From the NCBI GenBank assembly GCA_040218735.1, contig JAVJQW010000069.1:1-64000 (forward strand): a stretch of DNA of 64,000 nt, given 5' to 3'. Source of the stretch: Deltaproteobacteria bacterium. Its GTDB lineage: Bacteria > Myxococcota > Kuafuiibacteriia > Kuafuiibacteriales > Kuafuiibacteriaceae. This document shows, one piece after another, positions 1 to 64,000 of the stretch. The notes below the pieces were generated by a model, which saw only the letters and a program-made list of their open reading frames with translations, did not search any database and was not told the origin of the DNA. Within the stretch, counting starts at the first letter, position 1. Every line of letters begins with the position of its first letter. The translations under genes were made by a program, and so were the position numbers.

Positions 1-1
1 G

Positions 2-3000
2 GTGCACGACCTCGCGACGCGCCGAGAGACGGTCACGAACCGTCTCGGCGACACGACGTACTTCGACTACGACGTGCGCGGCAACGTGGTGCAGGAGACC
101 TATCCGGACAGCACGTTCATCACGCGCACGTTCGACCTCGATGACAACGTCACCACGATGACCGACGAGCTCGGCCGTACGACGACGTACACCCACGACG
201 CCTACGGAAACGTGCTCACCGAGTCGAACGCCCTCGGCGAGACGTCGACCACGACGTACACCGCGCTGGGGGACGTCGCGACGGTCACGGATCCGCGCGG
301 TGCCGTGACGACCTACGGGTACGACGGCAACGGCAACCTACGGTTCATCACAGACCCCGAGGGCAACGAGACCGAGATGCGGTACGACAACTTCGGGCAG
401 GTGATCCTCGAGATCGATCCGCGCGGGTTCCGCCGTCGGTACCAGTACAGCGGATTCGGACAGATCTCACGCGAGGTCGACGAGCGCGACGTTCCGACGC
501 TGCGGACGTACGACGCCAACGGCGTGATGCTCACGGAGACGACGACGCGCTCGGTCGGCGGGCAGGTCGAAACGCTGGTCACGACCTACGTGCCGGACGC
601 CCTGGGGCGTGTCGTTCAGACGACGTTCCCGGACGGCGCGACGACCTCGATGGCCTACGACGAAGCGGGGAGGGTGACGGAGCGAACCGACGAGCTCGGG
701 CGCGTGACGGGCATGGTCTACAACGCCCGAGGCGAGCAGACCCGCATGAACTATCCCGATGGCACGTCGTCATCGATGACGTACGACGCCGAGGGCCGAA
801 TGCTCACGCGGACGGACCGTGGTGGTCGCACGCGGACGATGACGTACGACTCGCGGGGCCGGATGACGACGACGGTCGAGCCGGACAACGCAACGACGAC
901 GCGGGAGTACGACAGCGCAGGCCAGATGGTCGCGTCAATCGATCCGAACGGAAACCGGACCGAGTACGAGTACGACGATGCCGGTCGGCTCGCGCTCACG
1001 CGCGACGCCCTTCTGAACGAGACGACGCGGACCTACGATGCGGCCGGGAGTCTCGCGACCATCACGAACGCTAAGGACCAGGTGACGACGTACTTCTACG
1101 ATTTGCGCGGACTTCGGACGCGCGTGGTCTACAACGACGCGAGCGAGGAGCGTATGGTGTACGACGCCTCGGGGAACGTCGTCACGAAGTACGACGCAGA
1201 AGACGACACGATGACGTACGCGTATGACGGTGCCGGGCTGCTGACGGCCGTGACGGACGGGCGCGGGGACACGTGGACGTTTGCCTATGACGAGCTTAGG
1301 AACCGCGTTAGCCAGACGGACCCGAACAACCACACGACGTCGTTCGGGTTTGATGTGCGCTCGCGAGAGACGGCGCGAACGTTGCCCGACAGCCTATCGG
1401 AGACGCGGACCTACGACGTGCGCGGAAACCTGTCGACGCGGACGAGCTACTCGGGTCTGACGACGACGACCCACGGGTACGACCTGAACGACCGCCTCAT
1501 CTCGCGTACGGCCACGGACATGGCGACGGTCTCCTTTGGCTACACGCCGACGGGTCGGCGCGACCAGGTCATCGATCCTCGCGGACTGACCGACTATGGG
1601 TACGACACGCGCGACCGAATGACGTCGATCGTCTACCCGGACGGATCGAGCATCGTCTACACGTACGACGCCGCAGGAAACCTCGCGACGATGCAGTCGA
1701 CGGTGGGCTCGACGAGCTGGACGGAGACGTACGGCTACAACGAACGCAACGAGCTCACGAGCGTCGAAGTCGACAGCCTGGTCTTCACGCTGAGCTACGA
1801 CGAAACGGGGCAGGTCTCGTCGATCGCGTACCCTAACGGCGTAACGACGACGTACACGTACGATGACGTGGACCGCCTAGCGAGCATCGTGACGGCCAAC
1901 GACCAGGCCACCGTGCTCGCGAGCTACGCTTACACGCGGTATCCGGACGGAAACATCGAGACGATCACCGAGGCGGACGGAACGCTCTACGACTACGCGT
2001 ACGATGAAGCGAATCGGCTGGTGCAGGCGACCGTCACATCGAGCACCTCCGCGTTGGTGTACGCAGAGGGCTTTGCGTTCGACGCGGCAGGAAACAGAAG
2101 CACCCGCTTCTATACGCCGGCGTCCGGGGTGCAGGAGACATACTCATACAGCTACGATTCGAGAGACCGCATTCAAAGCGACGCGACGGACAGTTATGCG
2201 TTCGACGACGATGGACGCATGGTGTCCCGGGGTGTGCAGGCCCTAACATGGAACTCCCAGGACCATCTGGTGTCGATCGACTATGGTGACGGGCGCTTCG
2301 CGACCAACTCCTACGACACCGATGGTGTTCTTGTGGCCGCGCAACTAGCCGGCACGTCGGGGACAAGTAGTGCAACTCAATACCTCAACAGTTTGAGGAG
2401 AGACCGGCTCCCGTACACAATCGCCGACATCGATGCGAACACAGGCGCGGTGGTACGACGGTTCGTGAGGGCTGAGGGGACTCTGGTCGGTGTGCTTGGT
2501 GTCGGTGGCAGTGTTGCATATATTCACACCGATCATCTACGCTCAGTACGCGCCACTACGGACGCGACAGGTGGTGTCATGAACGCTACAAGCTATGCGC
2601 CAAACGGATCACTGCAGAGCGGCGCACAGGAGCCATTCGGCTATGCGGGTGAAAGAGCCGATGAAGCGAGCGGTCTAGGTTACCACCGGGCGCGGTGGCT
2701 GGAGCCGAATCTCGGGATGTTCCTGTCTAGAGACCCGGCTGGTGGTCTCGCGGGAAGGCCTGCGTCCTTGGGTTCCTACTCCTACGCAAATGGGGATCCT
2801 ACCAATGTGGTAGATCCTTCAGGAGAGTTTGGGCTTCGCGAAGTCGTCCTGGTGGCCGGCATCGCCGCCACGCTCGCCGAGATCGCGTACGTTAATTGGT
2901 CGGCCGTTCGTTCGGTGATAATCGGCGGCAAGAAGATTAGCTTGCAAACACAAGGTATCCCTTCGGAGGCAGTCTTCTCCGCCGCGGCCGTTGCTGCGGA

Positions 3001-3457
3001 GAACGAACTACGGAGCGTCTATGGACCATTCGGCTTCGAAGTCAACCGCAACGGTTCGACATTTGGAGGGCACACAGTCCAATGGTCACGCGGGGAAGGT
3101 GTCTGTCATGATCGCGGCTTCGATGCCGTTACGCCTGTCGGATCACGCAGAAGTATCATCAAGGTTGAAAACATTCGCGCCTGTCTAAGAGATATTCGGG
3201 GTACGCAGCGCTCGATGGCGACTGAGAACGATGAGTTGATTGGACTGCTGACGCTGACTTCGGTGCATGAGACGCTTCATGGCCTTCGCGGGGATCAACT
3301 GCACAGAGATAATGGTTCACCCAACCTGCTGATGAGTGGTCCGCGCGCACTCGGGATGGTGCTTGATGCAGGCGGAACGTTTACGCTGTCGGGCCTCAAG
3401 GGCGCTGGGTTCTTTACTCTAGAGCCAGCCGATGCGGATCGGATCTCCACGAGATGA
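2..3457 (+). CDS. RHS/YD-repeat polymorphic toxin (5' end outside window) with C-terminal metzincin-like HExxH protease tip
   Basis: Dozens of YD repeats; RHS core (YHRARWLEP...FLSRDP...YSYANGDPTNVVDPSG); tip contains VHETLHGLRGDQLH...NLLMSG. Confidence 0.93.
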   Translation: MHDLATRRETVTNRLGDTTYFDYDVRGNVVQETYPDSTFITRTFDLDDNVTTMTDELGRTTTYTHDAYGNVLTESNALGETSTTTYTALGDVATVTDPRGAVTTYGYDGNGNLRFITDPEGNETEMRYDNFGQVILEIDPRGFRRRYQYSGFGQISREVDERDVPTLRTYDANGVMLTETTTRSVGGQVETLVTTYVPDALGRVVQTTFPDGATTSMAYDEAGRVTERTDELGRVTGMVYNARGEQTRMNYPDGTSSSMTYDAEGRMLTRTDRGGRTRTMTYDSRGRMTTTVEPDNATTTREYDSAGQMVASIDPNGNRTEYEYDDAGRLALTRDALLNETTRTYDAAGSLATITNAKDQVTTYFYDLRGLRTRVVYNDASEERMVYDASGNVVTKYDAEDDTMTYAYDGAGLLTAVTDGRGDTWTFAYDELRNRVSQTDPNNHTTSFGFDVRSRETARTLPDSLSETRTYDVRGNLSTRTSYSGLTTTTHGYDLNDRLISRTATDMATVSFGYTPTGRRDQVIDPRGLTDYGYDTRDRMTSIVYPDGSSIVYTYDAAGNLATMQSTVGSTSWTETYGYNERNELTSVEVDSLVFTLSYDETGQVSSIAYPNGVTTTYTYDDVDRLASIVTANDQATVLASYAYTRYPDGNIETITEADGTLYDYAYDEANRLVQATVTSSTSALVYAEGFAFDAAGNRSTRFYTPASGVQETYSYSYDSRDRIQSDATDSYAFDDDGRMVSRGVQALTWNSQDHLVSIDYGDGRFATNSYDTDGVLVAAQLAGTSGTSSATQYLNSLRRDRLPYTIADIDANTGAVVRRFVRAEGTLVGVLGVGGSVAYIHTDHLRSVRATTDATGGVMNATSYAPNGSLQSGAQEPFGYAGERADEASGLGYHRARWLEPNLGMFLSRDPAGGLAGRPASLGSYSYANGDPTNVVDPSGEFGLREVVLVAGIAATLAEIAYVNWSAVRSVIIGGKKISLQTQGIPSEAVFSAAAVAAENELRSVYGPFGFEVNRNGSTFGGHTVQWSRGEGVCHDRGFDAVTPVGSRRSIIKVENIRACLRDIRGTQRSMATENDELIGLLTLTSVHETLHGLRGDQLHRDNGSPNLLMSGPRALGMVLDAGGTFTLSGLKGAGFFTLEPADADRISTR

Positions 3458-4101
3458 GAGGAGGAGGCAGATGTCTTCTCGGGGGGCTTGCGGTGGTTGT
3501 CTGGATGACAACCCCCAGTCCGTCGTTGGCATGCTTCGCGATGGTGAAACAGGCAACGCCGGAAGAGCTGGTAAGAGGGTCGACATCGATTGTCCGGGCA
3601 GAAGCGGTCGAGTTTGTGGGCCGGCCTATCCACGTTCCAGCAGGAGACGAAGGGCTCGCTTTGCTGCAGTTGTTGATGGGAGTGGGCGTTTCGAAGGGCC
3701 CATCTCAGTTCCCCGGTGGACCCCCGTGGTGGCTGGCGCCGTACTACTGGGTGTCGGACTCGGAGTACACCTTGGTTAGGCTGAGAGTCGTTGAGAGTCT
3801 GAAGGGGGCATTTGAGCATGGGGAGTTGCTAACGGCGCTCGCTCGAGATGATTTTCTGGGCAGAAATCAGGGGGACGTGCCCTACAAAACTGCGAGGGTT
3901 GGGGCTGGCGCACTATGTTTTGCGTTGGATTATCGGCTGGGTAGTCAGTATCTCCTGTTGATAAGAAACGATGTTCTGTATTATCAAGCAATGGCTCCTA
4001 CGAACGAAGAGGTAGATGGAGCGACGGATCCTTGGGTTGTATGGGTTCGGTCAACAGTCAGGAGTCAGTCTCTTGGCGAGACTCCCCGCCGCAATCGTTA
4101 G
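3454..4101 (+). CDS. Exported candidate immunity protein, TIMP/NTR-like fold
   Basis: ATGA overlap with toxin stop; signal peptide ending PSLA|C; pattern C...PEELVRGSTSIVRA...LRVVESLKG...LC...GSQYLLL resembles the TIMP N-terminal domain. Confidence 0.65.
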   Translation: MRGGGRCLLGGLAVVVWMTTPSPSLACFAMVKQATPEELVRGSTSIVRAEAVEFVGRPIHVPAGDEGLALLQLLMGVGVSKGPSQFPGGPPWWLAPYYWVSDSEYTLVRLRVVESLKGAFEHGELLTALARDDFLGRNQGDVPYKTARVGAGALCFALDYRLGSQYLLLIRNDVLYYQAMAPTNEEVDGATDPWVVWVRSTVRSQSLGETPRRNR

Positions 4102-4156
4102 AGCTGAGACTGAGAACAGGAATTGTCGCGCGACGGACACAGTCTCTGACGGTGGC

Positions 4157-5130
4157 CTACTTGAACGGAACCTCCACCTTCGCAGCGGCGTCCTGCAGCG
4201 CGCGGTCGGTGCGGCGGTCGTAGCGCGCGGTCGTCTGCACGTTCGCGTGGCCGACCTGGCGTGAGACCGTCGACAGGTCCACACCGCCGTCGAGCAGGTC
4301 CGAGATGAACGTTCGCCTCAGGTCGTGCGGCGTGAACCCGTCCAAGTCCGCCGCGGCCTGGCGCTTGAGGACGACGCGGTAGACGAGCTGGGCGCTGATG
4401 CGCTTGAGGCGGACGCGGCCGGTCTTGGCGACGTGGCCGAACAGAGGCCCGTCGTCGAAGGTGCGGTGCTCGAGCCAACGGGCGAGCGCCCGGACGGCGC
4501 CCTCGGGGAGGAAGACGACGCGCTCCTTGTTGCCTTTGCCGTGGACTCGGATCGAAGGCGCGGCTTCGTCGTAGTCCTCGAGGTCGAGGAGCGTGATCTC
4601 CGCGCGCCGCAGCCCGAGGCCGTACAGGAGCGCGAGGATGGCGGCGTCCCTGGCGCCGGCGGCGCGGTTGTCGTCGACGGCGCAGCCCTCGAAGACGGCG
4701 CGGAGCTCGTCGGCGAGGACGGCGCGGCCGCGGGGCTTGCGTTCGCCTTTGATGGTCCGAACGTCGAGGGCACGGGCGATGGTCTCCTGGTTGACGAGTT
4801 CGAGGCGCCAGCAGGCCTTGAGGACGGCGCGGACGGCGGTGAGGTAGCGATTGGCGGTGGCGTGCGCGTAAAGCTGCTGCAGGCGGCCTCGGAGCGCGCT
4901 GACGTGCTCGGTGCTTAGCTCAGGCGATCATGTGGGCGTCGAGCTTGCCGGCGCTGAGGGTGTCGGCGATCGAGTCGAGCGCGGAGCCCATGACGCGCGC
5001 CGAGGCCTCACCGAGGCCGGACAGGTATTACGTCGACGGGGTGCTGGCCCTCGGCGTAGGCGTACGTGGCCGTCAGCCGAGCGCGCTTGGGGCGCGGGTT
5101 TGCGGCGGGTCAGCAGCTTGCCACGAGTTG
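4157..5130 (-). pseudogene. Frameshifted tyrosine recombinase, paralog of 20894-21895
   Basis: Contains LYGLGLRRAE, GKGNKER, PHDLRRTF, GHANVQTTARYD; compared with the intact copy there is a 5-nt deletion near 4920 (tgg cac gag -> tgag) and a +1 indel near 5028; 5' end degenerate and approximate. Confidence 0.88.
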
Positions 5131-5529
5131 GACGAGGTGAAGTGCTTCGGTCGTCGAGTCCGCCCCGCTCCGACGAGCGAGGGTCGCCCGAAGGCTCACG
5201 GAACAAAGCCGAATCCATTCAATGGACAAGGTCGAACTCGGCGAAGCGAATTGGGTGGTTCGGACTGGGTCACGGAGTACGAGAGCGAAAATTTTCCCAG
5301 CTCAGGATGCGGGGAGGCGACGATCCGCGATGCGTTCACTGTGCGCGTCGGACGCAGATGACTTCCCCGAAGCCAATCATGGCTTACGTTATGTTCGAGC
5401 AGCACCGGCGACGTATTCATCGGAAACGGACCTTGGTGGAAGCCGACCGGTCGATGCTCAGGTAGAGACTCGCCGCGGCGGCGACGATGCAGCTGATCTC
5501 GAGGCCAGCTTTCGGCAGCGCCGCAAGAC

Positions 5530-8500
5530 GTGCAGTGGTTCTCCGCGTTGGTAAACAAGAGCGTCCTTCGACAACTCGGTCTTGCAGTCGCGAGTGCGAC
5601 CGCCGCAATGGCGTGCTCGCCGTCGCCGAATCCAACGAACGTCGATTCGTCGAAAGCGGCACTGGGCACCGTCGAAGATGTGGTCGTCTTCGGTCGTAAC
5701 TCGGTCCGCATCGAGCCGTCATCTGCGGTGCTCGGAGGTGACGTTGCGGTCGAGGCGACGGAGGGCTCGCCGTATCCGACGTCGGGGACCCTCGCGGATG
5801 GAGCGCGCGTCTCCGTGGGCGCGTGGTCGACTATCGGGGGCGACGTCGTCGCGGCGACGGGGCTGTTCGAGTATGGCAGCGAACTCGTCGACGGAAACAA
5901 CTTCGACCGCTACGCGGCACTCGACGGCGTCTTCTACAATGGCCTTCTGCGCGGCGGTGTGAGTCTGCCGATGTCGCCGCTGCCGCCAGCGTTCCCAACG
6001 GTCGCGCCGGTCACGCCGGGCATCGGCACGCTCACGGTGGCAGCCGGGACAAGCCAAACGCTGACGGCGAGCACAAGCTACGAAGCGATCGTGGTCGAGA
6101 CGGGCGCAACGCTCTACCTCGACACCGGCGCGCATCGGGTCGCCACGGTTACGACGAGCACGAACGCGACGATCATCGCGCTCGATCGGGTGGACCTGCG
6201 TATCGCGGATGCGCTGCTGCTCGGCGCGGACAGTGTGCTCACGACGACGACGGGCTTTTCGGCCGGCGACCTTCGAATCGACGTCGCCGGCTTCAACAGT
6301 CCGCCCGACCCGCTGGCGACGGTTCGTGCGGTCGAGTTCGGTGACCGTGCCGAGGTACGCGCGATCATCTTCGCTCCGAATGGCACCGCATGGGTCGGCG
6401 AAGACGCCGTCGTCGACGGTGTCATCTTCGCCCGCGATGTCTGGGTCGACTTCGGTGCGACCGTTGCGTTCGAAGACGGCCGCGATCCCTACGCCAGTGA
6501 CGCGCCGGTCGCCTTCTCGGACCGCTTCTCCGTGAGCGAGGACGCCACACTCGACACAGGCGCGCCGGGCGTTACGTGGAATGACTACGACCCGAACTCC
6601 GGAGACACGCTGACGGCTGAGCTCGTATCGGGCACGACGAGCGGTACGGTCGCGCTGAGCGCTGACGGCAGCTTCGTCTACACCCCCCACACCAACTTCA
6701 CGGGCCAGGACTTCTTCACGTATCGCGTCACGGACGGCACCTACGACTCGTCGACCGCGACCGTGACCATCACCGTCGATGACCAGGACGATGCGCCCCT
6801 CATCGTTTCCGAGCCCGTGCGGACCGCCTTCGTCGGGGCGCTGTGGCGCTACGTCGTCGACGTGACCGATGCCGACACGGACGAGGTCCTGACGTTCAGC
6901 CTCGACTCGGGCGCGCCATCGGGCATGACGATCAGCAGCACGACGGGCGTCGTGACGTGGACGCCCGGCTCGGGTGATGTGGACGTGCACGTCTTCACGG
7001 TGCGCGTGACCGACTCGACAAGTCTGTTCGACACACAGACGCGCGCGCTCGAAGTCACGGCGACGCCGCTCGTCGAAGACTTCACGGTGTACGGCGCCGA
7101 GAGCGTGCAGCTCGACGCCGCAGGCAAATTCGGCGGCGACATCGGCGCAGGCGTCGTCGGAAGCGGGCCGTACCTCGGCAGCGGCTGGTGGGGCACAGCT
7201 CGCACGACGATCGGTGGCTTCGTCGACGGGCGCACGTTCGGCGAGTCCGTGGCGCTCGATTACGGCGTCTACGTCGAAGACATCTACGCGACCGACCTGG
7301 TCCACGACCAGGCGTCGGTGCGCGGCGTCCTCACGTCGCTACCGTCGATGCCGAGCCTTGCCGGTACGACCACAGTCGCGGTCGCGGGTACACTCAACGT
7401 TGCGGCGAGCACGACGCAGACGCTGAGCGCCGGCGCGGCGACTGCGACGATCACGATTGGCGCCGACGCTTGTCTCGAGCTCGAAGAAGGCACGCACGCA
7501 GCGGGTCACATCGATGTGGGGGAGGGCGGCTGCATCGTCGCGTTGGGCCCGATCGTTCTTCGCGTCAACGGTCGCATGGATCTCGCGCAGGGCGCGTACC
7601 TTGGCCAGGCTGACGGCGCGAATCTGTCCGCAGAGCAGATTCAGGTCTTCGTTCATGGCAGCAACGGTGGCAGCGGCGGCCCAACGGACACGCCGTACGC
7701 GTTCGAGGGCGGCTACGAAAGCTCGGTCAACGCGCACGTGTCCGCGCCGAACGGCACCCTCTACCTTGGTCAGCGCTCGGTGAACTGGGGGTCGTTCACG
7801 GGGCAGCACGTTTACGCGGGCGTGGAGTCCTCGACCCACTACGAGGGCGACGACGGAGGTGCATTCGCGGGTTCGCCGGTGTTCCTGACGACGGAGCTCG
7901 TGACCGTGAACGAGGGTCAGACGTACACATACGACGCCCATGCGGTCGACTACGACCCGGGCGATCGGGTGACGTATCGGCTGATGGTTCGTCCCTCATC
8001 CGAGATGAACGTGGATGAAGACACGGGCGTTGTCACGTGGGCTACGACATCTGCGGACGTTGGGACGCATCCGGTCATTCTTCGGGCGGAGGACCTCGCG
8101 GGGAACTATGTCGACCAAGACTACGACCTCACCGTCGTCAACGTGAACGACGCGCCCTCCCTCGCCGGCAACACCGACGTAACGGTCGGCACCGTCGGAC
8201 AGCCCTACGCCTACAGCATCGACGCCACCGACCCCGACCTCGCCGTCAACCCGAGCGAGGACCTCACGTTCTCGCTGGATACGTCCCCCGCGGGGATGAG
8301 CATCAACGAGAGCGACGAAGACACGGCGCTCATCACCTGGACGCCAGCGGCCAACCAGGCCGGAACGAGCACCGTCACCGTTCGCGTGACGGACGCCGGC
8401 GGGCTGTTCGACACGCGGACGTTCTACATCGATGTCGCGTCCGGCAATCAGCCGCCGACGATCACGTCCTCGCCGGTTCTTACCGTCTCGGCGGGCACGG

Positions 8501-11500
8501 GCTGGACCTACCGCGTCGAGTCCACCGACCCCGATCCGGGCGACGTGCCGACCTACACGCTGACCGAGAATCCGGACGGCATGGTGATCGACGAAGACTC
8601 CGGCCTCATTCTATGGCGCAACACCGTCGAGGGCTCGCACGACTTCACGGTCGTGGTGACCGATGTACTCGGCGCGACCGATTCCAACGCGCACACGCTC
8701 GTTGTCGAAGCGGTCAATCGGCCGCCGCAGATCGTCTCCACGGCACCGACAATGGGCATCGTTGGGGCCGAGTACTCCTACGACGTCGATGCGTCCGACC
8801 CGGACGGCGACACCTTGATCTACGCCATCGTGAGCGGCCCGCAGAACGCGCTCATCGATCGCGACACAGGCATGCTCACTTGGACGCCGGCGGTCGGAGA
8901 CCTCAGCGGTGCATCGTTCGTGATCCGCGCGCAGGATCCGGATGGCGCCGAGGCGCTCGATTCGTTCCCCATCTCCGTGTACGCGCCGCCGTCTGCGGCG
9001 CCCATGGCGGCGTTCACGACGGCCCGCGGCAACAACGTTTCGAGCTGGGTCGACGGGGCGCGTGTGGTCGCGGTATCGGCCGGAAGTCTCAACTTCGCGC
9101 AGCAGACGATCGGCAATCCGTCTGGCAGCACGGGCTGGCGGCCTCTCTCCAACGCGAACGAATGGATGGAGGTCGACCTTGCGGGCGATGAGCTCGAGGT
9201 GATCGACCGCGTGCTTCTCTCCGGCTACTCGGCTTCGACCACGCAGAGCATCAACCACTTTGAGGTTGCGGTCTCAACGGACACGGAGCCCGGCGGCGCG
9301 TTCACGACCGTCTTCGCGGGCCAGCTCGAGGCCGACGCCTACCGACAGGAGTTTACGTTTGCGCCGGTGCGCGCGCGATTCGTTCGTCTAACGATGATCA
9401 GCAATCATGGCGCCCCCACCGTGAGCGCGCTCCCGTTCCTCGAGATTCGCAACCGCCCGCGCAACGGCGGCGTGGTGTCGCTCCTCGAGGGCGGGGCGCA
9501 GATCGTGTCGGCGACGGATCCCGACGTGGACGACGCATTCGATTTCAGTGCCTCCAGCTACTGGCGGCACCCTGCGAGCACGGACCCGATCGTTGCGACG
9601 CTACAGCTCGCGACGGCAGCGCCGATCGCGATCGACAAGCTCACCATCGGTCCGGAGAGCTTTGGTAACAGCATGCGCACGTTCGAGTTGCGCGCATCGG
9701 CGACAGGCAGCGCCGACGACGATTTCGTGACGCTGCTACGGGACGAGTACGACTTCAATGGAGCAAACTCAGCCGCGCTCTGGACGCGACGCTACGACTT
9801 CACCGCAACCGACGCTCAGTTCGTTCAGCTCGTTGTCTTCGATAGCTGGAGTCCGGGCATTGATGTCCCCATCAACAACGTTCGCGTCTACTCCCCAGCC
9901 CTCGGCGGACTCACGGTCTCCTTCGACAACGTCACCGATCTGAGTGATGCACTGAACTACAGCTACGCGTGGGACTTCGGTGATGGGCGCACGTCGACGG
10001 AGACGCACCCGACGCATACCTATGCCGATGGCGGTACGTACAACGTCACACTCACCGTTACCGACGCAGGGGGCCTCACGTCGACGGCAAGCGCCGCCTA
10101 CACTGCGATTGAGCCGCCGGTGATCGACTTCGAGTCCAACCCGGACCCGATCTACGAAGGCGATGTCGTCGCGTTTACGAGCTTGGCGACGGCGCCGAGC
10201 GGCACGATCGCGGCGTACGCCTGGTTGCGCGGGGACCAGGCGCCGACGGAGCCCACCTACGTGTCGGCGGCAGGCGTGTCGCCGATCCCCTTCGGCGGGC
10301 AGTCCTATCCGGTCGACGGGACCGTGATGCTCGAACACCGCATTCTGGACGGCTACCTTGTCGAAGGACGGGGGACGCTGCCGGTCGAAGTGTTGCGCCG
10401 GGCGCCGACCTCGACGGTCGATGGCGCGCACGATCTGTACTGGGGCGAGCCTTGGCGCATTACCTCTGCCGTCGACGATCACCTGGATTCGATCAGCTGT
10501 GTCTGGGTCTTTGGCGATGGAACGCCGGATGCCTCGCTTTCGCCCTGCCAGGAGGGCTACGAGCAAGACGTAGTCCATGCCTACGACCAGCCAGGTGACT
10601 ATGTCGCCCGCTTGAACGCCTACGACGAGGACGGCGTCGTAGGATACGGCGAGTTCGAACTACGGGTGCATCGACGCCCGTCCGCGATTCTGATCGCGGG
10701 AACGTCGACGGTGGTCGGCTCGAGTGTCTACGTCGAAGCGTATGTCGTCGACGAGTATGACGGGCGCGGACGCCGAAACGGTTTGGCTGTGGTCTTCGAC
10801 TCAGGCGCCACGTCAGTGGCGACTACGACGGATGCCAACGGTCGCGCGAGCGCATTGATTCCATTCTCGGCGTCGACGGCGTTGCCGGTGACGGTCACGT
10901 TCGACGGCAACGTCGACTACGAGGCGTCGAGCGGGGACTACACGTTCACAACCTACGACGGCTCGGGGGTGCCCATCACCCAGACGCCCACGTGGAGCGG
11001 CAACGAGGGCTCGGAGTTCTACGCTGGTATCCCGTCGTGGAGCTGGGAGCCGCAGCGGATTCCGGAAGAGGATCGGTTGACGCAGTTCCAGTTCGCGTCC
11101 CGCGTACCGACGATCGCAACGGTCTATGGTCCGGCCTTCGGCACGGCACACGTCGCTATTCAACCGGGCGTCGTCACGCAGCTCCAGCTCCCACGCGAGA
11201 TCGACCCAGGGCCATTCGACGTGGGCGGTCGCCTGTCCGTTGGTGGTGGCTTTCGAATCACGTCTCCGCACGCCATCAGTGTGACGCAGCTGCAGGGGTT
11301 GCGGGCGGCGCTCGACTCGGCGCTCTTGATTCCGCGTCCGCGGCTCGGTTCCGACTATGTCACGCCGACGTTCCCTGCGGTCTCGTTCTCGCAAGAGTCG
11401 TATGCTGGCTATCTGAACGCGGTTGGGGTCACGGACAGCACCACGATCTACGTCGATCACTCGACAAGCGCAGGCTCTCCGTCTGGCCCAACGGGCTCCC

Positions 11501-14500
11501 CGTTCAACGTTGCGATGAACGCGCTCGACTTCCTGCAGGTCTCTGGAGCGGCCCTGACGGGCGCACGAGCGACCTCGACAAACGACTTCGCGTTCTACGG
11601 GGCCCACGGCTGCCTCTTCAACCCAACATCCTCGCCATGTAACGGCGTCATCGAGCAGGTCGTACCGGTGTCATCGCTCGGCCAAGACTTCCTCGTGGTT
11701 CCGTTCGCGGGTCGCGCGTCCGGGTCGACGATCCGCGTGGTCGCGGCGCACGACAATACGACGGTTTCGATCGATGGCACGCAGGCAACGACCCTGCAGG
11801 CGGAGGAGTTCTACGAGTTCACCCACGACCAGACCGAGTACTTCCACGTGACGACGAGCCAGCCCGTGCTCGTGTACCAGGTCGCGTTTGGATCCCTCGA
11901 GGAGCCGGACTTCAACCTGGGGACAACGCTGGGCGACCCCACCATGGTTCAGGTCGTGCCGACGGAGCAGTTCGGTCAGCGCTACACATTCCATTCACTT
12001 CAGGGCTTCGAGGCCTTCCACCTCGCGACAGGCTCCTCGGTGAACTTCGAGAACCATGCCACGATCATTGTCCCGACCGCTTCAACGGCGGGCGTGCTCG
12101 TGGATGAGCAGCCGGTGACCTCGACGTGGACGGCGATCGGGTCGTCGGGCTACGCAGCCGCGCACGTCGACCTCGGGCAGGGATCGCACACGGTACGTCA
12201 CGTCGTTCCGAGTGTTCGCGTGGGCACGTACGCGTACGGTTGGGAGCAGGCCGACGCCTATGCACACCCGGCCGGGATGCACATTGCCCGTCTGCACGGC
12301 AGCTGCCAAACGTCGTCGACCGTGGCCGGAGATGGCTACGACAACGACTGCGACAACCTCGTCGACGAGGAGCTCGCCAATGGCATCGACGACGACGGCG
12401 ACGGGCAGGTGGACGAGGACCTGGCGCTCGAGCTGCCCACAAGCGGCAACGTGCCGCTCGCGTTCGACCAGACGCGGGCAGTGGCGATGAACACGCCCTC
12501 GTCCGGCATCGTCATGGGGGCGTTCGACGCGGATGGCGACACGCTTCGCTGGGACATCGTGGCGATGCCAACCAACGGTTCGTTGGCGCGCTACGAGGGC
12601 CTCAAGGGCATGTTCGCGACGCAGACGATCACTTCGACGACAAACGTCGGCCCGATCGTTCGCTATGTCCCCGACACCGACTACGAAGGGGCGGACAGCT
12701 TCACGTTCGAGGTGACGGATCAGAACGGGACGTCGAACGTGGCCACCGTTTCGATCGACGTCCGTCGACCGAACACCCGCCCGGTCATCACCAGCGAACC
12801 CCCGACCACCGTGGTCGAGGGCTCGATGTACACGCATCAACTCACCGCGGACGACCCGGACCAGGACAACTCGACGCTCATCTTCGGCGCGCACAACGCA
12901 CCCGAAGGGATGACGGTCTCAGAGAGCGGGCAGGTCTCCTGGGCCCCCGAAGATCCCGACGTAGGCGAGTACCCGGTCTCCTTCACGGTGACGGACGCCG
13001 AAGGCTCGAGGTCGAGCTACTTCCTCTTCATCACCGTCCAAGACCTCGCCGAGCCGCCCGTCTACGTCTCGAACCCGTCCACCATCGCATACGCGAACAC
13101 GCTCTACACGGCGACGGCCACGGCGATCGATCCCGACGTCGGATCGACAGTGCGCTACACGGTCGTTTCGGGGCCAAGCACGCTGAACTACGACTTCGTC
13201 ACGGGAATGCTGTCCTGGGTGCCTTCGCCGGCCGACGTCGGATCGCCGATCAGCGTTGTCTTGAGGGCGACTGATACCGCGGACCAGCTCTATGACGAGC
13301 TTCCGTTGACGCTCAACGTGCGCCCGACGAACACCGCGCCGATTCTCGATCCGGCGAACCCGCCGCTCGCGCTGGCGGCGCCGTTCGACGACTACGACGA
13401 GCAGCTCGTCGCTCTCGACCCGGACGTGGCCTACGGCGACACCGTCACCTTCACGGAGGTGTCCGTCCCCACCGGCATGAACATCTCGTCCACCGGCGTC
13501 GTGACTTGGCAGCCGACGACAGGGCAGCTCGGCACGCATCAGGTCTCGGTGCTCCTCACCGACGACTTCGGCGCGACGACACTGGAGTACTGGTACATCC
13601 ACGTGCGCTCGCTGAACCACCCGCCGCGTTTCGTCTCGACGCCGGTGCAGGCCGCTTTCGACGGGGCGACCTACAGCTACGCCGTGCAGGTTGAGGACCC
13701 GGACAACGGCGACACGCCGACGTTGGCCCTGGCGACCGCCCCGAGCTGGCTCGCACTGAACGGCAACACGCTGAGCGGTGCGCCCGCCACCGCCGACGTG
13801 GGCCAGACGCACGCGGTTTCGCTGACCGCGACAGATCGCGAAAGCGCGGTGACGCCGCAGAACTTTGTCATCTACGTGAGCGCGTCGAACAACGCGCCGA
13901 CGATTACCTCGAGCCCGCCGCTCGTGGCGACCCAGGGCACGGGCTACATCTATCCGCTCGTCGTCGACGACCCGGACCCGCTCGACACGCTCACGTACGT
14001 CGTGTCCCCGAACCCGGGCGGCATGACGGTGACGGCCGCGGGCACCATGCTGTGGACGCCCTCGGCGACGCAGGTCGGTCCGCAGATTCCGGCGGGTATC
14101 ACGGTGACGGACAGCGGTGGTCTTCAGGACATGGACACCTGGAACATCGACGTCGCGAACGTGAACGACGCGCCGACGATCACCTCCTCGCCGGTGGCGA
14201 CGGCGAGCGAGGGCCAGCCGTACCAGTACGTGGTCGCGGTGACGGATCCCGACGCCCCGAATGACGACTACATCCTCATTCTCGAGGACGGCCCGCCGGG
14301 GCTGCAGCTCGACGCGACGGCGGACACGTTGTTCTTCACGCCGACGACCTACGACATCGGCTTCCACCCGGTCGCCCTGCGCGTGATCGACAACGCCGGT
14401 GCGACGGGCGTGCAGACGTTCACGCTGAACGTGACCGACACGAACGACCCGCCGGAGATTACGTCGACGCCGAGCCTGCTCGCGCGCCAAGGCGAGTACT

Positions 14501-17500
14501 ACGAGTACCGCATTCGCATGCGCGACCCGGACGCGAACGAGACGCACACATATTTCCTCGACCAAGGCCCGGTCGACATGAACGTGGACATCCTGACCGG
14601 CATCCTCGACTTCACGCCGACGATCGCCCAGATCGGCCAGCACACCGTCACGGTGCGCGTGAACGACAGCCACCAGGCGACCGTCACGCAGACGTTCACG
14701 CTCGACGTCGTGGCTGACACGACGGACCCGGAGGTGACGGTCACCTTCACGCCGCCGCTCGTGACTGCGGGGCAGTCCTCGGTGGTGGCGGTCGTCGCGA
14801 CGGACAACGTCTCCGTCGCTTCAATCACGCTGACGGTCGACGGCCAGGCCGTAGCGCTCAACGGCAACAACCAAGCGACGATCCAGACCTCGACGACGTC
14901 GACGGGCGTACTCACGGCGATCGCGACCGCGACGGACCCGGCCGGCAACCAGGCCACCGACACGGCTGTGCTCGGCATCAGCGACCCGAGCGACGTGACG
15001 GCGCCCGTCGTGCAGATCGTCTCGCCGGCCGAGACCAGCACCACGGTTCCCACCATCACCGAGCCGACGGACATCTTCGTGACCGTGACGGATGCCAACG
15101 TCTTGGAGTGGCACCTCACGGTGCGGCCGACGTGGGGAACCTCGACGCCGGTGGAACTCGCCTGGGGAACTTCGCAGGTCACGGACGCCGTCGTGGCGGA
15201 GTTCGATCCGACGGTGCTCGAAAACGGCATGTACATGCTGGAGCTGACGGCCACCGACCTCGGCGGCCTGGAGACGACGGACGAAGCGACGCTGCAGGTG
15301 GAGGGCAACATGAAGATCGGTGTGTTCACGCTGAGCTTCGTGGACCTCGCGATACCGGTGAGCGGCATCCCGATAACCGTCACGCGAACGTACGACTCAC
15401 GGGTGAAGACGACCGAGGACTTCGGTGTCGGCTGGACGCTCGACGTCGCGGCGGGTCGCTACTTCAACAACCGTCGTCCCGGCGACGGTTGGGAGATCGT
15501 CGCGTCCGGGCCTCCCAACTCGCTGCCGTGCCAGGTCGACCAGGAGCTTCTACAGCACCGCACGGAGGTGAGGTTGAGCGACCAGGAGTTCTATAGCTTC
15601 GTGCCACAGCTCATCAACATGCGCGCAAGTGTAGGGACCTGTGTCGCCGACTGGGTCTACGTTCAGAGCGGCGGAAGTTCTCCAGGTGCGACGCTCGAGC
15701 CCCTCGACACGAGCCCCATCGAACTCTTCAACAACGGGGGCGCCCTGATTGACACCAATACGGGTGCGCCATTCGATCCCCAGATCGTCCAACTGACGAC
15801 GCACGACGGGCGGATTTACGACGTCGACCAGGACGATGGCGTCGTCCGCATGGAGGACCGCAACGGCAACGAGCTGTTCATCAACGCGAGCGGCATCGTT
15901 CACGAGAGCGGCCAATCGATCTACTTCGTGAGGGATACTGCAGGGCGCATCACGCAGATCATCGATCCGATGGGCGAGACGCTGGGCTACGTCTATGACG
16001 CGAACGGAGACCTCGTGTCGTTCACGGATCGCGAAGGGAACACGACCTTGTTCACATACGCCGCGAACCACTACCTCGAAGGCGTCATTAATCCGCTTGG
16101 CGTTCGCGCGGTGCGCTCCGAGTACGACGCGACCGGCCGCCTTGTCGCGACGATCGATCCGGACGGCAATCGCATCGACCTCACGCACAATGTCTCGGCC
16201 CGGATCGAGACGACGCAGGACCGGCTCGGGTACACGACGACGTTCGAGTACGACGCTCGCGGGAATGTCACGCGGCGAATCGATGCCCTCAGCAACGAGA
16301 CGACGTACACGTATGACGCGAGCGACAACGAGCTGTCCGTCACGGATGCACTCGGCAGAACCTCGACCAAGACGTATGACCAGTACAACCGGGTGCTGAC
16401 GTTCACGGACTTCGAGGGACACACAACGACGCTCACGCGGAACAGTGCGGGCCAGGTGCTGTCATCGCTGGACGCGCGCGGTCGCCTCATCACGAACGTC
16501 TACGATGCCCAAGGGAACCTTACGTCCACGACCGACGGGGAGGGCGCGACGACGAGCTACGTCTACAACGCCGCCGGGAACCCAACCCTCGTCACCGATG
16601 CGCTTGGTCAGACGACGACGGTCGCCTACGACTTGTACGGCAACGAGACCTCGAGGACGGACCCGCTCGGCAACGTGACGACAACCGCCTACGACGTCAA
16701 CGGTCAGCGGACATCGGTATCGAGGGTTAGGACTCTGGCCGATGGGAGTCCGCAGACGCTCACCAACCTCTTCGGTTGGAGCGCTGACGGTAAACCGACG
16801 ACGACTCAGGACGCGGCAGGCTTCACGACCGAGATCGTCTACGACGCTCTCGGAAAGCCGTCGTCCGTGATCGCCAAGAATGGCGCGACGACGACCTACG
16901 TCCAGGACGCTCATGGTCGGCTCACCGAGATTCGCTATATCGACGGAACGTCCGACATGTACACCTACGACCTCGAGGGTCGAACCCTCACCGAGACTGA
17001 CCGCCTAGGCAACACAACGTCGTACCAGTACGACGCCCTTGGACGCCGAACGCGTGTCACGCACCCGGACTTGAGCTTCCGAACGACGACCTATGATGCG
17101 ATCGGCCGCGTCCTCACGGAGACGGACGAGCGGGGCGGAGTGACGAGCTACGCCTATGGTCCGTCGACGGTGACGGTGACCGACCCGAACAGCAATGCGA
17201 CCGTGCGCGAGCTCAACGAGGACGAGCAGCCCTGGCGCATCACCGACGCACGTTCCAACGTGACGACGTTGACGTACGACTTCGCATCGGACCGACATGG
17301 GGGAGGGCGCCTTGTGCGAACCGACTTCGCCGATGGCACGCATGTGTCGAGCGGGTACGATGCACTCGGGCGGAAAACCTCGGACACCGATCAGGCCGGT
17401 CGGACGACGCACTTTGGCTTCGATGCGCTCGGACGGTTGACGAGTGTCACCGATACGAGCACGCAGACGTGGACGTACGGATACGACGAAGCCGGAAACC

Positions 17501-19623
17501 GCACCTCCATCACGGACCCACTCAGTCGCGTCACCCTGTTCGAATTCGATGCGATGGGGCGTATGACGCGCCGCGAGCTCCCGCTAGGACAGTTCGAGAC
17601 GATGACCTACGACGCGATGGGGAATATGGTGTCGAAGACCGACTTCAACGGCGCCACCACCACCTACAGCTACGACATCCAGAATCGGATGCAGGTGCGC
17701 GCACTGCCCGGCGAGGCTCCGGTGAGCTTCGGCTACGACGCGCTCGGTCGACGCGTGTCTGCGAGCACCGGACGCCAATGGGTGTACGATAGTCGGGGGC
17801 GCGTGGTGGAGGACCATAAACCTACCGGAGACGTGCTCGCGTACGGCTACGATGCGACAGGCAACCGCACCTCGCTCACCGGGCCGCACGCGACGGTGAC
17901 GTATGCGTTCGACGCGGGAGGGCGCCTGTCGACCGTGACCGGCCCGACGGGGACGTTTACGTATGGCTATGATGCGAATGGTAACGAGACGAGCCTCGCG
18001 TTCCCCAACGGCGTCGTCACGACACGTGGCTACGATACGCTCAACCGCCTATCGCTTATCGAGACAGTCGGACCGGGGAGTTCGCTCGTCGCAGCGTACG
18101 ACTATCTGCGAGACGCGACGGGACGAATCATCGAGGTCGACGAGGGGCACTCGGGTCGGCTCGTGGCGTACGGCTACGATGCGGCTTACCGGCTCGACGG
18201 TGAGACGATCACGGAGTCATCGAACAATATCAGAGTCGTAACGTATAACTATGATGCGGTCGGAAACCGCGTATCGCGCAACGACTCGGTCCGCGGAAGC
18301 ACGACATACACCTACGATGGCAACGACCGCCTCACCAGTCTAACGTCGAGTGTGGGCACGATTAGCCTGTATTACGATCAGAACGGAAACCTACTGCAGC
18401 GCGGGTCGGACGCGTTCGGCTACGATGCGCGAAACCTCATGATATCCGCGTCGGACGGCACAGCTGGATATGGATATGGATACGATGTCGATGGTGCTCG
18501 AGTAACAAGATACCAGAATGGTCTTGTCGTAGAGGGATTGCTAGTCGACCATCAGATGCCGAACCATGAGGCCGTTCGGAGGACGGACGGATCCGGAACT
18601 GAGATAGAGGCAACGGTCTTCGGAGCAGACCGACCACTAATGAACGTGTCAAGCGTAGACGGAATCCACTATTTGCATGCGGATGCCCAGCGATCGGTTC
18701 GCTTCATGACATCGGATGCCGCAGCCGTTATTGAAGCGTTCTCCTTTGACGCTTTCGGCGCACCATTGCCCGGTGGACTGCCTGTCGCGTCCTCAAATCA
18801 AAGGCTGTTTGGTGGCGAAGTACATGACTCCGAGACAGGTTTGATCTACCTCCGAGCACGTCAATATAATCCAGAGGACGGCCGGTTCCTCGGTGTGGAT
18901 CCATTTCTTGGTGTTCGGACGTCCCCAAGTTCTTTGCATAGGTACACCTATGCGTCGTCAGATCCAGTTGGTCAAAGAGACCCAAGTGGTATGGTGTCGA
19001 TCTCCCAGGTATCTGTGTCGATTGGGATAGCCAGTACGTTGTCGGCTCTTTCCTTGGATGCCTTCGCGTCTGGTGCCCCCAAGAAGAAGGCGTCCCTTAG
19101 AGATGTCGTTCGAAAGGTCGAGAAGGATGCAGCCGTGAAAGTGCGGGAGCTTGCGTCCAAGTTCACGCACGGGATGTTCAAGAAGTACTTCTATCGAGAC
19201 GCCAAGGCGAGCGACACATCTGGTGTACGACAGGTGAAGAGTGTACTTCGGAAGATCGCAGAGAAGCTCGAGTCCGAGAACGTGACGCGTATCTTCCCTG
19301 GTGATCCGACCTACAGTGGATGCAAGGGGAATGCAAAGACGGTAAGAGCAACGCAGACCATCACATACTGCAATGTAGGGGCCTTTACTCTCGCTCCGGA
19401 GTTCGTGGCTTCGTCCGTTGCTGTTCATGAGCACAAGCACCTGATTGCCCCAGACGAGCCAGATTCGAACCATGTCGCGACCTACGGATCGCAGGCCGGG
19501 GCTGCGGCGTTCTTCTGGGGGCTACCATCATCGGCTAGGGCTATGAGGAACGCGACAAATTATGAAGCCGCGTACAGCCACGAGACGTTCGGGGAGGGGA
19601 TCGCTCAGTCATGGTGGGAATAG
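5530..19623 (+). CDS. Giant (4697 aa) adhesin-like RHS toxin: signal/lipobox, Ig/cadherin-like repeats, discoidin-like, PKD and IgGFc-binding-like domains, YD shell, M35-like protease tip
   Basis: AAMAC lipobox-like N-terminus; many N.pP.i.S.P...Y.Y.v.a.DPD repeats; YAWDFGDG PKD motif; DGYDNDCDNLVDE; YD repeats; YLRARQYNP...RDPSG; tip VHEHKH...TYG...NATNY. Confidence 0.93.
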   Translation: MQWFSALVNKSVLRQLGLAVASATAAMACSPSPNPTNVDSSKAALGTVEDVVVFGRNSVRIEPSSAVLGGDVAVEATEGSPYPTSGTLADGARVSVGAWSTIGGDVVAATGLFEYGSELVDGNNFDRYAALDGVFYNGLLRGGVSLPMSPLPPAFPTVAPVTPGIGTLTVAAGTSQTLTASTSYEAIVVETGATLYLDTGAHRVATVTTSTNATIIALDRVDLRIADALLLGADSVLTTTTGFSAGDLRIDVAGFNSPPDPLATVRAVEFGDRAEVRAIIFAPNGTAWVGEDAVVDGVIFARDVWVDFGATVAFEDGRDPYASDAPVAFSDRFSVSEDATLDTGAPGVTWNDYDPNSGDTLTAELVSGTTSGTVALSADGSFVYTPHTNFTGQDFFTYRVTDGTYDSSTATVTITVDDQDDAPLIVSEPVRTAFVGALWRYVVDVTDADTDEVLTFSLDSGAPSGMTISSTTGVVTWTPGSGDVDVHVFTVRVTDSTSLFDTQTRALEVTATPLVEDFTVYGAESVQLDAAGKFGGDIGAGVVGSGPYLGSGWWGTARTTIGGFVDGRTFGESVALDYGVYVEDIYATDLVHDQASVRGVLTSLPSMPSLAGTTTVAVAGTLNVAASTTQTLSAGAATATITIGADACLELEEGTHAAGHIDVGEGGCIVALGPIVLRVNGRMDLAQGAYLGQADGANLSAEQIQVFVHGSNGGSGGPTDTPYAFEGGYESSVNAHVSAPNGTLYLGQRSVNWGSFTGQHVYAGVESSTHYEGDDGGAFAGSPVFLTTELVTVNEGQTYTYDAHAVDYDPGDRVTYRLMVRPSSEMNVDEDTGVVTWATTSADVGTHPVILRAEDLAGNYVDQDYDLTVVNVNDAPSLAGNTDVTVGTVGQPYAYSIDATDPDLAVNPSEDLTFSLDTSPAGMSINESDEDTALITWTPAANQAGTSTVTVRVTDAGGLFDTRTFYIDVASGNQPPTITSSPVLTVSAGTGWTYRVESTDPDPGDVPTYTLTENPDGMVIDEDSGLILWRNTVEGSHDFTVVVTDVLGATDSNAHTLVVEAVNRPPQIVSTAPTMGIVGAEYSYDVDASDPDGDTLIYAIVSGPQNALIDRDTGMLTWTPAVGDLSGASFVIRAQDPDGAEALDSFPISVYAPPSAAPMAAFTTARGNNVSSWVDGARVVAVSAGSLNFAQQTIGNPSGSTGWRPLSNANEWMEVDLAGDELEVIDRVLLSGYSASTTQSINHFEVAVSTDTEPGGAFTTVFAGQLEADAYRQEFTFAPVRARFVRLTMISNHGAPTVSALPFLEIRNRPRNGGVVSLLEGGAQIVSATDPDVDDAFDFSASSYWRHPASTDPIVATLQLATAAPIAIDKLTIGPESFGNSMRTFELRASATGSADDDFVTLLRDEYDFNGANSAALWTRRYDFTATDAQFVQLVVFDSWSPGIDVPINNVRVYSPALGGLTVSFDNVTDLSDALNYSYAWDFGDGRTSTETHPTHTYADGGTYNVTLTVTDAGGLTSTASAAYTAIEPPVIDFESNPDPIYEGDVVAFTSLATAPSGTIAAYAWLRGDQAPTEPTYVSAAGVSPIPFGGQSYPVDGTVMLEHRILDGYLVEGRGTLPVEVLRRAPTSTVDGAHDLYWGEPWRITSAVDDHLDSISCVWVFGDGTPDASLSPCQEGYEQDVVHAYDQPGDYVARLNAYDEDGVVGYGEFELRVHRRPSAILIAGTSTVVGSSVYVEAYVVDEYDGRGRRNGLAVVFDSGATSVATTTDANGRASALIPFSASTALPVTVTFDGNVDYEASSGDYTFTTYDGSGVPITQTPTWSGNEGSEFYAGIPSWSWEPQRIPEEDRLTQFQFASRVPTIATVYGPAFGTAHVAIQPGVVTQLQLPREIDPGPFDVGGRLSVGGGFRITSPHAISVTQLQGLRAALDSALLIPRPRLGSDYVTPTFPAVSFSQESYAGYLNAVGVTDSTTIYVDHSTSAGSPSGPTGSPFNVAMNALDFLQVSGAALTGARATSTNDFAFYGAHGCLFNPTSSPCNGVIEQVVPVSSLGQDFLVVPFAGRASGSTIRVVAAHDNTTVSIDGTQATTLQAEEFYEFTHDQTEYFHVTTSQPVLVYQVAFGSLEEPDFNLGTTLGDPTMVQVVPTEQFGQRYTFHSLQGFEAFHLATGSSVNFENHATIIVPTASTAGVLVDEQPVTSTWTAIGSSGYAAAHVDLGQGSHTVRHVVPSVRVGTYAYGWEQADAYAHPAGMHIARLHGSCQTSSTVAGDGYDNDCDNLVDEELANGIDDDGDGQVDEDLALELPTSGNVPLAFDQTRAVAMNTPSSGIVMGAFDADGDTLRWDIVAMPTNGSLARYEGLKGMFATQTITSTTNVGPIVRYVPDTDYEGADSFTFEVTDQNGTSNVATVSIDVRRPNTRPVITSEPPTTVVEGSMYTHQLTADDPDQDNSTLIFGAHNAPEGMTVSESGQVSWAPEDPDVGEYPVSFTVTDAEGSRSSYFLFITVQDLAEPPVYVSNPSTIAYANTLYTATATAIDPDVGSTVRYTVVSGPSTLNYDFVTGMLSWVPSPADVGSPISVVLRATDTADQLYDELPLTLNVRPTNTAPILDPANPPLALAAPFDDYDEQLVALDPDVAYGDTVTFTEVSVPTGMNISSTGVVTWQPTTGQLGTHQVSVLLTDDFGATTLEYWYIHVRSLNHPPRFVSTPVQAAFDGATYSYAVQVEDPDNGDTPTLALATAPSWLALNGNTLSGAPATADVGQTHAVSLTATDRESAVTPQNFVIYVSASNNAPTITSSPPLVATQGTGYIYPLVVDDPDPLDTLTYVVSPNPGGMTVTAAGTMLWTPSATQVGPQIPAGITVTDSGGLQDMDTWNIDVANVNDAPTITSSPVATASEGQPYQYVVAVTDPDAPNDDYILILEDGPPGLQLDATADTLFFTPTTYDIGFHPVALRVIDNAGATGVQTFTLNVTDTNDPPEITSTPSLLARQGEYYEYRIRMRDPDANETHTYFLDQGPVDMNVDILTGILDFTPTIAQIGQHTVTVRVNDSHQATVTQTFTLDVVADTTDPEVTVTFTPPLVTAGQSSVVAVVATDNVSVASITLTVDGQAVALNGNNQATIQTSTTSTGVLTAIATATDPAGNQATDTAVLGISDPSDVTAPVVQIVSPAETSTTVPTITEPTDIFVTVTDANVLEWHLTVRPTWGTSTPVELAWGTSQVTDAVVAEFDPTVLENGMYMLELTATDLGGLETTDEATLQVEGNMKIGVFTLSFVDLAIPVSGIPITVTRTYDSRVKTTEDFGVGWTLDVAAGRYFNNRRPGDGWEIVASGPPNSLPCQVDQELLQHRTEVRLSDQEFYSFVPQLINMRASVGTCVADWVYVQSGGSSPGATLEPLDTSPIELFNNGGALIDTNTGAPFDPQIVQLTTHDGRIYDVDQDDGVVRMEDRNGNELFINASGIVHESGQSIYFVRDTAGRITQIIDPMGETLGYVYDANGDLVSFTDREGNTTLFTYAANHYLEGVINPLGVRAVRSEYDATGRLVATIDPDGNRIDLTHNVSARIETTQDRLGYTTTFEYDARGNVTRRIDALSNETTYTYDASDNELSVTDALGRTSTKTYDQYNRVLTFTDFEGHTTTLTRNSAGQVLSSLDARGRLITNVYDAQGNLTSTTDGEGATTSYVYNAAGNPTLVTDALGQTTTVAYDLYGNETSRTDPLGNVTTTAYDVNGQRTSVSRVRTLADGSPQTLTNLFGWSADGKPTTTQDAAGFTTEIVYDALGKPSSVIAKNGATTTYVQDAHGRLTEIRYIDGTSDMYTYDLEGRTLTETDRLGNTTSYQYDALGRRTRVTHPDLSFRTTTYDAIGRVLTETDERGGVTSYAYGPSTVTVTDPNSNATVRELNEDEQPWRITDARSNVTTLTYDFASDRHGGGRLVRTDFADGTHVSSGYDALGRKTSDTDQAGRTTHFGFDALGRLTSVTDTSTQTWTYGYDEAGNRTSITDPLSRVTLFEFDAMGRMTRRELPLGQFETMTYDAMGNMVSKTDFNGATTTYSYDIQNRMQVRALPGEAPVSFGYDALGRRVSASTGRQWVYDSRGRVVEDHKPTGDVLAYGYDATGNRTSLTGPHATVTYAFDAGGRLSTVTGPTGTFTYGYDANGNETSLAFPNGVVTTRGYDTLNRLSLIETVGPGSSLVAAYDYLRDATGRIIEVDEGHSGRLVAYGYDAAYRLDGETITESSNNIRVVTYNYDAVGNRVSRNDSVRGSTTYTYDGNDRLTSLTSSVGTISLYYDQNGNLLQRGSDAFGYDARNLMISASDGTAGYGYGYDVDGARVTRYQNGLVVEGLLVDHQMPNHEAVRRTDGSGTEIEATVFGADRPLMNVSSVDGIHYLHADAQRSVRFMTSDAAAVIEAFSFDAFGAPLPGGLPVASSNQRLFGGEVHDSETGLIYLRARQYNPEDGRFLGVDPFLGVRTSPSSLHRYTYASSDPVGQRDPSGMVSISQVSVSIGIASTLSALSLDAFASGAPKKKASLRDVVRKVEKDAAVKVRELASKFTHGMFKKYFYRDAKASDTSGVRQVKSVLRKIAEKLESENVTRIFPGDPTYSGCKGNAKTVRATQTITYCNVGAFTLAPEFVASSVAVHEHKHLIAPDEPDSNHVATYGSQAGAAAFFWGLPSSARAMRNATNYEAAYSHETFGEGIAQSWWE

Positions 19624-20816
19624 TAGTAGTGCTATTAGGGGTTCGTGATTGTGCGAGAAGGCGTTTGACCGTCGGTCTCTGTCTGGCCGCCGCGGCCTCT
19701 CTGCTCTTCTCTGTGAAGAGTGCCCAGGGTTACGAGGCGCCCATGAGCGAGTGCCCGACGGCTTTGAGCGGTTGCCTGCATGAGTTGGGGGGAGGCCTCG
19801 TTGTCCGTGTACGAGGTGATGTTCTCGTCAAGATTGACCTGCGAACGGGCAAGGAGTTGGCGTGGCGAACGCTTCCGCAGAATGCGGTATTGGCGGCTGA
19901 CCATGAAACCGAACGCATATGCGTGGCCGCCCCGTCTACTTTGGGGTGTCTGGATCAGCGGTTGGGGTGGCTCTGGCAGAAGCCGGCTGTCGCCAAGGTG
20001 AGTACAATCAGCGCCGGAGCGGGTCTATTTATCGTGAGTTATCGACTTGAGCACTCAGCACGGACGCGTTGGCAATTGTTGGTTATGGATGTGACGGACG
20101 GCACAACGAAGTGGAAGGATGTTTCGTCCGATCCGGTCCGGCCCGACGCTAGTGCAGAGGTCGTTTATCGTGACGGTGAGGGGCGCCTCGTCGCTCGAGA
20201 GGGGGCGTCGGGGAAGGTCTTGTGGAGAAGTCTGCTACTGGGCGGATTCGGGAGAATAGGGGTTGACGCCGAACACGTTGTCGTTGGGGCCGGAGACGGG
20301 CAGGTATATTGTCTCTCGCGAAGGACGGGCGACACGGTCTGGAAGCATCGGGTGCACGAACCATTCGAACGTGAGTCGGGTGTAGAGATACACGTCGCAG
20401 TCGGCGGAGATCAGACGGTGGCCTCAACGGTCGACCCGATGGGCGAAACACGGTTTCATGCCTTTCGCGCGAGAGACGGCCTGCGTCTCTGGTCGTCGGA
20501 CGCAGTCGACTATCCAGGACTGCCGGAGTTGGTGGAAGATAATTGGCGGGTTTCGAGTAACCCAGGAATTTTGTCCCGGGCTTGCTCTAGCCAGCTACCG
20601 CCGCTGGGGCTAATCGACGACTCTGGCCGAATTAAGCAATCCGTTCCGGGCGATGCTCCGCAGTACCGCGAAATGACGTCGAAGCACGGCGCGCGTGTTC
20701 GAATGTACCTTCTGCGAGAAATGGCCCGGGTTGAGAGTCGGGACAGGGGCGGTCGTGTGTCGTGGGTTTGGGAGAGAGCAGAGCCGTGGCCGCCGAATTG
20801 CGTCGGAGGCCACTGA
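19611..20816 (+). CDS. PQQ-like/BamB-type beta-propeller protein, candidate immunity
   Basis: Repeated D..tG...W blades (DLRTGKELAW, DVTDGTTKW, GASGKVLW, RRTGDTVW, ARDGLRLW); hydrophobic N-terminal signal; overlaps toxin 3' end; start uncertain. Confidence 0.75.
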   Translation: MVGIVVVLLGVRDCARRRLTVGLCLAAAASLLFSVKSAQGYEAPMSECPTALSGCLHELGGGLVVRVRGDVLVKIDLRTGKELAWRTLPQNAVLAADHETERICVAAPSTLGCLDQRLGWLWQKPAVAKVSTISAGAGLFIVSYRLEHSARTRWQLLVMDVTDGTTKWKDVSSDPVRPDASAEVVYRDGEGRLVAREGASGKVLWRSLLLGGFGRIGVDAEHVVVGAGDGQVYCLSRRTGDTVWKHRVHEPFERESGVEIHVAVGGDQTVASTVDPMGETRFHAFRARDGLRLWSSDAVDYPGLPELVEDNWRVSSNPGILSRACSSQLPPLGLIDDSGRIKQSVPGDAPQYREMTSKHGARVRMYLLREMARVESRDRGGRVSWVWERAEPWPPNCVGGH

Positions 20817-20893
20817 TGATACGAATCGTTGCTTGCGTGAGAGGGTAACCTCAGAGTGGGCCGAGCAGTCTCTGCTTTTATTCTCGACGCGCG

Positions 20894-21895
20894 CTACTCA
20901 ATCGGAACCTCCACCTTGGCCGCGGCGTCCTGCAGCGCGCGGTCGGTGCGCCGATCGTAGCGCGCCGTTGTCTGCACGTTCGCGTGGCCGACCTGGCGTG
21001 AGACCGTCGACAAGTCCACGCCGCCGTCGAGCAGGTCTGAGATGAACGTACGCCTCAGGTCATGTGGCGTGAACCCGTCCAGGTCCGCCGCGGCCTGGCG
21101 CTTGAGGACGACGCGGTAGACGAGCTGGGCGCTGATGCGCTTCAGGCGAACGCGACCGGTCTTCGCGACGCGCCCAAACAGAGGCCCCGCATCGAAGGTG
21201 CGGTGCTCAAGCCAGCGGCCGAGGGCCCGGACGGCGCCGGCGGGGAGGAAGACCACGCGCTCCTTGTTGCCTTTGCCGTAGACTCGGATCGATTCGGCGG
21301 CTTCGTCGTAGTCCTCGAGGTCGAGGAGCGTGATCTCCGCGCGCCGCAGGCCAGTCCCGTACAGGAGCGCGAGAATGGCGGCGTCCCGGGCGCCGGCGGC
21401 GCGATTTTCATCGACGGCGCAGCTCTCGAAGACGGCGCGGAGCTCGTCGGCGAGGACGGCGCGGCCGCGGGGCTTGCGTTCGCCTTTGATGGTGGGGACG
21501 TCGAGGGCGCGGGCGATCGTCTCCTGGTCGACGAGCTCGAGCCGCCAGGAGGCCTTCAGGACGGCGCGCACCGCCGTAAGGTAGCGGTTCGCGGTGGCCG
21601 GGGCGTACAGCTGCTGCAGGCGCCCCCGGAGCGCGCTGACGTGCTCGGCGCGCAGCTCGTGCCAGGCGAGCGCGTGGGCGTCGAGCTTGCCGGCGCTGAG
21701 GATGTCGGCGATCGAGTCAAGCGCGGAGCCCATGACGCGCGCCGAGGCCTCTCCGAGGCCCGACAGGTACACGTCGACGGGGTGCTGGCCTTCGGCGTAG
21801 GCGTACGTGGCGGTGAGCCGGGCGCGCTTGGGGGCGGCTTTGCGGCGCGTCTTGGGCTTGGGCGCGGCGGCCGAAGTACCGGGTTTGTGAGGCAT
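20894..21895 (-). CDS. Tyrosine recombinase/integrase (intact)
   Basis: Catalytic motifs LYGTGLRRAE, GKGNK, PHDLRR, GHA...ARYD; start ATG at 21895 or 21916 is more likely than the track's 22048. Confidence 0.92.
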   Translation of the reverse strand: MPHKPGTSAAAPKPKTRRKAAPKRARLTATYAYAEGQHPVDVYLSGLGEASARVMGSALDSIADILSAGKLDAHALAWHELRAEHVSALRGRLQQLYAPATANRYLTAVRAVLKASWRLELVDQETIARALDVPTIKGERKPRGRAVLADELRAVFESCAVDENRAAGARDAAILALLYGTGLRRAEITLLDLEDYDEAAESIRVYGKGNKERVVFLPAGAVRALGRWLEHRTFDAGPLFGRVAKTGRVRLKRISAQLVYRVVLKRQAAADLDGFTPHDLRRTFISDLLDGGVDLSTVSRQVGHANVQTTARYDRRTDRALQDAAAKVEVPIE

Positions 21896-21917
21896 CCTGG
21901 GGGGCCCTTCTACCATG

Positions 21918-21945
21918 ATTGACGAAAATAAGTCTTTTCGTACAC
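21918..21945. mobile_element. Candidate recombination site A (11-6-11)
   Basis: ATTGACGAAAA-TAAGTC-TTTTCGTACAC; 7-bp inverted arms (ACGAAAA/TTTTCGT); lies immediately upstream of the integrase; related copies at 54518 and 59758. Confidence 0.6.
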
Positions 21946-22070
21946 CACCGACGTGGTCCCGAGGAGCGCCTGTGTAATGGTTATACCCCATGCGGTTGTC
22001 GCCAACGGGCCTGCTTTGCCTGTGCGCATAGCGCAACTCGATACGCACGTTGGACCTAGTTGCGTTTGTG

Positions 22071-22084
22071 TCGACTAGAGTCGA
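22071..22084. promoter_or_regulatory. Palindrome, possible TA autoregulation operator
   Basis: TCGACT-AG-AGTCGA, 15 bp upstream of the HTH gene ATG. Confidence 0.35.
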
Positions 22085-22099
22085 TAAGGATAGCTAGCA

Positions 22100-22564
22100 A
22101 TGCACGCGCTCGACCCCACAACGATCGAGCGTCGACTCCGGACCAACGCGCCGGTGTCGGCGTCGCCCGAGGAGCAAGGCGAACTCGTTGAGCTCCTGCG
22201 GTGCCTTCCTCAGTGCAAGCTGGTCGGGCCCGAGGGCGAGGAGATTCACATCCCCGAAGCGACGTTCCGCATCCTCGAGCGCGTCGTCGAGCTGCTCGCG
22301 CGCGGCGACGCGATCACGCTCGTGCGCGTCGGCAAGGAGCTGACGACGCAGCAGGCCGCCAACATCCTCAACGTGTCGAGGCAGTACCTCGTTCGGCTGC
22401 TCGACGAAGGCCGAATCCCGTTCACCAAGACCGGCAAACATCGTCGACTTCGTATCGAGGACGTCCTCGAGTTCAAGCGCGAGCGCGACCGCGAACGACG
22501 CGCCGGCCTCGACGAGCTGACGCGCATGAGCGAGGACGCGGGCGGCTACCAGGAACTGAAGTAG
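22100..22564 (+). CDS. Excisionase-family HTH_17 DNA-binding protein (antitoxin-like partner of PIN gene)
   Basis: ELTTQQAANILNVSRQYLVRLLDEGRIPFTKTGKHRRLRIEDVL. Confidence 0.9.
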   Translation: MHALDPTTIERRLRTNAPVSASPEEQGELVELLRCLPQCKLVGPEGEEIHIPEATFRILERVVELLARGDAITLVRVGKELTTQQAANILNVSRQYLVRLLDEGRIPFTKTGKHRRLRIEDVLEFKRERDRERRAGLDELTRMSEDAGGYQELK

Positions 22565-22586
22565 GTATTACGGTAACAGAGCGTCC

Positions 22587-23150
22587 GTGCTCCTTCCGGC
22601 GCCCTTCAAGGTCGTGCTTGACGCGAACGTTCTGTTTCCGTTCACGCTGCGAGACACGCTGCTGCGCGCAGCGGCCGAAGGCTTCTTCCAGGTCTACTGG
22701 TCGGATCGAATCCTCGACGAGACCGTGCGGAACCTCGTCGCAACCAACACGACGACGGCTGAGCAAGCGGCAGGTCTGCGTGCGCAGATGACGAGGTTCT
22801 TTCCTGAGGCGCTCGTGACGGACTACGAGGTCCTGATCGATGCCATGCCGAACGACGAGAAGGACCGCCACGTCGCGGCCGCAGCAGTGAAGGCCGGCGC
22901 GCAGGTGATCGTGACGAACAACCTGAAGGACTTCCGCAGCCTCCCGGAGAACCTCGAGGCGCAATCCGCGGACGAGTTCCTCTGCAACCTGCTCGACCTC
23001 GCGCCCGACCAGATGCTGGCGCTCGTGCGGACCCAGGCCGCCGCGTTGCGCAAACCGCCGCGCACATTCGACGACATCCTCCGCGGCCTCGGCAAGTCGG
23101 CACCCTCTTTCGCCGCTGAGCTCCGGAACGCCGCCAAACGCGCCAGATGA
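22587..23150 (+). CDS. PIN-domain protein (PIN_3/VapC-like toxin)
   Basis: VVLDANVL, ILDE, DEKDRHVAAAAV, IVTNNLKDF; follows the HTH_17 gene as in the common pair. Confidence 0.9.
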   Translation: MLLPAPFKVVLDANVLFPFTLRDTLLRAAAEGFFQVYWSDRILDETVRNLVATNTTTAEQAAGLRAQMTRFFPEALVTDYEVLIDAMPNDEKDRHVAAAAVKAGAQVIVTNNLKDFRSLPENLEAQSADEFLCNLLDLAPDQMLALVRTQAAALRKPPRTFDDILRGLGKSAPSFAAELRNAAKRAR

Positions 23151-23202
23151 GGCGTCCTTGGCGGATCGTACAAAACGGTCGTACCCCGGCATAACGGGTA
23201 TA
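22990..23202 (+). repeat. Direct repeat copy 1: PIN 3' end plus degenerate site and -10-like box
   Basis: Aligns by eye with 54352-54567 (LLDL.PDQMLALVR.QAAALR.PPRTFDDIL.GLGKSAPSFAAELRNA and the following DNA). Confidence 0.85.
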
Positions 23203-23437
23203 CTCCACCCCGCCGCGAAGCTCACGCTCGGCGAGGGCTTCGGGGGAGTTTTCGGCGTACGCGCCGAGGCATGGTTCCGCCCCAGATGATGCGAATACGA
23301 AAGAAGCGAACAGGTGGTGGTGTCTGTCCGGCGGACGCGCCCGACATCGAGCTTTGTTCGGGCCATCAAGGCAAGGAACCCCTCGGCATTCAGGGGCTCA
23401 TTGCGTTTCGCGTTCTGGTCCGCAATACACCGAAGGG

Positions 23438-24736
23438 ATGCAGAATCGTCTCAAGGCCTTCTTGACCAACGCGGCACTGCTCGTCGTCACGCTAGGATGT
23501 GCCGAGGTTGTCCTGCAGATCGCCAATCACTACTCGACGCGGGCGGCACGGGTGTTGGCGCACCCGAAACATCGGGACAGCCCGTACGTATTCGATGTGG
23601 ATCGTGGCTTTCGTGGAAATCCGAGGCGATTCGACCACGACGGGCGTGGTTTCAGAAACGCTGGAGGTATCGAACAGACCGAGATTCTCGCCATCGGCGA
23701 CTCCCAGACCTACGGAGTAGGTGTTGAACGTCAGCGTGCCTGGCCATATGCGATCCACGAGGATTTCGACTACGACGTCTACAACATGGGGCTCGGCGGC
23801 TACGCACCACCACATCACCTGTTCTCGTTGGACCAAATGCTCGATCTGAAGCCGAGGGTCGTGGTGTACGCGGTGTACTTCGGCAACGACCTGATGGAGT
23901 CGTTTGCGATTGCACGTGATCACCCAGAGCTTCGCGCCCACATCGACGATGGGGTTTGGGCCGCGGCCATGCTTCAGGATGACGCCACGCCACTCGAAGA
24001 CGCGATCGACCTTTTCGTTCGCCGCGGTGCGCCCGCCCCGGAGGACGAGACGGATAACCAGAGCACCTTGACAGCCTTCCGGACATTCGTTTCGGAGCGG
24101 GTGATGATCTACGCGTTGGCGCGGGCTGCCTTCCATGTGACTGACGAGCGCTACGTGCCCGGATTGCTCAGCCGGGATTTCGAGAAAGCGAAGGCCGCGA
24201 TCACATCGCGTGAACGGGACTACTGCTCAGTCTACGACGACGGGAGTTGGCGAACGATCCTGACAGCGCCATACCGCGGCTTCATGCTCGACTCGGAGGA
24301 CGCGCGAGTTGAGGCGGGCTTCTTCGTAATGGTTCACGCTCTGGAACGGGTCATTGCGATGGCGGACGGCGTGGGTGCGCGGACTGTTATCGCCCTCATT
24401 CCCACGAAGGAGACGGTCTTCGCTCAGCGGATGAGTGAGCTGTCCGAGCATCCGAAGCTGACAAGGCTCGTCGAGGATGAAGCGCGATATAAGGCACGGC
24501 TGGTCGCGGCGCTGCGAAACCGCCGGGTGACGATCGTGGATACTCTTGCGGCCCTCGCGGGTTCGACGAGGCCTCCGTATTTTGAGGATGCGGATGGTCA
24601 TCCGAACATGTACGGACACGGCGTCTTGTCGAGTGTGATTGGTCCAGAACTCCGGGGGCCGGAAGCGGCTCTCCCGCGCTTCGCCTTGGAGGACGTTCGG
24701 CGTGAAGCCAACGCTGGAAAGCGCCAAGCACCGTAG
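23438..24736 (+). CDS. SGNH/GDSL hydrolase-family membrane-anchored protein (AlgX/AlgJ-like)
   Basis: N-terminal TM helix; blocks ILAIGDSQTYG, NMGLGGY, YFGND, DGHPN; ATG at 23438. Confidence 0.82.
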   Translation: MQNRLKAFLTNAALLVVTLGCAEVVLQIANHYSTRAARVLAHPKHRDSPYVFDVDRGFRGNPRRFDHDGRGFRNAGGIEQTEILAIGDSQTYGVGVERQRAWPYAIHEDFDYDVYNMGLGGYAPPHHLFSLDQMLDLKPRVVVYAVYFGNDLMESFAIARDHPELRAHIDDGVWAAAMLQDDATPLEDAIDLFVRRGAPAPEDETDNQSTLTAFRTFVSERVMIYALARAAFHVTDERYVPGLLSRDFEKAKAAITSRERDYCSVYDDGSWRTILTAPYRGFMLDSEDARVEAGFFVMVHALERVIAMADGVGARTVIALIPTKETVFAQRMSELSEHPKLTRLVEDEARYKARLVAALRNRRVTIVDTLAALAGSTRPPYFEDADGHPNMYGHGVLSSVIGPELRGPEAALPRFALEDVRREANAGKRQAP

Positions 24737-24879
24737 GTCTGGCTTCTGCCATACATCGTCTGCAAGGGTGTGGGGATGATGTACGGCACGTGTACCGCGC
24801 CGAATGACGGGGTTGCATCGTACGCGATGGCCCGTGTGTTCGGACGATCGAACGACGCTGGGCGGCAGATCGTCTAGGC

Positions 24880-25530
24880 ATGCGGGTACTGGTTGTCGAT
24901 GACGATTCCGAACTCTCCGAGCTATTGGGGCGGGCTCTTGAGCGCGACGGTCACGTGGTCTCGTTCGCGCTTCGGATCGAAGATGCGAAGAAGCGTCTGC
25001 TCGATGGCCTCGACCTACTCGTCCTCGATATTGGTCTTCCCGACGGATCGGGTCTCGCTTTCTGTGAGGAGATCCGCGCGTCCGGCAACGCAGTGCCGAT
25101 CCTCGTGCTTACAGCACAGTCCGCGGTGGCGCACCGAGTTGAAGGGCTCGATGCTGGCGCCGACGACTACTTGACCAAGCCGTTCGCGATTGCGGAGTTG
25201 CGAGCTCGCGTTCGTGCGCTGGCACGACGTAGAGACCGCATCGCAATTAGCGTTGTCGACGTGGGCGCCGCACGTCTCGACTTGGGGCGGCGGCGAGCAA
25301 CTCGCGGCGGTGGAGAAATCGAACTCACGACAAGGGAGTGGGGGATAGTTGAAGCTCTTGCGGCGCGGCATGGCCGAGTGGTCGCGCGCGAGACGATTCT
25401 CGAAGAGGTCTGGGGAAGCTCGACGTCGTCTGGTGCAGGCAGTCTAGAGGTTCTGGTTGCGCGGATCCGGCGCAAACTTGGACGACAGGTCATCAGAACG
25501 GAGCGTGGGATCGGGTACGCGCTTGGCTGA
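24880..25530 (+). CDS. OmpR-family response regulator
   Basis: VLVVDDD, LLVLDIGLPDGSG, GADDYLTKPF, winged helix with RGIGY. Confidence 0.95.
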   Translation: MRVLVVDDDSELSELLGRALERDGHVVSFALRIEDAKKRLLDGLDLLVLDIGLPDGSGLAFCEEIRASGNAVPILVLTAQSAVAHRVEGLDAGADDYLTKPFAIAELRARVRALARRRDRIAISVVDVGAARLDLGRRRATRGGGEIELTTREWGIVEALAARHGRVVARETILEEVWGSSTSSGAGSLEVLVARIRRKLGRQVIRTERGIGYALG

Positions 25531-26815
25531 GCGAACGCTTAGGACCCGGTTGGGCTGGATTGCGGCTGTAACGGCACTCGTCGCTTCGAGCACGACGCTT
25601 TCAGTGGCTCTCATCGCTACCGATCGGGGGGTATCGCGGGCCGCAGAGACTGCGCTTCTCGATCGAGCGCGGGCGCTGCAGTTCGAACTCGAACGAGAGG
25701 GCGACTATAGTCCGCCGCACGTCGACGAGGAGCTCTCCGAGTTCGTTCATGGCGATGTCACCGTCGCCGTCGACGGCCCCTACGGCATGCTGGCGGGATC
25801 GCCTGACCTACCAAGGCTTGGCGAAGAGAGGTGCGAAATCCTCGGCGGCGATCCGACTTGGATTGTCTGCGCCGCGAAGGGAGAGCGCGGCGTCTGGGTC
25901 TATGCAGGACGTCCACGGGCCTTGGTGCTCGCGCACCGGGACCTGCTCCTCTCCGCGGGGTTGGTCGCGCTCGTTGTCGTTGTGCTGGGGAGCCTCATTG
26001 CTGCGCTGATTGTCGTTCGCACTTCGCTAGCGCCACTCGTTCGATTGGTGGCAGCGGTCGATGCAATGAGCCCGGACTCTGCGGCACTGCCGCGCTCGGG
26101 GCTCGCCGAGGTGGACCGGCTCGCTGCCGCGCTCGAGAGCGCGACCGGTCGACTCACCGACGAGCTTCGCCGTTCGCGTGCGTTCGCAGCCGATGCTGCG
26201 CACGAGTTGCGAACGCCACTCGCTAAGCTCCGAACGACGCTCGAGTTGCGGGGCGAGACGCTTGCTCCGAACTCCGAGGCTGCCGCCGAGAATGATGCGT
26301 TGGTGATGCGCACAAAGTCCTTGGGCGAGCTGGTCGACCGCCTGCTGTTGCTCGCATCGCCTCAAGAGGCGTTGCAGGCGGCGACGCTCGTCTCCCTCGC
26401 AGCAACCGTCGACTCTGTAGCTGAGGAAGTGGGTCGCCCTGGGCGACTCGCGCTTCATCTGTTGGATGACGGTCTGGTGTATGGGGACGCGACGATCCTG
26501 GCCGCGATGGTCTCCAACGCGCTCGACAACGCATTGAAGTACGCTCCTGGTCCGATCGACGTATCCGTGCGCCGGCAAGATTCCGATGTTGTCGTCCGTG
26601 TAGACGACACGGGTCCTGGGCTCGAACCAGAGCACTTAGAGCGCGTGTTCGAGCCGTTCTATCGCGCGCCTGACCGTCGAGGCGCCCCGGGCTTCGGCAT
26701 CGGATTAGCGCTCGTCGCACACGTTGCAGCGGCCCACGGAGGCGAAGCCCGCTTCGTAACCGAGGATTCCGGCGCTCACCTCGTGATTTCCATCCCTGCT
26801 GCGTCCCCCTCGTAG
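25523..26815 (+). CDS. HAMP sensor histidine kinase
   Basis: Two TM segments, AAHELRTPL H-box, NALDNALKY, DDTGPG, GFGIGL; start assumed TTG 25523. Confidence 0.9.
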   Translation: MAERTLRTRLGWIAAVTALVASSTTLSVALIATDRGVSRAAETALLDRARALQFELEREGDYSPPHVDEELSEFVHGDVTVAVDGPYGMLAGSPDLPRLGEERCEILGGDPTWIVCAAKGERGVWVYAGRPRALVLAHRDLLLSAGLVALVVVVLGSLIAALIVVRTSLAPLVRLVAAVDAMSPDSAALPRSGLAEVDRLAAALESATGRLTDELRRSRAFAADAAHELRTPLAKLRTTLELRGETLAPNSEAAAENDALVMRTKSLGELVDRLLLLASPQEALQAATLVSLAATVDSVAEEVGRPGRLALHLLDDGLVYGDATILAAMVSNALDNALKYAPGPIDVSVRRQDSDVVVRVDDTGPGLEPEHLERVFEPFYRAPDRRGAPGFGIGLALVAHVAAAHGGEARFVTEDSGAHLVISIPAASPS

Positions 26816-26823
26816 ACGAGACT

Positions 26824-26844
26824 TCGTTCAGGTGTCGTTCAGGT
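26824..26844 (+). promoter_or_regulatory. Tandem direct repeat, OmpR/PhoB-type binding box
   Basis: TCGTTCAGGT-G-TCGTTCAGGT with 11-bp period, between the kinase and the TolC gene. Confidence 0.6.
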
Positions 26845-26892
26845 TGGTGTCCTACAACGGCGGGGACGGTCGCGACCGTCTCTCGCACTCGG

Positions 26893-28233
26893 ATGCTATC
26901 GCCGCGGCTAATGATCCAACGTGGGCGCGCTCGGCCGAGCCTCTTCTTCGTTCTCCCGCTACTCCTCGGTGGCGCTGCCTGTGCGACATCGAATCGCGAT
27001 CAGGGGTGGGTCGAGCAGCAGATCGCCTCGCGAGTGAGGGCGAGCGTTGTGGACGGCGTTGACGTGAAAGATGGCATCTCAGAGGACGAAGCGGCAGCGC
27101 TCGCCTTGAGTAGGAGCCCCACGTTTCTCGCCGACCTGACGAGGCTTCGCGCTGCGCAGGCCGACCTCGAGGAAGCGTCCCAGCCGACCAACCCTCGGCT
27201 CTCTGTGCTGGGCCCGATTGGCGTGATTGCTGCGGCGGTGAGCTTGCTGGCACCGGTGATGAGCTTCCTTCAGCTCCCGTGGCGCACTGAGGCAGCGGCG
27301 CGGCGCGTGGACTCGGTCGCGGAGTCACTCGTCCAGAGCGGACTCAACACTGTGCGTGACGCGCGGCTCGCACACATCGAGCTTGCCAACGTCCAGCGGC
27401 GTCTGCAGCAGCTTCGCGATCTTCATGACGTGGCCGAGAAGCTCGGCGGCCTCGCTGATGTCCGGGCCTCCATGGGAGACATCAGCCCTGCCGATGCGCT
27501 GGTCGTGCGCGCTCAGGCCGGCGTCGCGGCCGACGCGGTCGAGGTCGCCGAGCGGGATCTTGTTCTGGCCCAGGCGGCTTGGCGCATCGCGATTGGCTGG
27601 GGCGATGCGGTGGCGCCGGCGATCGTTTCGAGTCGCCCCCTTCCGTCGATCGCGCCTCCCGTCATGGATCTGATAACCGTGGCTCGCCAGGCGCGCCCCG
27701 ATGTCCGAGCGGCGGAGCTCGAACTCGAGGGCGCGGGAGCTCGTGCGGGACTCGAACGCTGGCAGATCGTCTCGCTGTCAGCGCAGGCCGATCTGCAGTG
27801 GACGGCGGGAGAGATGGGCTTGCGTGTGGGCGGGGTGCTGGACCTACCGGTGTTCAGTCGCAACGAAGGCGCGATCGGGCGCGCCGAGGCGGCTCTTCAG
27901 GGCGCCGTCCATCGTCTCGAGTTCGTTCGTCAGCGCGCGGTCGCAGAGGTGACCACCGCCCGTGTTCAGCTCGCTCAATCGATTCGGTCCTACGCCCGAT
28001 ACAGAACGGAGATTGTCCCGCCCCTCACGCGAGCGCTCGAAGCGGCTCGCGAGCAGTACGAGCGTGGCGACGTTCCCTACCTAATTGTTCTCGACGCCCT
28101 CAGCCGTCTGGGTGCTGCTCAGCTGCGGCAGATCGAGCTCGAGGCAGAGACGCGCCGCGCGTACGCCGAACTCGAACGCGCGGTGGGGGCTCGGATCGAA
28201 ATTTTACCGCAGCCAGAGGAGCCCATCCCGTGA
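26893..28233 (+). CDS. TolC/CzcC-family outer membrane efflux protein
   Basis: Lipobox GAAC; PTNPRLS, LDLPVFSRNEG, YERGDVPYL motifs; precedes MFP and RND genes. Confidence 0.88.
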   Translation: MLSPRLMIQRGRARPSLFFVLPLLLGGAACATSNRDQGWVEQQIASRVRASVVDGVDVKDGISEDEAAALALSRSPTFLADLTRLRAAQADLEEASQPTNPRLSVLGPIGVIAAAVSLLAPVMSFLQLPWRTEAAARRVDSVAESLVQSGLNTVRDARLAHIELANVQRRLQQLRDLHDVAEKLGGLADVRASMGDISPADALVVRAQAGVAADAVEVAERDLVLAQAAWRIAIGWGDAVAPAIVSSRPLPSIAPPVMDLITVARQARPDVRAAELELEGAGARAGLERWQIVSLSAQADLQWTAGEMGLRVGGVLDLPVFSRNEGAIGRAEAALQGAVHRLEFVRQRAVAEVTTARVQLAQSIRSYARYRTEIVPPLTRALEAAREQYERGDVPYLIVLDALSRLGAAQLRQIELEAETRRAYAELERAVGARIEILPQPEEPIP

Positions 28234-29384
28234 AAGCGTCGATCGGTATCGTCTTGATCGTCTTGTGTGCGTGTCGCGGCGAAGTGCCCCAACCGCACGC
28301 ATCTACGCCGTCGTCCGTCGAACACGGTGTCGCGGAGTCTGAGATTACCCGCGTGCATCTGACGGAAGAAGCGATCGCACGACTGGGTATTCGGACCTCG
28401 ACCGTCGGCGAGCGCGCCGTCGCGCAGCGACGACGCGTCGGGGGTGAGGTCATCATCCCTCCCGGACACACGCTGGCCCTAACCGCTCCCGTCGCAGGGC
28501 TCGTCCGCATGCGTCCCCACATTCGACCGGGAGCGAAGATCGAGGCAGGCGCGTCATTGCTCCGGCTCGTGCCCTTCGCTCCAACGGATCGGGACACGCG
28601 AGCCCGGGCGCAGCGCGAGCTCGCCGCAGCCCGCGCGACACTGGAGGCGGCCCAGGCTCGGCTGACACGAGCCAAAGCGCTCGCGGAACAGCGGGCGGGC
28701 AGTGAACGCGCCGTCGAAGAAGCGACAGCGACGCGAGACACCGCGCTGGCCGACGTCGAGATGGCGCAGGCGCGTGCGCGAGCGACAACCACGACGCCGC
28801 TACTTTCCGACGTCACGATGGACGTTCGCGCCCCCCAAGGTGGCGTCCTCCGAGCCGTGGCCGTGGCCGACGGACAGTCCGTGACGGCCGGTGCGCTGCT
28901 TGCGGAGGTGGTCGCAGTGCAGCAGCTCTGGGTTCGTGTACCGCTGTTCTCCGGTGATCTGGCCCGGCTCGCGCCCGGGAAGGTGTTGGTCAGGTCCCTG
29001 GCCCGAGACGCGCCGCGTGAAACCGAGGCTACGGCAGTTGCCGGACCGCCCACTTCGAACCCAACGCAGGCCACGGTCGATCGTTACTACGCACTCGATG
29101 AAGGAGCTCGTCTTGCTCCCGGCGAGCGCGTTCTGCTGTCGCTTCCGATGTCTGACACCGCGCACAGACGAACGATTCCGTCGTCCGCTGTGCTGTACGA
29201 CGCCAGCGGCGCACAGTGGGTCTACGTCGCCGACGAACCGAACATCTTTCGCCGAGCCCGCGTACAGACCCTGTTCCGCGACGGCTCCTCGGCGGTCCTT
29301 GCGAGGGGACCCTCGCTGGGCGAGGCCGTCGTCAAGACGGGCGCCGTTGAGATCTTCGGCGCCGAGTTCGAGCCGGGACACTGA
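28230..29384 (+). CDS. RND periplasmic adaptor (CzcB-like)
   Basis: GTG overlapping TolC stop; lipobox LCAC; APVAG...APQGG lipoyl halves, coiled coil, IPSSAV. Confidence 0.88.
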   Translation: MKASIGIVLIVLCACRGEVPQPHASTPSSVEHGVAESEITRVHLTEEAIARLGIRTSTVGERAVAQRRRVGGEVIIPPGHTLALTAPVAGLVRMRPHIRPGAKIEAGASLLRLVPFAPTDRDTRARAQRELAAARATLEAAQARLTRAKALAEQRAGSERAVEEATATRDTALADVEMAQARARATTTTPLLSDVTMDVRAPQGGVLRAVAVADGQSVTAGALLAEVVAVQQLWVRVPLFSGDLARLAPGKVLVRSLARDAPRETEATAVAGPPTSNPTQATVDRYYALDEGARLAPGERVLLSLPMSDTAHRRTIPSSAVLYDASGAQWVYVADEPNIFRRARVQTLFRDGSSAVLARGPSLGEAVVKTGAVEIFGAEFEPGH

Positions 29385-29387
29385 GGC

Positions 29388-32300
29388 ATGAAGGCCCTCG
29401 TAGAACTCTGTCTCCGCCAGCGATACGTCGTCGTTGGTCTGGCACTCCTTTCGGTTGCGCTCGGTGTCGTCGTGACGGGGGGGGCGTCGTTCGATGCGTT
29501 CCCGGAGTTCGCGCCTCCGCGAGTCGAGGTGCAAACGGAGGCGCCTGGACTCTCCAGCGAAGAAGTCGAAGCTCTCGTGACGACGCCGCTCGAAGGGGTC
29601 CTCGCGGGCACGCCTTCGACGCAGGAGCTTCGGTCGAAATCCGTTCTCGGTTTGTCTTCGGTGGTCCTCGTGTTCGAACCCGGTACGGATCTGCTCGAGG
29701 CTCGCGCCCTCGTGGCAGAGCGGGTCGCCCGCGCTCCACTTCCGGTCGTCGCACGCCCGCCTGTCGTGCTGTCCCCACTGTCTTCGACCTCTCGCGTTCT
29801 GAAAATCGGTGTGTGGTCTGCCGAGCACACGCAGATGGAGCTGAGCGACTTGATTCGATGGGTGGTTCGCCCCCGACTCATGAGTGTACCCGGTGTCGCC
29901 AACGTCGCGATCTGGGGTGAGCGAACCCGTCAGCTTCAGGTACTCGTCGATCCGGAGCGACTCCAGGCGAGCGCCACAACGCTGGATGCGTTGCTCGCGG
30001 TTAGCCGTGAAGCCGTTACGCCACGCTCGGGTGGGTTCGTGGACACGACGAACCAACGTCTCGCGGTGCAGTACGCACCTGTAGTTCGCAACACCGATGA
30101 ATTGGCGGCCGTACCGGTGCGTGAAGGTCTCGCTGTCGGTGATGTCGCCGAGGTCGTCGAGGGTCATCCTCCCGCCATCGGCGAGGCACTCGTTACGCGA
30201 GGTGTGGGCTTGCTCTTGATCGCGGAGAAGCAGCCCGGGGCGAACACGCTCGAGGTTACGCGCGGGCTAGAGGCTGCGCTCGAAGAACTTGCCCCCGGCC
30301 TTCCCGGGATCGAGCTGGACACGACGATCTTTCGGCCAGCGGGCTTCATCGAGCGCGCGCTGGCGAACCTTGCCGAAGCAATGCTCATCGGCACGAGCTT
30401 GGTCATCCTCATCCTCATCCTGTTTCTTTGGGATTGGCGCACCGCAGTCATCAGCGTCGTCGCGATTCCTCTTTCACTCTTGGCGGCATCGACGATCCTG
30501 ACGCTCCTCGGCCGCACGCTCGACACGATGGTTATCGCGGGCCTCATCATTGCGCTCGGCGAGGTGGTGGATGACGCAATCATCGACGTCGAGAACATCC
30601 ATCGAAGACTCCGCGAGTGTTCAGATCGTAGTCCGTCCGAGACGCTGAAGATCGTCCTGTCCGCCTCGCTGGAGGTCCGTAGCGCCGTGGTCTACGCGAC
30701 GATGATCGTCGTCCTCGTGTTCGCGCCGGTCCTCGTTCTTCCCGGCGTCGCGGGCGAGTTCTTCGTGCCGCTGGCGCTTGGGTATGGGCTCGCTGTCTTC
30801 GCCTCGATGCTCGTCGCCCTGACGTTGACGCCGACGCTGGCCTTGTTGCTGCTGCCGAACCACATCCAGGGCGATCGTGAGCCTATTCTGGCTCGGCGGC
30901 TCCGCGCGCAGTACCGAAGGCTCCTCGCGTCGGTGCTCAGGCGCCCCAAGCGCGTCCTCGCGTCCAGCGCAACCGTCGTCGTGATGTCGATGGTAGGGCT
31001 CGCGGCCCTCGATCAGGCATTCCTGCCGGACTTCGCCGAGAACGACTTCCTGATGCACTGGATTGGCAAACCGGGAACATCGTTGGAGGCGATGGCTCGA
31101 TCCGCTGACCTTGCGCGAGAGGAGTTACTAGCTATCCCCGGAGTTCGAAACTACGGCGCCCACATCGGGCGTGCGGAGGTCGCCGATGAGGTCGTCGGGC
31201 CGAACTTCGGCGAGCTTTGGGTGAGCGTCGACCCGAACGCCGATCTCGAAGCCACGCTGAGTCAGGTTCAGGCCGTGGTTGACGGCTACCCGGGAATCTA
31301 CCGCGATGTGCAGACCTACCTACAGGAGCGCATGCGAGAAGTTCTCAGCGGCGGCTCGGGGGCGATCGTCGTGCGGGTGTTTGGGCCCGGGCTCGAGGAG
31401 CTGAGAAGACGAGGCCGTGCCCTTGCGAGTGAACTCGAGGCGCTCGATGGCGTGCGGCACGCGAGCCCGGAAGCCCAGGTCGACGTGCCGCAGATCGTCA
31501 TGTCGATGCGGCTCGATCGCTGTGCAGCGTTGGCGGTCGATCCCGGTACGGTTCGGCGACAGGCTTCCGTGCTTCTGCAGGGCGAACGGGTTGGTACGAT
31601 CGTTCGTGGCCAACAACCCATCGATGTCGTCGTCTGGGGTGTGCAGAAAGCGAGGCGTGATGTGGAGGCACTCCGAGCTTTGATGCTCGATGCCGGGAGT
31701 AATCGGATTGTGCGGCTCGAGGACGTCGCCGACGTTCGTGTCGGTCCGGTGCCGAATACGATCGCACATCACGGCGGATCGCGGAAACTGGATGTCACCA
31801 TCGAGCTAGAGCCTGGCGCGGACCTCGGGGCGCTTGCGCGCTCGGTCGAGGACCTCGTTCGAGCCCACCCCTTCGAGGCCGGCTACCACGCGGAGACACT
31901 GGGAGAGCACGTCGCCCGACAAGATGCTCAACGCACGCTCCTCGCGGCGGGGGCGTTGGCCCTCATCGGCGTGTTCCTCATTCTGCTCGCCGACTTTTCG
32001 AGTTTTCGCATGGCTGCACTCGTGATGCTGAGTTTGCCGTTGGCTCTGGTCGGTGCCGTCATCGCGATCGTTCTCACTGGCGGGGTCGTCTCGCTCGGCA
32101 CGCTCGTCGGACTGGTTACGGTTATGGGGATCGCATCACGCAACGGGATCCTTCTCATCGCGCACTACCGTCACCTCGAAGAGGTCGAGAAGATGCCGTT
32201 TGGGCTTGAGCTTCTTCTCCGTGGAGCGAGTGAACGGCTGGCGCCGATCGTCATGACGGCGCTGTCGACGGGTCTTGCACTGGTACCACTCGCGGTCGCC

Positions 32301-32456
32301 GGTCACACCGCGGGTCACGAGATCGAGCACCCAATGGCAATCGTGATCCTCGGAGGCCTCGTGAGCTCGACGCTCCTAAATCTGTTCGCGATGCCGGTCG
32401 TCGTCTTCTTCAGCCGGAGGCCCCAACTCCGGTCCGAGGTCGGAGCAACGCCGTGA
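29388..32456 (+). CDS. Heavy-metal RND permease (CzcA/CusA family)
   Basis: DAFPEFAPPRVEVQTEAPG, GEVVDDAIIDVENI, ERLAPIVMTAL; 1022 aa. Confidence 0.95.
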   Translation: MKALVELCLRQRYVVVGLALLSVALGVVVTGGASFDAFPEFAPPRVEVQTEAPGLSSEEVEALVTTPLEGVLAGTPSTQELRSKSVLGLSSVVLVFEPGTDLLEARALVAERVARAPLPVVARPPVVLSPLSSTSRVLKIGVWSAEHTQMELSDLIRWVVRPRLMSVPGVANVAIWGERTRQLQVLVDPERLQASATTLDALLAVSREAVTPRSGGFVDTTNQRLAVQYAPVVRNTDELAAVPVREGLAVGDVAEVVEGHPPAIGEALVTRGVGLLLIAEKQPGANTLEVTRGLEAALEELAPGLPGIELDTTIFRPAGFIERALANLAEAMLIGTSLVILILILFLWDWRTAVISVVAIPLSLLAASTILTLLGRTLDTMVIAGLIIALGEVVDDAIIDVENIHRRLRECSDRSPSETLKIVLSASLEVRSAVVYATMIVVLVFAPVLVLPGVAGEFFVPLALGYGLAVFASMLVALTLTPTLALLLLPNHIQGDREPILARRLRAQYRRLLASVLRRPKRVLASSATVVVMSMVGLAALDQAFLPDFAENDFLMHWIGKPGTSLEAMARSADLAREELLAIPGVRNYGAHIGRAEVADEVVGPNFGELWVSVDPNADLEATLSQVQAVVDGYPGIYRDVQTYLQERMREVLSGGSGAIVVRVFGPGLEELRRRGRALASELEALDGVRHASPEAQVDVPQIVMSMRLDRCAALAVDPGTVRRQASVLLQGERVGTIVRGQQPIDVVVWGVQKARRDVEALRALMLDAGSNRIVRLEDVADVRVGPVPNTIAHHGGSRKLDVTIELEPGADLGALARSVEDLVRAHPFEAGYHAETLGEHVARQDAQRTLLAAGALALIGVFLILLADFSSFRMAALVMLSLPLALVGAVIAIVLTGGVVSLGTLVGLVTVMGIASRNGILLIAHYRHLEEVEKMPFGLELLLRGASERLAPIVMTALSTGLALVPLAVAGHTAGHEIEHPMAIVILGGLVSSTLLNLFAMPVVVFFSRRPQLRSEVGATP

Positions 32457-33640
32457 ATCGGACCGGTTGGCTCTGCGTGCTCGCGGCAAGTTCTTGTGCT
32501 GCGAATCCGCGCGGGCCAATGCCCGAACCGCGCCTGACCTCTTCTTCGAGACCTCGACTCGCGCTGTCGAAGTCGGAGTTCGACGAGCTCCCGGAGGACC
32601 TTCGCATCGATCTGAAGGCGAAGCTGCACCACTACTACCGGTACGTCGCGCGGCGGTTCGCCGCGCTTGCGTGTGAGCTCGGCGTGCACGGCCCCGTTGT
32701 AAATCTCCACGGAGATGCCCACATCGAGCAGTATCTGGTCACGAGTCTCGGGCGCGGACTGGGAGACTTCGATGAGGCAACGACCGGACCCGTGGACGTC
32801 GATCTGCTCCGCCTCGCAGTGTCTATTCGACTCGTCGCGGCCGAGAGAGGGTGGAACGCAGACCGCTTGTGGTCTCACTTCCGTGCTGGCTACGTGCGTG
32901 CGCTGATGACGCCGGACTGGCGATGCGCCACGCCGCGATTTGCGGTGCGCGCGGCGGCGTCCTTCAGAAGGGACCACGGTGCTCTGCTCGACTGGAGCAT
33001 GTCCCTGATGCAGCCTGTCTCGGAGGCCGTAGCGCTCGAAATCAAGCGGGCGATAGCGGCCTTCGCAGAGCAGCAGATTGACGGCGGAGCCCAGCTGGGC
33101 GCCTCCGCGTTCGAAGTTGTTAAGGTCGGGCGACATGACCTCGGCGTGGCGAGTCGCGCGTCCGTGAACTACCTACTGAGAACGCGAGGGCAGAAACGTC
33201 GGGACCCGTCGGATGATATGATATTCGAGGCCAAGGCTGCGACGTCCAATCCTGCGGCTTGGTGCTTGCCGCTTTCGGGGGAGCCAGACGCCGAGCGAAT
33301 TCTCGTTGGAGAAAAACGACTCGCGTATACGACGTTCCGGTACATGGGTCAGATCGAAGTCGAGGGTCGCTCATATTGGCTTCATGAGTGGGTCGACGAC
33401 TACCATGAGTTGAGCGCGGAGGATCCGACTCTCGACGAGGCACTGATGCGCGAGGTCGTGACGGACATCGGGGCGCAGCTTGGTCTCGGCCACCCGAGGT
33501 TGGCTGAGACCCCTGCTCGAGACGAACTCAGGCTAGCGCTTCTCCGCTTCTTGGGTGCCGAGCAACAAGCGCTCTGGACGCAGGCGCAACGACTTGACGA
33601 GGAAGTGCGCCGGAGCTGGGGAGAGATCCAGTCGTGGTAG
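32453..33640 (+). CDS. DUF2252-like kinase-fold protein with lipobox
   Basis: LHGDAHIEQY, DFDEA, DLLRLAVS, GVASR, EAKAA; lipobox ASSC. Confidence 0.6.
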   Translation: MNRTGWLCVLAASSCAANPRGPMPEPRLTSSSRPRLALSKSEFDELPEDLRIDLKAKLHHYYRYVARRFAALACELGVHGPVVNLHGDAHIEQYLVTSLGRGLGDFDEATTGPVDVDLLRLAVSIRLVAAERGWNADRLWSHFRAGYVRALMTPDWRCATPRFAVRAAASFRRDHGALLDWSMSLMQPVSEAVALEIKRAIAAFAEQQIDGGAQLGASAFEVVKVGRHDLGVASRASVNYLLRTRGQKRRDPSDDMIFEAKAATSNPAAWCLPLSGEPDAERILVGEKRLAYTTFRYMGQIEVEGRSYWLHEWVDDYHELSAEDPTLDEALMREVVTDIGAQLGLGHPRLAETPARDELRLALLRFLGAEQQALWTQAQRLDEEVRRSWGEIQSW

Positions 33641-33789
33641 GCCATCCGGTCGAGATCGACCAAAGCCAATGTGCGCATCGAAGGACGTCTCACGTTGGGG
33701 GGCAAGTGCACGTCGAGCCCAGACGCCTCTTCGAGGTTTCGAGCAAGCGCGGTCGGTTCGAACGAAGCTGTGCGAAGGAGAGTCAAGTC

Positions 33790-34629
33790 GTGAGAGTAAT
33801 GCTCCTAGCCTCATTGTGCGTGGTCGCATGGGCCTTCCCCGCAGCCGCCGTTGCGGATGTGAGTACAGCTACCGTTGGGCAACATCTGACACGGATTTCG
33901 GTCGACCCTGTCGCCGATACCGCGTTTGTAGCGACGACGGCAGGCTTCGCGCTTCTGAGTGAATTGATCGTTCGTACGGGGGAGCTTCGTCCGCAGGCGC
34001 CCGTCGATCCGAGCAATCTCTTGGGTGTCGATCGCGGGATCGCCGACGCAGAGGAGGTCGAGACCAGCGGACGCGTTCTGAGCGACATCACGCTCGGACT
34101 TGCCGCAGCCTACGCTCTCTTCGACGCGAGCCGCGCCGCCTACCAGGGCGACGATGCGTGGTGGGGAACGAGCTTCGTGCTCTACACGGAGACCGTTGCG
34201 CTGAACCTGGCGCTGACGAACATCGCGAAGATCGCGTTTCGTCGACCGCGCCCGATCGCATATTTCGAGCTGCGTGAGACCGGCGCGGTGAGCGACGATA
34301 CGAACTCGGCCCTTTCATTCTACTCGGGGCATACTGCGACAACCGCAGGCCTTGCCGCGACGGCGTCATACTTGGCATTCGCACGACACGGGAGCAGTTG
34401 GAAGTCGTGGGTAACGCTGGCGCTCGGGACGTTGTTTACCACATACGTCGCGGTACAGCGCGTTCGCGCACGCGCCCACTTCCCGACCGACGTCATTGCT
34501 GGCGCGCTGGTGGGCGGGGGCGTCGGTGTGCTAATTCCGCATCTTCACGTGAGCAGGAAGACACCTCTTCGTTTCGGACCGTCAATTGCGGGTGGAGCGC
34601 CAGGGCTCACATTGACCGGTCGGTTCTAA
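33790..34629 (+). CDS. PAP2-family phosphatase
   Basis: KIAFRRPRP, SFYSGHT, QRVRARAHFPTDV; start GTG 33790 or ATG 33799. Confidence 0.9.
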   Translation: MRVMLLASLCVVAWAFPAAAVADVSTATVGQHLTRISVDPVADTAFVATTAGFALLSELIVRTGELRPQAPVDPSNLLGVDRGIADAEEVETSGRVLSDITLGLAAAYALFDASRAAYQGDDAWWGTSFVLYTETVALNLALTNIAKIAFRRPRPIAYFELRETGAVSDDTNSALSFYSGHTATTAGLAATASYLAFARHGSSWKSWVTLALGTLFTTYVAVQRVRARAHFPTDVIAGALVGGGVGVLIPHLHVSRKTPLRFGPSIAGGAPGLTLTGRF

Positions 34630-34635
34630 CCGAAC

Positions 34636-34760
34636 CTAGTGTGCCGCCTGAATAGTTCGATCATGAACTCGCGTTCCTCCGCGCTCGCTTGATGGCGGCA
34701 ATGATGGAGTCGGTGCCTCGCGTCCACTCGAACGGCGACGCGTAGTTCCTGTTGTGGGGC
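34636..34760 (-). mobile_element. IS630-like remnant: transposase C-terminus and right end
   Basis: Minus-strand NRNYASPFEWTRGTDSIIAAIKR* followed by an end at CTAG; end sequence repeated at 52965. Confidence 0.55.
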
Positions 34761-35216
34761 GACGTGGTCGCGAATCGCCTCTTGAGGGCGGGGGCGCACC
34801 GGACTCGCCGAGCAGCTCGTCCATTCTGGCCCGCACGGATAGTGTACTTGCTCCCCTCAGCACCTCCATGGCAGAACAGGTGGGGCATTCCCCGTCGCTC
34901 CGCCGGGCGGAGGGGTGGGTCAGTTTTGGAGCGGCGGGATCACGGGGTGCGCGCAGCCTCCGCGGCGTGGCGTCGTCGTATCCGATGCGCCTGGCAGCGC
35001 GCGGGCGCGCGTTCTTTTGGTGGGGCTGCGACGGAGCTTGCGGGACGCGGCTCAGCGCAAGGCAATGACCGTTTCAGTTTCCGAAGCGCTTCAACGCGCT
35101 CTGAAGACGATGAAGGCGCCCTCGAACGCTGGGGTTCGTGGCCGATTGCAGATAGAAGGGACGTACGAAGGTCGACCGCGCTGATCCAGGGTTACTGTTC
35201 GGTCGTACAACGGTAG

Positions 35217-35834
35217 ATGTCGAGGAGCTACCCCACAACAGAACGACCACGCCCCCGAGACTGTAGTTGTGGAGATTGGCGGTGGAGCGCGCGGGTCTCC
35301 TTGAGGTCAGGCGCAACGCTTTTGCGGATACTCGTCCTGGGAGTGATCTTCGCGGTCGTCAACCCGTCGGGCGCGTTCGCGCACGGGGGTCACGGTGACG
35401 GTGCAAGGAGGGTTCGGGCGATCATGGGAGACACCGCCTATTTCGCGCCCGTCGCTGGACTCGAGGCGGCCGATGCCTTGCGCGGACGCGGTGTCTATCG
35501 AGCGAGGTGCATGGGCTGTCACGGTGCAGACGGTCGCGGCGGTGGATTGGAGGCGGCGAGCCTTGACCCACGACCCTCCGATCTTGCAAGTGCCGAGGAA
35601 ATCAGTTCCTACTCGGATGCTGGCCGCGTGTATGTCATCGAGAACGGCTTGCCGAGCACAGCCATGCCCGGGTTTTCGGAGGTGTTGACCCGTCGGGAGG
35701 TCGTCGATGTGTACGCTTACGTTCTGGAAATGCGAGGTGGATGCTCGTGTTCGGGGGCTGGTACACGCGGGTCGACGTTGGTTGGGGTCCCGATCCTTGT
35801 CTTGCTTGGGTGGTCGACGAGATGGCGACGTTGA
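35217..35834 (+). CDS. Monoheme cytochrome c with MYXO-CTERM-like anchor
   Basis: CMGCH, GLPSTAMPGF, C-terminal GGCSCS + TM + RWRR; signal ends AFA|HGGH; true start probably downstream. Confidence 0.8.
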   Translation: MSRSYPTTERPRPRDCSCGDWRWSARVSLRSGATLLRILVLGVIFAVVNPSGAFAHGGHGDGARRVRAIMGDTAYFAPVAGLEAADALRGRGVYRARCMGCHGADGRGGGLEAASLDPRPSDLASAEEISSYSDAGRVYVIENGLPSTAMPGFSEVLTRREVVDVYAYVLEMRGGCSCSGAGTRGSTLVGVPILVLLGWSTRWRR

Positions 35835-35851
35835 GCTAAACCACTCAACCA

Positions 35852-36187
35852 ATGGCTTTGGCGACTTTCGTCCGAATTCTCTTCGTCGCAACGATTGCGT
35901 TCGGCGCCTGCAGGTCCGCTCCCGTGCAACATGGTCAAGCCCACGAAGACGACCACTATCACCGTCCGGCGACGCAACCCGCAAGTCAGCCGGCGGTCTC
36001 GGTGCCTAGTGTTTTCGATGGGCCGCCAGAGAATGGCACGAGGGCTCGATGCCCGGTCAGCGGCGACGTCTTCGTTGTCGACGCGAAGACGGTGCGTGCC
36101 GAGCATAATGGCAAGTATGTAGCGCTGTGTTGTGCGGGGTGCGTCGATGAATTCGAAGCGAACCCGGCGAAATACCTTTCCAAGTGA
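35852..36187 (+). CDS. YHS/TRASH-like metal-binding lipoprotein
   Basis: Lipobox FGAC; His-rich linker; CPVSG...YVALCCAGCVDEFEANPAKY. Confidence 0.78.
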   Translation: MALATFVRILFVATIAFGACRSAPVQHGQAHEDDHYHRPATQPASQPAVSVPSVFDGPPENGTRARCPVSGDVFVVDAKTVRAEHNGKYVALCCAGCVDEFEANPAKYLSK

Positions 36188-36400
36188 AATTTCGTCAGCG
36201 CCGCATCGGCAATCTCGCGACGACCGGGCTCACGCGCGTTGCCCAAAGAGTCGAGGAGGACAAGGCCGACCACGGATGCGCGGCGCGCAGTGCTCGCCGC
36301 GGCGTGGGTGCGGTGGACGGCGATGTCGTCCGCAACTGCCATAGGGGCGGGGTAGGGGTGGTGCTTGCGCAGCACGGCAATATGGGGGTGTTGTAGAGCG

Positions 36401-37159
36401 ATGAGACTCTATACATATGGTATGATAGCGGTGGCAGCGGTTGTTCCGACAACGGCGGGCGCGCACCTTGAGGTCACATCGCCGTCGAGTCGTTATGGCG
36501 GTCAGGTTCTAAAGGAAGGCCCGTGTGGCCAGCGGAACGGTGCTCGCAGCCAGAACGTTGCTACGTTCCGCGCTGGTGAGACGATAACGGTCGAGTGGAA
36601 CGAGTACATCGATCACCCCGGGCACTACCGCATCGCGTTCGATGACGACGGCGACGACGACTTCGTCGATCCACCTTGCGTGTCCGGATGCAACACACGA
36701 AGCCCAGTCGTCGAGTTCTACAGCAACGGCACGGTTCTCCTAGATGACATTGCCGATCGCAACGGTGGCGACTATTCCGTCGACGTCACGCTTCCGGATG
36801 TGGAGTGTTCCAACTGCACGCTCCAAATTATCCAGGTAATGTACGACAAACCCCCGTACACGATCCCAGGAAACGAGATGTACTACCAGTGCATCGACCT
36901 CGTGCTGACTCGAGCGCCTGCGCGGGACGGCGGAGCGTTGGACTCGGGCGTTGCGCTCGATGCCGGGGGCGGCGTGGGGGACGCGGACGGGGGGGAGGGC
37001 CTCAGCGCTGGTGCGGGCGGCGACGAAGCTTCCGACGGCTGCGCCTGTGTTCGCATGGGAGAGGCACAATTAAGCGTGATGCTGGTCGCGCTTGCGCTCG
37101 GGCTGCCGTGGTTCCTTCGTCGTCGACGTCAGGATGGCGTTCGGAGTCCGAGTAGTTGA
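36401..37159 (+). CDS. SCE4755-like His-brace (LPMO-like) copper protein with MYXO-CTERM anchor
   Basis: Signal AGA|HLEVTSP, LKEGPCG, WNEYIDHPGHYRIAF, LPDVECSNCTLQIIQ, YYQCIDL; GCAC + TM + RRRR tail. Confidence 0.8.
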   Translation: MRLYTYGMIAVAAVVPTTAGAHLEVTSPSSRYGGQVLKEGPCGQRNGARSQNVATFRAGETITVEWNEYIDHPGHYRIAFDDDGDDDFVDPPCVSGCNTRSPVVEFYSNGTVLLDDIADRNGGDYSVDVTLPDVECSNCTLQIIQVMYDKPPYTIPGNEMYYQCIDLVLTRAPARDGGALDSGVALDAGGGVGDADGGEGLSAGAGGDEASDGCACVRMGEAQLSVMLVALALGLPWFLRRRRQDGVRSPSS

Positions 37160-37646
37160 AGAACTTTCGCGAGGACAGCGTTGTTGCCCAGCTCCTGATT
37201 CGATGCGAACGCATCGTTCACTCCGTTCTGCGTTCCCGTGGGATCCTGCTTGAGTAGGTTTCTCAGCGCATCCAGCGTGGAGCGTGCTCCTTCGCGATTC
37301 GACGGAGAGCAGGGGCAGCTTTCGCAGGCCTGACAGGCGCCCGTGCGACAACATCCGGTTTGTCTGGAGATCGACGCGGTATTCGTGTTGCTCGTAATTT
37401 GATTGAGATTCGGCACAACGCCTTGCAGTCGCAACGTCCGTGCCTAGAAGTTTGGGTGAACGCAGCGCGATGCGCCGCACATGACGGTGGGGCATGTGCA
37501 CCAGCAGAGAGGCGCTATCGCGGCAGCCCGGGCGGGCCCGACTGGTGTTCCTCAGGTGTATTCGGAGTATAGCCGAGTGTTGCGAGGTCCGGTCGACGGC
37601 GGCTAACCGTTGACGAGAAGGGCCTCCGCCGAGTTGTCTGCGATCC

Positions 37647-39077
37647 ATGTCGAACCTGTACTGCGCGATGGCGTTGAGCCTGGTGCTCTCGGCCTGCGGC
37701 GCACCCGCTCCGATATCCCCGGTCGGTACCGCGCCCCCCCCAACCAACGAGCCGGAGCCGGAGCCCGAGCCCACCGCAAACTGGGTTCCACCGGAGTTGT
37801 GGGGCGCATCAACCCTCGAGGATCTCGACGACGATCCCAATGTCGTCGAGGTGCGGCTGACCGCGGCGCCGATTTGGATTGATCTGACGGACGAGATTGG
37901 CTTCGAAGGCTACGGATACAACGGTCGCTGGCCTGGTCCGACCCTCCAGGCCAAAGTCGGCGACGAGGTTGTCGTCCATTTCGAGAATCAGTTGCCGGAA
38001 CCAACGACCGTTCATTGGCACGGGCTTCGGATTCCTGACGCGATGGACGGGAGCCCGCGTATCCAGGCCCCGGTGCAGCCGGGCGAAACGTACACGTACC
38101 GGTTCGTGGTCCCAGAGGCCGGCACGTTCTGGTATCACCCTCACGTTCGCAGCAACGAACAGATCGAGAAGGGTCTGTATGGCACGTTCGTGGTGCGCGA
38201 GCCTGATCATCCCAAACTCGACGCGGAGCGCGTGTTCGTGCTCGACGACATCCTCGCCAACGGTTCGGGGCTCCCACCCTTCCTCGCCTCGCATCCAGAG
38301 CAGGTTCACGGCCGGAGCGGAAACGTCCTCCTCGTGAACGGACGTGTAGCCCCGCCGAGGTTCAACGTTGAAAAGAACCGGGTCGAGCTGTGGCGCATCG
38401 TGAACACCGCCAACGCACGGACCATGATGCTCACGCTCGAAGGAGCGACGTTCGCCGTAATCGGAACTGACGGGGGGCGGCTGCAGGAGCCATACTATCC
38501 GGACCGCATTGAACTGCCGGTTGGGCAGCGGTACGACCTTCTGGTCGTCTACGACCGCCCGGGGCCCGTGCGTCTGTTGAGCCACGTCTTCGTGGTCGAC
38601 GAAAACGAAGAGGTCGTGCGGCGCCCGTACGAGCTTGCGGTGGTCGAGGTCGCCGAGAGCGACTACGTCGGCGGGCCGATTCGATGGCCCGCCGTGACGC
38701 CTCGGTCGGCGCGCTCCGTAGATCGCGAGGTTGTCGTCGAACTGAGCGGCGCCAACACGCCTAACGGGATCGAGTGGACAATCAATGGTCGGCGCTTCCC
38801 CGAGGAGCCGATCTTCACGTTCAACGAGAATGAGACCGTCCACCTGACGATCACGAACCTCGCCGGTCCGGAGCACCCGTTCCACCTGCACGGGCAGTTC
38901 TTCGAGGTGCTCGACGAGGCGCAACCCGGGCTCAAGGACACCGTCCTCGTCCCGGGGCTCGAGACGGTGGAGATTGTGGCGTACTTCGACAACCCCGGGC
39001 GTTGGATGGCGCACTGCCACATCCTCGAGCATGCAGAACTCGGGATGATGTCAGAAATCGTCGTCGAGCCGCGTTAG
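37647..39077 (+). CDS. Multicopper oxidase lipoprotein
   Basis: HWHG, WYHPH, HPFHLHG, HCHILEHAELGM; lipobox LSAC. Confidence 0.95.
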   Translation: MSNLYCAMALSLVLSACGAPAPISPVGTAPPPTNEPEPEPEPTANWVPPELWGASTLEDLDDDPNVVEVRLTAAPIWIDLTDEIGFEGYGYNGRWPGPTLQAKVGDEVVVHFENQLPEPTTVHWHGLRIPDAMDGSPRIQAPVQPGETYTYRFVVPEAGTFWYHPHVRSNEQIEKGLYGTFVVREPDHPKLDAERVFVLDDILANGSGLPPFLASHPEQVHGRSGNVLLVNGRVAPPRFNVEKNRVELWRIVNTANARTMMLTLEGATFAVIGTDGGRLQEPYYPDRIELPVGQRYDLLVVYDRPGPVRLLSHVFVVDENEEVVRRPYELAVVEVAESDYVGGPIRWPAVTPRSARSVDREVVVELSGANTPNGIEWTINGRRFPEEPIFTFNENETVHLTITNLAGPEHPFHLHGQFFEVLDEAQPGLKDTVLVPGLETVEIVAYFDNPGRWMAHCHILEHAELGMMSEIVVEPR

Positions 39078-39089
39078 CGAAAGCGCACC

Positions 39090-39737
39090 CTATTTGAGCA
39101 GTTGGTCGACGAAGTCTGCGAAGGTGGAGTCATCACCGGTACGCCGGTGGAAGATTCGCGCTCCTCGCTCGAGGATGATGTGTTGATGTGTCCCGCCCAG
39201 CCCTGCAGCATCCAAGGCTCTGTCCGGGTCGTAGACGACGTTGGTCAGTCCGGTTTCAGCCTGCATCTGCCGACAGAAGTCCTGCGTTGGCGAACCGGCT
39301 GCTGCATCTTGCCAGAGAACGAGCCTGTAATCGAAGTCTTCGCCTTGCCATCGGTTGTAGATTGAGTTCGCCCCCCGGGCGAACGAACGACAGCTCCCTC
39401 ACCAACCCGCCATGATGAACAGGTGGGCAGCTCTCCTTTCGCAGAGGTCGTGAAGTTCCACGGGGCGGTCGTCACAATCCAGCAGGATTACGTTCTCGAT
39501 GACGTCGCCTTCTAGGGAGCCCGTTGGGCCTGGCCAAGGACACGGACCGGCATCCATAAGTCCCGCGTCGCGGGGGCTCCCCGCGTCTCGCCCCGTTCCG
39601 CCGTCGATGAGCGATATCGCGTCGCCGCCATCGCGTGCACGCTCGTGCGCGGCGCCCGAGCCGCCGCAGGCGGCAAGAAAGAGGAGGGCTGGCGCAAGCG
39701 CGGATGCGGAGTGGGGGGTCACGTTGAAGCGAAACAT
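39090..39737 (-). CDS. Thioredoxin-fold redoxin lipoprotein, predicted selenoprotein (W-U-G-S-C)
   Basis: In-frame TGA at 39399-39401 in AGW*GSC; frame stays open for 102 more codons to TAG at 39090; SECIS-like hairpin directly downstream; lipobox LAAC. Confidence 0.8.
39366..39384 (-). promoter_or_regulatory. Bacterial SECIS-like hairpin
   Basis: GUUCGCCC-GGG-GGGCGAAC starting 14 nt after UGA; G-rich apical loop. Confidence 0.65.
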
Positions 39738-40015
39738 ATACCGGCGTGGGACGAGAGTCATCTTGATGCTCTTCTTACGGCCCCAGTCGTGAGCAGCGGG
39801 TTCGGTGTCGTGGGTCGCAGATCGGGTCATCGTGATCACGCGAGCGAGCGGCTCTTTGGTGACCTCGGGCGCTAGACTCGAGCGTCGTGGCGACAGGGAG
39901 AGGCTGATCGGCGAGGCGACAGCCTCCCAACGTGGGCCTCAATTCGTCGCCAGCCATGTGACGAAGTCGTGCTGGCGCGCAAGGGTCAGCGGTCCCCCTG
40001 GGCGGACCGCGCGCG

Positions 40016-42340
40016 TCAAACCTTCGCCCGGCGAAGGCGCAGCGCGTTGGCGATCACCGACACCGAGCTGAAGCTCATCGCCGCAGCGGCCAGCATCGGG
40101 CTGAGGAGCACGCCGAAGAACGGATACACGACGCCCGCCGCAACGGGCACGCCGAGCGCGTTGTACACGAACGCGAAGAAGAGGTTCTGCCGGATGTTAG
40201 CCATCGTCACGCGCGACAGCCGCCGCGCGCGCACGATGCCGCGAAGGTCGCCCTTCACGAGCGTGACGCTGGCGCTCTCCATGGCCACGTCCGTACCCGT
40301 GCCCATGGCGATACCGACGTGTGCCTCTGCCAAGGCTGGGGCGTCGTTGATCCCGTCGCCGGCCATGGCGACGGTGCGACCTTCGTCCTGAAGCCGCTTC
40401 ACGACGGCCGCCTTCTCGTCCGGGAGGACGTCCGCGACGACGTCGTCGATCGAGAGCTTCTTCGCGACGGCCTTCGCGGTGGTGGCGTTGTCTCCCGTCA
40501 ACATGACGACACGGATTCCCTCGGCATTGAGCGCAGCGATGGCGTCGGGGGTGGTGTCCTTGATCGGATCGGCGACCCCCAAGAGCCCCGTGACCGCCCC
40601 GTCCACGGCCACGAACATCACGGTCTGACCATCCGCCCGCAGCACGTCCGCACGCTCGAGCACGCCCTCCGTGTCTGCGCCGATGTCGTCCATGAGCGCG
40701 ACGTTCCCCAAGGCGACGCGGTGCGCTTCGACGGTGCCCGTGACCCCCTTGCCGGTCACCGATTCGAAGTCTTCGGCCTTTGTGACCGCCACGTCGCGCT
40801 CCCGAGCGCCGGACACGATGGCGGCCGCGAGCGGGTGCTCGCTCCCTCGCTCAAGGGTCGCCGCGAGCCTGAGGAGCTGCGCCTCGTCCGTGCCCTCGAG
40901 CGCGGTGATGCTGACCAGCCGCGGCCGGCCTTCGGTGAGCGTGCCCGTCTTGTCGACGACCAGCGTGTCGACCTTTCGTAGGACCTCGATCGCCTCCGCG
41001 TTGCGAAAGAGGAGCCCGAGCGCCGCCCCCTTGCCCGTGGCGACCATGATCGACATAGGCGTCGCGAGCCCGAGCGCACAAGGGCACGCGATGATGAGGA
41101 CGGCCACCGCGTTGATCAGTCCGTACGCCATCGCGGGCGCCGGCCCCCACACGGACCACACGACGAACGTGAGGAGCGCGATGAGGACGACGATCGGGAC
41201 GAAGTAGCCGGAGACGACGTCCGCGAGCTTCTGGATCGGCGCTCGACTGCGCTGCGCCTCGGCGACCATGTTCACGATCCGGGCGAGGAGGGTCTCTGCG
41301 CCGACCTTCTCGGCGCGCATCACCAGAGCTCCGGTGCCGTTGATCGTTGCGCCGATGACGGCGTCGTCGATGGTCTTCTCCACCGGGATCGGCTCCCCGG
41401 TCACCATCGACTCGTCGATGTGCGAGCGCCCTTCGACGACGACGCCGTCCACAGGAACCTTCTCGCCCGGGCGCACGCGGAGCAGATCGCCCGGCAGGAC
41501 CATCTTGAGCGCGACGTCCTCTTCCGTACCGTCGTTGCGGATCCGGCGCGCGCTCGTGGCGGCCATCCCTAGAAGCTTCTTGAGCGCCGTGCTCGTCCGG
41601 CTGCGCGCGCGTAGCTCCAAGACCTGGCCCAAGAGGATCAGGGCGACGATCGCGGCGGCCGCTTCGAAGTAGACCGCCACTTCACCGCCGTGGCTCCGGA
41701 AGGCGTCGGGGAATACGCCTGGAGCCAGGGCGGCCACGACGCTATACGAGAAGGCCACGCTCACGCCGAGCCCGATCAGCGTGAACATGTTCAGGCTGCG
41801 GTTTCGGATCGACCGGACCGCCCGCACGTAGAACGGCCACGCGGACCACAGACAGACGGGCGCCGCCAGCGCGAGCTCGACGAATGTCCGCGCGCGCCCC
41901 GGGAGGAGCGACGAGATCGGGTGCTCCGGGAGCATGTCGAGCATCACCACCGCCACGAGAGGGACGGCCAGGGCCGCTGCGAACCAGAACCGCCGGGTCA
42001 TGTCCATGAGCTCCGTGTTGTCTTCGGGCTCCGCCGAGACCCCGCGGGGCTCGAGCGCCATCCCGCAGATCGGGCAGTCGCCTGGCGCCGTGCGAACGAC
42101 CTCGGGGTGCATGGGGCAGGTCCACTCCGCCGCCGGCGCCGGGGGCGTCTCGCGCTCGAGCGCCATGCCGCACTTCGGGCAGTCGCCGGGCCCGGTGGCG
42201 CGAACCTCGGGGTGCATGGGACAGGTATGAGCGCCCCCGCCGTGCGCGTGCGGGGCCTGGGCCGTTGCGTTGGGGGCCGTGCCGCGGCCCGGGTCTCGGT
42301 CGGGGGCGTTCGGAAGGTTCGTCTCGGCGTGCTCTGACAT
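40016..42340 (-). CDS. copA: Cu(I)/Ag(I)-translocating P1B-type ATPase
   Basis: Two TCPMHP..CP.CGM domains, [38 protein letters not shown]. Confidence 0.96.
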
Positions 42341-42499
42341 GCGTCCTCCGCGGCTTCGAACAGCAGGAGTCGTGCCGATCCGTCGAGGGCCGATCGCGAT
42401 GGCTTCTTCGTCCCGGGCGACGAACGGCTTCGCCTTTCGTGACCACTTGGGATACTGAATGGTTCAGTCAGTTACGCAGCCGCCGGTCCGGCCGCCAGG

Positions 42500-44020
42500 A
42501 TGCTCATGTTCGACGAGTCCCGGAGCCTCGATGCGAAGAGTCCACGATTCATCGGGCGCCAGCTCGCCTTCGGCTTTGGCTCGGTGAGCGTGGTGGCGAT
42601 CGCGATGTGCGCGATGCTGGTGCTCGTGATCCAGGAGGTTGCGGGTCTCGTGGAGTCGATGCGCCACGACGAGAGCTCGATCCGCCAGGGGATGGAGCTG
42701 TCCTCGTCGGTGCGGGAGATGTCGCTTCACATCGCCCGCACCGTGATCGACGGGGACGACGCGCACCTCGATCAGTACGAGACGTGGCGCGCCCGGGTTC
42801 GTTCGAGGATTCGGACGCTCGCTCCGCGCGTCCCGCCCGAAGAGCGCGATCGGCTCGAAGACCTCGGGGAGACGACCCGAAAGATGCACGCGCTGCTCGT
42901 AGGCTCGGCGCTACCCGCGGCGCAGCGCGGTGACGTCGAGGCGGCGCGCGAGGCACACCGAGCCCTCGAGCGCCTGGGCGAGGAGGCCGCCCGCGAGGCT
43001 GATCTCCTGGCCACCGCCACGACGCAGCAGATGGCCCACGCGCACGATCACGCCACACGGTCGACGCACTTGGGCCTGCTAGGCGGGGGGCTGTGCGCGC
43101 TGCTCATCGTCGCGCTTTCGGTGGGCTTCACGGTGCGGCTTCGCTCGGTGGTGCTCAGACCTCTGCATCGTCTCACGGACGCGGCGCTGCGCTACGGTCG
43201 AGGTGACTTCGCATTCCGCGTCGAGGACGTCGGCCGCGGCGAGCTCGCGGCCGTGGGCGACGCGTTCTCCCGCATGGCGGATGAGCTGGCCCGGCGCGAA
43301 GCGCGGCTCCTGCACAACGAGCGCATGGCGGCGATCGGGCAGCTGGCTGCGGGCATCGCGCACGAGCTGAACAACCCCATCGGCATCATCCGCGGCTATC
43401 TCAAGACCATGAGCGCGGACCAGGCGCCCGAGACCCTCCGCGAGGAGCTGGCGATCCTCGACGAGGAGGCCGGACACTGCCAACGCATCGCGGACGATCT
43501 CCTCTCCTACGCCCGGTCGGATCTGCTGAGCTATGAGCGCATCGACATGAGCCTCTTCCTCGCGGAGACGGCGAAGCGCTACGGCGTCGGTGAGGGCGCA
43601 AAGGCCGTCGAGGTCGTTGCCGACAACGCGGACGTGGAGGCCGACGCGGCGCGCCTCCGGCAGGTGGTCGTGAACCTCCTCAACAACGCCGGGCAGGCGT
43701 CGCCCGGAGGCGAGCTGATCCGTGTGGTCGGGGCACTACGCGGCGATGCGTACCGCGTCGAGGTGCTCGACAAGGGGCCCGGCATCGACCCCGTGGATGC
43801 GCAGCGCCTCTTCGAGCCGTTCTTCTCGAAACGGAAGAACGGCAGCGGGCTCGGGTTGGCGGTGTGCCAGGGGATCGTGCGGGCGCACGGGGGCGTTATC
43901 GAGGTCGAGAACGCGCCAGGCGGCGGCGCCATTTTTCGGGTCGAGCTCCCCCTTCGACAGGCCCCGCAAGAGAACGGGCCTCCCCCGCGACCGGACGCGC
44001 CGAGGCAGAGGCCCGCATGA
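42500..44020 (+). CDS. NtrB-like HAMP sensor kinase with His/Met-rich periplasmic domain
   Basis: AAGIAHELNNP, NLLNNA, DKGPG, GSGLGL; MAHAHDHA before TM2. Confidence 0.92.
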   Translation: MLMFDESRSLDAKSPRFIGRQLAFGFGSVSVVAIAMCAMLVLVIQEVAGLVESMRHDESSIRQGMELSSSVREMSLHIARTVIDGDDAHLDQYETWRARVRSRIRTLAPRVPPEERDRLEDLGETTRKMHALLVGSALPAAQRGDVEAAREAHRALERLGEEAAREADLLATATTQQMAHAHDHATRSTHLGLLGGGLCALLIVALSVGFTVRLRSVVLRPLHRLTDAALRYGRGDFAFRVEDVGRGELAAVGDAFSRMADELARREARLLHNERMAAIGQLAAGIAHELNNPIGIIRGYLKTMSADQAPETLREELAILDEEAGHCQRIADDLLSYARSDLLSYERIDMSLFLAETAKRYGVGEGAKAVEVVADNADVEADAARLRQVVVNLLNNAGQASPGGELIRVVGALRGDAYRVEVLDKGPGIDPVDAQRLFEPFFSKRKNGSGLGLAVCQGIVRAHGGVIEVENAPGGGAIFRVELPLRQAPQENGPPPRPDAPRQRPA

Positions 44021-45414
44021 CGGACACTCGACCAACGCTCCTCGTCGTCGATGACAAGAAGAACATGACCCGCCTCATGGCGAAGGTGATGAAGGCCGAC
44101 GCGATCGTCTGTACGGCCGACAGCGGGGCCGAGGCGCTTCGGATCCTCGCGAGCCGACACGTCGACGCCGTGCTTTGCGACCTCCGGATGCCGGACATGG
44201 ACGGCCTCGACGTGCTGCGCGCGTGTCGCCGGCTCCGACCGCAGGCCGAGTTCGTCCTGATGACGGCCTACGCGACGGTCGGCACAGCCGTCGAGGCACT
44301 CAAGCTGGGCGCCTACGACTACTTGACCAAGCCCTTCGAGCCCGACGTGGCGAGGAACGTCTTGCTGAGAGCGTTGTCACGCGCCCACCTCGCCGAGCCG
44401 GCGTCCGACGCGGCGCGAGAGGTGCTGCCCGGCGTCCTCGCCAAGTCCCGCACGATGGAGGATCTCGCGGACTTCGTGAAGCGCATCGCGGACAGTGATG
44501 CCACGGCGCTGCTGCTCGGAGAGACCGGCACGGGGAAGGAGCGCCTCGCGCGCGCCATCCATGAGCTCTCTCCACGGGGCCAGAGCCGCTTCATCGCGCT
44601 GAACTGTGCAGCCGTGCCGGCGGAGCTCTTGGAGAGCGAGCTCTTCGGCAGCGCGAAGGGATCGTTCACCGGTGCGACCGCGGACCGGAAGGGGCTCTTC
44701 GAGGAGGCGGACGGCGGGAGCCTCTTCCTCGACGAGATCGGAGACCTGCGACCGTCGCTGCAAGCGAAGTTGACGCGGGCGCTCGAGGAGCGTGCGGTGC
44801 GCCGTGTCGGCGAAGCCAAGGAGAGATCGGTCGATGTTCGCCTCATTGCCGCGACGCACCGTGACCTCGAGGCGATGGTACGCGAGGGCACCTTCCGAGA
44901 AGACCTCTGGTACCGCCTCAACGTCGCGTTGGTCCGCATCCCCCCGCTGAGAGATCGCAAGGACGACGTCGAGCCGCTCGCCCACCACTTCTTGAGACAG
45001 CACGCCGAGAGAAACCGCGGGCACCCGATCAAAGGCTTCACCAAGGTCGCGCTCGAGGCGCTCGTCGCCTACGATTGGCCCGGGAACGTGCGGCAGCTTC
45101 GCTCCGCGGTCGAGCGCGCGTGTGTGGTCGCGCGCGGCGAGGAGATCGATGCGGTCGACCTGCCTCCCGAAGTGCTGCGCACCGATGCTTCCGCGATCGA
45201 CGACCCCGCGCTCGTCCACTGCACTTGGGCGCAGGCCCTCGAGCGCGGCCGGGCCGACGTGGGGAGGCGGTACCTCGAAGCGTTGATGCGCCGCTTCGAC
45301 GGACAGGTCACGGAGGCGGCGGCCCAGGCCGGGGTTGAACGTGAGAGCTTCTACCGCCTGCTCAGGAAGCATGGGGTCGACGCCGCGGCCTTTCGGAGCG
45401 CGTCGCCGAAGTAA
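44017..45414 (+). CDS. Sigma-54-dependent (NtrC-family) response regulator
   Basis: Receiver DLRMP, GETGTGKE, GSFTGA, LFLDEI, WPGNVRQL, C-terminal HTH; ATG 44017 overlaps kinase stop. Confidence 0.94.
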   Translation: MTDTRPTLLVVDDKKNMTRLMAKVMKADAIVCTADSGAEALRILASRHVDAVLCDLRMPDMDGLDVLRACRRLRPQAEFVLMTAYATVGTAVEALKLGAYDYLTKPFEPDVARNVLLRALSRAHLAEPASDAAREVLPGVLAKSRTMEDLADFVKRIADSDATALLLGETGTGKERLARAIHELSPRGQSRFIALNCAAVPAELLESELFGSAKGSFTGATADRKGLFEEADGGSLFLDEIGDLRPSLQAKLTRALEERAVRRVGEAKERSVDVRLIAATHRDLEAMVREGTFREDLWYRLNVALVRIPPLRDRKDDVEPLAHHFLRQHAERNRGHPIKGFTKVALEALVAYDWPGNVRQLRSAVERACVVARGEEIDAVDLPPEVLRTDASAIDDPALVHCTWAQALERGRADVGRRYLEALMRRFDGQVTEAAAQAGVERESFYRLLRKHGVDAAAFRSASPK

Positions 45415-45507
45415 CCAACTCGGTCACCCGGGGACCCGTGCGGTTACGGACGGGCCGTTCAGAGAGGTGCGGCCGAGTGGTTTCGGCAGTTGGTGGCTTC
45501 GCTGGTT

Positions 45508-45524
45508 TGGGCCCGCGTCGTGCA
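45508..45524 (+). promoter_or_regulatory. Possible sigma-54 -24/-12 promoter
   Basis: GG-N10-GC (GGCCCGCGTCGTGCA) upstream of the cupredoxin gene; implied leader is very short. Confidence 0.3.
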
Positions 45525-45540
45525 GGGGCGAGGAGGCGAC

Positions 45541-45936
45541 ATGAAACATCTCTCCCTCTTCGTTGCCATCGCGCTCTTGGCTGCCGCCTGCGAGTCCAAG
45601 AAGGGCGAATCGACCCCTCCAGACTCTACCCGGGTCGCGTCCGACCCCGCTTCCCCGTCCGATGCGCCGCGCCGAGTCGCCGTCTCGGTCACGGGCTCAG
45701 GTTACGAACCCGATCGCATCGATGCGCGCGCCGGCGAAGCGCTCACGCTCGCGTTCAAGCGGACGAGTGAGGAGGGCTGCGGCGACGAGGTCGTGTTCCC
45801 CGGGCGCGACCTTCGCCGAGCGCTGCCCATCGACCAGGAGGTCGAGGTCGAGCTGACGCCGAAGAAGGACGAGACCATCGCGTTCACCTGCGGCATGGGG
45901 ATGTATCGGGGCAGCGTCGTCGCGTCGACGAGGTAG
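45541..45936 (+). CDS. Cupredoxin-domain lipoprotein
   Basis: AGGAGG RBS; lipobox AAAC; GYEPDRI, GC...FTCGMGMYRG. Confidence 0.88.
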   Translation: MKHLSLFVAIALLAAACESKKGESTPPDSTRVASDPASPSDAPRRVAVSVTGSGYEPDRIDARAGEALTLAFKRTSEEGCGDEVVFPGRDLRRALPIDQEVEVELTPKKDETIAFTCGMGMYRGSVVASTR

Positions 45937-45941
45937 CGCGC

Positions 45942-47330
45942 GTGCGACGGGTCTCCACATGGGTGTTCGCGCCCCTCGTCGTGGCCGCGCTGATCGGGTG
46001 CGCGGGTCCGCACGAGTCCACGCTCCGTCGTGATCTCGCGCGCGCCCGCGTCGCGTACGCGTCGTCCGCGACGGTCGAGGACGGGCGATCGCCGCCCTTG
46101 GCCAAAGGCGGCCTCTCGGCGTACCTCCGTCTCGCGCTCAATAAGAATCCGGAACTCAGGGCGAGCTTCGAACGGTGGCGGGCCAGCGTCCACCGGATCT
46201 CAAGCGCGCGTCGCCTGCCAGAGCCGACCCTCGGCTTCGGATACTTCGTACGGTCGGTCGAGACGCGCGTGGGCCCGCAGCAGGCACGCATTAGCCTGCA
46301 GCAGGCCTTCCCTTGGCCTACGCGCCTGACCGCGGGGGCGGACGCCGCGTCCGCCCGCGCGCGCTCCATGCAGCGACGCTTCGAGGCGCAGGCGCTCTCG
46401 GTGGCGCAGCGGGTTGAGGTCGCCTACTGGAACCTCTGGCAGCTTCGGACGACCCGCCGAATCCATCGCGAACACCTCGACGTGATCCGAGGCTTGTCGG
46501 AGGTCGTTCGGGCTCGCGTGTCGGCCAGCGCCGCGTCGTTGGCCGACCTCCAGCAGATCGATCTCACGGCGGCGCGGATCGCGGACAACATCCGCGGGAT
46601 GGACGAAGCCGAGCGCGGCGCGGAGGCGCTCCTTAGGGCCGCGATCGGCGTGCCGCCCGCGGCGCCCGTTCCGACCCCTGACGAGCCGGGGCGCGTGGTC
46701 ATGCCCTCCGACGCGGCCGAGTCGCTGGCCGCGTCGGTCCGGGCGCATCCGATGATCGATAGCGTCGGGTTCCTCGCGGAGGCGTCCGAGGCGCAGGCGC
46801 GCGCGGAAGGCGCCGACCGGCTCCCCAGCTTCACCGTCGGGGCGGATTGGATCGTCACGGGGGAGGCGGCGGCGCCCGATGTACCGGGGAGCGGACGTGA
46901 CGCCGTCATCGTCGGCGCGGGCATCCGCGTCCCGCTCTGGCAGGGCAGCTACGGAGACAGCGTCGAAGCCGCGGAGGCCGAGTCGCGCGCGCAGCGGGCG
47001 GAGCAAAGGTCCCTCGTCGACCGCGCCGAGTCGGAGCTAACGGTCACGCTCGCGAACCTCCGGGACGCACAACGCCGGGTCGAGCTCTACCGGGTAACGC
47101 TCGTCCCGCAAGCTCAGTCCGCGTTCGAATCCGTGCTCGGTACCTACACCGTCGGCCGAGGGACCGTCGCGCAGACGCTCTTGTCGCAGCGGGACCTCTT
47201 GGAGCTGCGGATCGAGCTGGAGCGCGCCCGCGCCGACCACGCGCGAAGCTGGTCGAGGCTCGAAGGGCTCACCGGGCGCGAACTCATACCCGATGCCGAG
47301 ACCTCGCGTCCGCCAGGAGCAGAACGATGA
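45942..47330 (+). CDS. TolC-family outer membrane factor (CusC-like)
   Basis: Lipobox LIGC; LPEPTLG, QAFPWP, RVPLWQ; context. Confidence 0.88.
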   Translation: MRRVSTWVFAPLVVAALIGCAGPHESTLRRDLARARVAYASSATVEDGRSPPLAKGGLSAYLRLALNKNPELRASFERWRASVHRISSARRLPEPTLGFGYFVRSVETRVGPQQARISLQQAFPWPTRLTAGADAASARARSMQRRFEAQALSVAQRVEVAYWNLWQLRTTRRIHREHLDVIRGLSEVVRARVSASAASLADLQQIDLTAARIADNIRGMDEAERGAEALLRAAIGVPPAAPVPTPDEPGRVVMPSDAAESLAASVRAHPMIDSVGFLAEASEAQARAEGADRLPSFTVGADWIVTGEAAAPDVPGSGRDAVIVGAGIRVPLWQGSYGDSVEAAEAESRAQRAEQRSLVDRAESELTVTLANLRDAQRRVELYRVTLVPQAQSAFESVLGTYTVGRGTVAQTLLSQRDLLELRIELERARADHARSWSRLEGLTGRELIPDAETSRPPGAER

Positions 47331-49219
47331 GCAGAGTAGATAGGAAGCGTTGGATCGCCGGGCTTCGAGGATGGTTTCGGTCGCACGCCTCCCAGGGCGT
47401 GGTGCTGATCGTCGGCCTGGTGATCGGTGCCTCGTGGGCGGGTGCGCGATCGTGCGGGGCACCCGAGGTCGAAGAGGCCGAGCACGCGCACGCATCGAGC
47501 GGCGCCGCCGCGACGATCTGGACCTGCTCCATGCATCCCCAGATTCGGCAGCCGGAGCCGGGCCAGTGCCCCATCTGCGGCATGGATCTGATCCCGGTGA
47601 CCTCGGAGGGCGACGACCGCGCGCCCGACCGGGTGGTGCTCTCCGAACGCGCGCAGGCGCTCATGCGGCTCCGCACCGAGGAGGTTCGGCGCCAGGCCGA
47701 CGCCGCGTCCGACCTCCGCCTCCTCGGCCGCTTCGAGGCGAACGAGACCACACTAAAGACCGTCACCGCATGGACGGGTGGGCGGATCGATCGCCTCCGC
47801 GTGAACGTCACGGGCGAGCGCGTGCGCGCCGGCCAGGTCATCGCGACGCTGTACAGCCCCGAGGTCTTCGCCGCTCACCAGGACCTCCTCGTCGCGAAGC
47901 GACAGGTCGACCGTATGCAGTCGAGCCCGGAGGCGTCGCGGATGGCCGCGCGCGCCGCCCTGGAGGCCGCACGCGAACGCCTCCGTCTCCTCGGCGTCCC
48001 CGACGACGAGGTGTCACGCATGGAGCGGCAGGAGCGGCCGACCCGCGCCGTCGCGATCCGCAGCCCGTTCGGCGGGACCGTGATCGAGCGGATGGCCACG
48101 GAGGGTTCGTACGTCTCGACAGGTACGCCGCTGTACCGCATCGCTAACCTCTCGTCCCTGTGGCTGCAGCTCGATGCCTACGAAAACGACCTCCCGCGCC
48201 TCGCGGTCGGACAGGGCGTCCGGGTGACGGTCGAGGCCATCCCCGGCGAGGTCTTCGAAGGCGAGGTGACCTTCATCGAGCCGACGCTCGACCCGCGACG
48301 CAGGACGGCCCGAGTACGGGTCCAGGTCGACAACCAGGAACGTCGCCTTCGTCCAGGGATGTTCGCTGAGGCCACCGTTGCAACCGGCGAGACGAAGGGC
48401 GAACAGAGCCCGCTCGTCGTCCCCAGGACGGCGCCGCTCTTCACGGGGCGCCGCTCCATCGTCTACGTGGAGATCCGTTCCGAGGACCGCGTCGGCTATG
48501 AGCCGCGCACGGTCCGCCTCGGCCCGCGTCTCGGGGACGTCTATCCGGTGGTCGCGGGGCTCGCCGAAGGTGAGCGTATCGTCGCACGCGGCGCCTTCGC
48601 GCTCGACGCGGATCTTCAGATTCGCGGTGGCCACAGCATGATGGCGCCCGAGGACGATCGGAGCGAGCACGCGTGGGACGAAGTCATCGACATCGCGCCC
48701 GCCGTCCGGCGGTCCTTCGCGCCGCTGGTCGTGGCGTACCTCGACGTGCAGAGCGCGCTCGCCGACGACGACCTCGACGCCGCCAAGACGGCGGCCGCGA
48801 AGCTCTCGGACAATGCCTCGAGCATCCGCATCGAGCGACCTCGAGACGCGCACGCGGCGTGGTCCGAGATCGCGGACCCGTTGCGAGGCCACGGTCGACA
48901 CGTCGCCATGGCCGCGAGTCTGGAGGGGGCGCGCGAAGGGTTCGAACCCTTGAGCGAAGCGATCATCGATCTCCTCACGCGGTTCGGTAACCCGCTCGAC
49001 GAGCCCCTCCGGCTGGCGTTCTGCCCGATGGCCTCCGGGAGCGATGGTGCCCGGTGGGTCCAGAAGGGCGAGGCGATCGACAACGCCTACTTCGGCGCCG
49101 CGATGTTGACCTGCGGCGAGGTGCGGCAGGAGGTGCCGCAGGGTGGCTACTTGGCGGTACCTCGGGGGCGTTCTGCAGAACCGCGCCGCGCGGCACCGGC
49201 GGGAGGGCACGCACATTGA
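47327..49219 (+). CDS. cusB: CusB-like adaptor with N-terminal heavy-metal-binding domain and DUF3347-like C-terminus
   Basis: WTCSMHPQIRQPEPGQCPICGMDL; LYSPE; LRPGMF; FCPMA...W.Q....NAYFGAAMLTCG. Confidence 0.88.
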   Translation: MSRVDRKRWIAGLRGWFRSHASQGVVLIVGLVIGASWAGARSCGAPEVEEAEHAHASSGAAATIWTCSMHPQIRQPEPGQCPICGMDLIPVTSEGDDRAPDRVVLSERAQALMRLRTEEVRRQADAASDLRLLGRFEANETTLKTVTAWTGGRIDRLRVNVTGERVRAGQVIATLYSPEVFAAHQDLLVAKRQVDRMQSSPEASRMAARAALEAARERLRLLGVPDDEVSRMERQERPTRAVAIRSPFGGTVIERMATEGSYVSTGTPLYRIANLSSLWLQLDAYENDLPRLAVGQGVRVTVEAIPGEVFEGEVTFIEPTLDPRRRTARVRVQVDNQERRLRPGMFAEATVATGETKGEQSPLVVPRTAPLFTGRRSIVYVEIRSEDRVGYEPRTVRLGPRLGDVYPVVAGLAEGERIVARGAFALDADLQIRGGHSMMAPEDDRSEHAWDEVIDIAPAVRRSFAPLVVAYLDVQSALADDDLDAAKTAAAKLSDNASSIRIERPRDAHAAWSEIADPLRGHGRHVAMAASLEGAREGFEPLSEAIIDLLTRFGNPLDEPLRLAFCPMASGSDGARWVQKGEAIDNAYFGAAMLTCGEVRQEVPQGGYLAVPRGRSAEPRRAAPAGGHAH

Positions 49220-52200
49220 TCCCCGAGTCGAACCGTATCGGCGAGCCGCCGCGGGGCGCTTGGGAAGCCCTGGTGGGTTGGTTCGTCGACAACAAGCTGA
49301 TCGTGTTCCTGCTCGTCGCCATGCTCGTGAGCGGCGGGATCTACGTGGCGCCGTTCTCCTTCGAGAGCGGGAGCTTCCCGCGAGACCCGGTGCCGGTGGA
49401 TGCGATCCCGGACATCGGCGAGAACCAACAGATCGTCTTTACGGAATGGCAGGGGCGGTCGCCGCGGGACGTCGAAGATCAGATCACCTACCCACTCACC
49501 ACCGCGCTCCTCGGGATCCCGGGCGTGCGCACCGTCCGAAGCTCCTCCGCATTCGGCTTCTCGACGATCTACGTCATCTTCGAGGACGACATCGAGTTCT
49601 ACTGGTCGCGTTCGCGCGTGCTCGAGAAGCTCGCGTCGCTACCCCCGGGGACCGTGCCGGATGGAGTCACCCCCACGCTCGGGCCAGACGCCACGGCCCT
49701 GGGACAGATCTTCTGGTACACGCTCGAAGGTCGGGACTCCGAGGGACGCACCGTCGGCGGCTGGGACCCCGATGAGTTGCGCAGCATCCAGGACTGGAGT
49801 GTTCGCTACGCGCTGCAGTCGGTCGAAGGTGTTAGTGAAGTCGCGTCGATCGGTGGGTTCGTCCGTGAGTACCAGGTCGACGTGGATCCGGAGGCGATGC
49901 GTGCCCACGACGTGAGCCTCGAGCAGGTCGCCAACGCCGTCCGTAAGAGCAACCTCGACGTCGGCGCGCGGACGCTCGAGGTCAACGGCGTCGAATACAT
50001 CGTCCGCGGGCTCGGGTTCGTGAAAAACCTCGACGATCTCGAGGCCACCGTGGTGGTCGCGCGCGAACACACGCCGATCCGTATCCGCGACGTGGGCCGG
50101 GTCTCGGTCGGACCGGCGCTCCGCCGGGGGGCGCTGGACGACGAAGGTGCGCCTGCCGTCGGTGGGGTGGTGGTCGCTCGGTACCTCGAGAACCCGCTCA
50201 TCGTCATCTCCGCGGTGAAGGACAAGATCGCGCAGATCCAAGCGGGTCTTCCGAGCCGAACCCTCGAGGACGGGACCGTCAGCAAGGTTACGATCGTCCC
50301 CTTCTACGATCGGACGACGCTCATCGAAGAGACGCTGGGCACGCTGTCGACGGCGCTCTACCAGCAGATCCTCATCACGATCATTGTCGTGCTGATCATG
50401 CTGAGAAACCTGCGCAGCTCGATGCTGATGTCGTTGATGCTGCCCCTAGGCGTGCTCGCTGCCTTCGTTGTGATGAAGGTCTCGGGCGTGGACGCCAACA
50501 TCATGGCGCTCGGAGGCATCGCGATCGCGATCGGGACGATGGTCGACATAGGCATCGTGTTTGTCGAGAACATCAACCAGCATCTCGACGAAGCGCCGCC
50601 GGACGCGCCGCGCGCGGTCGTGGTGCGTCGGGCCGCCGCCGAGGTCGCCCCGGCGGTGATGACCTCGGTGCTCACCACTGTGGTGAGCTTCCTGCCGGTC
50701 TTCGGGTTATCGTCGACCGAGCTGAGGCTCTTCGCGCCGCTGGCGTTCACCAAGACGTTCGCGATGAGCGGTTCGCTCGTGTTGGCGGTGTTGGTGCTCC
50801 CGGGGGCGGCGCTTGTCGTCTTCCGGGCGCGACCTACGGCGCCCACGACGACCGCTTCGGGGGCCCGTCGGGTCGCGCGTTCGTTCCTCCGGGCGGAGCA
50901 CCTCCGCGACTGGGCGCTCCTGGCGCTCGGCCTCGCGCTCGCGCGGTACACGCTGCTCGGCGGGCTCTTCGTCGCGCTGCTCGGCGCCTACCGGCTCGCG
51001 CGGCCGCTCCTGACCACCGCCGTGAATCGTCGGATGATGCTCGCCGAGAACGTCGTCGCGGTCGTGGTCGTGACGCTGCTCCTCGCCCAGGATTGGCTCC
51101 CGCTCGGACGCAGCGAGGGGCTCGTCGCCAACATCCTGTTCGTCGGCGTGCTCATCGCCGCTGTCATGGCCTCGTTCCGCTTCTTCGAGTCGGTGTACCC
51201 GAAGCTCCTCGCGGGGATCCTGCGGAAGAAGGCGCTGTTCCTCATGTTCCCCGCCGGGGTCTTCCTGTTCGGTACGACGGCGTGGCTAGGCTTCGACGAC
51301 GTGTTCGGCTTCCTCCCTCGCGGCGTACGCAACACTCGGCCGGTGGCGGCGGTGGCGCACGCGTTTCCCGGCTTCGGCCGCGAGTACATGCCGGCGTTCG
51401 ACGAGGGCGCGTATCTGTACATGCCGACGACAATGCCGCACGCGTCGATCGGCGAGGTGCTCGAGATGCTCTCCGCGATGGACGCCGCCATCGCGCAGAT
51501 CCCCGAGATCGATCGCGTCGTCGGCAAGCTCGGGCGCGTCGACAGCGCGCTCGACCCGGCGCCGGTCTCGATGATCGAGACGGTGGTCACCTACAAGCCG
51601 GAGTACCGAGAAGGCGAGGACGGCGAGCGGGTTCGGCAGTGGCGCGACCACATCCGGACGCCGCGCGATATCTGGCGCGAGATCGTGCGTGCGGCGGAGC
51701 GGCCCGGGGTCACGAGCGCGCCGACGCTCATGCCGATCAACGCGCGCATCGTCATGCTCCAGAGCGGGATGCGCGCGCCGATGGGGATCAAGGTCTACGG
51801 TCCGAGCCTTGAGTCCATCGAAGCCTTCGGCCTGCGCCTCGAGGACGTCCTCGAGACGGTGCCTTCGGTCAGGCCCGAGACGGTGTTCGCCGATCGCGTC
51901 GTCGGCAAGCCGTACGTCGAGATCGAGCTGGATCGCGAAGCCATCGGTCGCTACGGGCTCACGATAGTCGACGTCCAGAACGTGCTGCAGGTCGCGCTCG
52001 GAGGCATGACGCTCACGCGCACCGTCGAGGGCCGCGAGCGCTATCCGGTGCGCGTTCGCTACATGCGGGAGGAGCGCGACAACCTCGAAGCACTCGATCG
52101 GGTGTTCGTCCCGACGCCGAGCGGAGAGCAGATTCCGCTCTCGCAGCTCGCCGAAGCGCACTACGTCCGCGGACCTCAGGTCATCAAGTCGGAGGACACG

Positions 52201-52968
52201 TTCCTGACCAGCTACGTGCTCTTCGATCGGCAGCCGGAGGTGGCCGAGGTCGACGTCGTCGAGCAGGCGCAGCAGATCATCCAGAGCAAGATCGACAGCG
52301 GAGAACTCGTCGTTCCGGCCGGAGTCAGCTTCGAGTTCTCCGGCTCCTACGAGAACCAGGTGCGCAGCGAGAAGCGCCTGATGGTGCTCATCCCCGTCGC
52401 GCTCGCGCTCGTGTTCATCCTGCTCTACCTGCAATTCCACCGCGTCTCGACAAGCGTGATCATCTACACGGGCGTCGCCGTGTCGGTCTCCGGGGGCTTC
52501 GCGCTCCTGTGGCTCTACGGGCAGCCGTGGTTCCTCGACTTCGCGATCCTGGGGACGCCGGTGCGCGACCTCTTCCAGGTCGGCACGGTGAACATGTCCG
52601 TGGCGGTCTGGATCGGCTTCATCGCGCTGATCGGCATCGCGACCGACGACGGCGTGGTGATGTCGACGTACTTGAAGCAGCGCTTCGAGCGGGAGCCGCC
52701 CGCGAGCGTGGACGAGGTTCGCGCGCGCACGCTCGAGGCCGGTTCGCGGCGCGTGCGACCCTGCCTCATGACCACGGCGACCACGATCCTCGCGCTGCTG
52801 CCCGTCATCACGTCGCAGGGGAGGGGCGCGGACATCATGGTGCCGATGGCGTTGCCCTCCGTGGGCGGGATGGCCATCGAGCTCGTGACGCTGTTCGTCG
52901 TCCCCGTACTGTACTGTGTGCTCGAGGAGCGGAAGGTGAAGCGACAGCTCGGCGCCACCACCCGCTAG
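49216..52968 (+). CDS. cusA: Cu/Ag RND permease (CusA/SilA family)
   Basis: VDAIPDIGENQQIVFTEW, LGPDATALG, GTMVD, YMPTTMP, RVRPCLMT; start TTG 49216 overlapping cusB stop. Confidence 0.93.
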   Translation: MIPESNRIGEPPRGAWEALVGWFVDNKLIVFLLVAMLVSGGIYVAPFSFESGSFPRDPVPVDAIPDIGENQQIVFTEWQGRSPRDVEDQITYPLTTALLGIPGVRTVRSSSAFGFSTIYVIFEDDIEFYWSRSRVLEKLASLPPGTVPDGVTPTLGPDATALGQIFWYTLEGRDSEGRTVGGWDPDELRSIQDWSVRYALQSVEGVSEVASIGGFVREYQVDVDPEAMRAHDVSLEQVANAVRKSNLDVGARTLEVNGVEYIVRGLGFVKNLDDLEATVVVAREHTPIRIRDVGRVSVGPALRRGALDDEGAPAVGGVVVARYLENPLIVISAVKDKIAQIQAGLPSRTLEDGTVSKVTIVPFYDRTTLIEETLGTLSTALYQQILITIIVVLIMLRNLRSSMLMSLMLPLGVLAAFVVMKVSGVDANIMALGGIAIAIGTMVDIGIVFVENINQHLDEAPPDAPRAVVVRRAAAEVAPAVMTSVLTTVVSFLPVFGLSSTELRLFAPLAFTKTFAMSGSLVLAVLVLPGAALVVFRARPTAPTTTASGARRVARSFLRAEHLRDWALLALGLALARYTLLGGLFVALLGAYRLARPLLTTAVNRRMMLAENVVAVVVVTLLLAQDWLPLGRSEGLVANILFVGVLIAAVMASFRFFESVYPKLLAGILRKKALFLMFPAGVFLFGTTAWLGFDDVFGFLPRGVRNTRPVAAVAHAFPGFGREYMPAFDEGAYLYMPTTMPHASIGEVLEMLSAMDAAIAQIPEIDRVVGKLGRVDSALDPAPVSMIETVVTYKPEYREGEDGERVRQWRDHIRTPRDIWREIVRAAERPGVTSAPTLMPINARIVMLQSGMRAPMGIKVYGPSLESIEAFGLRLEDVLETVPSVRPETVFADRVVGKPYVEIELDREAIGRYGLTIVDVQNVLQVALGGMTLTRTVEGRERYPVRVRYMREERDNLEALDRVFVPTPSGEQIPLSQLAEAHYVRGPQVIKSEDTFLTSYVLFDRQPEVAEVDVVEQAQQIIQSKIDSGELVVPAGVSFEFSGSYENQVRSEKRLMVLIPVALALVFILLYLQFHRVSTSVIIYTGVAVSVSGGFALLWLYGQPWFLDFAILGTPVRDLFQVGTVNMSVAVWIGFIALIGIATDDGVVMSTYLKQRFEREPPASVDEVRARTLEAGSRRVRPCLMTTATTILALLPVITSQGRGADIMVPMALPSVGGMAIELVTLFVVPVLYCVLEERKVKRQLGATTR

Positions 52969-53075
52969 TGTTCCGCCTGATTAGTCCAGCATGAACGCGC
53001 CCTTCCTTACCTCCTCCCAGGAGATGCTCCGTTGATCGGCCTCGCGAGTCGGTCGCAGGTCTTCGCGTACGGGGG
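52965..53075. mobile_element. IS630-like end followed by a possible IS66 tnpB 5' scrap
   Basis: CTAGTGTTCCGCCTGATTAGT...CATGAAC matches the end at 34636; then MIGLASRSQVFAYG (weak similarity to IS66 orfB starts). Confidence 0.45.
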
Positions 53076-53268
53076 TGCGTGCGCGAACGTTTCATCGCCC
53101 GATCGAAGGTCCACGCGCTCGGCGGCGTCACACCAACCCGCGCGGCCAACATCCCAACGGACAAAGTTGAACACGAAATCCACTGTGCCACGGCGCGTCG
53201 ACGCTCGCCTGAGGCATTCCTGAGAACCCGCTCAGTTCGCGATTGCGGTCCGTCGCGCAGCGCCATCT

Positions 53269-53710
53269 TCACCGACGGCGACAGAAGCAGTACACGAACG
53301 ATTGCGTCGCGCCCCACGGCGTCTGATGTTGTTCGTTTGCCTCGCCGACCTTTTCGAACACGTCGCCGAACGTCGCGTGGATCCCTTGCGCGTCGTACCG
53401 CGCCACCGGCAGCCCGCTGCAGCGCTCGGGCCCGTCGAGCCCAAACGTCGCGACCATCACGTGTCCTCCTGGCTTCACCGCTCGGTGGACCTGCGCCAAG
53501 TACGCCGCGCGGGGCGAGGCCGCGGTGAGGAAGTGGAACACGGCTCGGTCGTGCCAGAAGTCCACCGAGTCAGGCGCCAGCAGCTCGGTCGTCACGTCGC
53601 CGATGATCCAGTCGACATCCGCCGCGCGGTTGGCGAGTCGTTCCTGCGCCGATGCGAGCGCCGGTTCGGCGAGGTCGACGACCGCCACGTTGCGAAAGCC
53701 CGCGGCACCG
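53269..53710 (-). pseudogene. 5'-truncated class I SAM-dependent methyltransferase
   Basis: GFRNVAVVDL...WHDRAVFHFL...KPGG...GPERCSGL; N-terminal SAM-binding motif I absent. Confidence 0.75.
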
Positions 53711-53770
53711 CCGCTTCAGCGGAAGCTCGAATGCAACCGCGCAAGCCGTTCTCAGGGAGCTGCTGCCGTA

Positions 53771-54332
53771 ATGCGTGTGATCGTCGCCGGCAGCCGCACC
53801 GCAACGGAGGCGCAGGTGAACGAAGCCTTGGGTCGGTGCCCATGGATCGGGTTCGCGACCGCCATCGTCTCGGGCACGGCCCGAGGAGCGGACCAGTTCG
53901 GCGAGCTGTGGGCGACCGAGCGCCGCCTGCACATCATTCGGTTTCCGGCGGACTGGAAAACGCGCGGGAACGATTCGCAACCGGCGGATGGCAGAGAACG
54001 CCGATGCACTGGTAGCGGTCTGGGATGGCGAGAGCCGCGGCACACGAAGCATGATCGAGCTCGCCCAACACTACGGTCTGCGCGTCCTCGTTCTTCGAAC
54101 CGACACCGACGAAACCGAGGACACCGCTCCAAGCGGCGACCTTGAGGATCCATGGGATGAGGCCGAGGAACGCGCGAGCATCCTCGAGTTCTGCGCGATG
54201 CTCCCGCGAGCGGAGGCAGAGTTCAGCGCGGGGACGCGAGCAGCAGAGCGCCGATGGCGGGGCGCCGACCGGGCGGCCGAGCGCACTCGAGCAGATCGTC
54301 AGTCACCAAAAAGCGTGCGCGAGCCCGCCTAG
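53771..54332 (+). pseudogene. Frameshifted SLOG/YspA-like (DUF2493) protein
   Basis: MRVIVAGSR...VSGTARGAD...FPADW in one frame; IRNRRMAENADALVAVWDGESRGT in another; break near 53970. Confidence 0.75.
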
Positions 54333-54351
54333 GCGTCGCCTACTCGCACAT

Positions 54352-54567
54352 TGCTCGACCTCTCGCCCGACCAGATGCTGGCGCTCGTGCGAGCTCAGGC
54401 CGCCGCGCTGCGTAGGCCGCCACGCACTTTCGACGACATCCTCGGCGGCCTCGGCAAGTCGGCGCCCTCTTTCGCCGCTGAGCTCAGGAACGCCACAGAA
54501 CGCGTCAAATGGGTCGTTCTGGCGCAAATAAGTCTTTTCATACAAGAAGGTGGGCATAGGGGTATAT
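54352..54567 (+). repeat. Direct repeat copy 2: orphan PIN 3' fragment plus site B and -10-like box
   Basis: Homologous to 22990-23202. Confidence 0.85.
54518..54545. mobile_element. Candidate recombination site B
   Basis: TCTGGCGCAAA-TAAGTC-TTTTCATACAA; shares AAATAAGTCTTTTCRTACA with site A. Confidence 0.6.
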
Positions 54568-54635
54568 GCGATGCATCGTGCATGGGGGCGCTTTGGCTGT
54601 TGCTTACAGGAGGCATGGTCTGTAGATTACAGACC

Positions 54636-56078
54636 ATGGCCAAATGGATCCGTCAGTCGCAGGCGTCATCCACTTCGAAGACATCGCAGCGGCGCGTGGA
54701 GTACCTCTCCGAGTTGACGTCCGAAATCGACGAACTGCTCCTCGCGCACCATCGCTCGCGTCCCGACGCGGAGGACTACACATTGGAGGTGCTACAGCGC
54801 CTCGGTCGCGAGCGACTCGTCGGTATCCGGGGAGAGGGGCGACTCGATCGGACGAAGCAGGACGTCGGTCTCCTCGTTGCCATTAGGCTGTCGCACGTCT
54901 TTGGGTCCAACAACGTTCTCACGTACCGTGAGAATAACGGGAAGAGAGTCTCGACTCGAGCTGCTCGTCGGGCCGGTCTTGAATGGGTCTCGCGATACAC
55001 CCCTCATCGTGTCGTCCGCCGCTTGCAGACCCCGAGAGTAGTCCTAGATGCGAACATCACTCGGTACCTCATTCAAGGGAGTACGAACCCAGAGAATATC
55101 CTCGATCTTACCCATCTAGGGCTTGTGCGCGGTCGACATCCCGTCTCGATTGCTGATGCCGCTTGGGCTGAGATCCTCGCCGCGCTTGTTCGTGGCAGCA
55201 TTGGTCTCGACGACTGGAGGGCGAGGATCGGTGCGCTCGATGCGGTGTTGTGTTCTGAGCTACCTATTGTGCCGACGGGTCGAGAGTTGGCACACCTTAG
55301 CGGCCTCATTCCGATGCCGGGTTACGATCCGATTGAGAGCTCGGCGTTCTACGCCGCTGCCTGGCGGTTTACCGCCGATGCTCAGTCGCTCGACGATTTA
55401 CGTGCCAGACGCATCTATGAAGCCAGGGATGGGCGCCAATTCGAGATCCAGCTAGACCTTGATCGACCCCGTATTGAGCTCGCAGAGCGTGGCCGCGGAT
55501 GGGCAGGATGGGTTGAACGTATCGCTGCAGCGTTCAGTGGATCCATTTCACTGGAAGAAGCCCAAGCACTTGTGCGCGAGAATCTCCTCAAGGACATGCC
55601 CGAGTCCGCTGTCGACCGGCTGGCCGGTCTTACTGATGCTGTCGGATACTACGCGACTCGGATCGCCACCAAGGAGTACGAACCGAGCGATAACGACGCC
55701 GTTGATCTCGACGTTCTCTTCGCACTCGCGATGCCAGGCATTGTTTGCACGAGCGACAGGCGGCTGCGAAATCTGTTGAAGCACGCGGAATCGTCAGACG
55801 CCTGGCGGGTAATGTCTCCGTCGGAGCTGATTAGCTGGCTGAAGGAGCGCAGAGAGCAACTTTGCCCGACCTGCGGTGCAGAACTGAGAAGAAGGGCCGT
55901 GCGCGAACTGGCGATGCCAGACGACGACGCCACTGAAGGCCAGTTTGCGGACTGGATCGGTGCCACAGAGAGTGGGGACTTCGGAGAGTGGGCCGTCGAG
56001 TACGAGGAGCTATTCTGTCCACGATGTGAGTCGCCGATGATGCGAGCACTGCGAACGATGACAGGCGCGCGTCGGTAA
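54636..56078 (+). CDS. Divergent PIN-like protein with C-terminal Zn ribbon
   Basis: VVLDANIT, AWAEI, NDAVDLD, VCTSDRRL; CPTC...CPRC; start ATG 54615 or 54636. Confidence 0.65.
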   Translation: MAKWIRQSQASSTSKTSQRRVEYLSELTSEIDELLLAHHRSRPDAEDYTLEVLQRLGRERLVGIRGEGRLDRTKQDVGLLVAIRLSHVFGSNNVLTYRENNGKRVSTRAARRAGLEWVSRYTPHRVVRRLQTPRVVLDANITRYLIQGSTNPENILDLTHLGLVRGRHPVSIADAAWAEILAALVRGSIGLDDWRARIGALDAVLCSELPIVPTGRELAHLSGLIPMPGYDPIESSAFYAAAWRFTADAQSLDDLRARRIYEARDGRQFEIQLDLDRPRIELAERGRGWAGWVERIAAAFSGSISLEEAQALVRENLLKDMPESAVDRLAGLTDAVGYYATRIATKEYEPSDNDAVDLDVLFALAMPGIVCTSDRRLRNLLKHAESSDAWRVMSPSELISWLKERREQLCPTCGAELRRRAVRELAMPDDDATEGQFADWIGATESGDFGEWAVEYEELFCPRCESPMMRALRTMTGARR

Positions 56079-56090
56079 CGGTTCGAAGAT

Positions 56091-56125
56091 CTGACTATCG
56101 ATAATGGTATCTTATCGATAGTCAG
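56091..56125. mobile_element. Perfect 14-7-14 palindrome, lox/res-like site (E)
   Basis: CTGACTATCGATAA-TGGTATC-TTATCGATAGTCAG. Confidence 0.65.
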
Positions 56126-57429
56126 GTGCGTTTCGCTCCGTCTCGCTCAGAGTCCGGTCGCCACTCAGCGCGAGACTCGAGGTAGTTCAAGCCCACGGAA
56201 ACTCCGCGCGCATTGGCGCACATCTTCGAGTAGCCACGAAGAAGGCTGTGGCGGAATCGGTACCAGCTCCTCCGACTGCTGATGAGCGCTGGTCCATGAG
56301 CCGCCTTCTTAAGCTGATTCAAAGCAAACGAGAACTTCTTCCGCGGTAGGGCTTCGACTTCGAGGTCTGAGCAAATGCGAACGTATGCTGGGTACATGTG
56401 CTCCGTGGAACGCTCTAGCTCCCAGTGATCTGCAACGGACCAAAGGACTGGTTCATACCGATCCTTGTACTTCTGAACTGCATTGTCATAGGCCGATTTC
56501 AGCCAAGCCTCGGAGTCCTCGATCGCATCGATCAAGCCAGCCTCGTAGTCCTGAACGCCAATCTTCGGATCTGCATCGGATTCCCTGAGGAGTTTGCGAA
56601 TTACAGTTTTGAGGCCGATGAGGTGCGCGTAGTGCGCGAAGCCGTCGGAGATGCATGCGATTCGAAATGCAATATCTCGCGACATGCTGAAGCCAAGTCG
56701 GGCAACCCCCTGGACGAGAATGTCGTGTATTGCGTCAAGTGGGAGTCGCTCGAGTTTGATGGTGGCCATGTAGCGCGAAGCGGACTCGTGGTGGTCAAGG
56801 AGCTCGTCCACCGTATCCCCGATGCCTACGAAGATGAACTTTATGGGGCAATCGCGGTCCCCGAGTTGCTTAAGAAGAAACGCGATGTCTCGTCTCACAT
56901 CGGTGGATTGGACGCGGTCCAACTCGTCGACCACGACAACGGTCCGTTCCGAGGCGGGTGCGCGCGAGGCGATTTCGTTGAGCAAGTCCACCGCATCGTT
57001 GACATCGATCTCGTGCGGCACATTGCCCGGTTCGGTCTCGATGCGGTGAAGGAGCGAAGCTCCGAACGCGCTGGCTTTTGCTTCTGTGGTGTGTCGAAGG
57101 CGGCGTGTCGAATATATTGGCAGCCCGAGGAGACGTCGCGCGATCTGAGAGACAAGTCGTGGAAACGAGATCGTGGGGTGGCAGCTGATGAGGATTGGAT
57201 CGGAGTCGGAGGAGTTGAACAGGTACGCGGAGGTCTGAGCCAGGGACGTCTTTCCGACTCCGCGCTCTCCGAACATGAAGACGGATCGGCCGGGCGTATC
57301 AAGGCTTTCAAGGGTCCGTTCTACTTGTCGATCACGACCGTACAGGAGTTCGCGCTCTTTCACCGGTTGGGATGGACGGAATATGCGTGCCGCAAGATTC
57401 TTGGTTGCTTCATCCACGGTGCCCACCAC
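56122..57429 (-). CDS. AAA+ ATPase (Orc1/Cdc6- or STAND-like) with C-terminal winged helix
   Basis: LYGRD, GERGVGKTS, VVVVDELD, FIFVG, SDGFAHYAH; start likely GTG at 57417-57429. Confidence 0.85.
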   Translation of the reverse strand: MVGTVDEATKNLAARIFRPSQPVKERELLYGRDRQVERTLESLDTPGRSVFMFGERGVGKTSLAQTSAYLFNSSDSDPILISCHPTISFPRLVSQIARRLLGLPIYSTRRLRHTTEAKASAFGASLLHRIETEPGNVPHEIDVNDAVDLLNEIASRAPASERTVVVVDELDRVQSTDVRRDIAFLLKQLGDRDCPIKFIFVGIGDTVDELLDHHESASRYMATIKLERLPLDAIHDILVQGVARLGFSMSRDIAFRIACISDGFAHYAHLIGLKTVIRKLLRESDADPKIGVQDYEAGLIDAIEDSEAWLKSAYDNAVQKYKDRYEPVLWSVADHWELERSTEHMYPAYVRICSDLEVEALPRKKFSFALNQLKKAAHGPALISSRRSWYRFRHSLLRGYSKMCANARGVSVGLNYLESRAEWRPDSERDGAKRT

Positions 57430-57458
57430 GCTATCGATAAGGGGGCGCTTTCGATAGC
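57430..57458. mobile_element. Imperfect 11-7-11 palindrome (F), same arm as site E
   Basis: GCTATCGATAA-GGGGGCG-CTTTCGATAGC, 45 bp upstream of the recombinase. Confidence 0.6.
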
Positions 57459-57503
57459 CAAAAACTGGACGGGCGCCCTGCCCTGCCGCTTCATCGGGGT
57501 GCG

Positions 57504-58490
57504 ATGCCACCCCACGAAAGCCAGTTCCCCTCCTCTGCCCTCGTCCTCGACGGCTCCGAGCTCGCGCTCGCCGAGCTACTCGAGGACGTGCAGCGGTACG
57601 CGCAGGCCGGGACCACAGAGGGGACGAAGGCGGCCTACGGACGGTACTGGAAGGGCTTCATCGCGTGGGCGGATGCCCACGACGCCCAGCCGCTGCCCGC
57701 CGCGCCCCAGACCGTCGCCCTCTTTCTGGCCGAGCTCGCGAACCGCGGGCTCGCCGCGGCGACGCTGGACTTCGCGCTGGTCGCCATAAGTCGCGCGCAC
57801 AAGCGCGCCGGCTTCGACTCGCCGACGTCGTCCGCCGTCTTGAGCGAGGTCCGCAAGGGCATTCGGCGCCAGATCGGTACCGCCCAGGACCAGAAGGCTG
57901 CGCTCCTGATCGAAGATCTCCGTCGGATGATCGAAGCCCTCCCCTCCGGTCTCCAAGGCACCCGCGATCGCGCGCTCCTCCTCGTTGGTTTCGCCGGTGC
58001 CTTCCGGCGCTCTGAGCTCGTCGCGCTCAAGGTCGGCGACGTCGAGATCGTCTCCCAGGGTATGCGGGTGCACATCCGCCGTTCGAAGACGGACCAAGAG
58101 GCCGCTGGGCGAATCATCGGCATCCCGAACGGCCGCGCTGAGCTGACGTGCCCGGTGCAGGCGCTAACGCAGTGGCTGCAGGAGGCCCGGATCCATGAGG
58201 GGCCGATCTTCCGCGGCATCGATCGCCATGGGCGCATGAAGCCGAAAGGACTGACGCCGCAGTCCGTGGCGCTCGTCGTGAAGAAGGCGGCGAAGCGCGT
58301 TGGTCTCGACCCAAAGCGCTTCGCGGGGCACTCCTTACGCTCCGGGCTTGCGACTTCGGCGGCGCGCGCTGGTGTCCAGGATCGCGTCATCGCGCAGCAA
58401 ACGGGGCATCGTTCGATGAAGGTGCTGGGGCGCTACATTCGCGAAGGCAAGCTGTTCGAGGAGAACGCCGCCGGCGAGGTGGGCTTGTAG
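57504..58490 (+). CDS. Cre-like tyrosine recombinase
   Basis: RDRALLLVGFAGAFRRSEL, RSKTDQ, AGHSLRSG, TGHRS...RYIR. Confidence 0.94.
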   Translation: MPPHESQFPSSALVLDGSELALAELLEDVQRYAQAGTTEGTKAAYGRYWKGFIAWADAHDAQPLPAAPQTVALFLAELANRGLAAATLDFALVAISRAHKRAGFDSPTSSAVLSEVRKGIRRQIGTAQDQKAALLIEDLRRMIEALPSGLQGTRDRALLLVGFAGAFRRSELVALKVGDVEIVSQGMRVHIRRSKTDQEAAGRIIGIPNGRAELTCPVQALTQWLQEARIHEGPIFRGIDRHGRMKPKGLTPQSVALVVKKAAKRVGLDPKRFAGHSLRSGLATSAARAGVQDRVIAQQTGHRSMKVLGRYIREGKLFEENAAGEVGL

Positions 58491-58492
58491 GC

Positions 58493-59704
58493 GTGGCAAC
58501 AAGGAAGAAGACCGATACGAAGCGACCCACTCGCAAGACGAGCACGAAGGCGAGGAAGCCGAAGCCGAGCAAGTCCGATGCGAAGGTGACGAAGCCGAAG
58601 AAGCGCTCCGCTTCGGCCTCGTCGCCTACGGCGAAGAAGAAGGGCCCGGGCCCGGCCGCGGACGATTACGGGGCCGTTCTCGAGGAGTTGGTGGAGATCG
58701 TTGATACCGCGCGGCGGATGGCGGTCCGTTCCGTGAACGCCGTCATGACAGCGGCCTACTGGCAAATCGGTCGCCGGCTTGTTGAGCATGAGCAGTCCGG
58801 ATCTCGCCGTGCAGAGTACGGACAGGCGCTTGTGGAGCGCGTTTCTGCGGAGCTGACGGCTCGGTTCGGGCGAGGATTCGGGAAGAGCAACCTGTTCCAG
58901 ATGCGCGCCTTCTACCTGGCGTACCGCTCGATGTTCCAGACGGTGTCTGGAATATCGAGTGTCGTCGATCCGGGCAGTGCCGCCGACCGATTCCCGCTGT
59001 CGTGGTCTGCATACGTTACCCTTCTGCGGGTCGAGAACGAAGCCGCGCGACGATTCTACGAGGAGGAGGCGCTTCGCGGCGGATGGAGCGTGCGCCAGCT
59101 CGACCGCCAAATCGGCTCGCAGTTCTACGAGCGCACCCTACTCTCGAGAAACAAGGCGGCGATGCTTCGCAAGGGCTCCAAGCCGAAGGCCGAGGACGCA
59201 GTCTCGATCCAGGAGGAGACCCGTGACCCGTATGTGTTGGAGTTCCTCGATCTGAAGGACGAGTACTCCGAGACTGATCTCGAAGAGGCGCTGATCCGAC
59301 ACCTCGAGTCCTTCCTGCTCGAACTCGGTGGCGACTTCACTTTTGTCGGCCGCCAGAAGCGCCTCCGGATTGGCGACAACTGGTTCCGCGTCGACCTTGT
59401 ATTCTTCCATCGCGGGCTCCGATGCCTCGTGCTCATCGACCTAAAGCTCGGCCGGCTGACGCACGCCGACGTTGGGCAGATGCACACGTACTGCAACTAC
59501 GCCCGCCGTCATTGGATTCGCGACGGAGAGAATCCCCCCGTCGGCCTGATTCTCTGCGCCGACGAGAACCGTGCGTTGGCCGAGTACGCCCTCGAAGGAC
59601 TCCCGAACAAGGTGCTCGCAGCGCGGTACCGAACCGAACTCCCCGACACGAAGATGCTCGAGCAGGAACTCTCGCGCACCAAGCGGCGCCTTGAGCGAGG
59701 CTGA
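58493..59704 (+). CDS. yhcG: YhcG/DUF1016 PD-(D/E)xK nuclease-domain protein
   Basis: YWQIG, LSWSAY, WSVRQL, DPYVLEFL, LLELGGDF, VDLVFF...LIDLK...GQM; Lys-rich N-terminal tail. Confidence 0.92.
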   Translation: MATRKKTDTKRPTRKTSTKARKPKPSKSDAKVTKPKKRSASASSPTAKKKGPGPAADDYGAVLEELVEIVDTARRMAVRSVNAVMTAAYWQIGRRLVEHEQSGSRRAEYGQALVERVSAELTARFGRGFGKSNLFQMRAFYLAYRSMFQTVSGISSVVDPGSAADRFPLSWSAYVTLLRVENEAARRFYEEEALRGGWSVRQLDRQIGSQFYERTLLSRNKAAMLRKGSKPKAEDAVSIQEETRDPYVLEFLDLKDEYSETDLEEALIRHLESFLLELGGDFTFVGRQKRLRIGDNWFRVDLVFFHRGLRCLVLIDLKLGRLTHADVGQMHTYCNYARRHWIRDGENPPVGLILCADENRALAEYALEGLPNKVLAARYRTELPDTKMLEQELSRTKRRLERG

Positions 59705-59757
59705 AGCCGGCCCACGGGGCTCAGATCACCCTATTCGGCTCTAGGAGGAACGGCTTT

Positions 59758-59785
59758 GGTGGCGCAGATAGACATTTTCATACTC
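59758..59785. mobile_element. Candidate recombination site C
   Basis: GGTGGCGCAGA-TAGACA-TTTTCATACTC; arms match site B. Confidence 0.5.
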
Positions 59786-60003
59786 AAGACCCCGCTATCT
59801 GGGTGTCCCCAGCCTCTTCTGTGCTGCGAGTCTTACGTCGTCACGAGCCGCCGCGACTTTTTACGGCGGCGGGGCAACGCACGAACGTCGGCTCGGCATC
59901 GCGGTCGGTGTTGGGTTTTTGATGTCGGCCGACGATCCGATGATTCAGCGACACGGATATTCCGCGCGACGACTGTCTGCGAACGCCTCAGAAGCGGTCT
60001 GGA

Positions 60004-61107
60004 TCACCGCACGCACGCGATTGTCTCGTCGCACCGATCTATCACCGGCACGATCTCGTCAAGAAGGCGGCGAACCTCGGTCGGCGACACGTCGACGACG
60101 CGTCCCGTTGCACCTATCCCAGTTTGCTTCACGAAGCGGTCGTCGATAAGGCCGAGGTTGTGAGTGACGACGTGACGCTTCGCCATCGCGATGCGGAGGA
60201 AGGCGATGTCCTTTGGTGTGAGGTCGGCAAAAGGATCAATGCCGAACGGGGCGAGCTTTTCGCGAGCTCGATCGATGTTTTGAAAGGCATTGCCGACGTT
60301 CTTCAGGGTCTTCGTCGCCGCAACGTCATTTTCCCGTTGGCGGACGACGAACGCGAAGAAGGTCTTCAAGAAGGCCTCAACGATAGATACGACGTTCTCA
60401 TGTGTGTCCGCAATGCGGCGATGAGCATGCTCATCTTCGCCTCGACGAATCAGGCGCTCTGCTTCCCGAAGGTCGTCCTCGATGAGCTCGCGCTCACGTA
60501 TGAGGTGCGTGGTGAGGTTGGGACTTCCGCAGTCGGGGCAGAAGAGCCCAAGCGCGAAGACGCCGTAACTACGGTCGCAGATGTGGCACTGCACGTTGCG
60601 AAGCTGATCTTGATGCTTCGGTGGCTGCGGCCTTTGGCGAGGAGGGGTCCGAGCTTGGCTGCGTGTCTTGATCTGAAGGGAGTTTCGCCCTCGTCCGCGC
60701 CTCTTCACGGACTTCGCGAGTTGCCCCAGTAGGTTATCTACGACCTCCTCCGCGAACTCTTCGGCTTCGTGATTGATGCGGCTATCGACGTACTGCGCTA
60801 CGTCGGCCGGCAGGAAGTCGTCATCATCACCATCGTACCCACAGTACGGACACGTCGTTCCGGCTGTGTTCGGTCGCCGATGGAGATCAGAAGGTAGCTC
60901 GTCGTCGCGCTTCGTGCCGCCTTCGCCGAGATAGAACTCGCTCCCCGGGCATTCTCCACGGGGACAGGCTCTTTTCTGTTTGCCGCTCGGTGTTGACGGC
61001 AGCGGAATCGGGACTCGCCTACTGGGCGGTTGGAGCATCTCTCGGTTTTTGACACGCACGTTGGTGCCGTCAAGAGGGAGCAGGTGTGCGCAAGAGCGGA
61101 CACTCAA
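60004..61107 (-). CDS. Multi-Zn-ribbon protein with HEPN-like C-terminus
   Basis: CPRGEC, CPYC, CHIC, CPDC; FQNID...KRHVVTHN (Rx4H); start may be ATG 61038. Confidence 0.65.
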   Translation of the reverse strand: MSVRSCAHLLPLDGTNVRVKNREMLQPPSRRVPIPLPSTPSGKQKRACPRGECPGSEFYLGEGGTKRDDELPSDLHRRPNTAGTTCPYCGYDGDDDDFLPADVAQYVDSRINHEAEEFAEEVVDNLLGQLAKSVKRRGRGRNSLQIKTRSQARTPPRQRPQPPKHQDQLRNVQCHICDRSYGVFALGLFCPDCGSPNLTTHLIRERELIEDDLREAERLIRRGEDEHAHRRIADTHENVVSIVEAFLKTFFAFVVRQRENDVAATKTLKNVGNAFQNIDRAREKLAPFGIDPFADLTPKDIAFLRIAMAKRHVVTHNLGLIDDRFVKQTGIGATGRVVDVSPTEVRRLLDEIVPVIDRCDETIACVR

Positions 61108-61409
61108 CTCTCCTAGTGGTGCTCACGGACCTGCGGCTCACGTACACCGGCGACGCCATAGGACGCGGAGCTGCACCGGCAGCTGCTGCAACCCTGCCGC
61201 GAGAGGGGACCCACGGCCAAGACGGTGGCGCCGACCTACGTCGGACGGCAAGTTCGCGTTCACCGTTCGACTCGGGAGCAACTTCGTTGCTACCCCTCGG
61301 ATTGGAGACCGTGAGTTCGCGGCTGCGCGGCCGACCGGCGCATACGCAAGGGCTTCGACTCGCTTGCACGCCTGGCAGGGGCAGTTGCGTTGAGCACCGG
61401 GTTTCGGCG

Positions 61410-62408
61410 TCAAAGTAGCCCGTCCGCCGCATTGTCCCGCCACGGATCCGCCAACCTCACGTACTCCCGTACCTGCAGCACCGACTTGTGGCCCGTGTGG
61501 TTGCGGATGACGTCCTCGCTCTTGCCTGCGAGCGCGGCTGCTGTGATGAACCCGCTCCTCAGCGAGTGCCCGGAAAACTGACGCGGGTCGAGGCCGACGC
61601 GCTCCACGGAGCGCTTGATGACGTTCGCGACCGCCTGCGTGGAGAGGCGCTTCGGCCGAACGTTTCCGTGCCGATCGACGCCCCGGAAGACGGCCCCTTC
61701 GCGGATGCCGGCGGCGGAGAGCCAGGCCTCGAGGGCCGCGATGGGACACAGCTCGGGATGCCGTGCGGGCGGAATCGCCACCACCCTGCCCTTCCCTTCT
61801 TGGTCGGTCTTGGTTCGGCCGAGTTCGACGATCAGTCCATCGTTGGTCCTTGTGAGGCGCTCGAGGTCGAGGCCCACGAGCTCGGAGCGCCGAAAGGCGC
61901 CGATGAAACCGATCAGGAGGAGCGCCTGGTCCCGGAGCGCAAGGCGCGGGTTGCCGTCGGGGAGCGCCTCGAGGACGGCGCGGAGGTCCTCGACGACGGC
62001 TGGCGTCTTCTTGGCCTGCTTCGTTCCGATGCTGCGCCGAATCCCCTGGCGGACGGCGTGAACGCGGCCGTCGCCGCGCGGAGAACGTAGGCCGGCGGTG
62101 CGGTGCGCGGCGCCGATGGCGGCGAGGACGAGGTCGATGCCGGCGGCTTTGCGTCCGGCGTCCGCGAGGTGGGTGATGTAGCGCGCGACGGTCTGGGGCG
62201 CCGCGGGCAGCGGCGAAACCTCGGGCGTACGCGCGCGGCACCAGTCGACGAAGGCGCCCCACTCCTTCGTGTACGTACGCTTCGTGGCGTCGGCGAGGGA
62301 GGCCTCCGCGTACGCGATGGCGCGTTCGTCGAGGGGGCTGAGGCCCCCCTCGGCTTCGGTGCCGTTCTCGGCGGTGGCGAGACCGCTCTGCTTCGTAGGG
62401 AGGGACAT
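61410..62408 (-). CDS. Cre-like tyrosine recombinase (paralog of 57504-58490)
   Basis: RDQALLLIGFIGAFRRSEL, TKTDQ, SGHSLRSG, TGHKS...EYVR; ATG 62408. Confidence 0.94.
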   Translation of the reverse strand: MSLPTKQSGLATAENGTEAEGGLSPLDERAIAYAEASLADATKRTYTKEWGAFVDWCRARTPEVSPLPAAPQTVARYITHLADAGRKAAGIDLVLAAIGAAHRTAGLRSPRGDGRVHAVRQGIRRSIGTKQAKKTPAVVEDLRAVLEALPDGNPRLALRDQALLLIGFIGAFRRSELVGLDLERLTRTNDGLIVELGRTKTDQEGKGRVVAIPPARHPELCPIAALEAWLSAAGIREGAVFRGVDRHGNVRPKRLSTQAVANVIKRSVERVGLDPRQFSGHSLRSGFITAAALAGKSEDVIRNHTGHKSVLQVREYVRLADPWRDNAADGLL

Positions 62409-62419
62409 TTGAGAGGTCT

Positions 62420-62454
62420 CTAGCTTGCGGTAATCTGAAGTTACCACAAGTTAG
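62420..62454. mobile_element. 14-7-14 imperfect palindrome (G), lox/res-like
   Basis: CTAGCTTGCGGTAA-TCTGAAG-TTACCACAAGTTAG, 11 bp upstream of the recombinase ATG. Confidence 0.6.
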
Positions 62455-62573
62455 TCTGGTGTCCAGATCGGTTCACCGCAACGCACAGCTAACGCGATGG
62501 GCAAGGACGGCCGGAGGGGCCTTTCGACCGCAACCGGTCCAGCGAACGCCGGTGCGAACGCGGGCTCCGGGGG

Positions 62574-63473
62574 TCAGGTCCAGGTCGAACCAGGGCAGTT
62601 CCAGGTCGCAACGCCCGGTGCGCCAGCAAGCACCGGGTTCAGGAAGGCCGCGGCGGCCGTGTGCACGTCGCCGAGCTCCGGCCACGGCAACGCGCTCGCC
62701 CGGGCGATGACGCGGTACGGGCCAGCCCAAGCCGCTGGCGGCTCCGGCAAAGCAGCGGGCAACGGATGCGTCGCGCGATGTTCGAAGGTGCGGGTGAGCG
62801 CGGCCCGGAGCCGCGCGGCGTCGACGTCTTCGACGGTCCCGAGGAGCGCAAGGTCCGGAAGGTCCTTCACGCGCGTGTTCGGTTGAGAGCGGGGAAGCGT
62901 GTACGCATGGAGCTTCTCGGCGACGTGGCTGACGACCGGATAAAGACGAAGCTGCGGCGGCGGAATGCTCGCGAACCCGAGCGTGTCGCTGGCGACGACG
63001 ATGTCCGGCTCACCCACGATCGGGTCGCCGAAAGCGACGTCGACGCCGAAGGGCTGACCGTAGATCTTTCCGGCGAGGCGACACTCTGCGCGAAAGCGAT
63101 GGCCCTCGTACTTCATGCCTTCGGTCTGGATGTCGGGATGCCGCGGATCGGGCGCGACCTCGAAGCGCATGAAGTCGCCCAGGTCGAGGCGACCGGCTTC
63201 GGAGAGCTCCTCGCGAACGTTCGTCGCCGCGCCCATCATGCGAAGATCGACATCCTTCGTCGTGCGCGCCCGCGCGAGTCGCAGCTCGAGGACGAGGCCG
63301 CCCTTGAGCGTGACAGCGTCGCCCACCGTCTGCGCCACCCGCGCAAGGAATCGGTCGAAGACGAGCAGCTGTCGCCGGCGTGCGAAGTCGGCCCCCGAAG
63401 AAGAGGCCTCCTTGAGCCGCGACTCGAGGGCCTGCTTGAACGCGAGCGGTGTCGCGTAGCTTCGGGGCGGCAT
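62574..63473 (-). CDS. abiEii: AbiEii-family nucleotidyltransferase toxin (type IV TA)
   Basis: LKGGLVL...RTTKDVD, AEKLHA, RVKDLPD. Confidence 0.92.
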   Translation of the reverse strand: MPPRSYATPLAFKQALESRLKEASSSGADFARRRQLLVFDRFLARVAQTVGDAVTLKGGLVLELRLARARTTKDVDLRMMGAATNVREELSEAGRLDLGDFMRFEVAPDPRHPDIQTEGMKYEGHRFRAECRLAGKIYGQPFGVDVAFGDPIVGEPDIVVASDTLGFASIPPPQLRLYPVVSHVAEKLHAYTLPRSQPNTRVKDLPDLALLGTVEDVDAARLRAALTRTFEHRATHPLPAALPEPPAAWAGPYRVIARASALPWPELGDVHTAAAAFLNPVLAGAPGVATWNCPGSTWT

Positions 63474-64000
63474 CAGGTGCCTCCGAGCGCGGCGGCGAGC
63501 CGACGTCGAAGCGCCGCCTCATCACGGCGCGAGAAGAGACCACGACGGTGTGCGTCGTTGATGGCCGACTCGATGAGCTCGGGCGAGACGTGGGCGTCGA
63601 TGCAATCGACGATGGTGCGGCGAGGACCGCTCACCGGTACCGGACCGACCCAGTCCTGCTCGGTCGCATCGATGGCGGCGTAGTGAAGGACGAGATCGGC
63701 CGGCACGCGAAGACGCCGCGTGCACCAGGACTCGGGAACGGTGAGGTGGGCTTCGACCGGAAGGACGTCGGACAGCTCGTGGAGCATCAACGCGGTCTCG
63801 TGCGAGAAGACGCCCGCCTGCCCGCTCCAAAGCCAGAGGACGACAAGCGCCTCGTGCTCCGACGACGGGAAGTGCACGAGGCGGTAGATGCCACGGCGCT
63901 CGCGGATCACGCGCCCGTTCTTGAGGTACTTGTGCAGGAGAGGCAGCGAGAAGCCTGCGGCGTGTGCCTGGGCCGTCGTGAAGAAGCCTGCCTGGGTCTC
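63473..64000 (-). CDS. abiEi: AbiEi-family antitoxin (5' end outside window)
   Basis: QAGFFTTAQA...RGIYRL, VFSHETAL, RTIVD; stop overlaps abiEii start. Confidence 0.88.
   Translation of the reverse strand, partial: ETQAGFFTTAQAHAAGFSLPLLHKYLKNGRVIRERRGIYRLVHFPSSEHEALVVLWLWSGQAGVFSHETALMLHELSDVLPVEAHLTVPESWCTRRLRVPADLVLHYAAIDATEQDWVGPVPVSGPRRTIVDCIDAHVSPELIESAINDAHRRGLFSRRDEAALRRRLAAALGGT

Follow-up and report, generated by a model that had tools for sequence, protein, structure and literature searches.

To our knowledge, modular islands built by site-specific recombination have so far been described mainly as integrons, which use folded attC sites, and as pdif modules, which depend on the host Xer recombinases. 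Other systems, such as Cre/loxP of P1 and ResD/rfsF of F, consist of a lone small tyrosine recombinase and an inverted-repeat, short-spacer site near its own gene, and perform multimer resolution at a single site. Excerpts of a preprint on sedentary chromosomal integrons report toxin–antitoxin and defence cargo (bioRxiv 10.1101/2024.07.02.601686). For pdif modules, parts of one study describe host XerC and XerD acting on dif-like arms, with paired sites that are mostly inverted and have divergent central regions; the central region governs compatibility, and movement is thought to proceed via cointegrates (PMC11705084). Passages of two papers on ICE/IME/CIME arrays and PAISt indicate that internal att copies permit modular excision (PMC4057263, PMC5704250).

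The window is the whole stretch of DNA analysed here, 64,000 nt of contig C37, which continues beyond it. It contains an intact recombinase gene, Int1, followed by modules between which a short site recurs in one orientation. Consequently, the island looks as if it was built by repeated site-specific insertion. The coordinates are collected in Table 1.

Table 1. Sites, recombinases and cargo of the island, in window positions unless contig C37 is named.
Feature	Position	Strand	Remarks
Degraded second Int1 copy	4157..5125	-	~91% nt identity; indels; 5' end and site lost
Int1	20894..21916	-	Intact Xer-like simple tyrosine recombinase, 340 aa; Pfam Phage_integrase
Site A	21918-21945	+	Primary site; ATTGACGAAAA-TAAGTC-TTTTCGTACAC; abuts Int1 start
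HTH_17 (excisionase-family) gene	22100-22564	+	Pfam; divergent from Int1
PIN_3 gene	22587-23150	+	Pfam; divergent from Int1
Site D	23157-23173	+	Decayed; 10 nt missing including spacer; 7 nt after PIN_3 stop codon
Metal and efflux cargo	23354..54351	.	Pfam; no internal site
Second PIN_3 gene, 3' remnant	54352..54517	+	88% identical to 22990-23158; abrupt homology start at 54352
Site B	54518-54545	+	Spacer TAAGTC, as in A
Module B-C	54546..59757	.	STAND-type ATPase, Int2, YhcG/DUF1016 nuclease
STAND-type ATPase	56122-57510	-	Pfam
Int2 recombinase	57504-58490	+	Pfam; 27% identical to Int1
YhcG/DUF1016 nuclease	58493-59704	+	Pfam; PADLOC PDC-S02, 447 bits
Site C	59758-59785	+	Spacer TAGACA
Module C-E	59786..64000, on to site E	.	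Int3, AbiEii, AbiEi
Int3 recombinase	61410-62447	-	Pfam
AbiEii	62574-63473	-	PADLOC 293 bits
AbiEi	63473 to C37:64054	-	PADLOC 218 bits
Site E	C37:64184-64207	+	Full site, TGACGCAAA-TGGACC-TTTTCGTAC; 184 nt beyond window
Gabija GajB + GajA	C37:64285-67630		Between E and candidate F; PADLOC GajA 670, GajB 545 bits
Candidate terminal site F	C37:69519-69542		4 mismatches to site pattern

Sites A, B and C, together with D, which lacks its centre, were first proposed in a first-pass annotation and were re-found in the sequence; all four are intergenic. Site A contains a perfect 7-nt inverted repeat (ACGAAAA/TTTTCGT) on either side of its spacer, and the strongest conservation among the sites spans 9+9 nt. 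All five full sites retain 8-9 of the 9 nt of the distal arm despite unrelated flanks, and the likeness among A, B, C and E ends beyond about 28 nt. B and D also resemble each other on the left-hand side, because each comes after the 3' end of a PIN gene and the two genes are homologous (88% over 169 nt); D itself aligns to the B region with a 10-nt gap across the centre. A search of the 11,606,468-nt assembly with the degenerate 24-nt pattern TGRCGMARATANNNNTTTTCRTAC, allowing up to 3 mismatches, found five places, all on the plus strand and only on contigs C37 and C36, namely A, B, C, E and a site beside a third Int1 copy on C36. The single orientation proposed by the annotation therefore extends to every full copy in 11.6 Mb. 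The backwards-read control pattern gave no matches; a looser pattern, run against 19 further genomes from the order and 400 from the phylum, likewise gave none. Sites of the A/B/C/E type are more than chance, and the motif is confined to the island rather than being the genome-wide transcription-factor motif that the annotation had named as its alternative. Candidate F is not significant by sequence alone, since 4-mismatch matches come about 20 times per Mb. A and B do share their spacer and bracket 32,600 nt, as had been claimed; such a match has a chance of about 1/4096 for one given pair, hence about 0.002 over 10 pairs. Each of C, E and F has a spacer of its own, different from that of A. 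A -35-like hexamer lies inside A and is absent from B and C.

Int1 reads away from the array and site A adjoins its 5' end, again as annotated, with a gap of 2 nt for a start at the ATG at 21916 or of 23 nt for the start used in the annotation, the ATG at 21895, which yields 333 aa. The protein matches Pfam Phage_integrase (PF00589) with 97 bits. Its top NCBIfam matches are XerC, XerA and XerD, all under their equivalog cut-offs; the best of these, XerC, reaches 126 bits, far under the cut-off of 335, while the best match among solved structures is an archaeal XerC-like protein (E 3e-22). The R..K..HxxR..H..Y residues are intact and lie in columns that are invariant or nearly so in the family alignment. 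With a catalytic domain carrying R-K-H-R-H/W-Y and no arm-binding domain, Int1 belongs to the Xer-like simple tyrosine recombinases. The degraded second copy sits downstream of an RHS toxin/immunity pair; such a second Int1 behind another RHS unit is what stacking of whole Int1-bearing elements would produce.

Typically, one such site stands directly in front of the recombinase gene in the Int1 family. In 37 of 72 testable metagenomic loci, this gene is preceded by an inverted repeat of the same design, here 9-6-8, defined as at most 3 mismatches to TTATGAGAA-N6-TTCTCACA within 300 nt upstream; the other 35 have no match at this threshold, and elsewhere the pattern occurs only 4 times in 916,752 nt. 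When inverted repeats were sought without bias upstream of 75 metagenomic family genes, the same motif type came out best in about 29, in a list judged by eye. The closest relatives (L009, L010 and L081, 54-59% identity) have GAAAA/TTTTC arms, as in the window. Int1-family genes also occur in 1786 PLSDB plasmid records at E<=1e-30, all below 60% identity, and one complete 8.4-kb circular plasmid carries a single such site 48 nt upstream of its family gene. Across the family, the site lies within tens of nucleotides of the start codon, and in unrelated metagenomes this type of site accompanies the recombinase family next to it. A single site per locus is the rule among the relatives, and nine related loci with the primary site and at least 5 kb of array side contain isolated half-sites only and no comparable array. 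Consequently, the proposal of an undescribed cassette system survives in its recombinase–core site architecture but is not supported as a general system.

Comparison of C37 with C36 places the sites at breaks of homology. The first and last 141 nt of the two contigs are identical, and they can be aligned only over the RHS core, over Int1 with site A (91.6%) and from site F to the end (96.5%). The interval from A to F consists of unrelated DNA, 7 kb in C36 and 47.6 kb in C37, and homology through Int1 and site A stops 6-8 nt past the site. Among Logan contigs, one from run X5 has the C36-type Int1 and site followed by other DNA from 6 nt past the site, and in those of run X9 the immunity gene and Int1 are about 99.8% identical and the right flank about 92%, with the C36 cargo absent. 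In five related metagenomic loci, homology extends inwards from the distal arm, but there are four different upstream flanks and five different spacers. No A''/F'' joint, circle junction or inter-site joint was found in four runs, for which the search used contigs only and is blind to rare variants.

The modules are multigene units of 1.2-31 kb with their own regulators, and every module from B onwards contains a defence system according to PADLOC. The site separates toxin–antitoxin, metal-resistance and phage-defence modules, in line with the earlier division. Site B comes after a gene remnant and C after the nuclease gene, E is flanked by the AbiEi start and the GajB end, and the sites have no downstream gene in common. 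The metal and efflux cargo comprises a GDSL lipase, two two-component systems, two RND efflux sets, a multicopper oxidase, a P-type ATPase, a cupredoxin, a cytochrome c, a methyltransferase and a SLOG protein, and it contains no further plus-strand site at up to 4 mismatches. Near 40 kb, its GC content rises stepwise from about 0.63 to about 0.69. The HTH_17/PIN_3 pair, previously read as a toxin–antitoxin cassette, recurs beside Int1-family genes. Full-length homologues of both proteins (36% and 38% identity) are encoded on the cyanobacterial plasmid NC_019736 in the same divergent layout beside such a gene, flanked by direct repeats of about 175 nt, and homologues also occur in L081. The pair may belong to the recombination module and not to the cargo. 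Int2, which has its own palindromes just upstream, and Int3 are recombinases of other, unrelated types; their presence in two modules suggests that some modules may have come by other routes.

The sole dif-like site of the assembly, at C20:6948-6975 (ACTTCCCATAA-TGGACG-TTATGTCAAAT), is the candidate host dif. The arms of the island sites differ from it, as the annotation had stated with respect to canonical dif, although the host assignment of C36 and C37, and hence this comparison, is uncertain in view of their lower GC content (0.61 and 0.64 vs about 0.69 in the rest of the bin) and of contig ends found in no other contig. The island sites lack the inner ATAA/TTAT motif, which the part of the pdif study dealing with it describes as decisive for XerC/D binding (PMC11705084). 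Two host Xer-type genes, on C8 and C61, score 315 and 286 bits against the XerD model.

Judged from sequence, the sites are probably the core sites of Int1 as a dedicated Xer-like recombinase, and the island probably grew by serial integration of circular modules. From the distribution and common orientation of the sites, their family-wide pairing with the gene and the homology breaks at them, we infer binding and catalysis by Int1, an order of events and possible present activity. Int1 dimers would bind both arms, with strand exchange inside the 6-nt spacer. A circle with one compatible site would integrate at the resident site beside Int1, and every integration would leave its insert between two directly repeated sites. 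Repetition would yield the array Int1-A-(HTH/PIN)-D-(metal)-B-(STAND, Int2, nuclease)-C-(Int3, AbiE)-E-(Gabija)-F-flank. Because A and B have the same spacer, they are the expected pair of the most recent integration and may still be able to excise the 32.6-kb interval, while D, having lost its spacer, would be dead. The other spacers suggest that C, E and F are older, were imported with their modules or are no longer compatible, and since these spacers differ from A's and from each other's, classical two-step exchange among them is not expected. A module lacking Int1 could be mobilised only in trans.

The data are explained equally well by tandem accretion of site-bearing circles, which is a known process, and by a new cassette platform. 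It is conceivable, though rather doubtful, that Int1 and the 9-6-9 site work together as a gene-capture platform of a non-integron kind, with simple duplex sites as the substrates of a dedicated Xer-like recombinase and with whole multigene modules stacked and exchanged at a single docking site. If so, its modules would be defence systems, metal resistance, toxin–antitoxin pairs and, beyond these, entire RHS toxin units that bear Int1; the excisionase-family/PIN pair may be a conserved accessory, and docking sites of this class would be widespread, marked by the large, uncharacterised Int1 family, whose metagenomic and plasmid-borne members run into the thousands.

The sites could also be inert scars, that is, remnants of resolution or attachment sites of plasmids or other elements, carried by modules that were joined through cointegration or other rearrangement, with Int1 now being only the resolvase or autoregulator of its own element and no cassettes moving. 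The one site per locus in relatives, the 1786 plasmid records, the decay of D, the mutually incompatible spacers of C, E and F and the lack of junction products in the contigs of four runs are all in line with this. However, it is unlikely given the near-complete distal arm amid unrelated flanks, the spacer common to A and B, and cargo that differs exactly at the site between C36, C37 and other runs. A palindrome bound by a transcription factor, either Int1 as autorepressor or the HTH_17 protein, with copies regulating neighbouring genes, is improbable: B, C and E share no downstream gene, the hexamer is not kept in B or C, and homology breaks are unexpected of operators. These points outweigh the family-wide proximity to the start codon, the location of A between divergent genes and the -35-like hexamer in A. 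Operator and recombination roles are not exclusive.

Two further explanations assign the sites to described machineries. As dif-like substrates of host XerCD, they would delimit modules as in Acinetobacter pdif modules or IMEX elements, and the 11-6-11-like architecture, the two host Xer-type genes and the toxin–antitoxin, metal and adaptive cargo, which resembles that of pdif modules, would then be accounted for. Arms unlike the only dif-like site of the assembly, the missing inner motif and a dedicated recombinase with a co-varying site at the array make this very improbable. If the island were a true integron, A would be its attI and the remaining sites its attC. This reading would explain a recombinase divergent from and outside a one-orientation array, but is practically ruled out by the integrase model scores and site structure. 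Int1 reaches 67.5 bits against TIGR02249 (cut-off 265) and 39.4 bits against NF011946 (cut-off 435), in both cases over the C-terminal residues 252-338 only. The sites resemble one another over just 24-28 nt of 9-6-9 design, without the extended imperfect palindromes of attC, and the modules reach 31 kb. Hence, of the integron-like character claimed for the island, the geometry holds (divergent integrase, one-orientation array from a primary site), while the model scores, the simple duplex-type sites and the large modules contradict it.

With the sites regarded as Int1 core sites, a very large unnamed family of Xer-like recombinases becomes linked to a defined cognate site, so that its targets are predictable from sequence. 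The island also provides one concrete locus in which each module, set apart by the site, holds one defence or resistance system and two locus versions differ exactly between sites. If Int1 is active, it would offer a simple self-contained recombinase/site pair, a new marker to find defence and resistance cargo, and a test case for spacer identity deciding which modules still move.

Like integrons, the island has its recombinase gene outside and divergent from the array, beside the primary site, with secondary sites in one orientation and toxin–antitoxin and defence cargo. It differs from them in its short duplex-type 9-6-9 sites instead of folded attC and in its large multigene modules, which have their own promoters and regulators and in some cases their own recombinases. 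With the Acinetobacter pdif (Xer) modules on Rep_3 plasmids, it shares short 11-6-11-type sites that bracket adaptive modules (toxin–antitoxin, metal, resistance), whereas its arms are unlike the candidate host dif, the gene of a dedicated recombinase lies at the array and every site is a direct repeat. As in accreted elements, direct repeats of an att core stand at the junctions (full at A, B, C and E, decayed at D, candidate at F), and in ICE/IME/CIME arrays and PAISt, according to the passages cited above, elements with and without their own integrase likewise stack at one attachment site. Those elements use heteromeric-type integrases with arm sites, usually at a tRNA or gene-end attB, and carry the site at the outer end of their own element; the island, in contrast, combines a simple Xer-like enzyme with a symmetric core site located between the recombinase gene and the array. 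Cre/loxP and ResD/rfsF, compared by description rather than by reference sequences, resemble Int1 in the adjacent simple site and in the many Int1 relatives on plasmids, but the island differs from both in having 5-6 sites in an array that separates cargo modules.

The four sites that the first-pass annotation had proposed as dividers of the island into cassettes (A, B, C and the centre-deleted copy D) were all found as described. When the complete assembly (GCA_040218735.1, 11.6 Mb) was scanned with a regular expression that tolerated up to 3 mismatches, five matches were returned, all on the + strand: A, B, C and E on C37, the contig that holds the window (JAVJQW010000069.1), and one copy on a second contig, C36, whose left flank is the same as that of A. 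The pattern read backwards, used as a control, gave 0 matches, and a looser pattern gave 0 both in the order's 19 other genomes and in a sample of 400 genomes from the phylum. Consequently, the motif is real, rare and island-specific, and a genome-wide transcription-factor motif is ruled out. The segment TTTTCRTAC is retained in 5 of the 5 full sites, the Int1-side arm is variable, and, beyond about 28 nt, A, B, C and E are set in unrelated flanking sequence. By our own arithmetic, the identity of the A and B spacers has a chance of about 0.002 over ten pairs. The candidate terminal site F has 4 mismatches and its sequence is by itself without significance; its weight derives from its position.

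Gene order and recombination sites of the island (window coordinates unless marked C37)
Feature	Position	Strand	Remarks
RHS toxin gene			window begins inside it; putative immunity gene next
Degraded recombinase (Int1) copy	4157-5125		about 91% identical; indels; 5' end and site gone
4697-aa RHS protein, then beta-propeller protein	between degraded copy and intact Int1
Int1, intact recombinase	20894-21916	-	followed by site A
Site A	21918-21945	+	perfect 7-nt inverted repeat around spacer TAAGTC
Excisionase-family HTH_17 gene and PIN_3 gene	between A and D
Site D	23157-23173		alignable to B; 10 nt across centre missing
Copper/metal efflux and regulators	after D		31 kb
Second PIN_3 gene	directly before B		165-nt 3' remnant; 88% identical to first PIN_3
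Site B	54518-54545	+	spacer TAAGTC, same as A
STAND-type ATPase, Int2, DUF1016 nuclease	between B and C		nuclease is PADLOC candidate PDC-S02, 447 bits
Site C	59758-59785	+	spacer TAGACA
Int3 and AbiEii/AbiEi	between C and E
Site E	C37:64184	+	184 nt beyond window; new full site from assembly scan
Gabija	after E		GajA 670 bits, GajB 545 bits
Site F	start of C36/C37 right homology block (from 69515)		site-like element; TGCATGAAA-GCAGGG-TTTTCGTAC; array orientation in both contigs

Int1, the Xer-like tyrosine recombinase beside site A, carries a Pfam phage-integrase domain, and its catalytic residues are intact and lie in conserved alignment columns. The best NCBIfam matches are XerC, XerA and XerD, all far under the equivalog cut-offs, and, among solved structures, XerD and archaeal XerA-type proteins are the closest. 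Among 8000 candidates scored, 2145 proteins are relatives at E<=1e-20; 41 relatives were aligned, and the alignment was then used in fetching 80 metagenomic loci. A blind search for the best 8-6-8 inverted repeat ahead of the gene covered the 75 loci whose upstream DNA was long enough; in about 29 of these, according to our reading of the list, the best repeat was of the same motif type. The pattern TTATGAGAA-N6-TTCTCACA, with up to 3 mismatches, is found no more than 300 nt upstream of the gene, on the same strand, in 37 of the 72 testable loci, compared with only 4 matches in the remaining 916,752 nt; the other 35 testable relatives are without a clear site. The family site consists of an almost invariant gene-distal arm, a looser gene-proximal arm and a spacer that varies after its first base, and the arm asymmetry is also present in the window sites. 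GAAAA/TTTTC arms like those of the window sites also occur in the three nearest relatives (54-59% identity); therefore, site and enzyme co-vary. A complete 8.4-kb plasmid carries one family-type site 48 nt before its gene. In five loci whose recombinase genes are nearly identical, homology extends inwards from the distal arm, but there are four different upstream flanks and five different spacers. From these comparisons, the site type goes with the Int1 family. No arrays were found in the 9 related loci that combine a primary site with 5 kb or more of array-side DNA, and further copies of each related locus's own distal arm (one mismatch allowed) were scattered half-sites only. In species-representative genomes, a single-protein scan for close Int1 relatives gave only C36 of the same assembly. 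No site is visible upstream of a distant relative in a genome of the order, G015 (54% identity, residues 148-339), and a different palindrome lies upstream of an Escherichia coli plasmid homologue (43% identity). In one metagenomic relative (L013), two family-type sites, at 9902 and 11055, flank the recombinase gene in inverted orientation.

Other explanations of the family and of the island were considered. The family motif is matched by at least 118 viral stretches, and an Int1-like gene is present in just 3 of 80 fetched loci with such a match, which rules out a viral origin and means that most of these matches are due to chance in AT-rich DNA. Three RHS toxin units (window 2-3457 and 5530-19623; locus L002, 2-3367) are each directly followed by an Int1 copy. 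A general linkage to RHS genes is ruled out, since no RHS homologue is found in the 80 metagenomic and 5 other Int1-family loci; having RHS genes as neighbours is a local feature of the present locus. The C-terminal tips of the three units differ, as do the genes downstream of them (an unknown gene, a PQQ-like propeller and an LRR protein), and in the RHS-linked copies the Int1-unit homology starts at the Int1 stop codon. A tRNA-linked island is likewise ruled out, because the window contains no tRNA or tmRNA gene.

The first-pass annotation had described the cargo as toxin-antitoxin, metal and defence genes. The metal genes are present and each module from B on holds one defence system; the toxin-antitoxin part is less secure, since the HTH_17/PIN_3 pair may serve the recombination module as an accessory instead of being cargo. 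This pair also adjoins Int1-family genes on plasmid NC_019736 and in locus L081. On the plasmid, direct repeats of some 175 nt with 77% identity lie on either side of it (430-680 and 1775-2025 of locus L094), an arrangement that parallels the A-D bracket of the window. The GC content of C37 is 0.643, versus about 0.69 for most of the assembly, and within the D-B interval (window 40000-54000) it rises in a step, near a P-type ATPase gene, from about 0.63 to about 0.69; therefore, the 'metal island' is itself composite. No recognisable site lies at this step. On known plasmids, megablast with 21900-46800 and 46800-64000 gave only short gene-level matches of 70-84% identity. The other two recombinases, Int2 and Int3, share 47% identity with one another and only 27% with Int1. 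Immediately upstream of Int2 lie palindromes of its own, and some modules may therefore have arrived by other routes. Two lox-like palindromes, TGACTATCGATAA-TGGTATC-TTATCGATAGTCA and GCTATCGATAA-N8-TTTCGATAGC (window 56092-56128 and 57424-57460), flank the STAND-type ATPase gene, the second of them 44 nt ahead of Int2; these palindromes contain the window's only exact copies of the 10-mer CTATCGATAA and may be Int2's own site pair.

C36 (13.5 kb) and C37 (70 kb) agree exactly over 141 nt at each end and represent either an assembly bubble or two paralogous loci. Only three blocks of the two contigs align by BLAST: the RHS core (86.7%), Int1 with site A (91.6%) and the stretch from 69515 to the end (96.5%). 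The second block ends 6-8 nt past the site, so that homology breaks at the site. The A-F interval holds 47.6 kb in C37 versus 7 kb of unrelated genes in C36 (IS, protein kinase and unknown genes). Of the 18 runs, from seven studies, that contain parts of the C36 stretch, four runs were examined, all as Logan contigs, in which rare forms are invisible. One contig of run X5 matches the C36-type Int1 with its site and continues into other DNA from 6 nt past the site. Run X4 has the C36 cargo with 0-1 differences; X9 has the immunity gene and the 3' part of Int1 with 4 differences in 1959 nt and a right flank about 92% identical, with the C36 cargo absent. No A''-F'' joint was seen in the Logan contigs of the four runs, whose uncovered parts are uninformative, and this is not evidence against excision.

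Both contigs have a lower GC than the bin, and their end sequences are in no other contig of it; consequently, their assignment to this host and to a replicon is tentative. The assembly has two Xer-type genes and only one classical dif-like site, ACTTCCCATAA-TGGACG-TTATGTCAAAT at C20:6948-6975, which is likely the host dif. The island sites have neither arm in common with it, and so, as far as the contigs belong to this host, they are not its dif; the earlier statement had been that their arms differ from canonical dif. Another dif-like site, GCTTCCGATAA-GGGTCA-TTATGTCCACT, is weaker and is found around position 4859 of C31, a small contig.

In the proposed mechanism, Int1 would bind the arms and exchange strands within the 6-nt spacer, so that a circle with one compatible site could integrate at a resident site. 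Every integration would leave two direct sites with an identical spacer. A and B, with the same spacer, would stem from the most recent event and would be the only two sites still capable of classical excision; D would be dead, and C, E and F would be older or would have come in with their modules. The degraded Int1 copy that follows the first RHS unit would fit the stacking of whole Int1-bearing elements.

The most useful product of the analysis is a very large unnamed recombinase family linked to its site. In the literature searched, which left subscription journals and supplements outside its coverage, no description of the island site or the Int1 family was found; the family half-site gave unrelated primer matches only, and recombinase-site defence cassettes gave only integron and pdif papers. 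The integron-like reading of the first-pass annotation stands as regards geometry, but membership among integrons fails on site structure and on the integrase, as Int1 scores 67.5 bits with the integron-integrase model, against a cut-off of 265. Acinetobacter pdif modules resemble the island in site architecture and cargo; those modules use host XerCD, with dif-like arms, mostly inverted pairs and a required shared central region (PMC11705084). In process, the island resembles the tandem accretion of integrative elements and PAISt modular excision.
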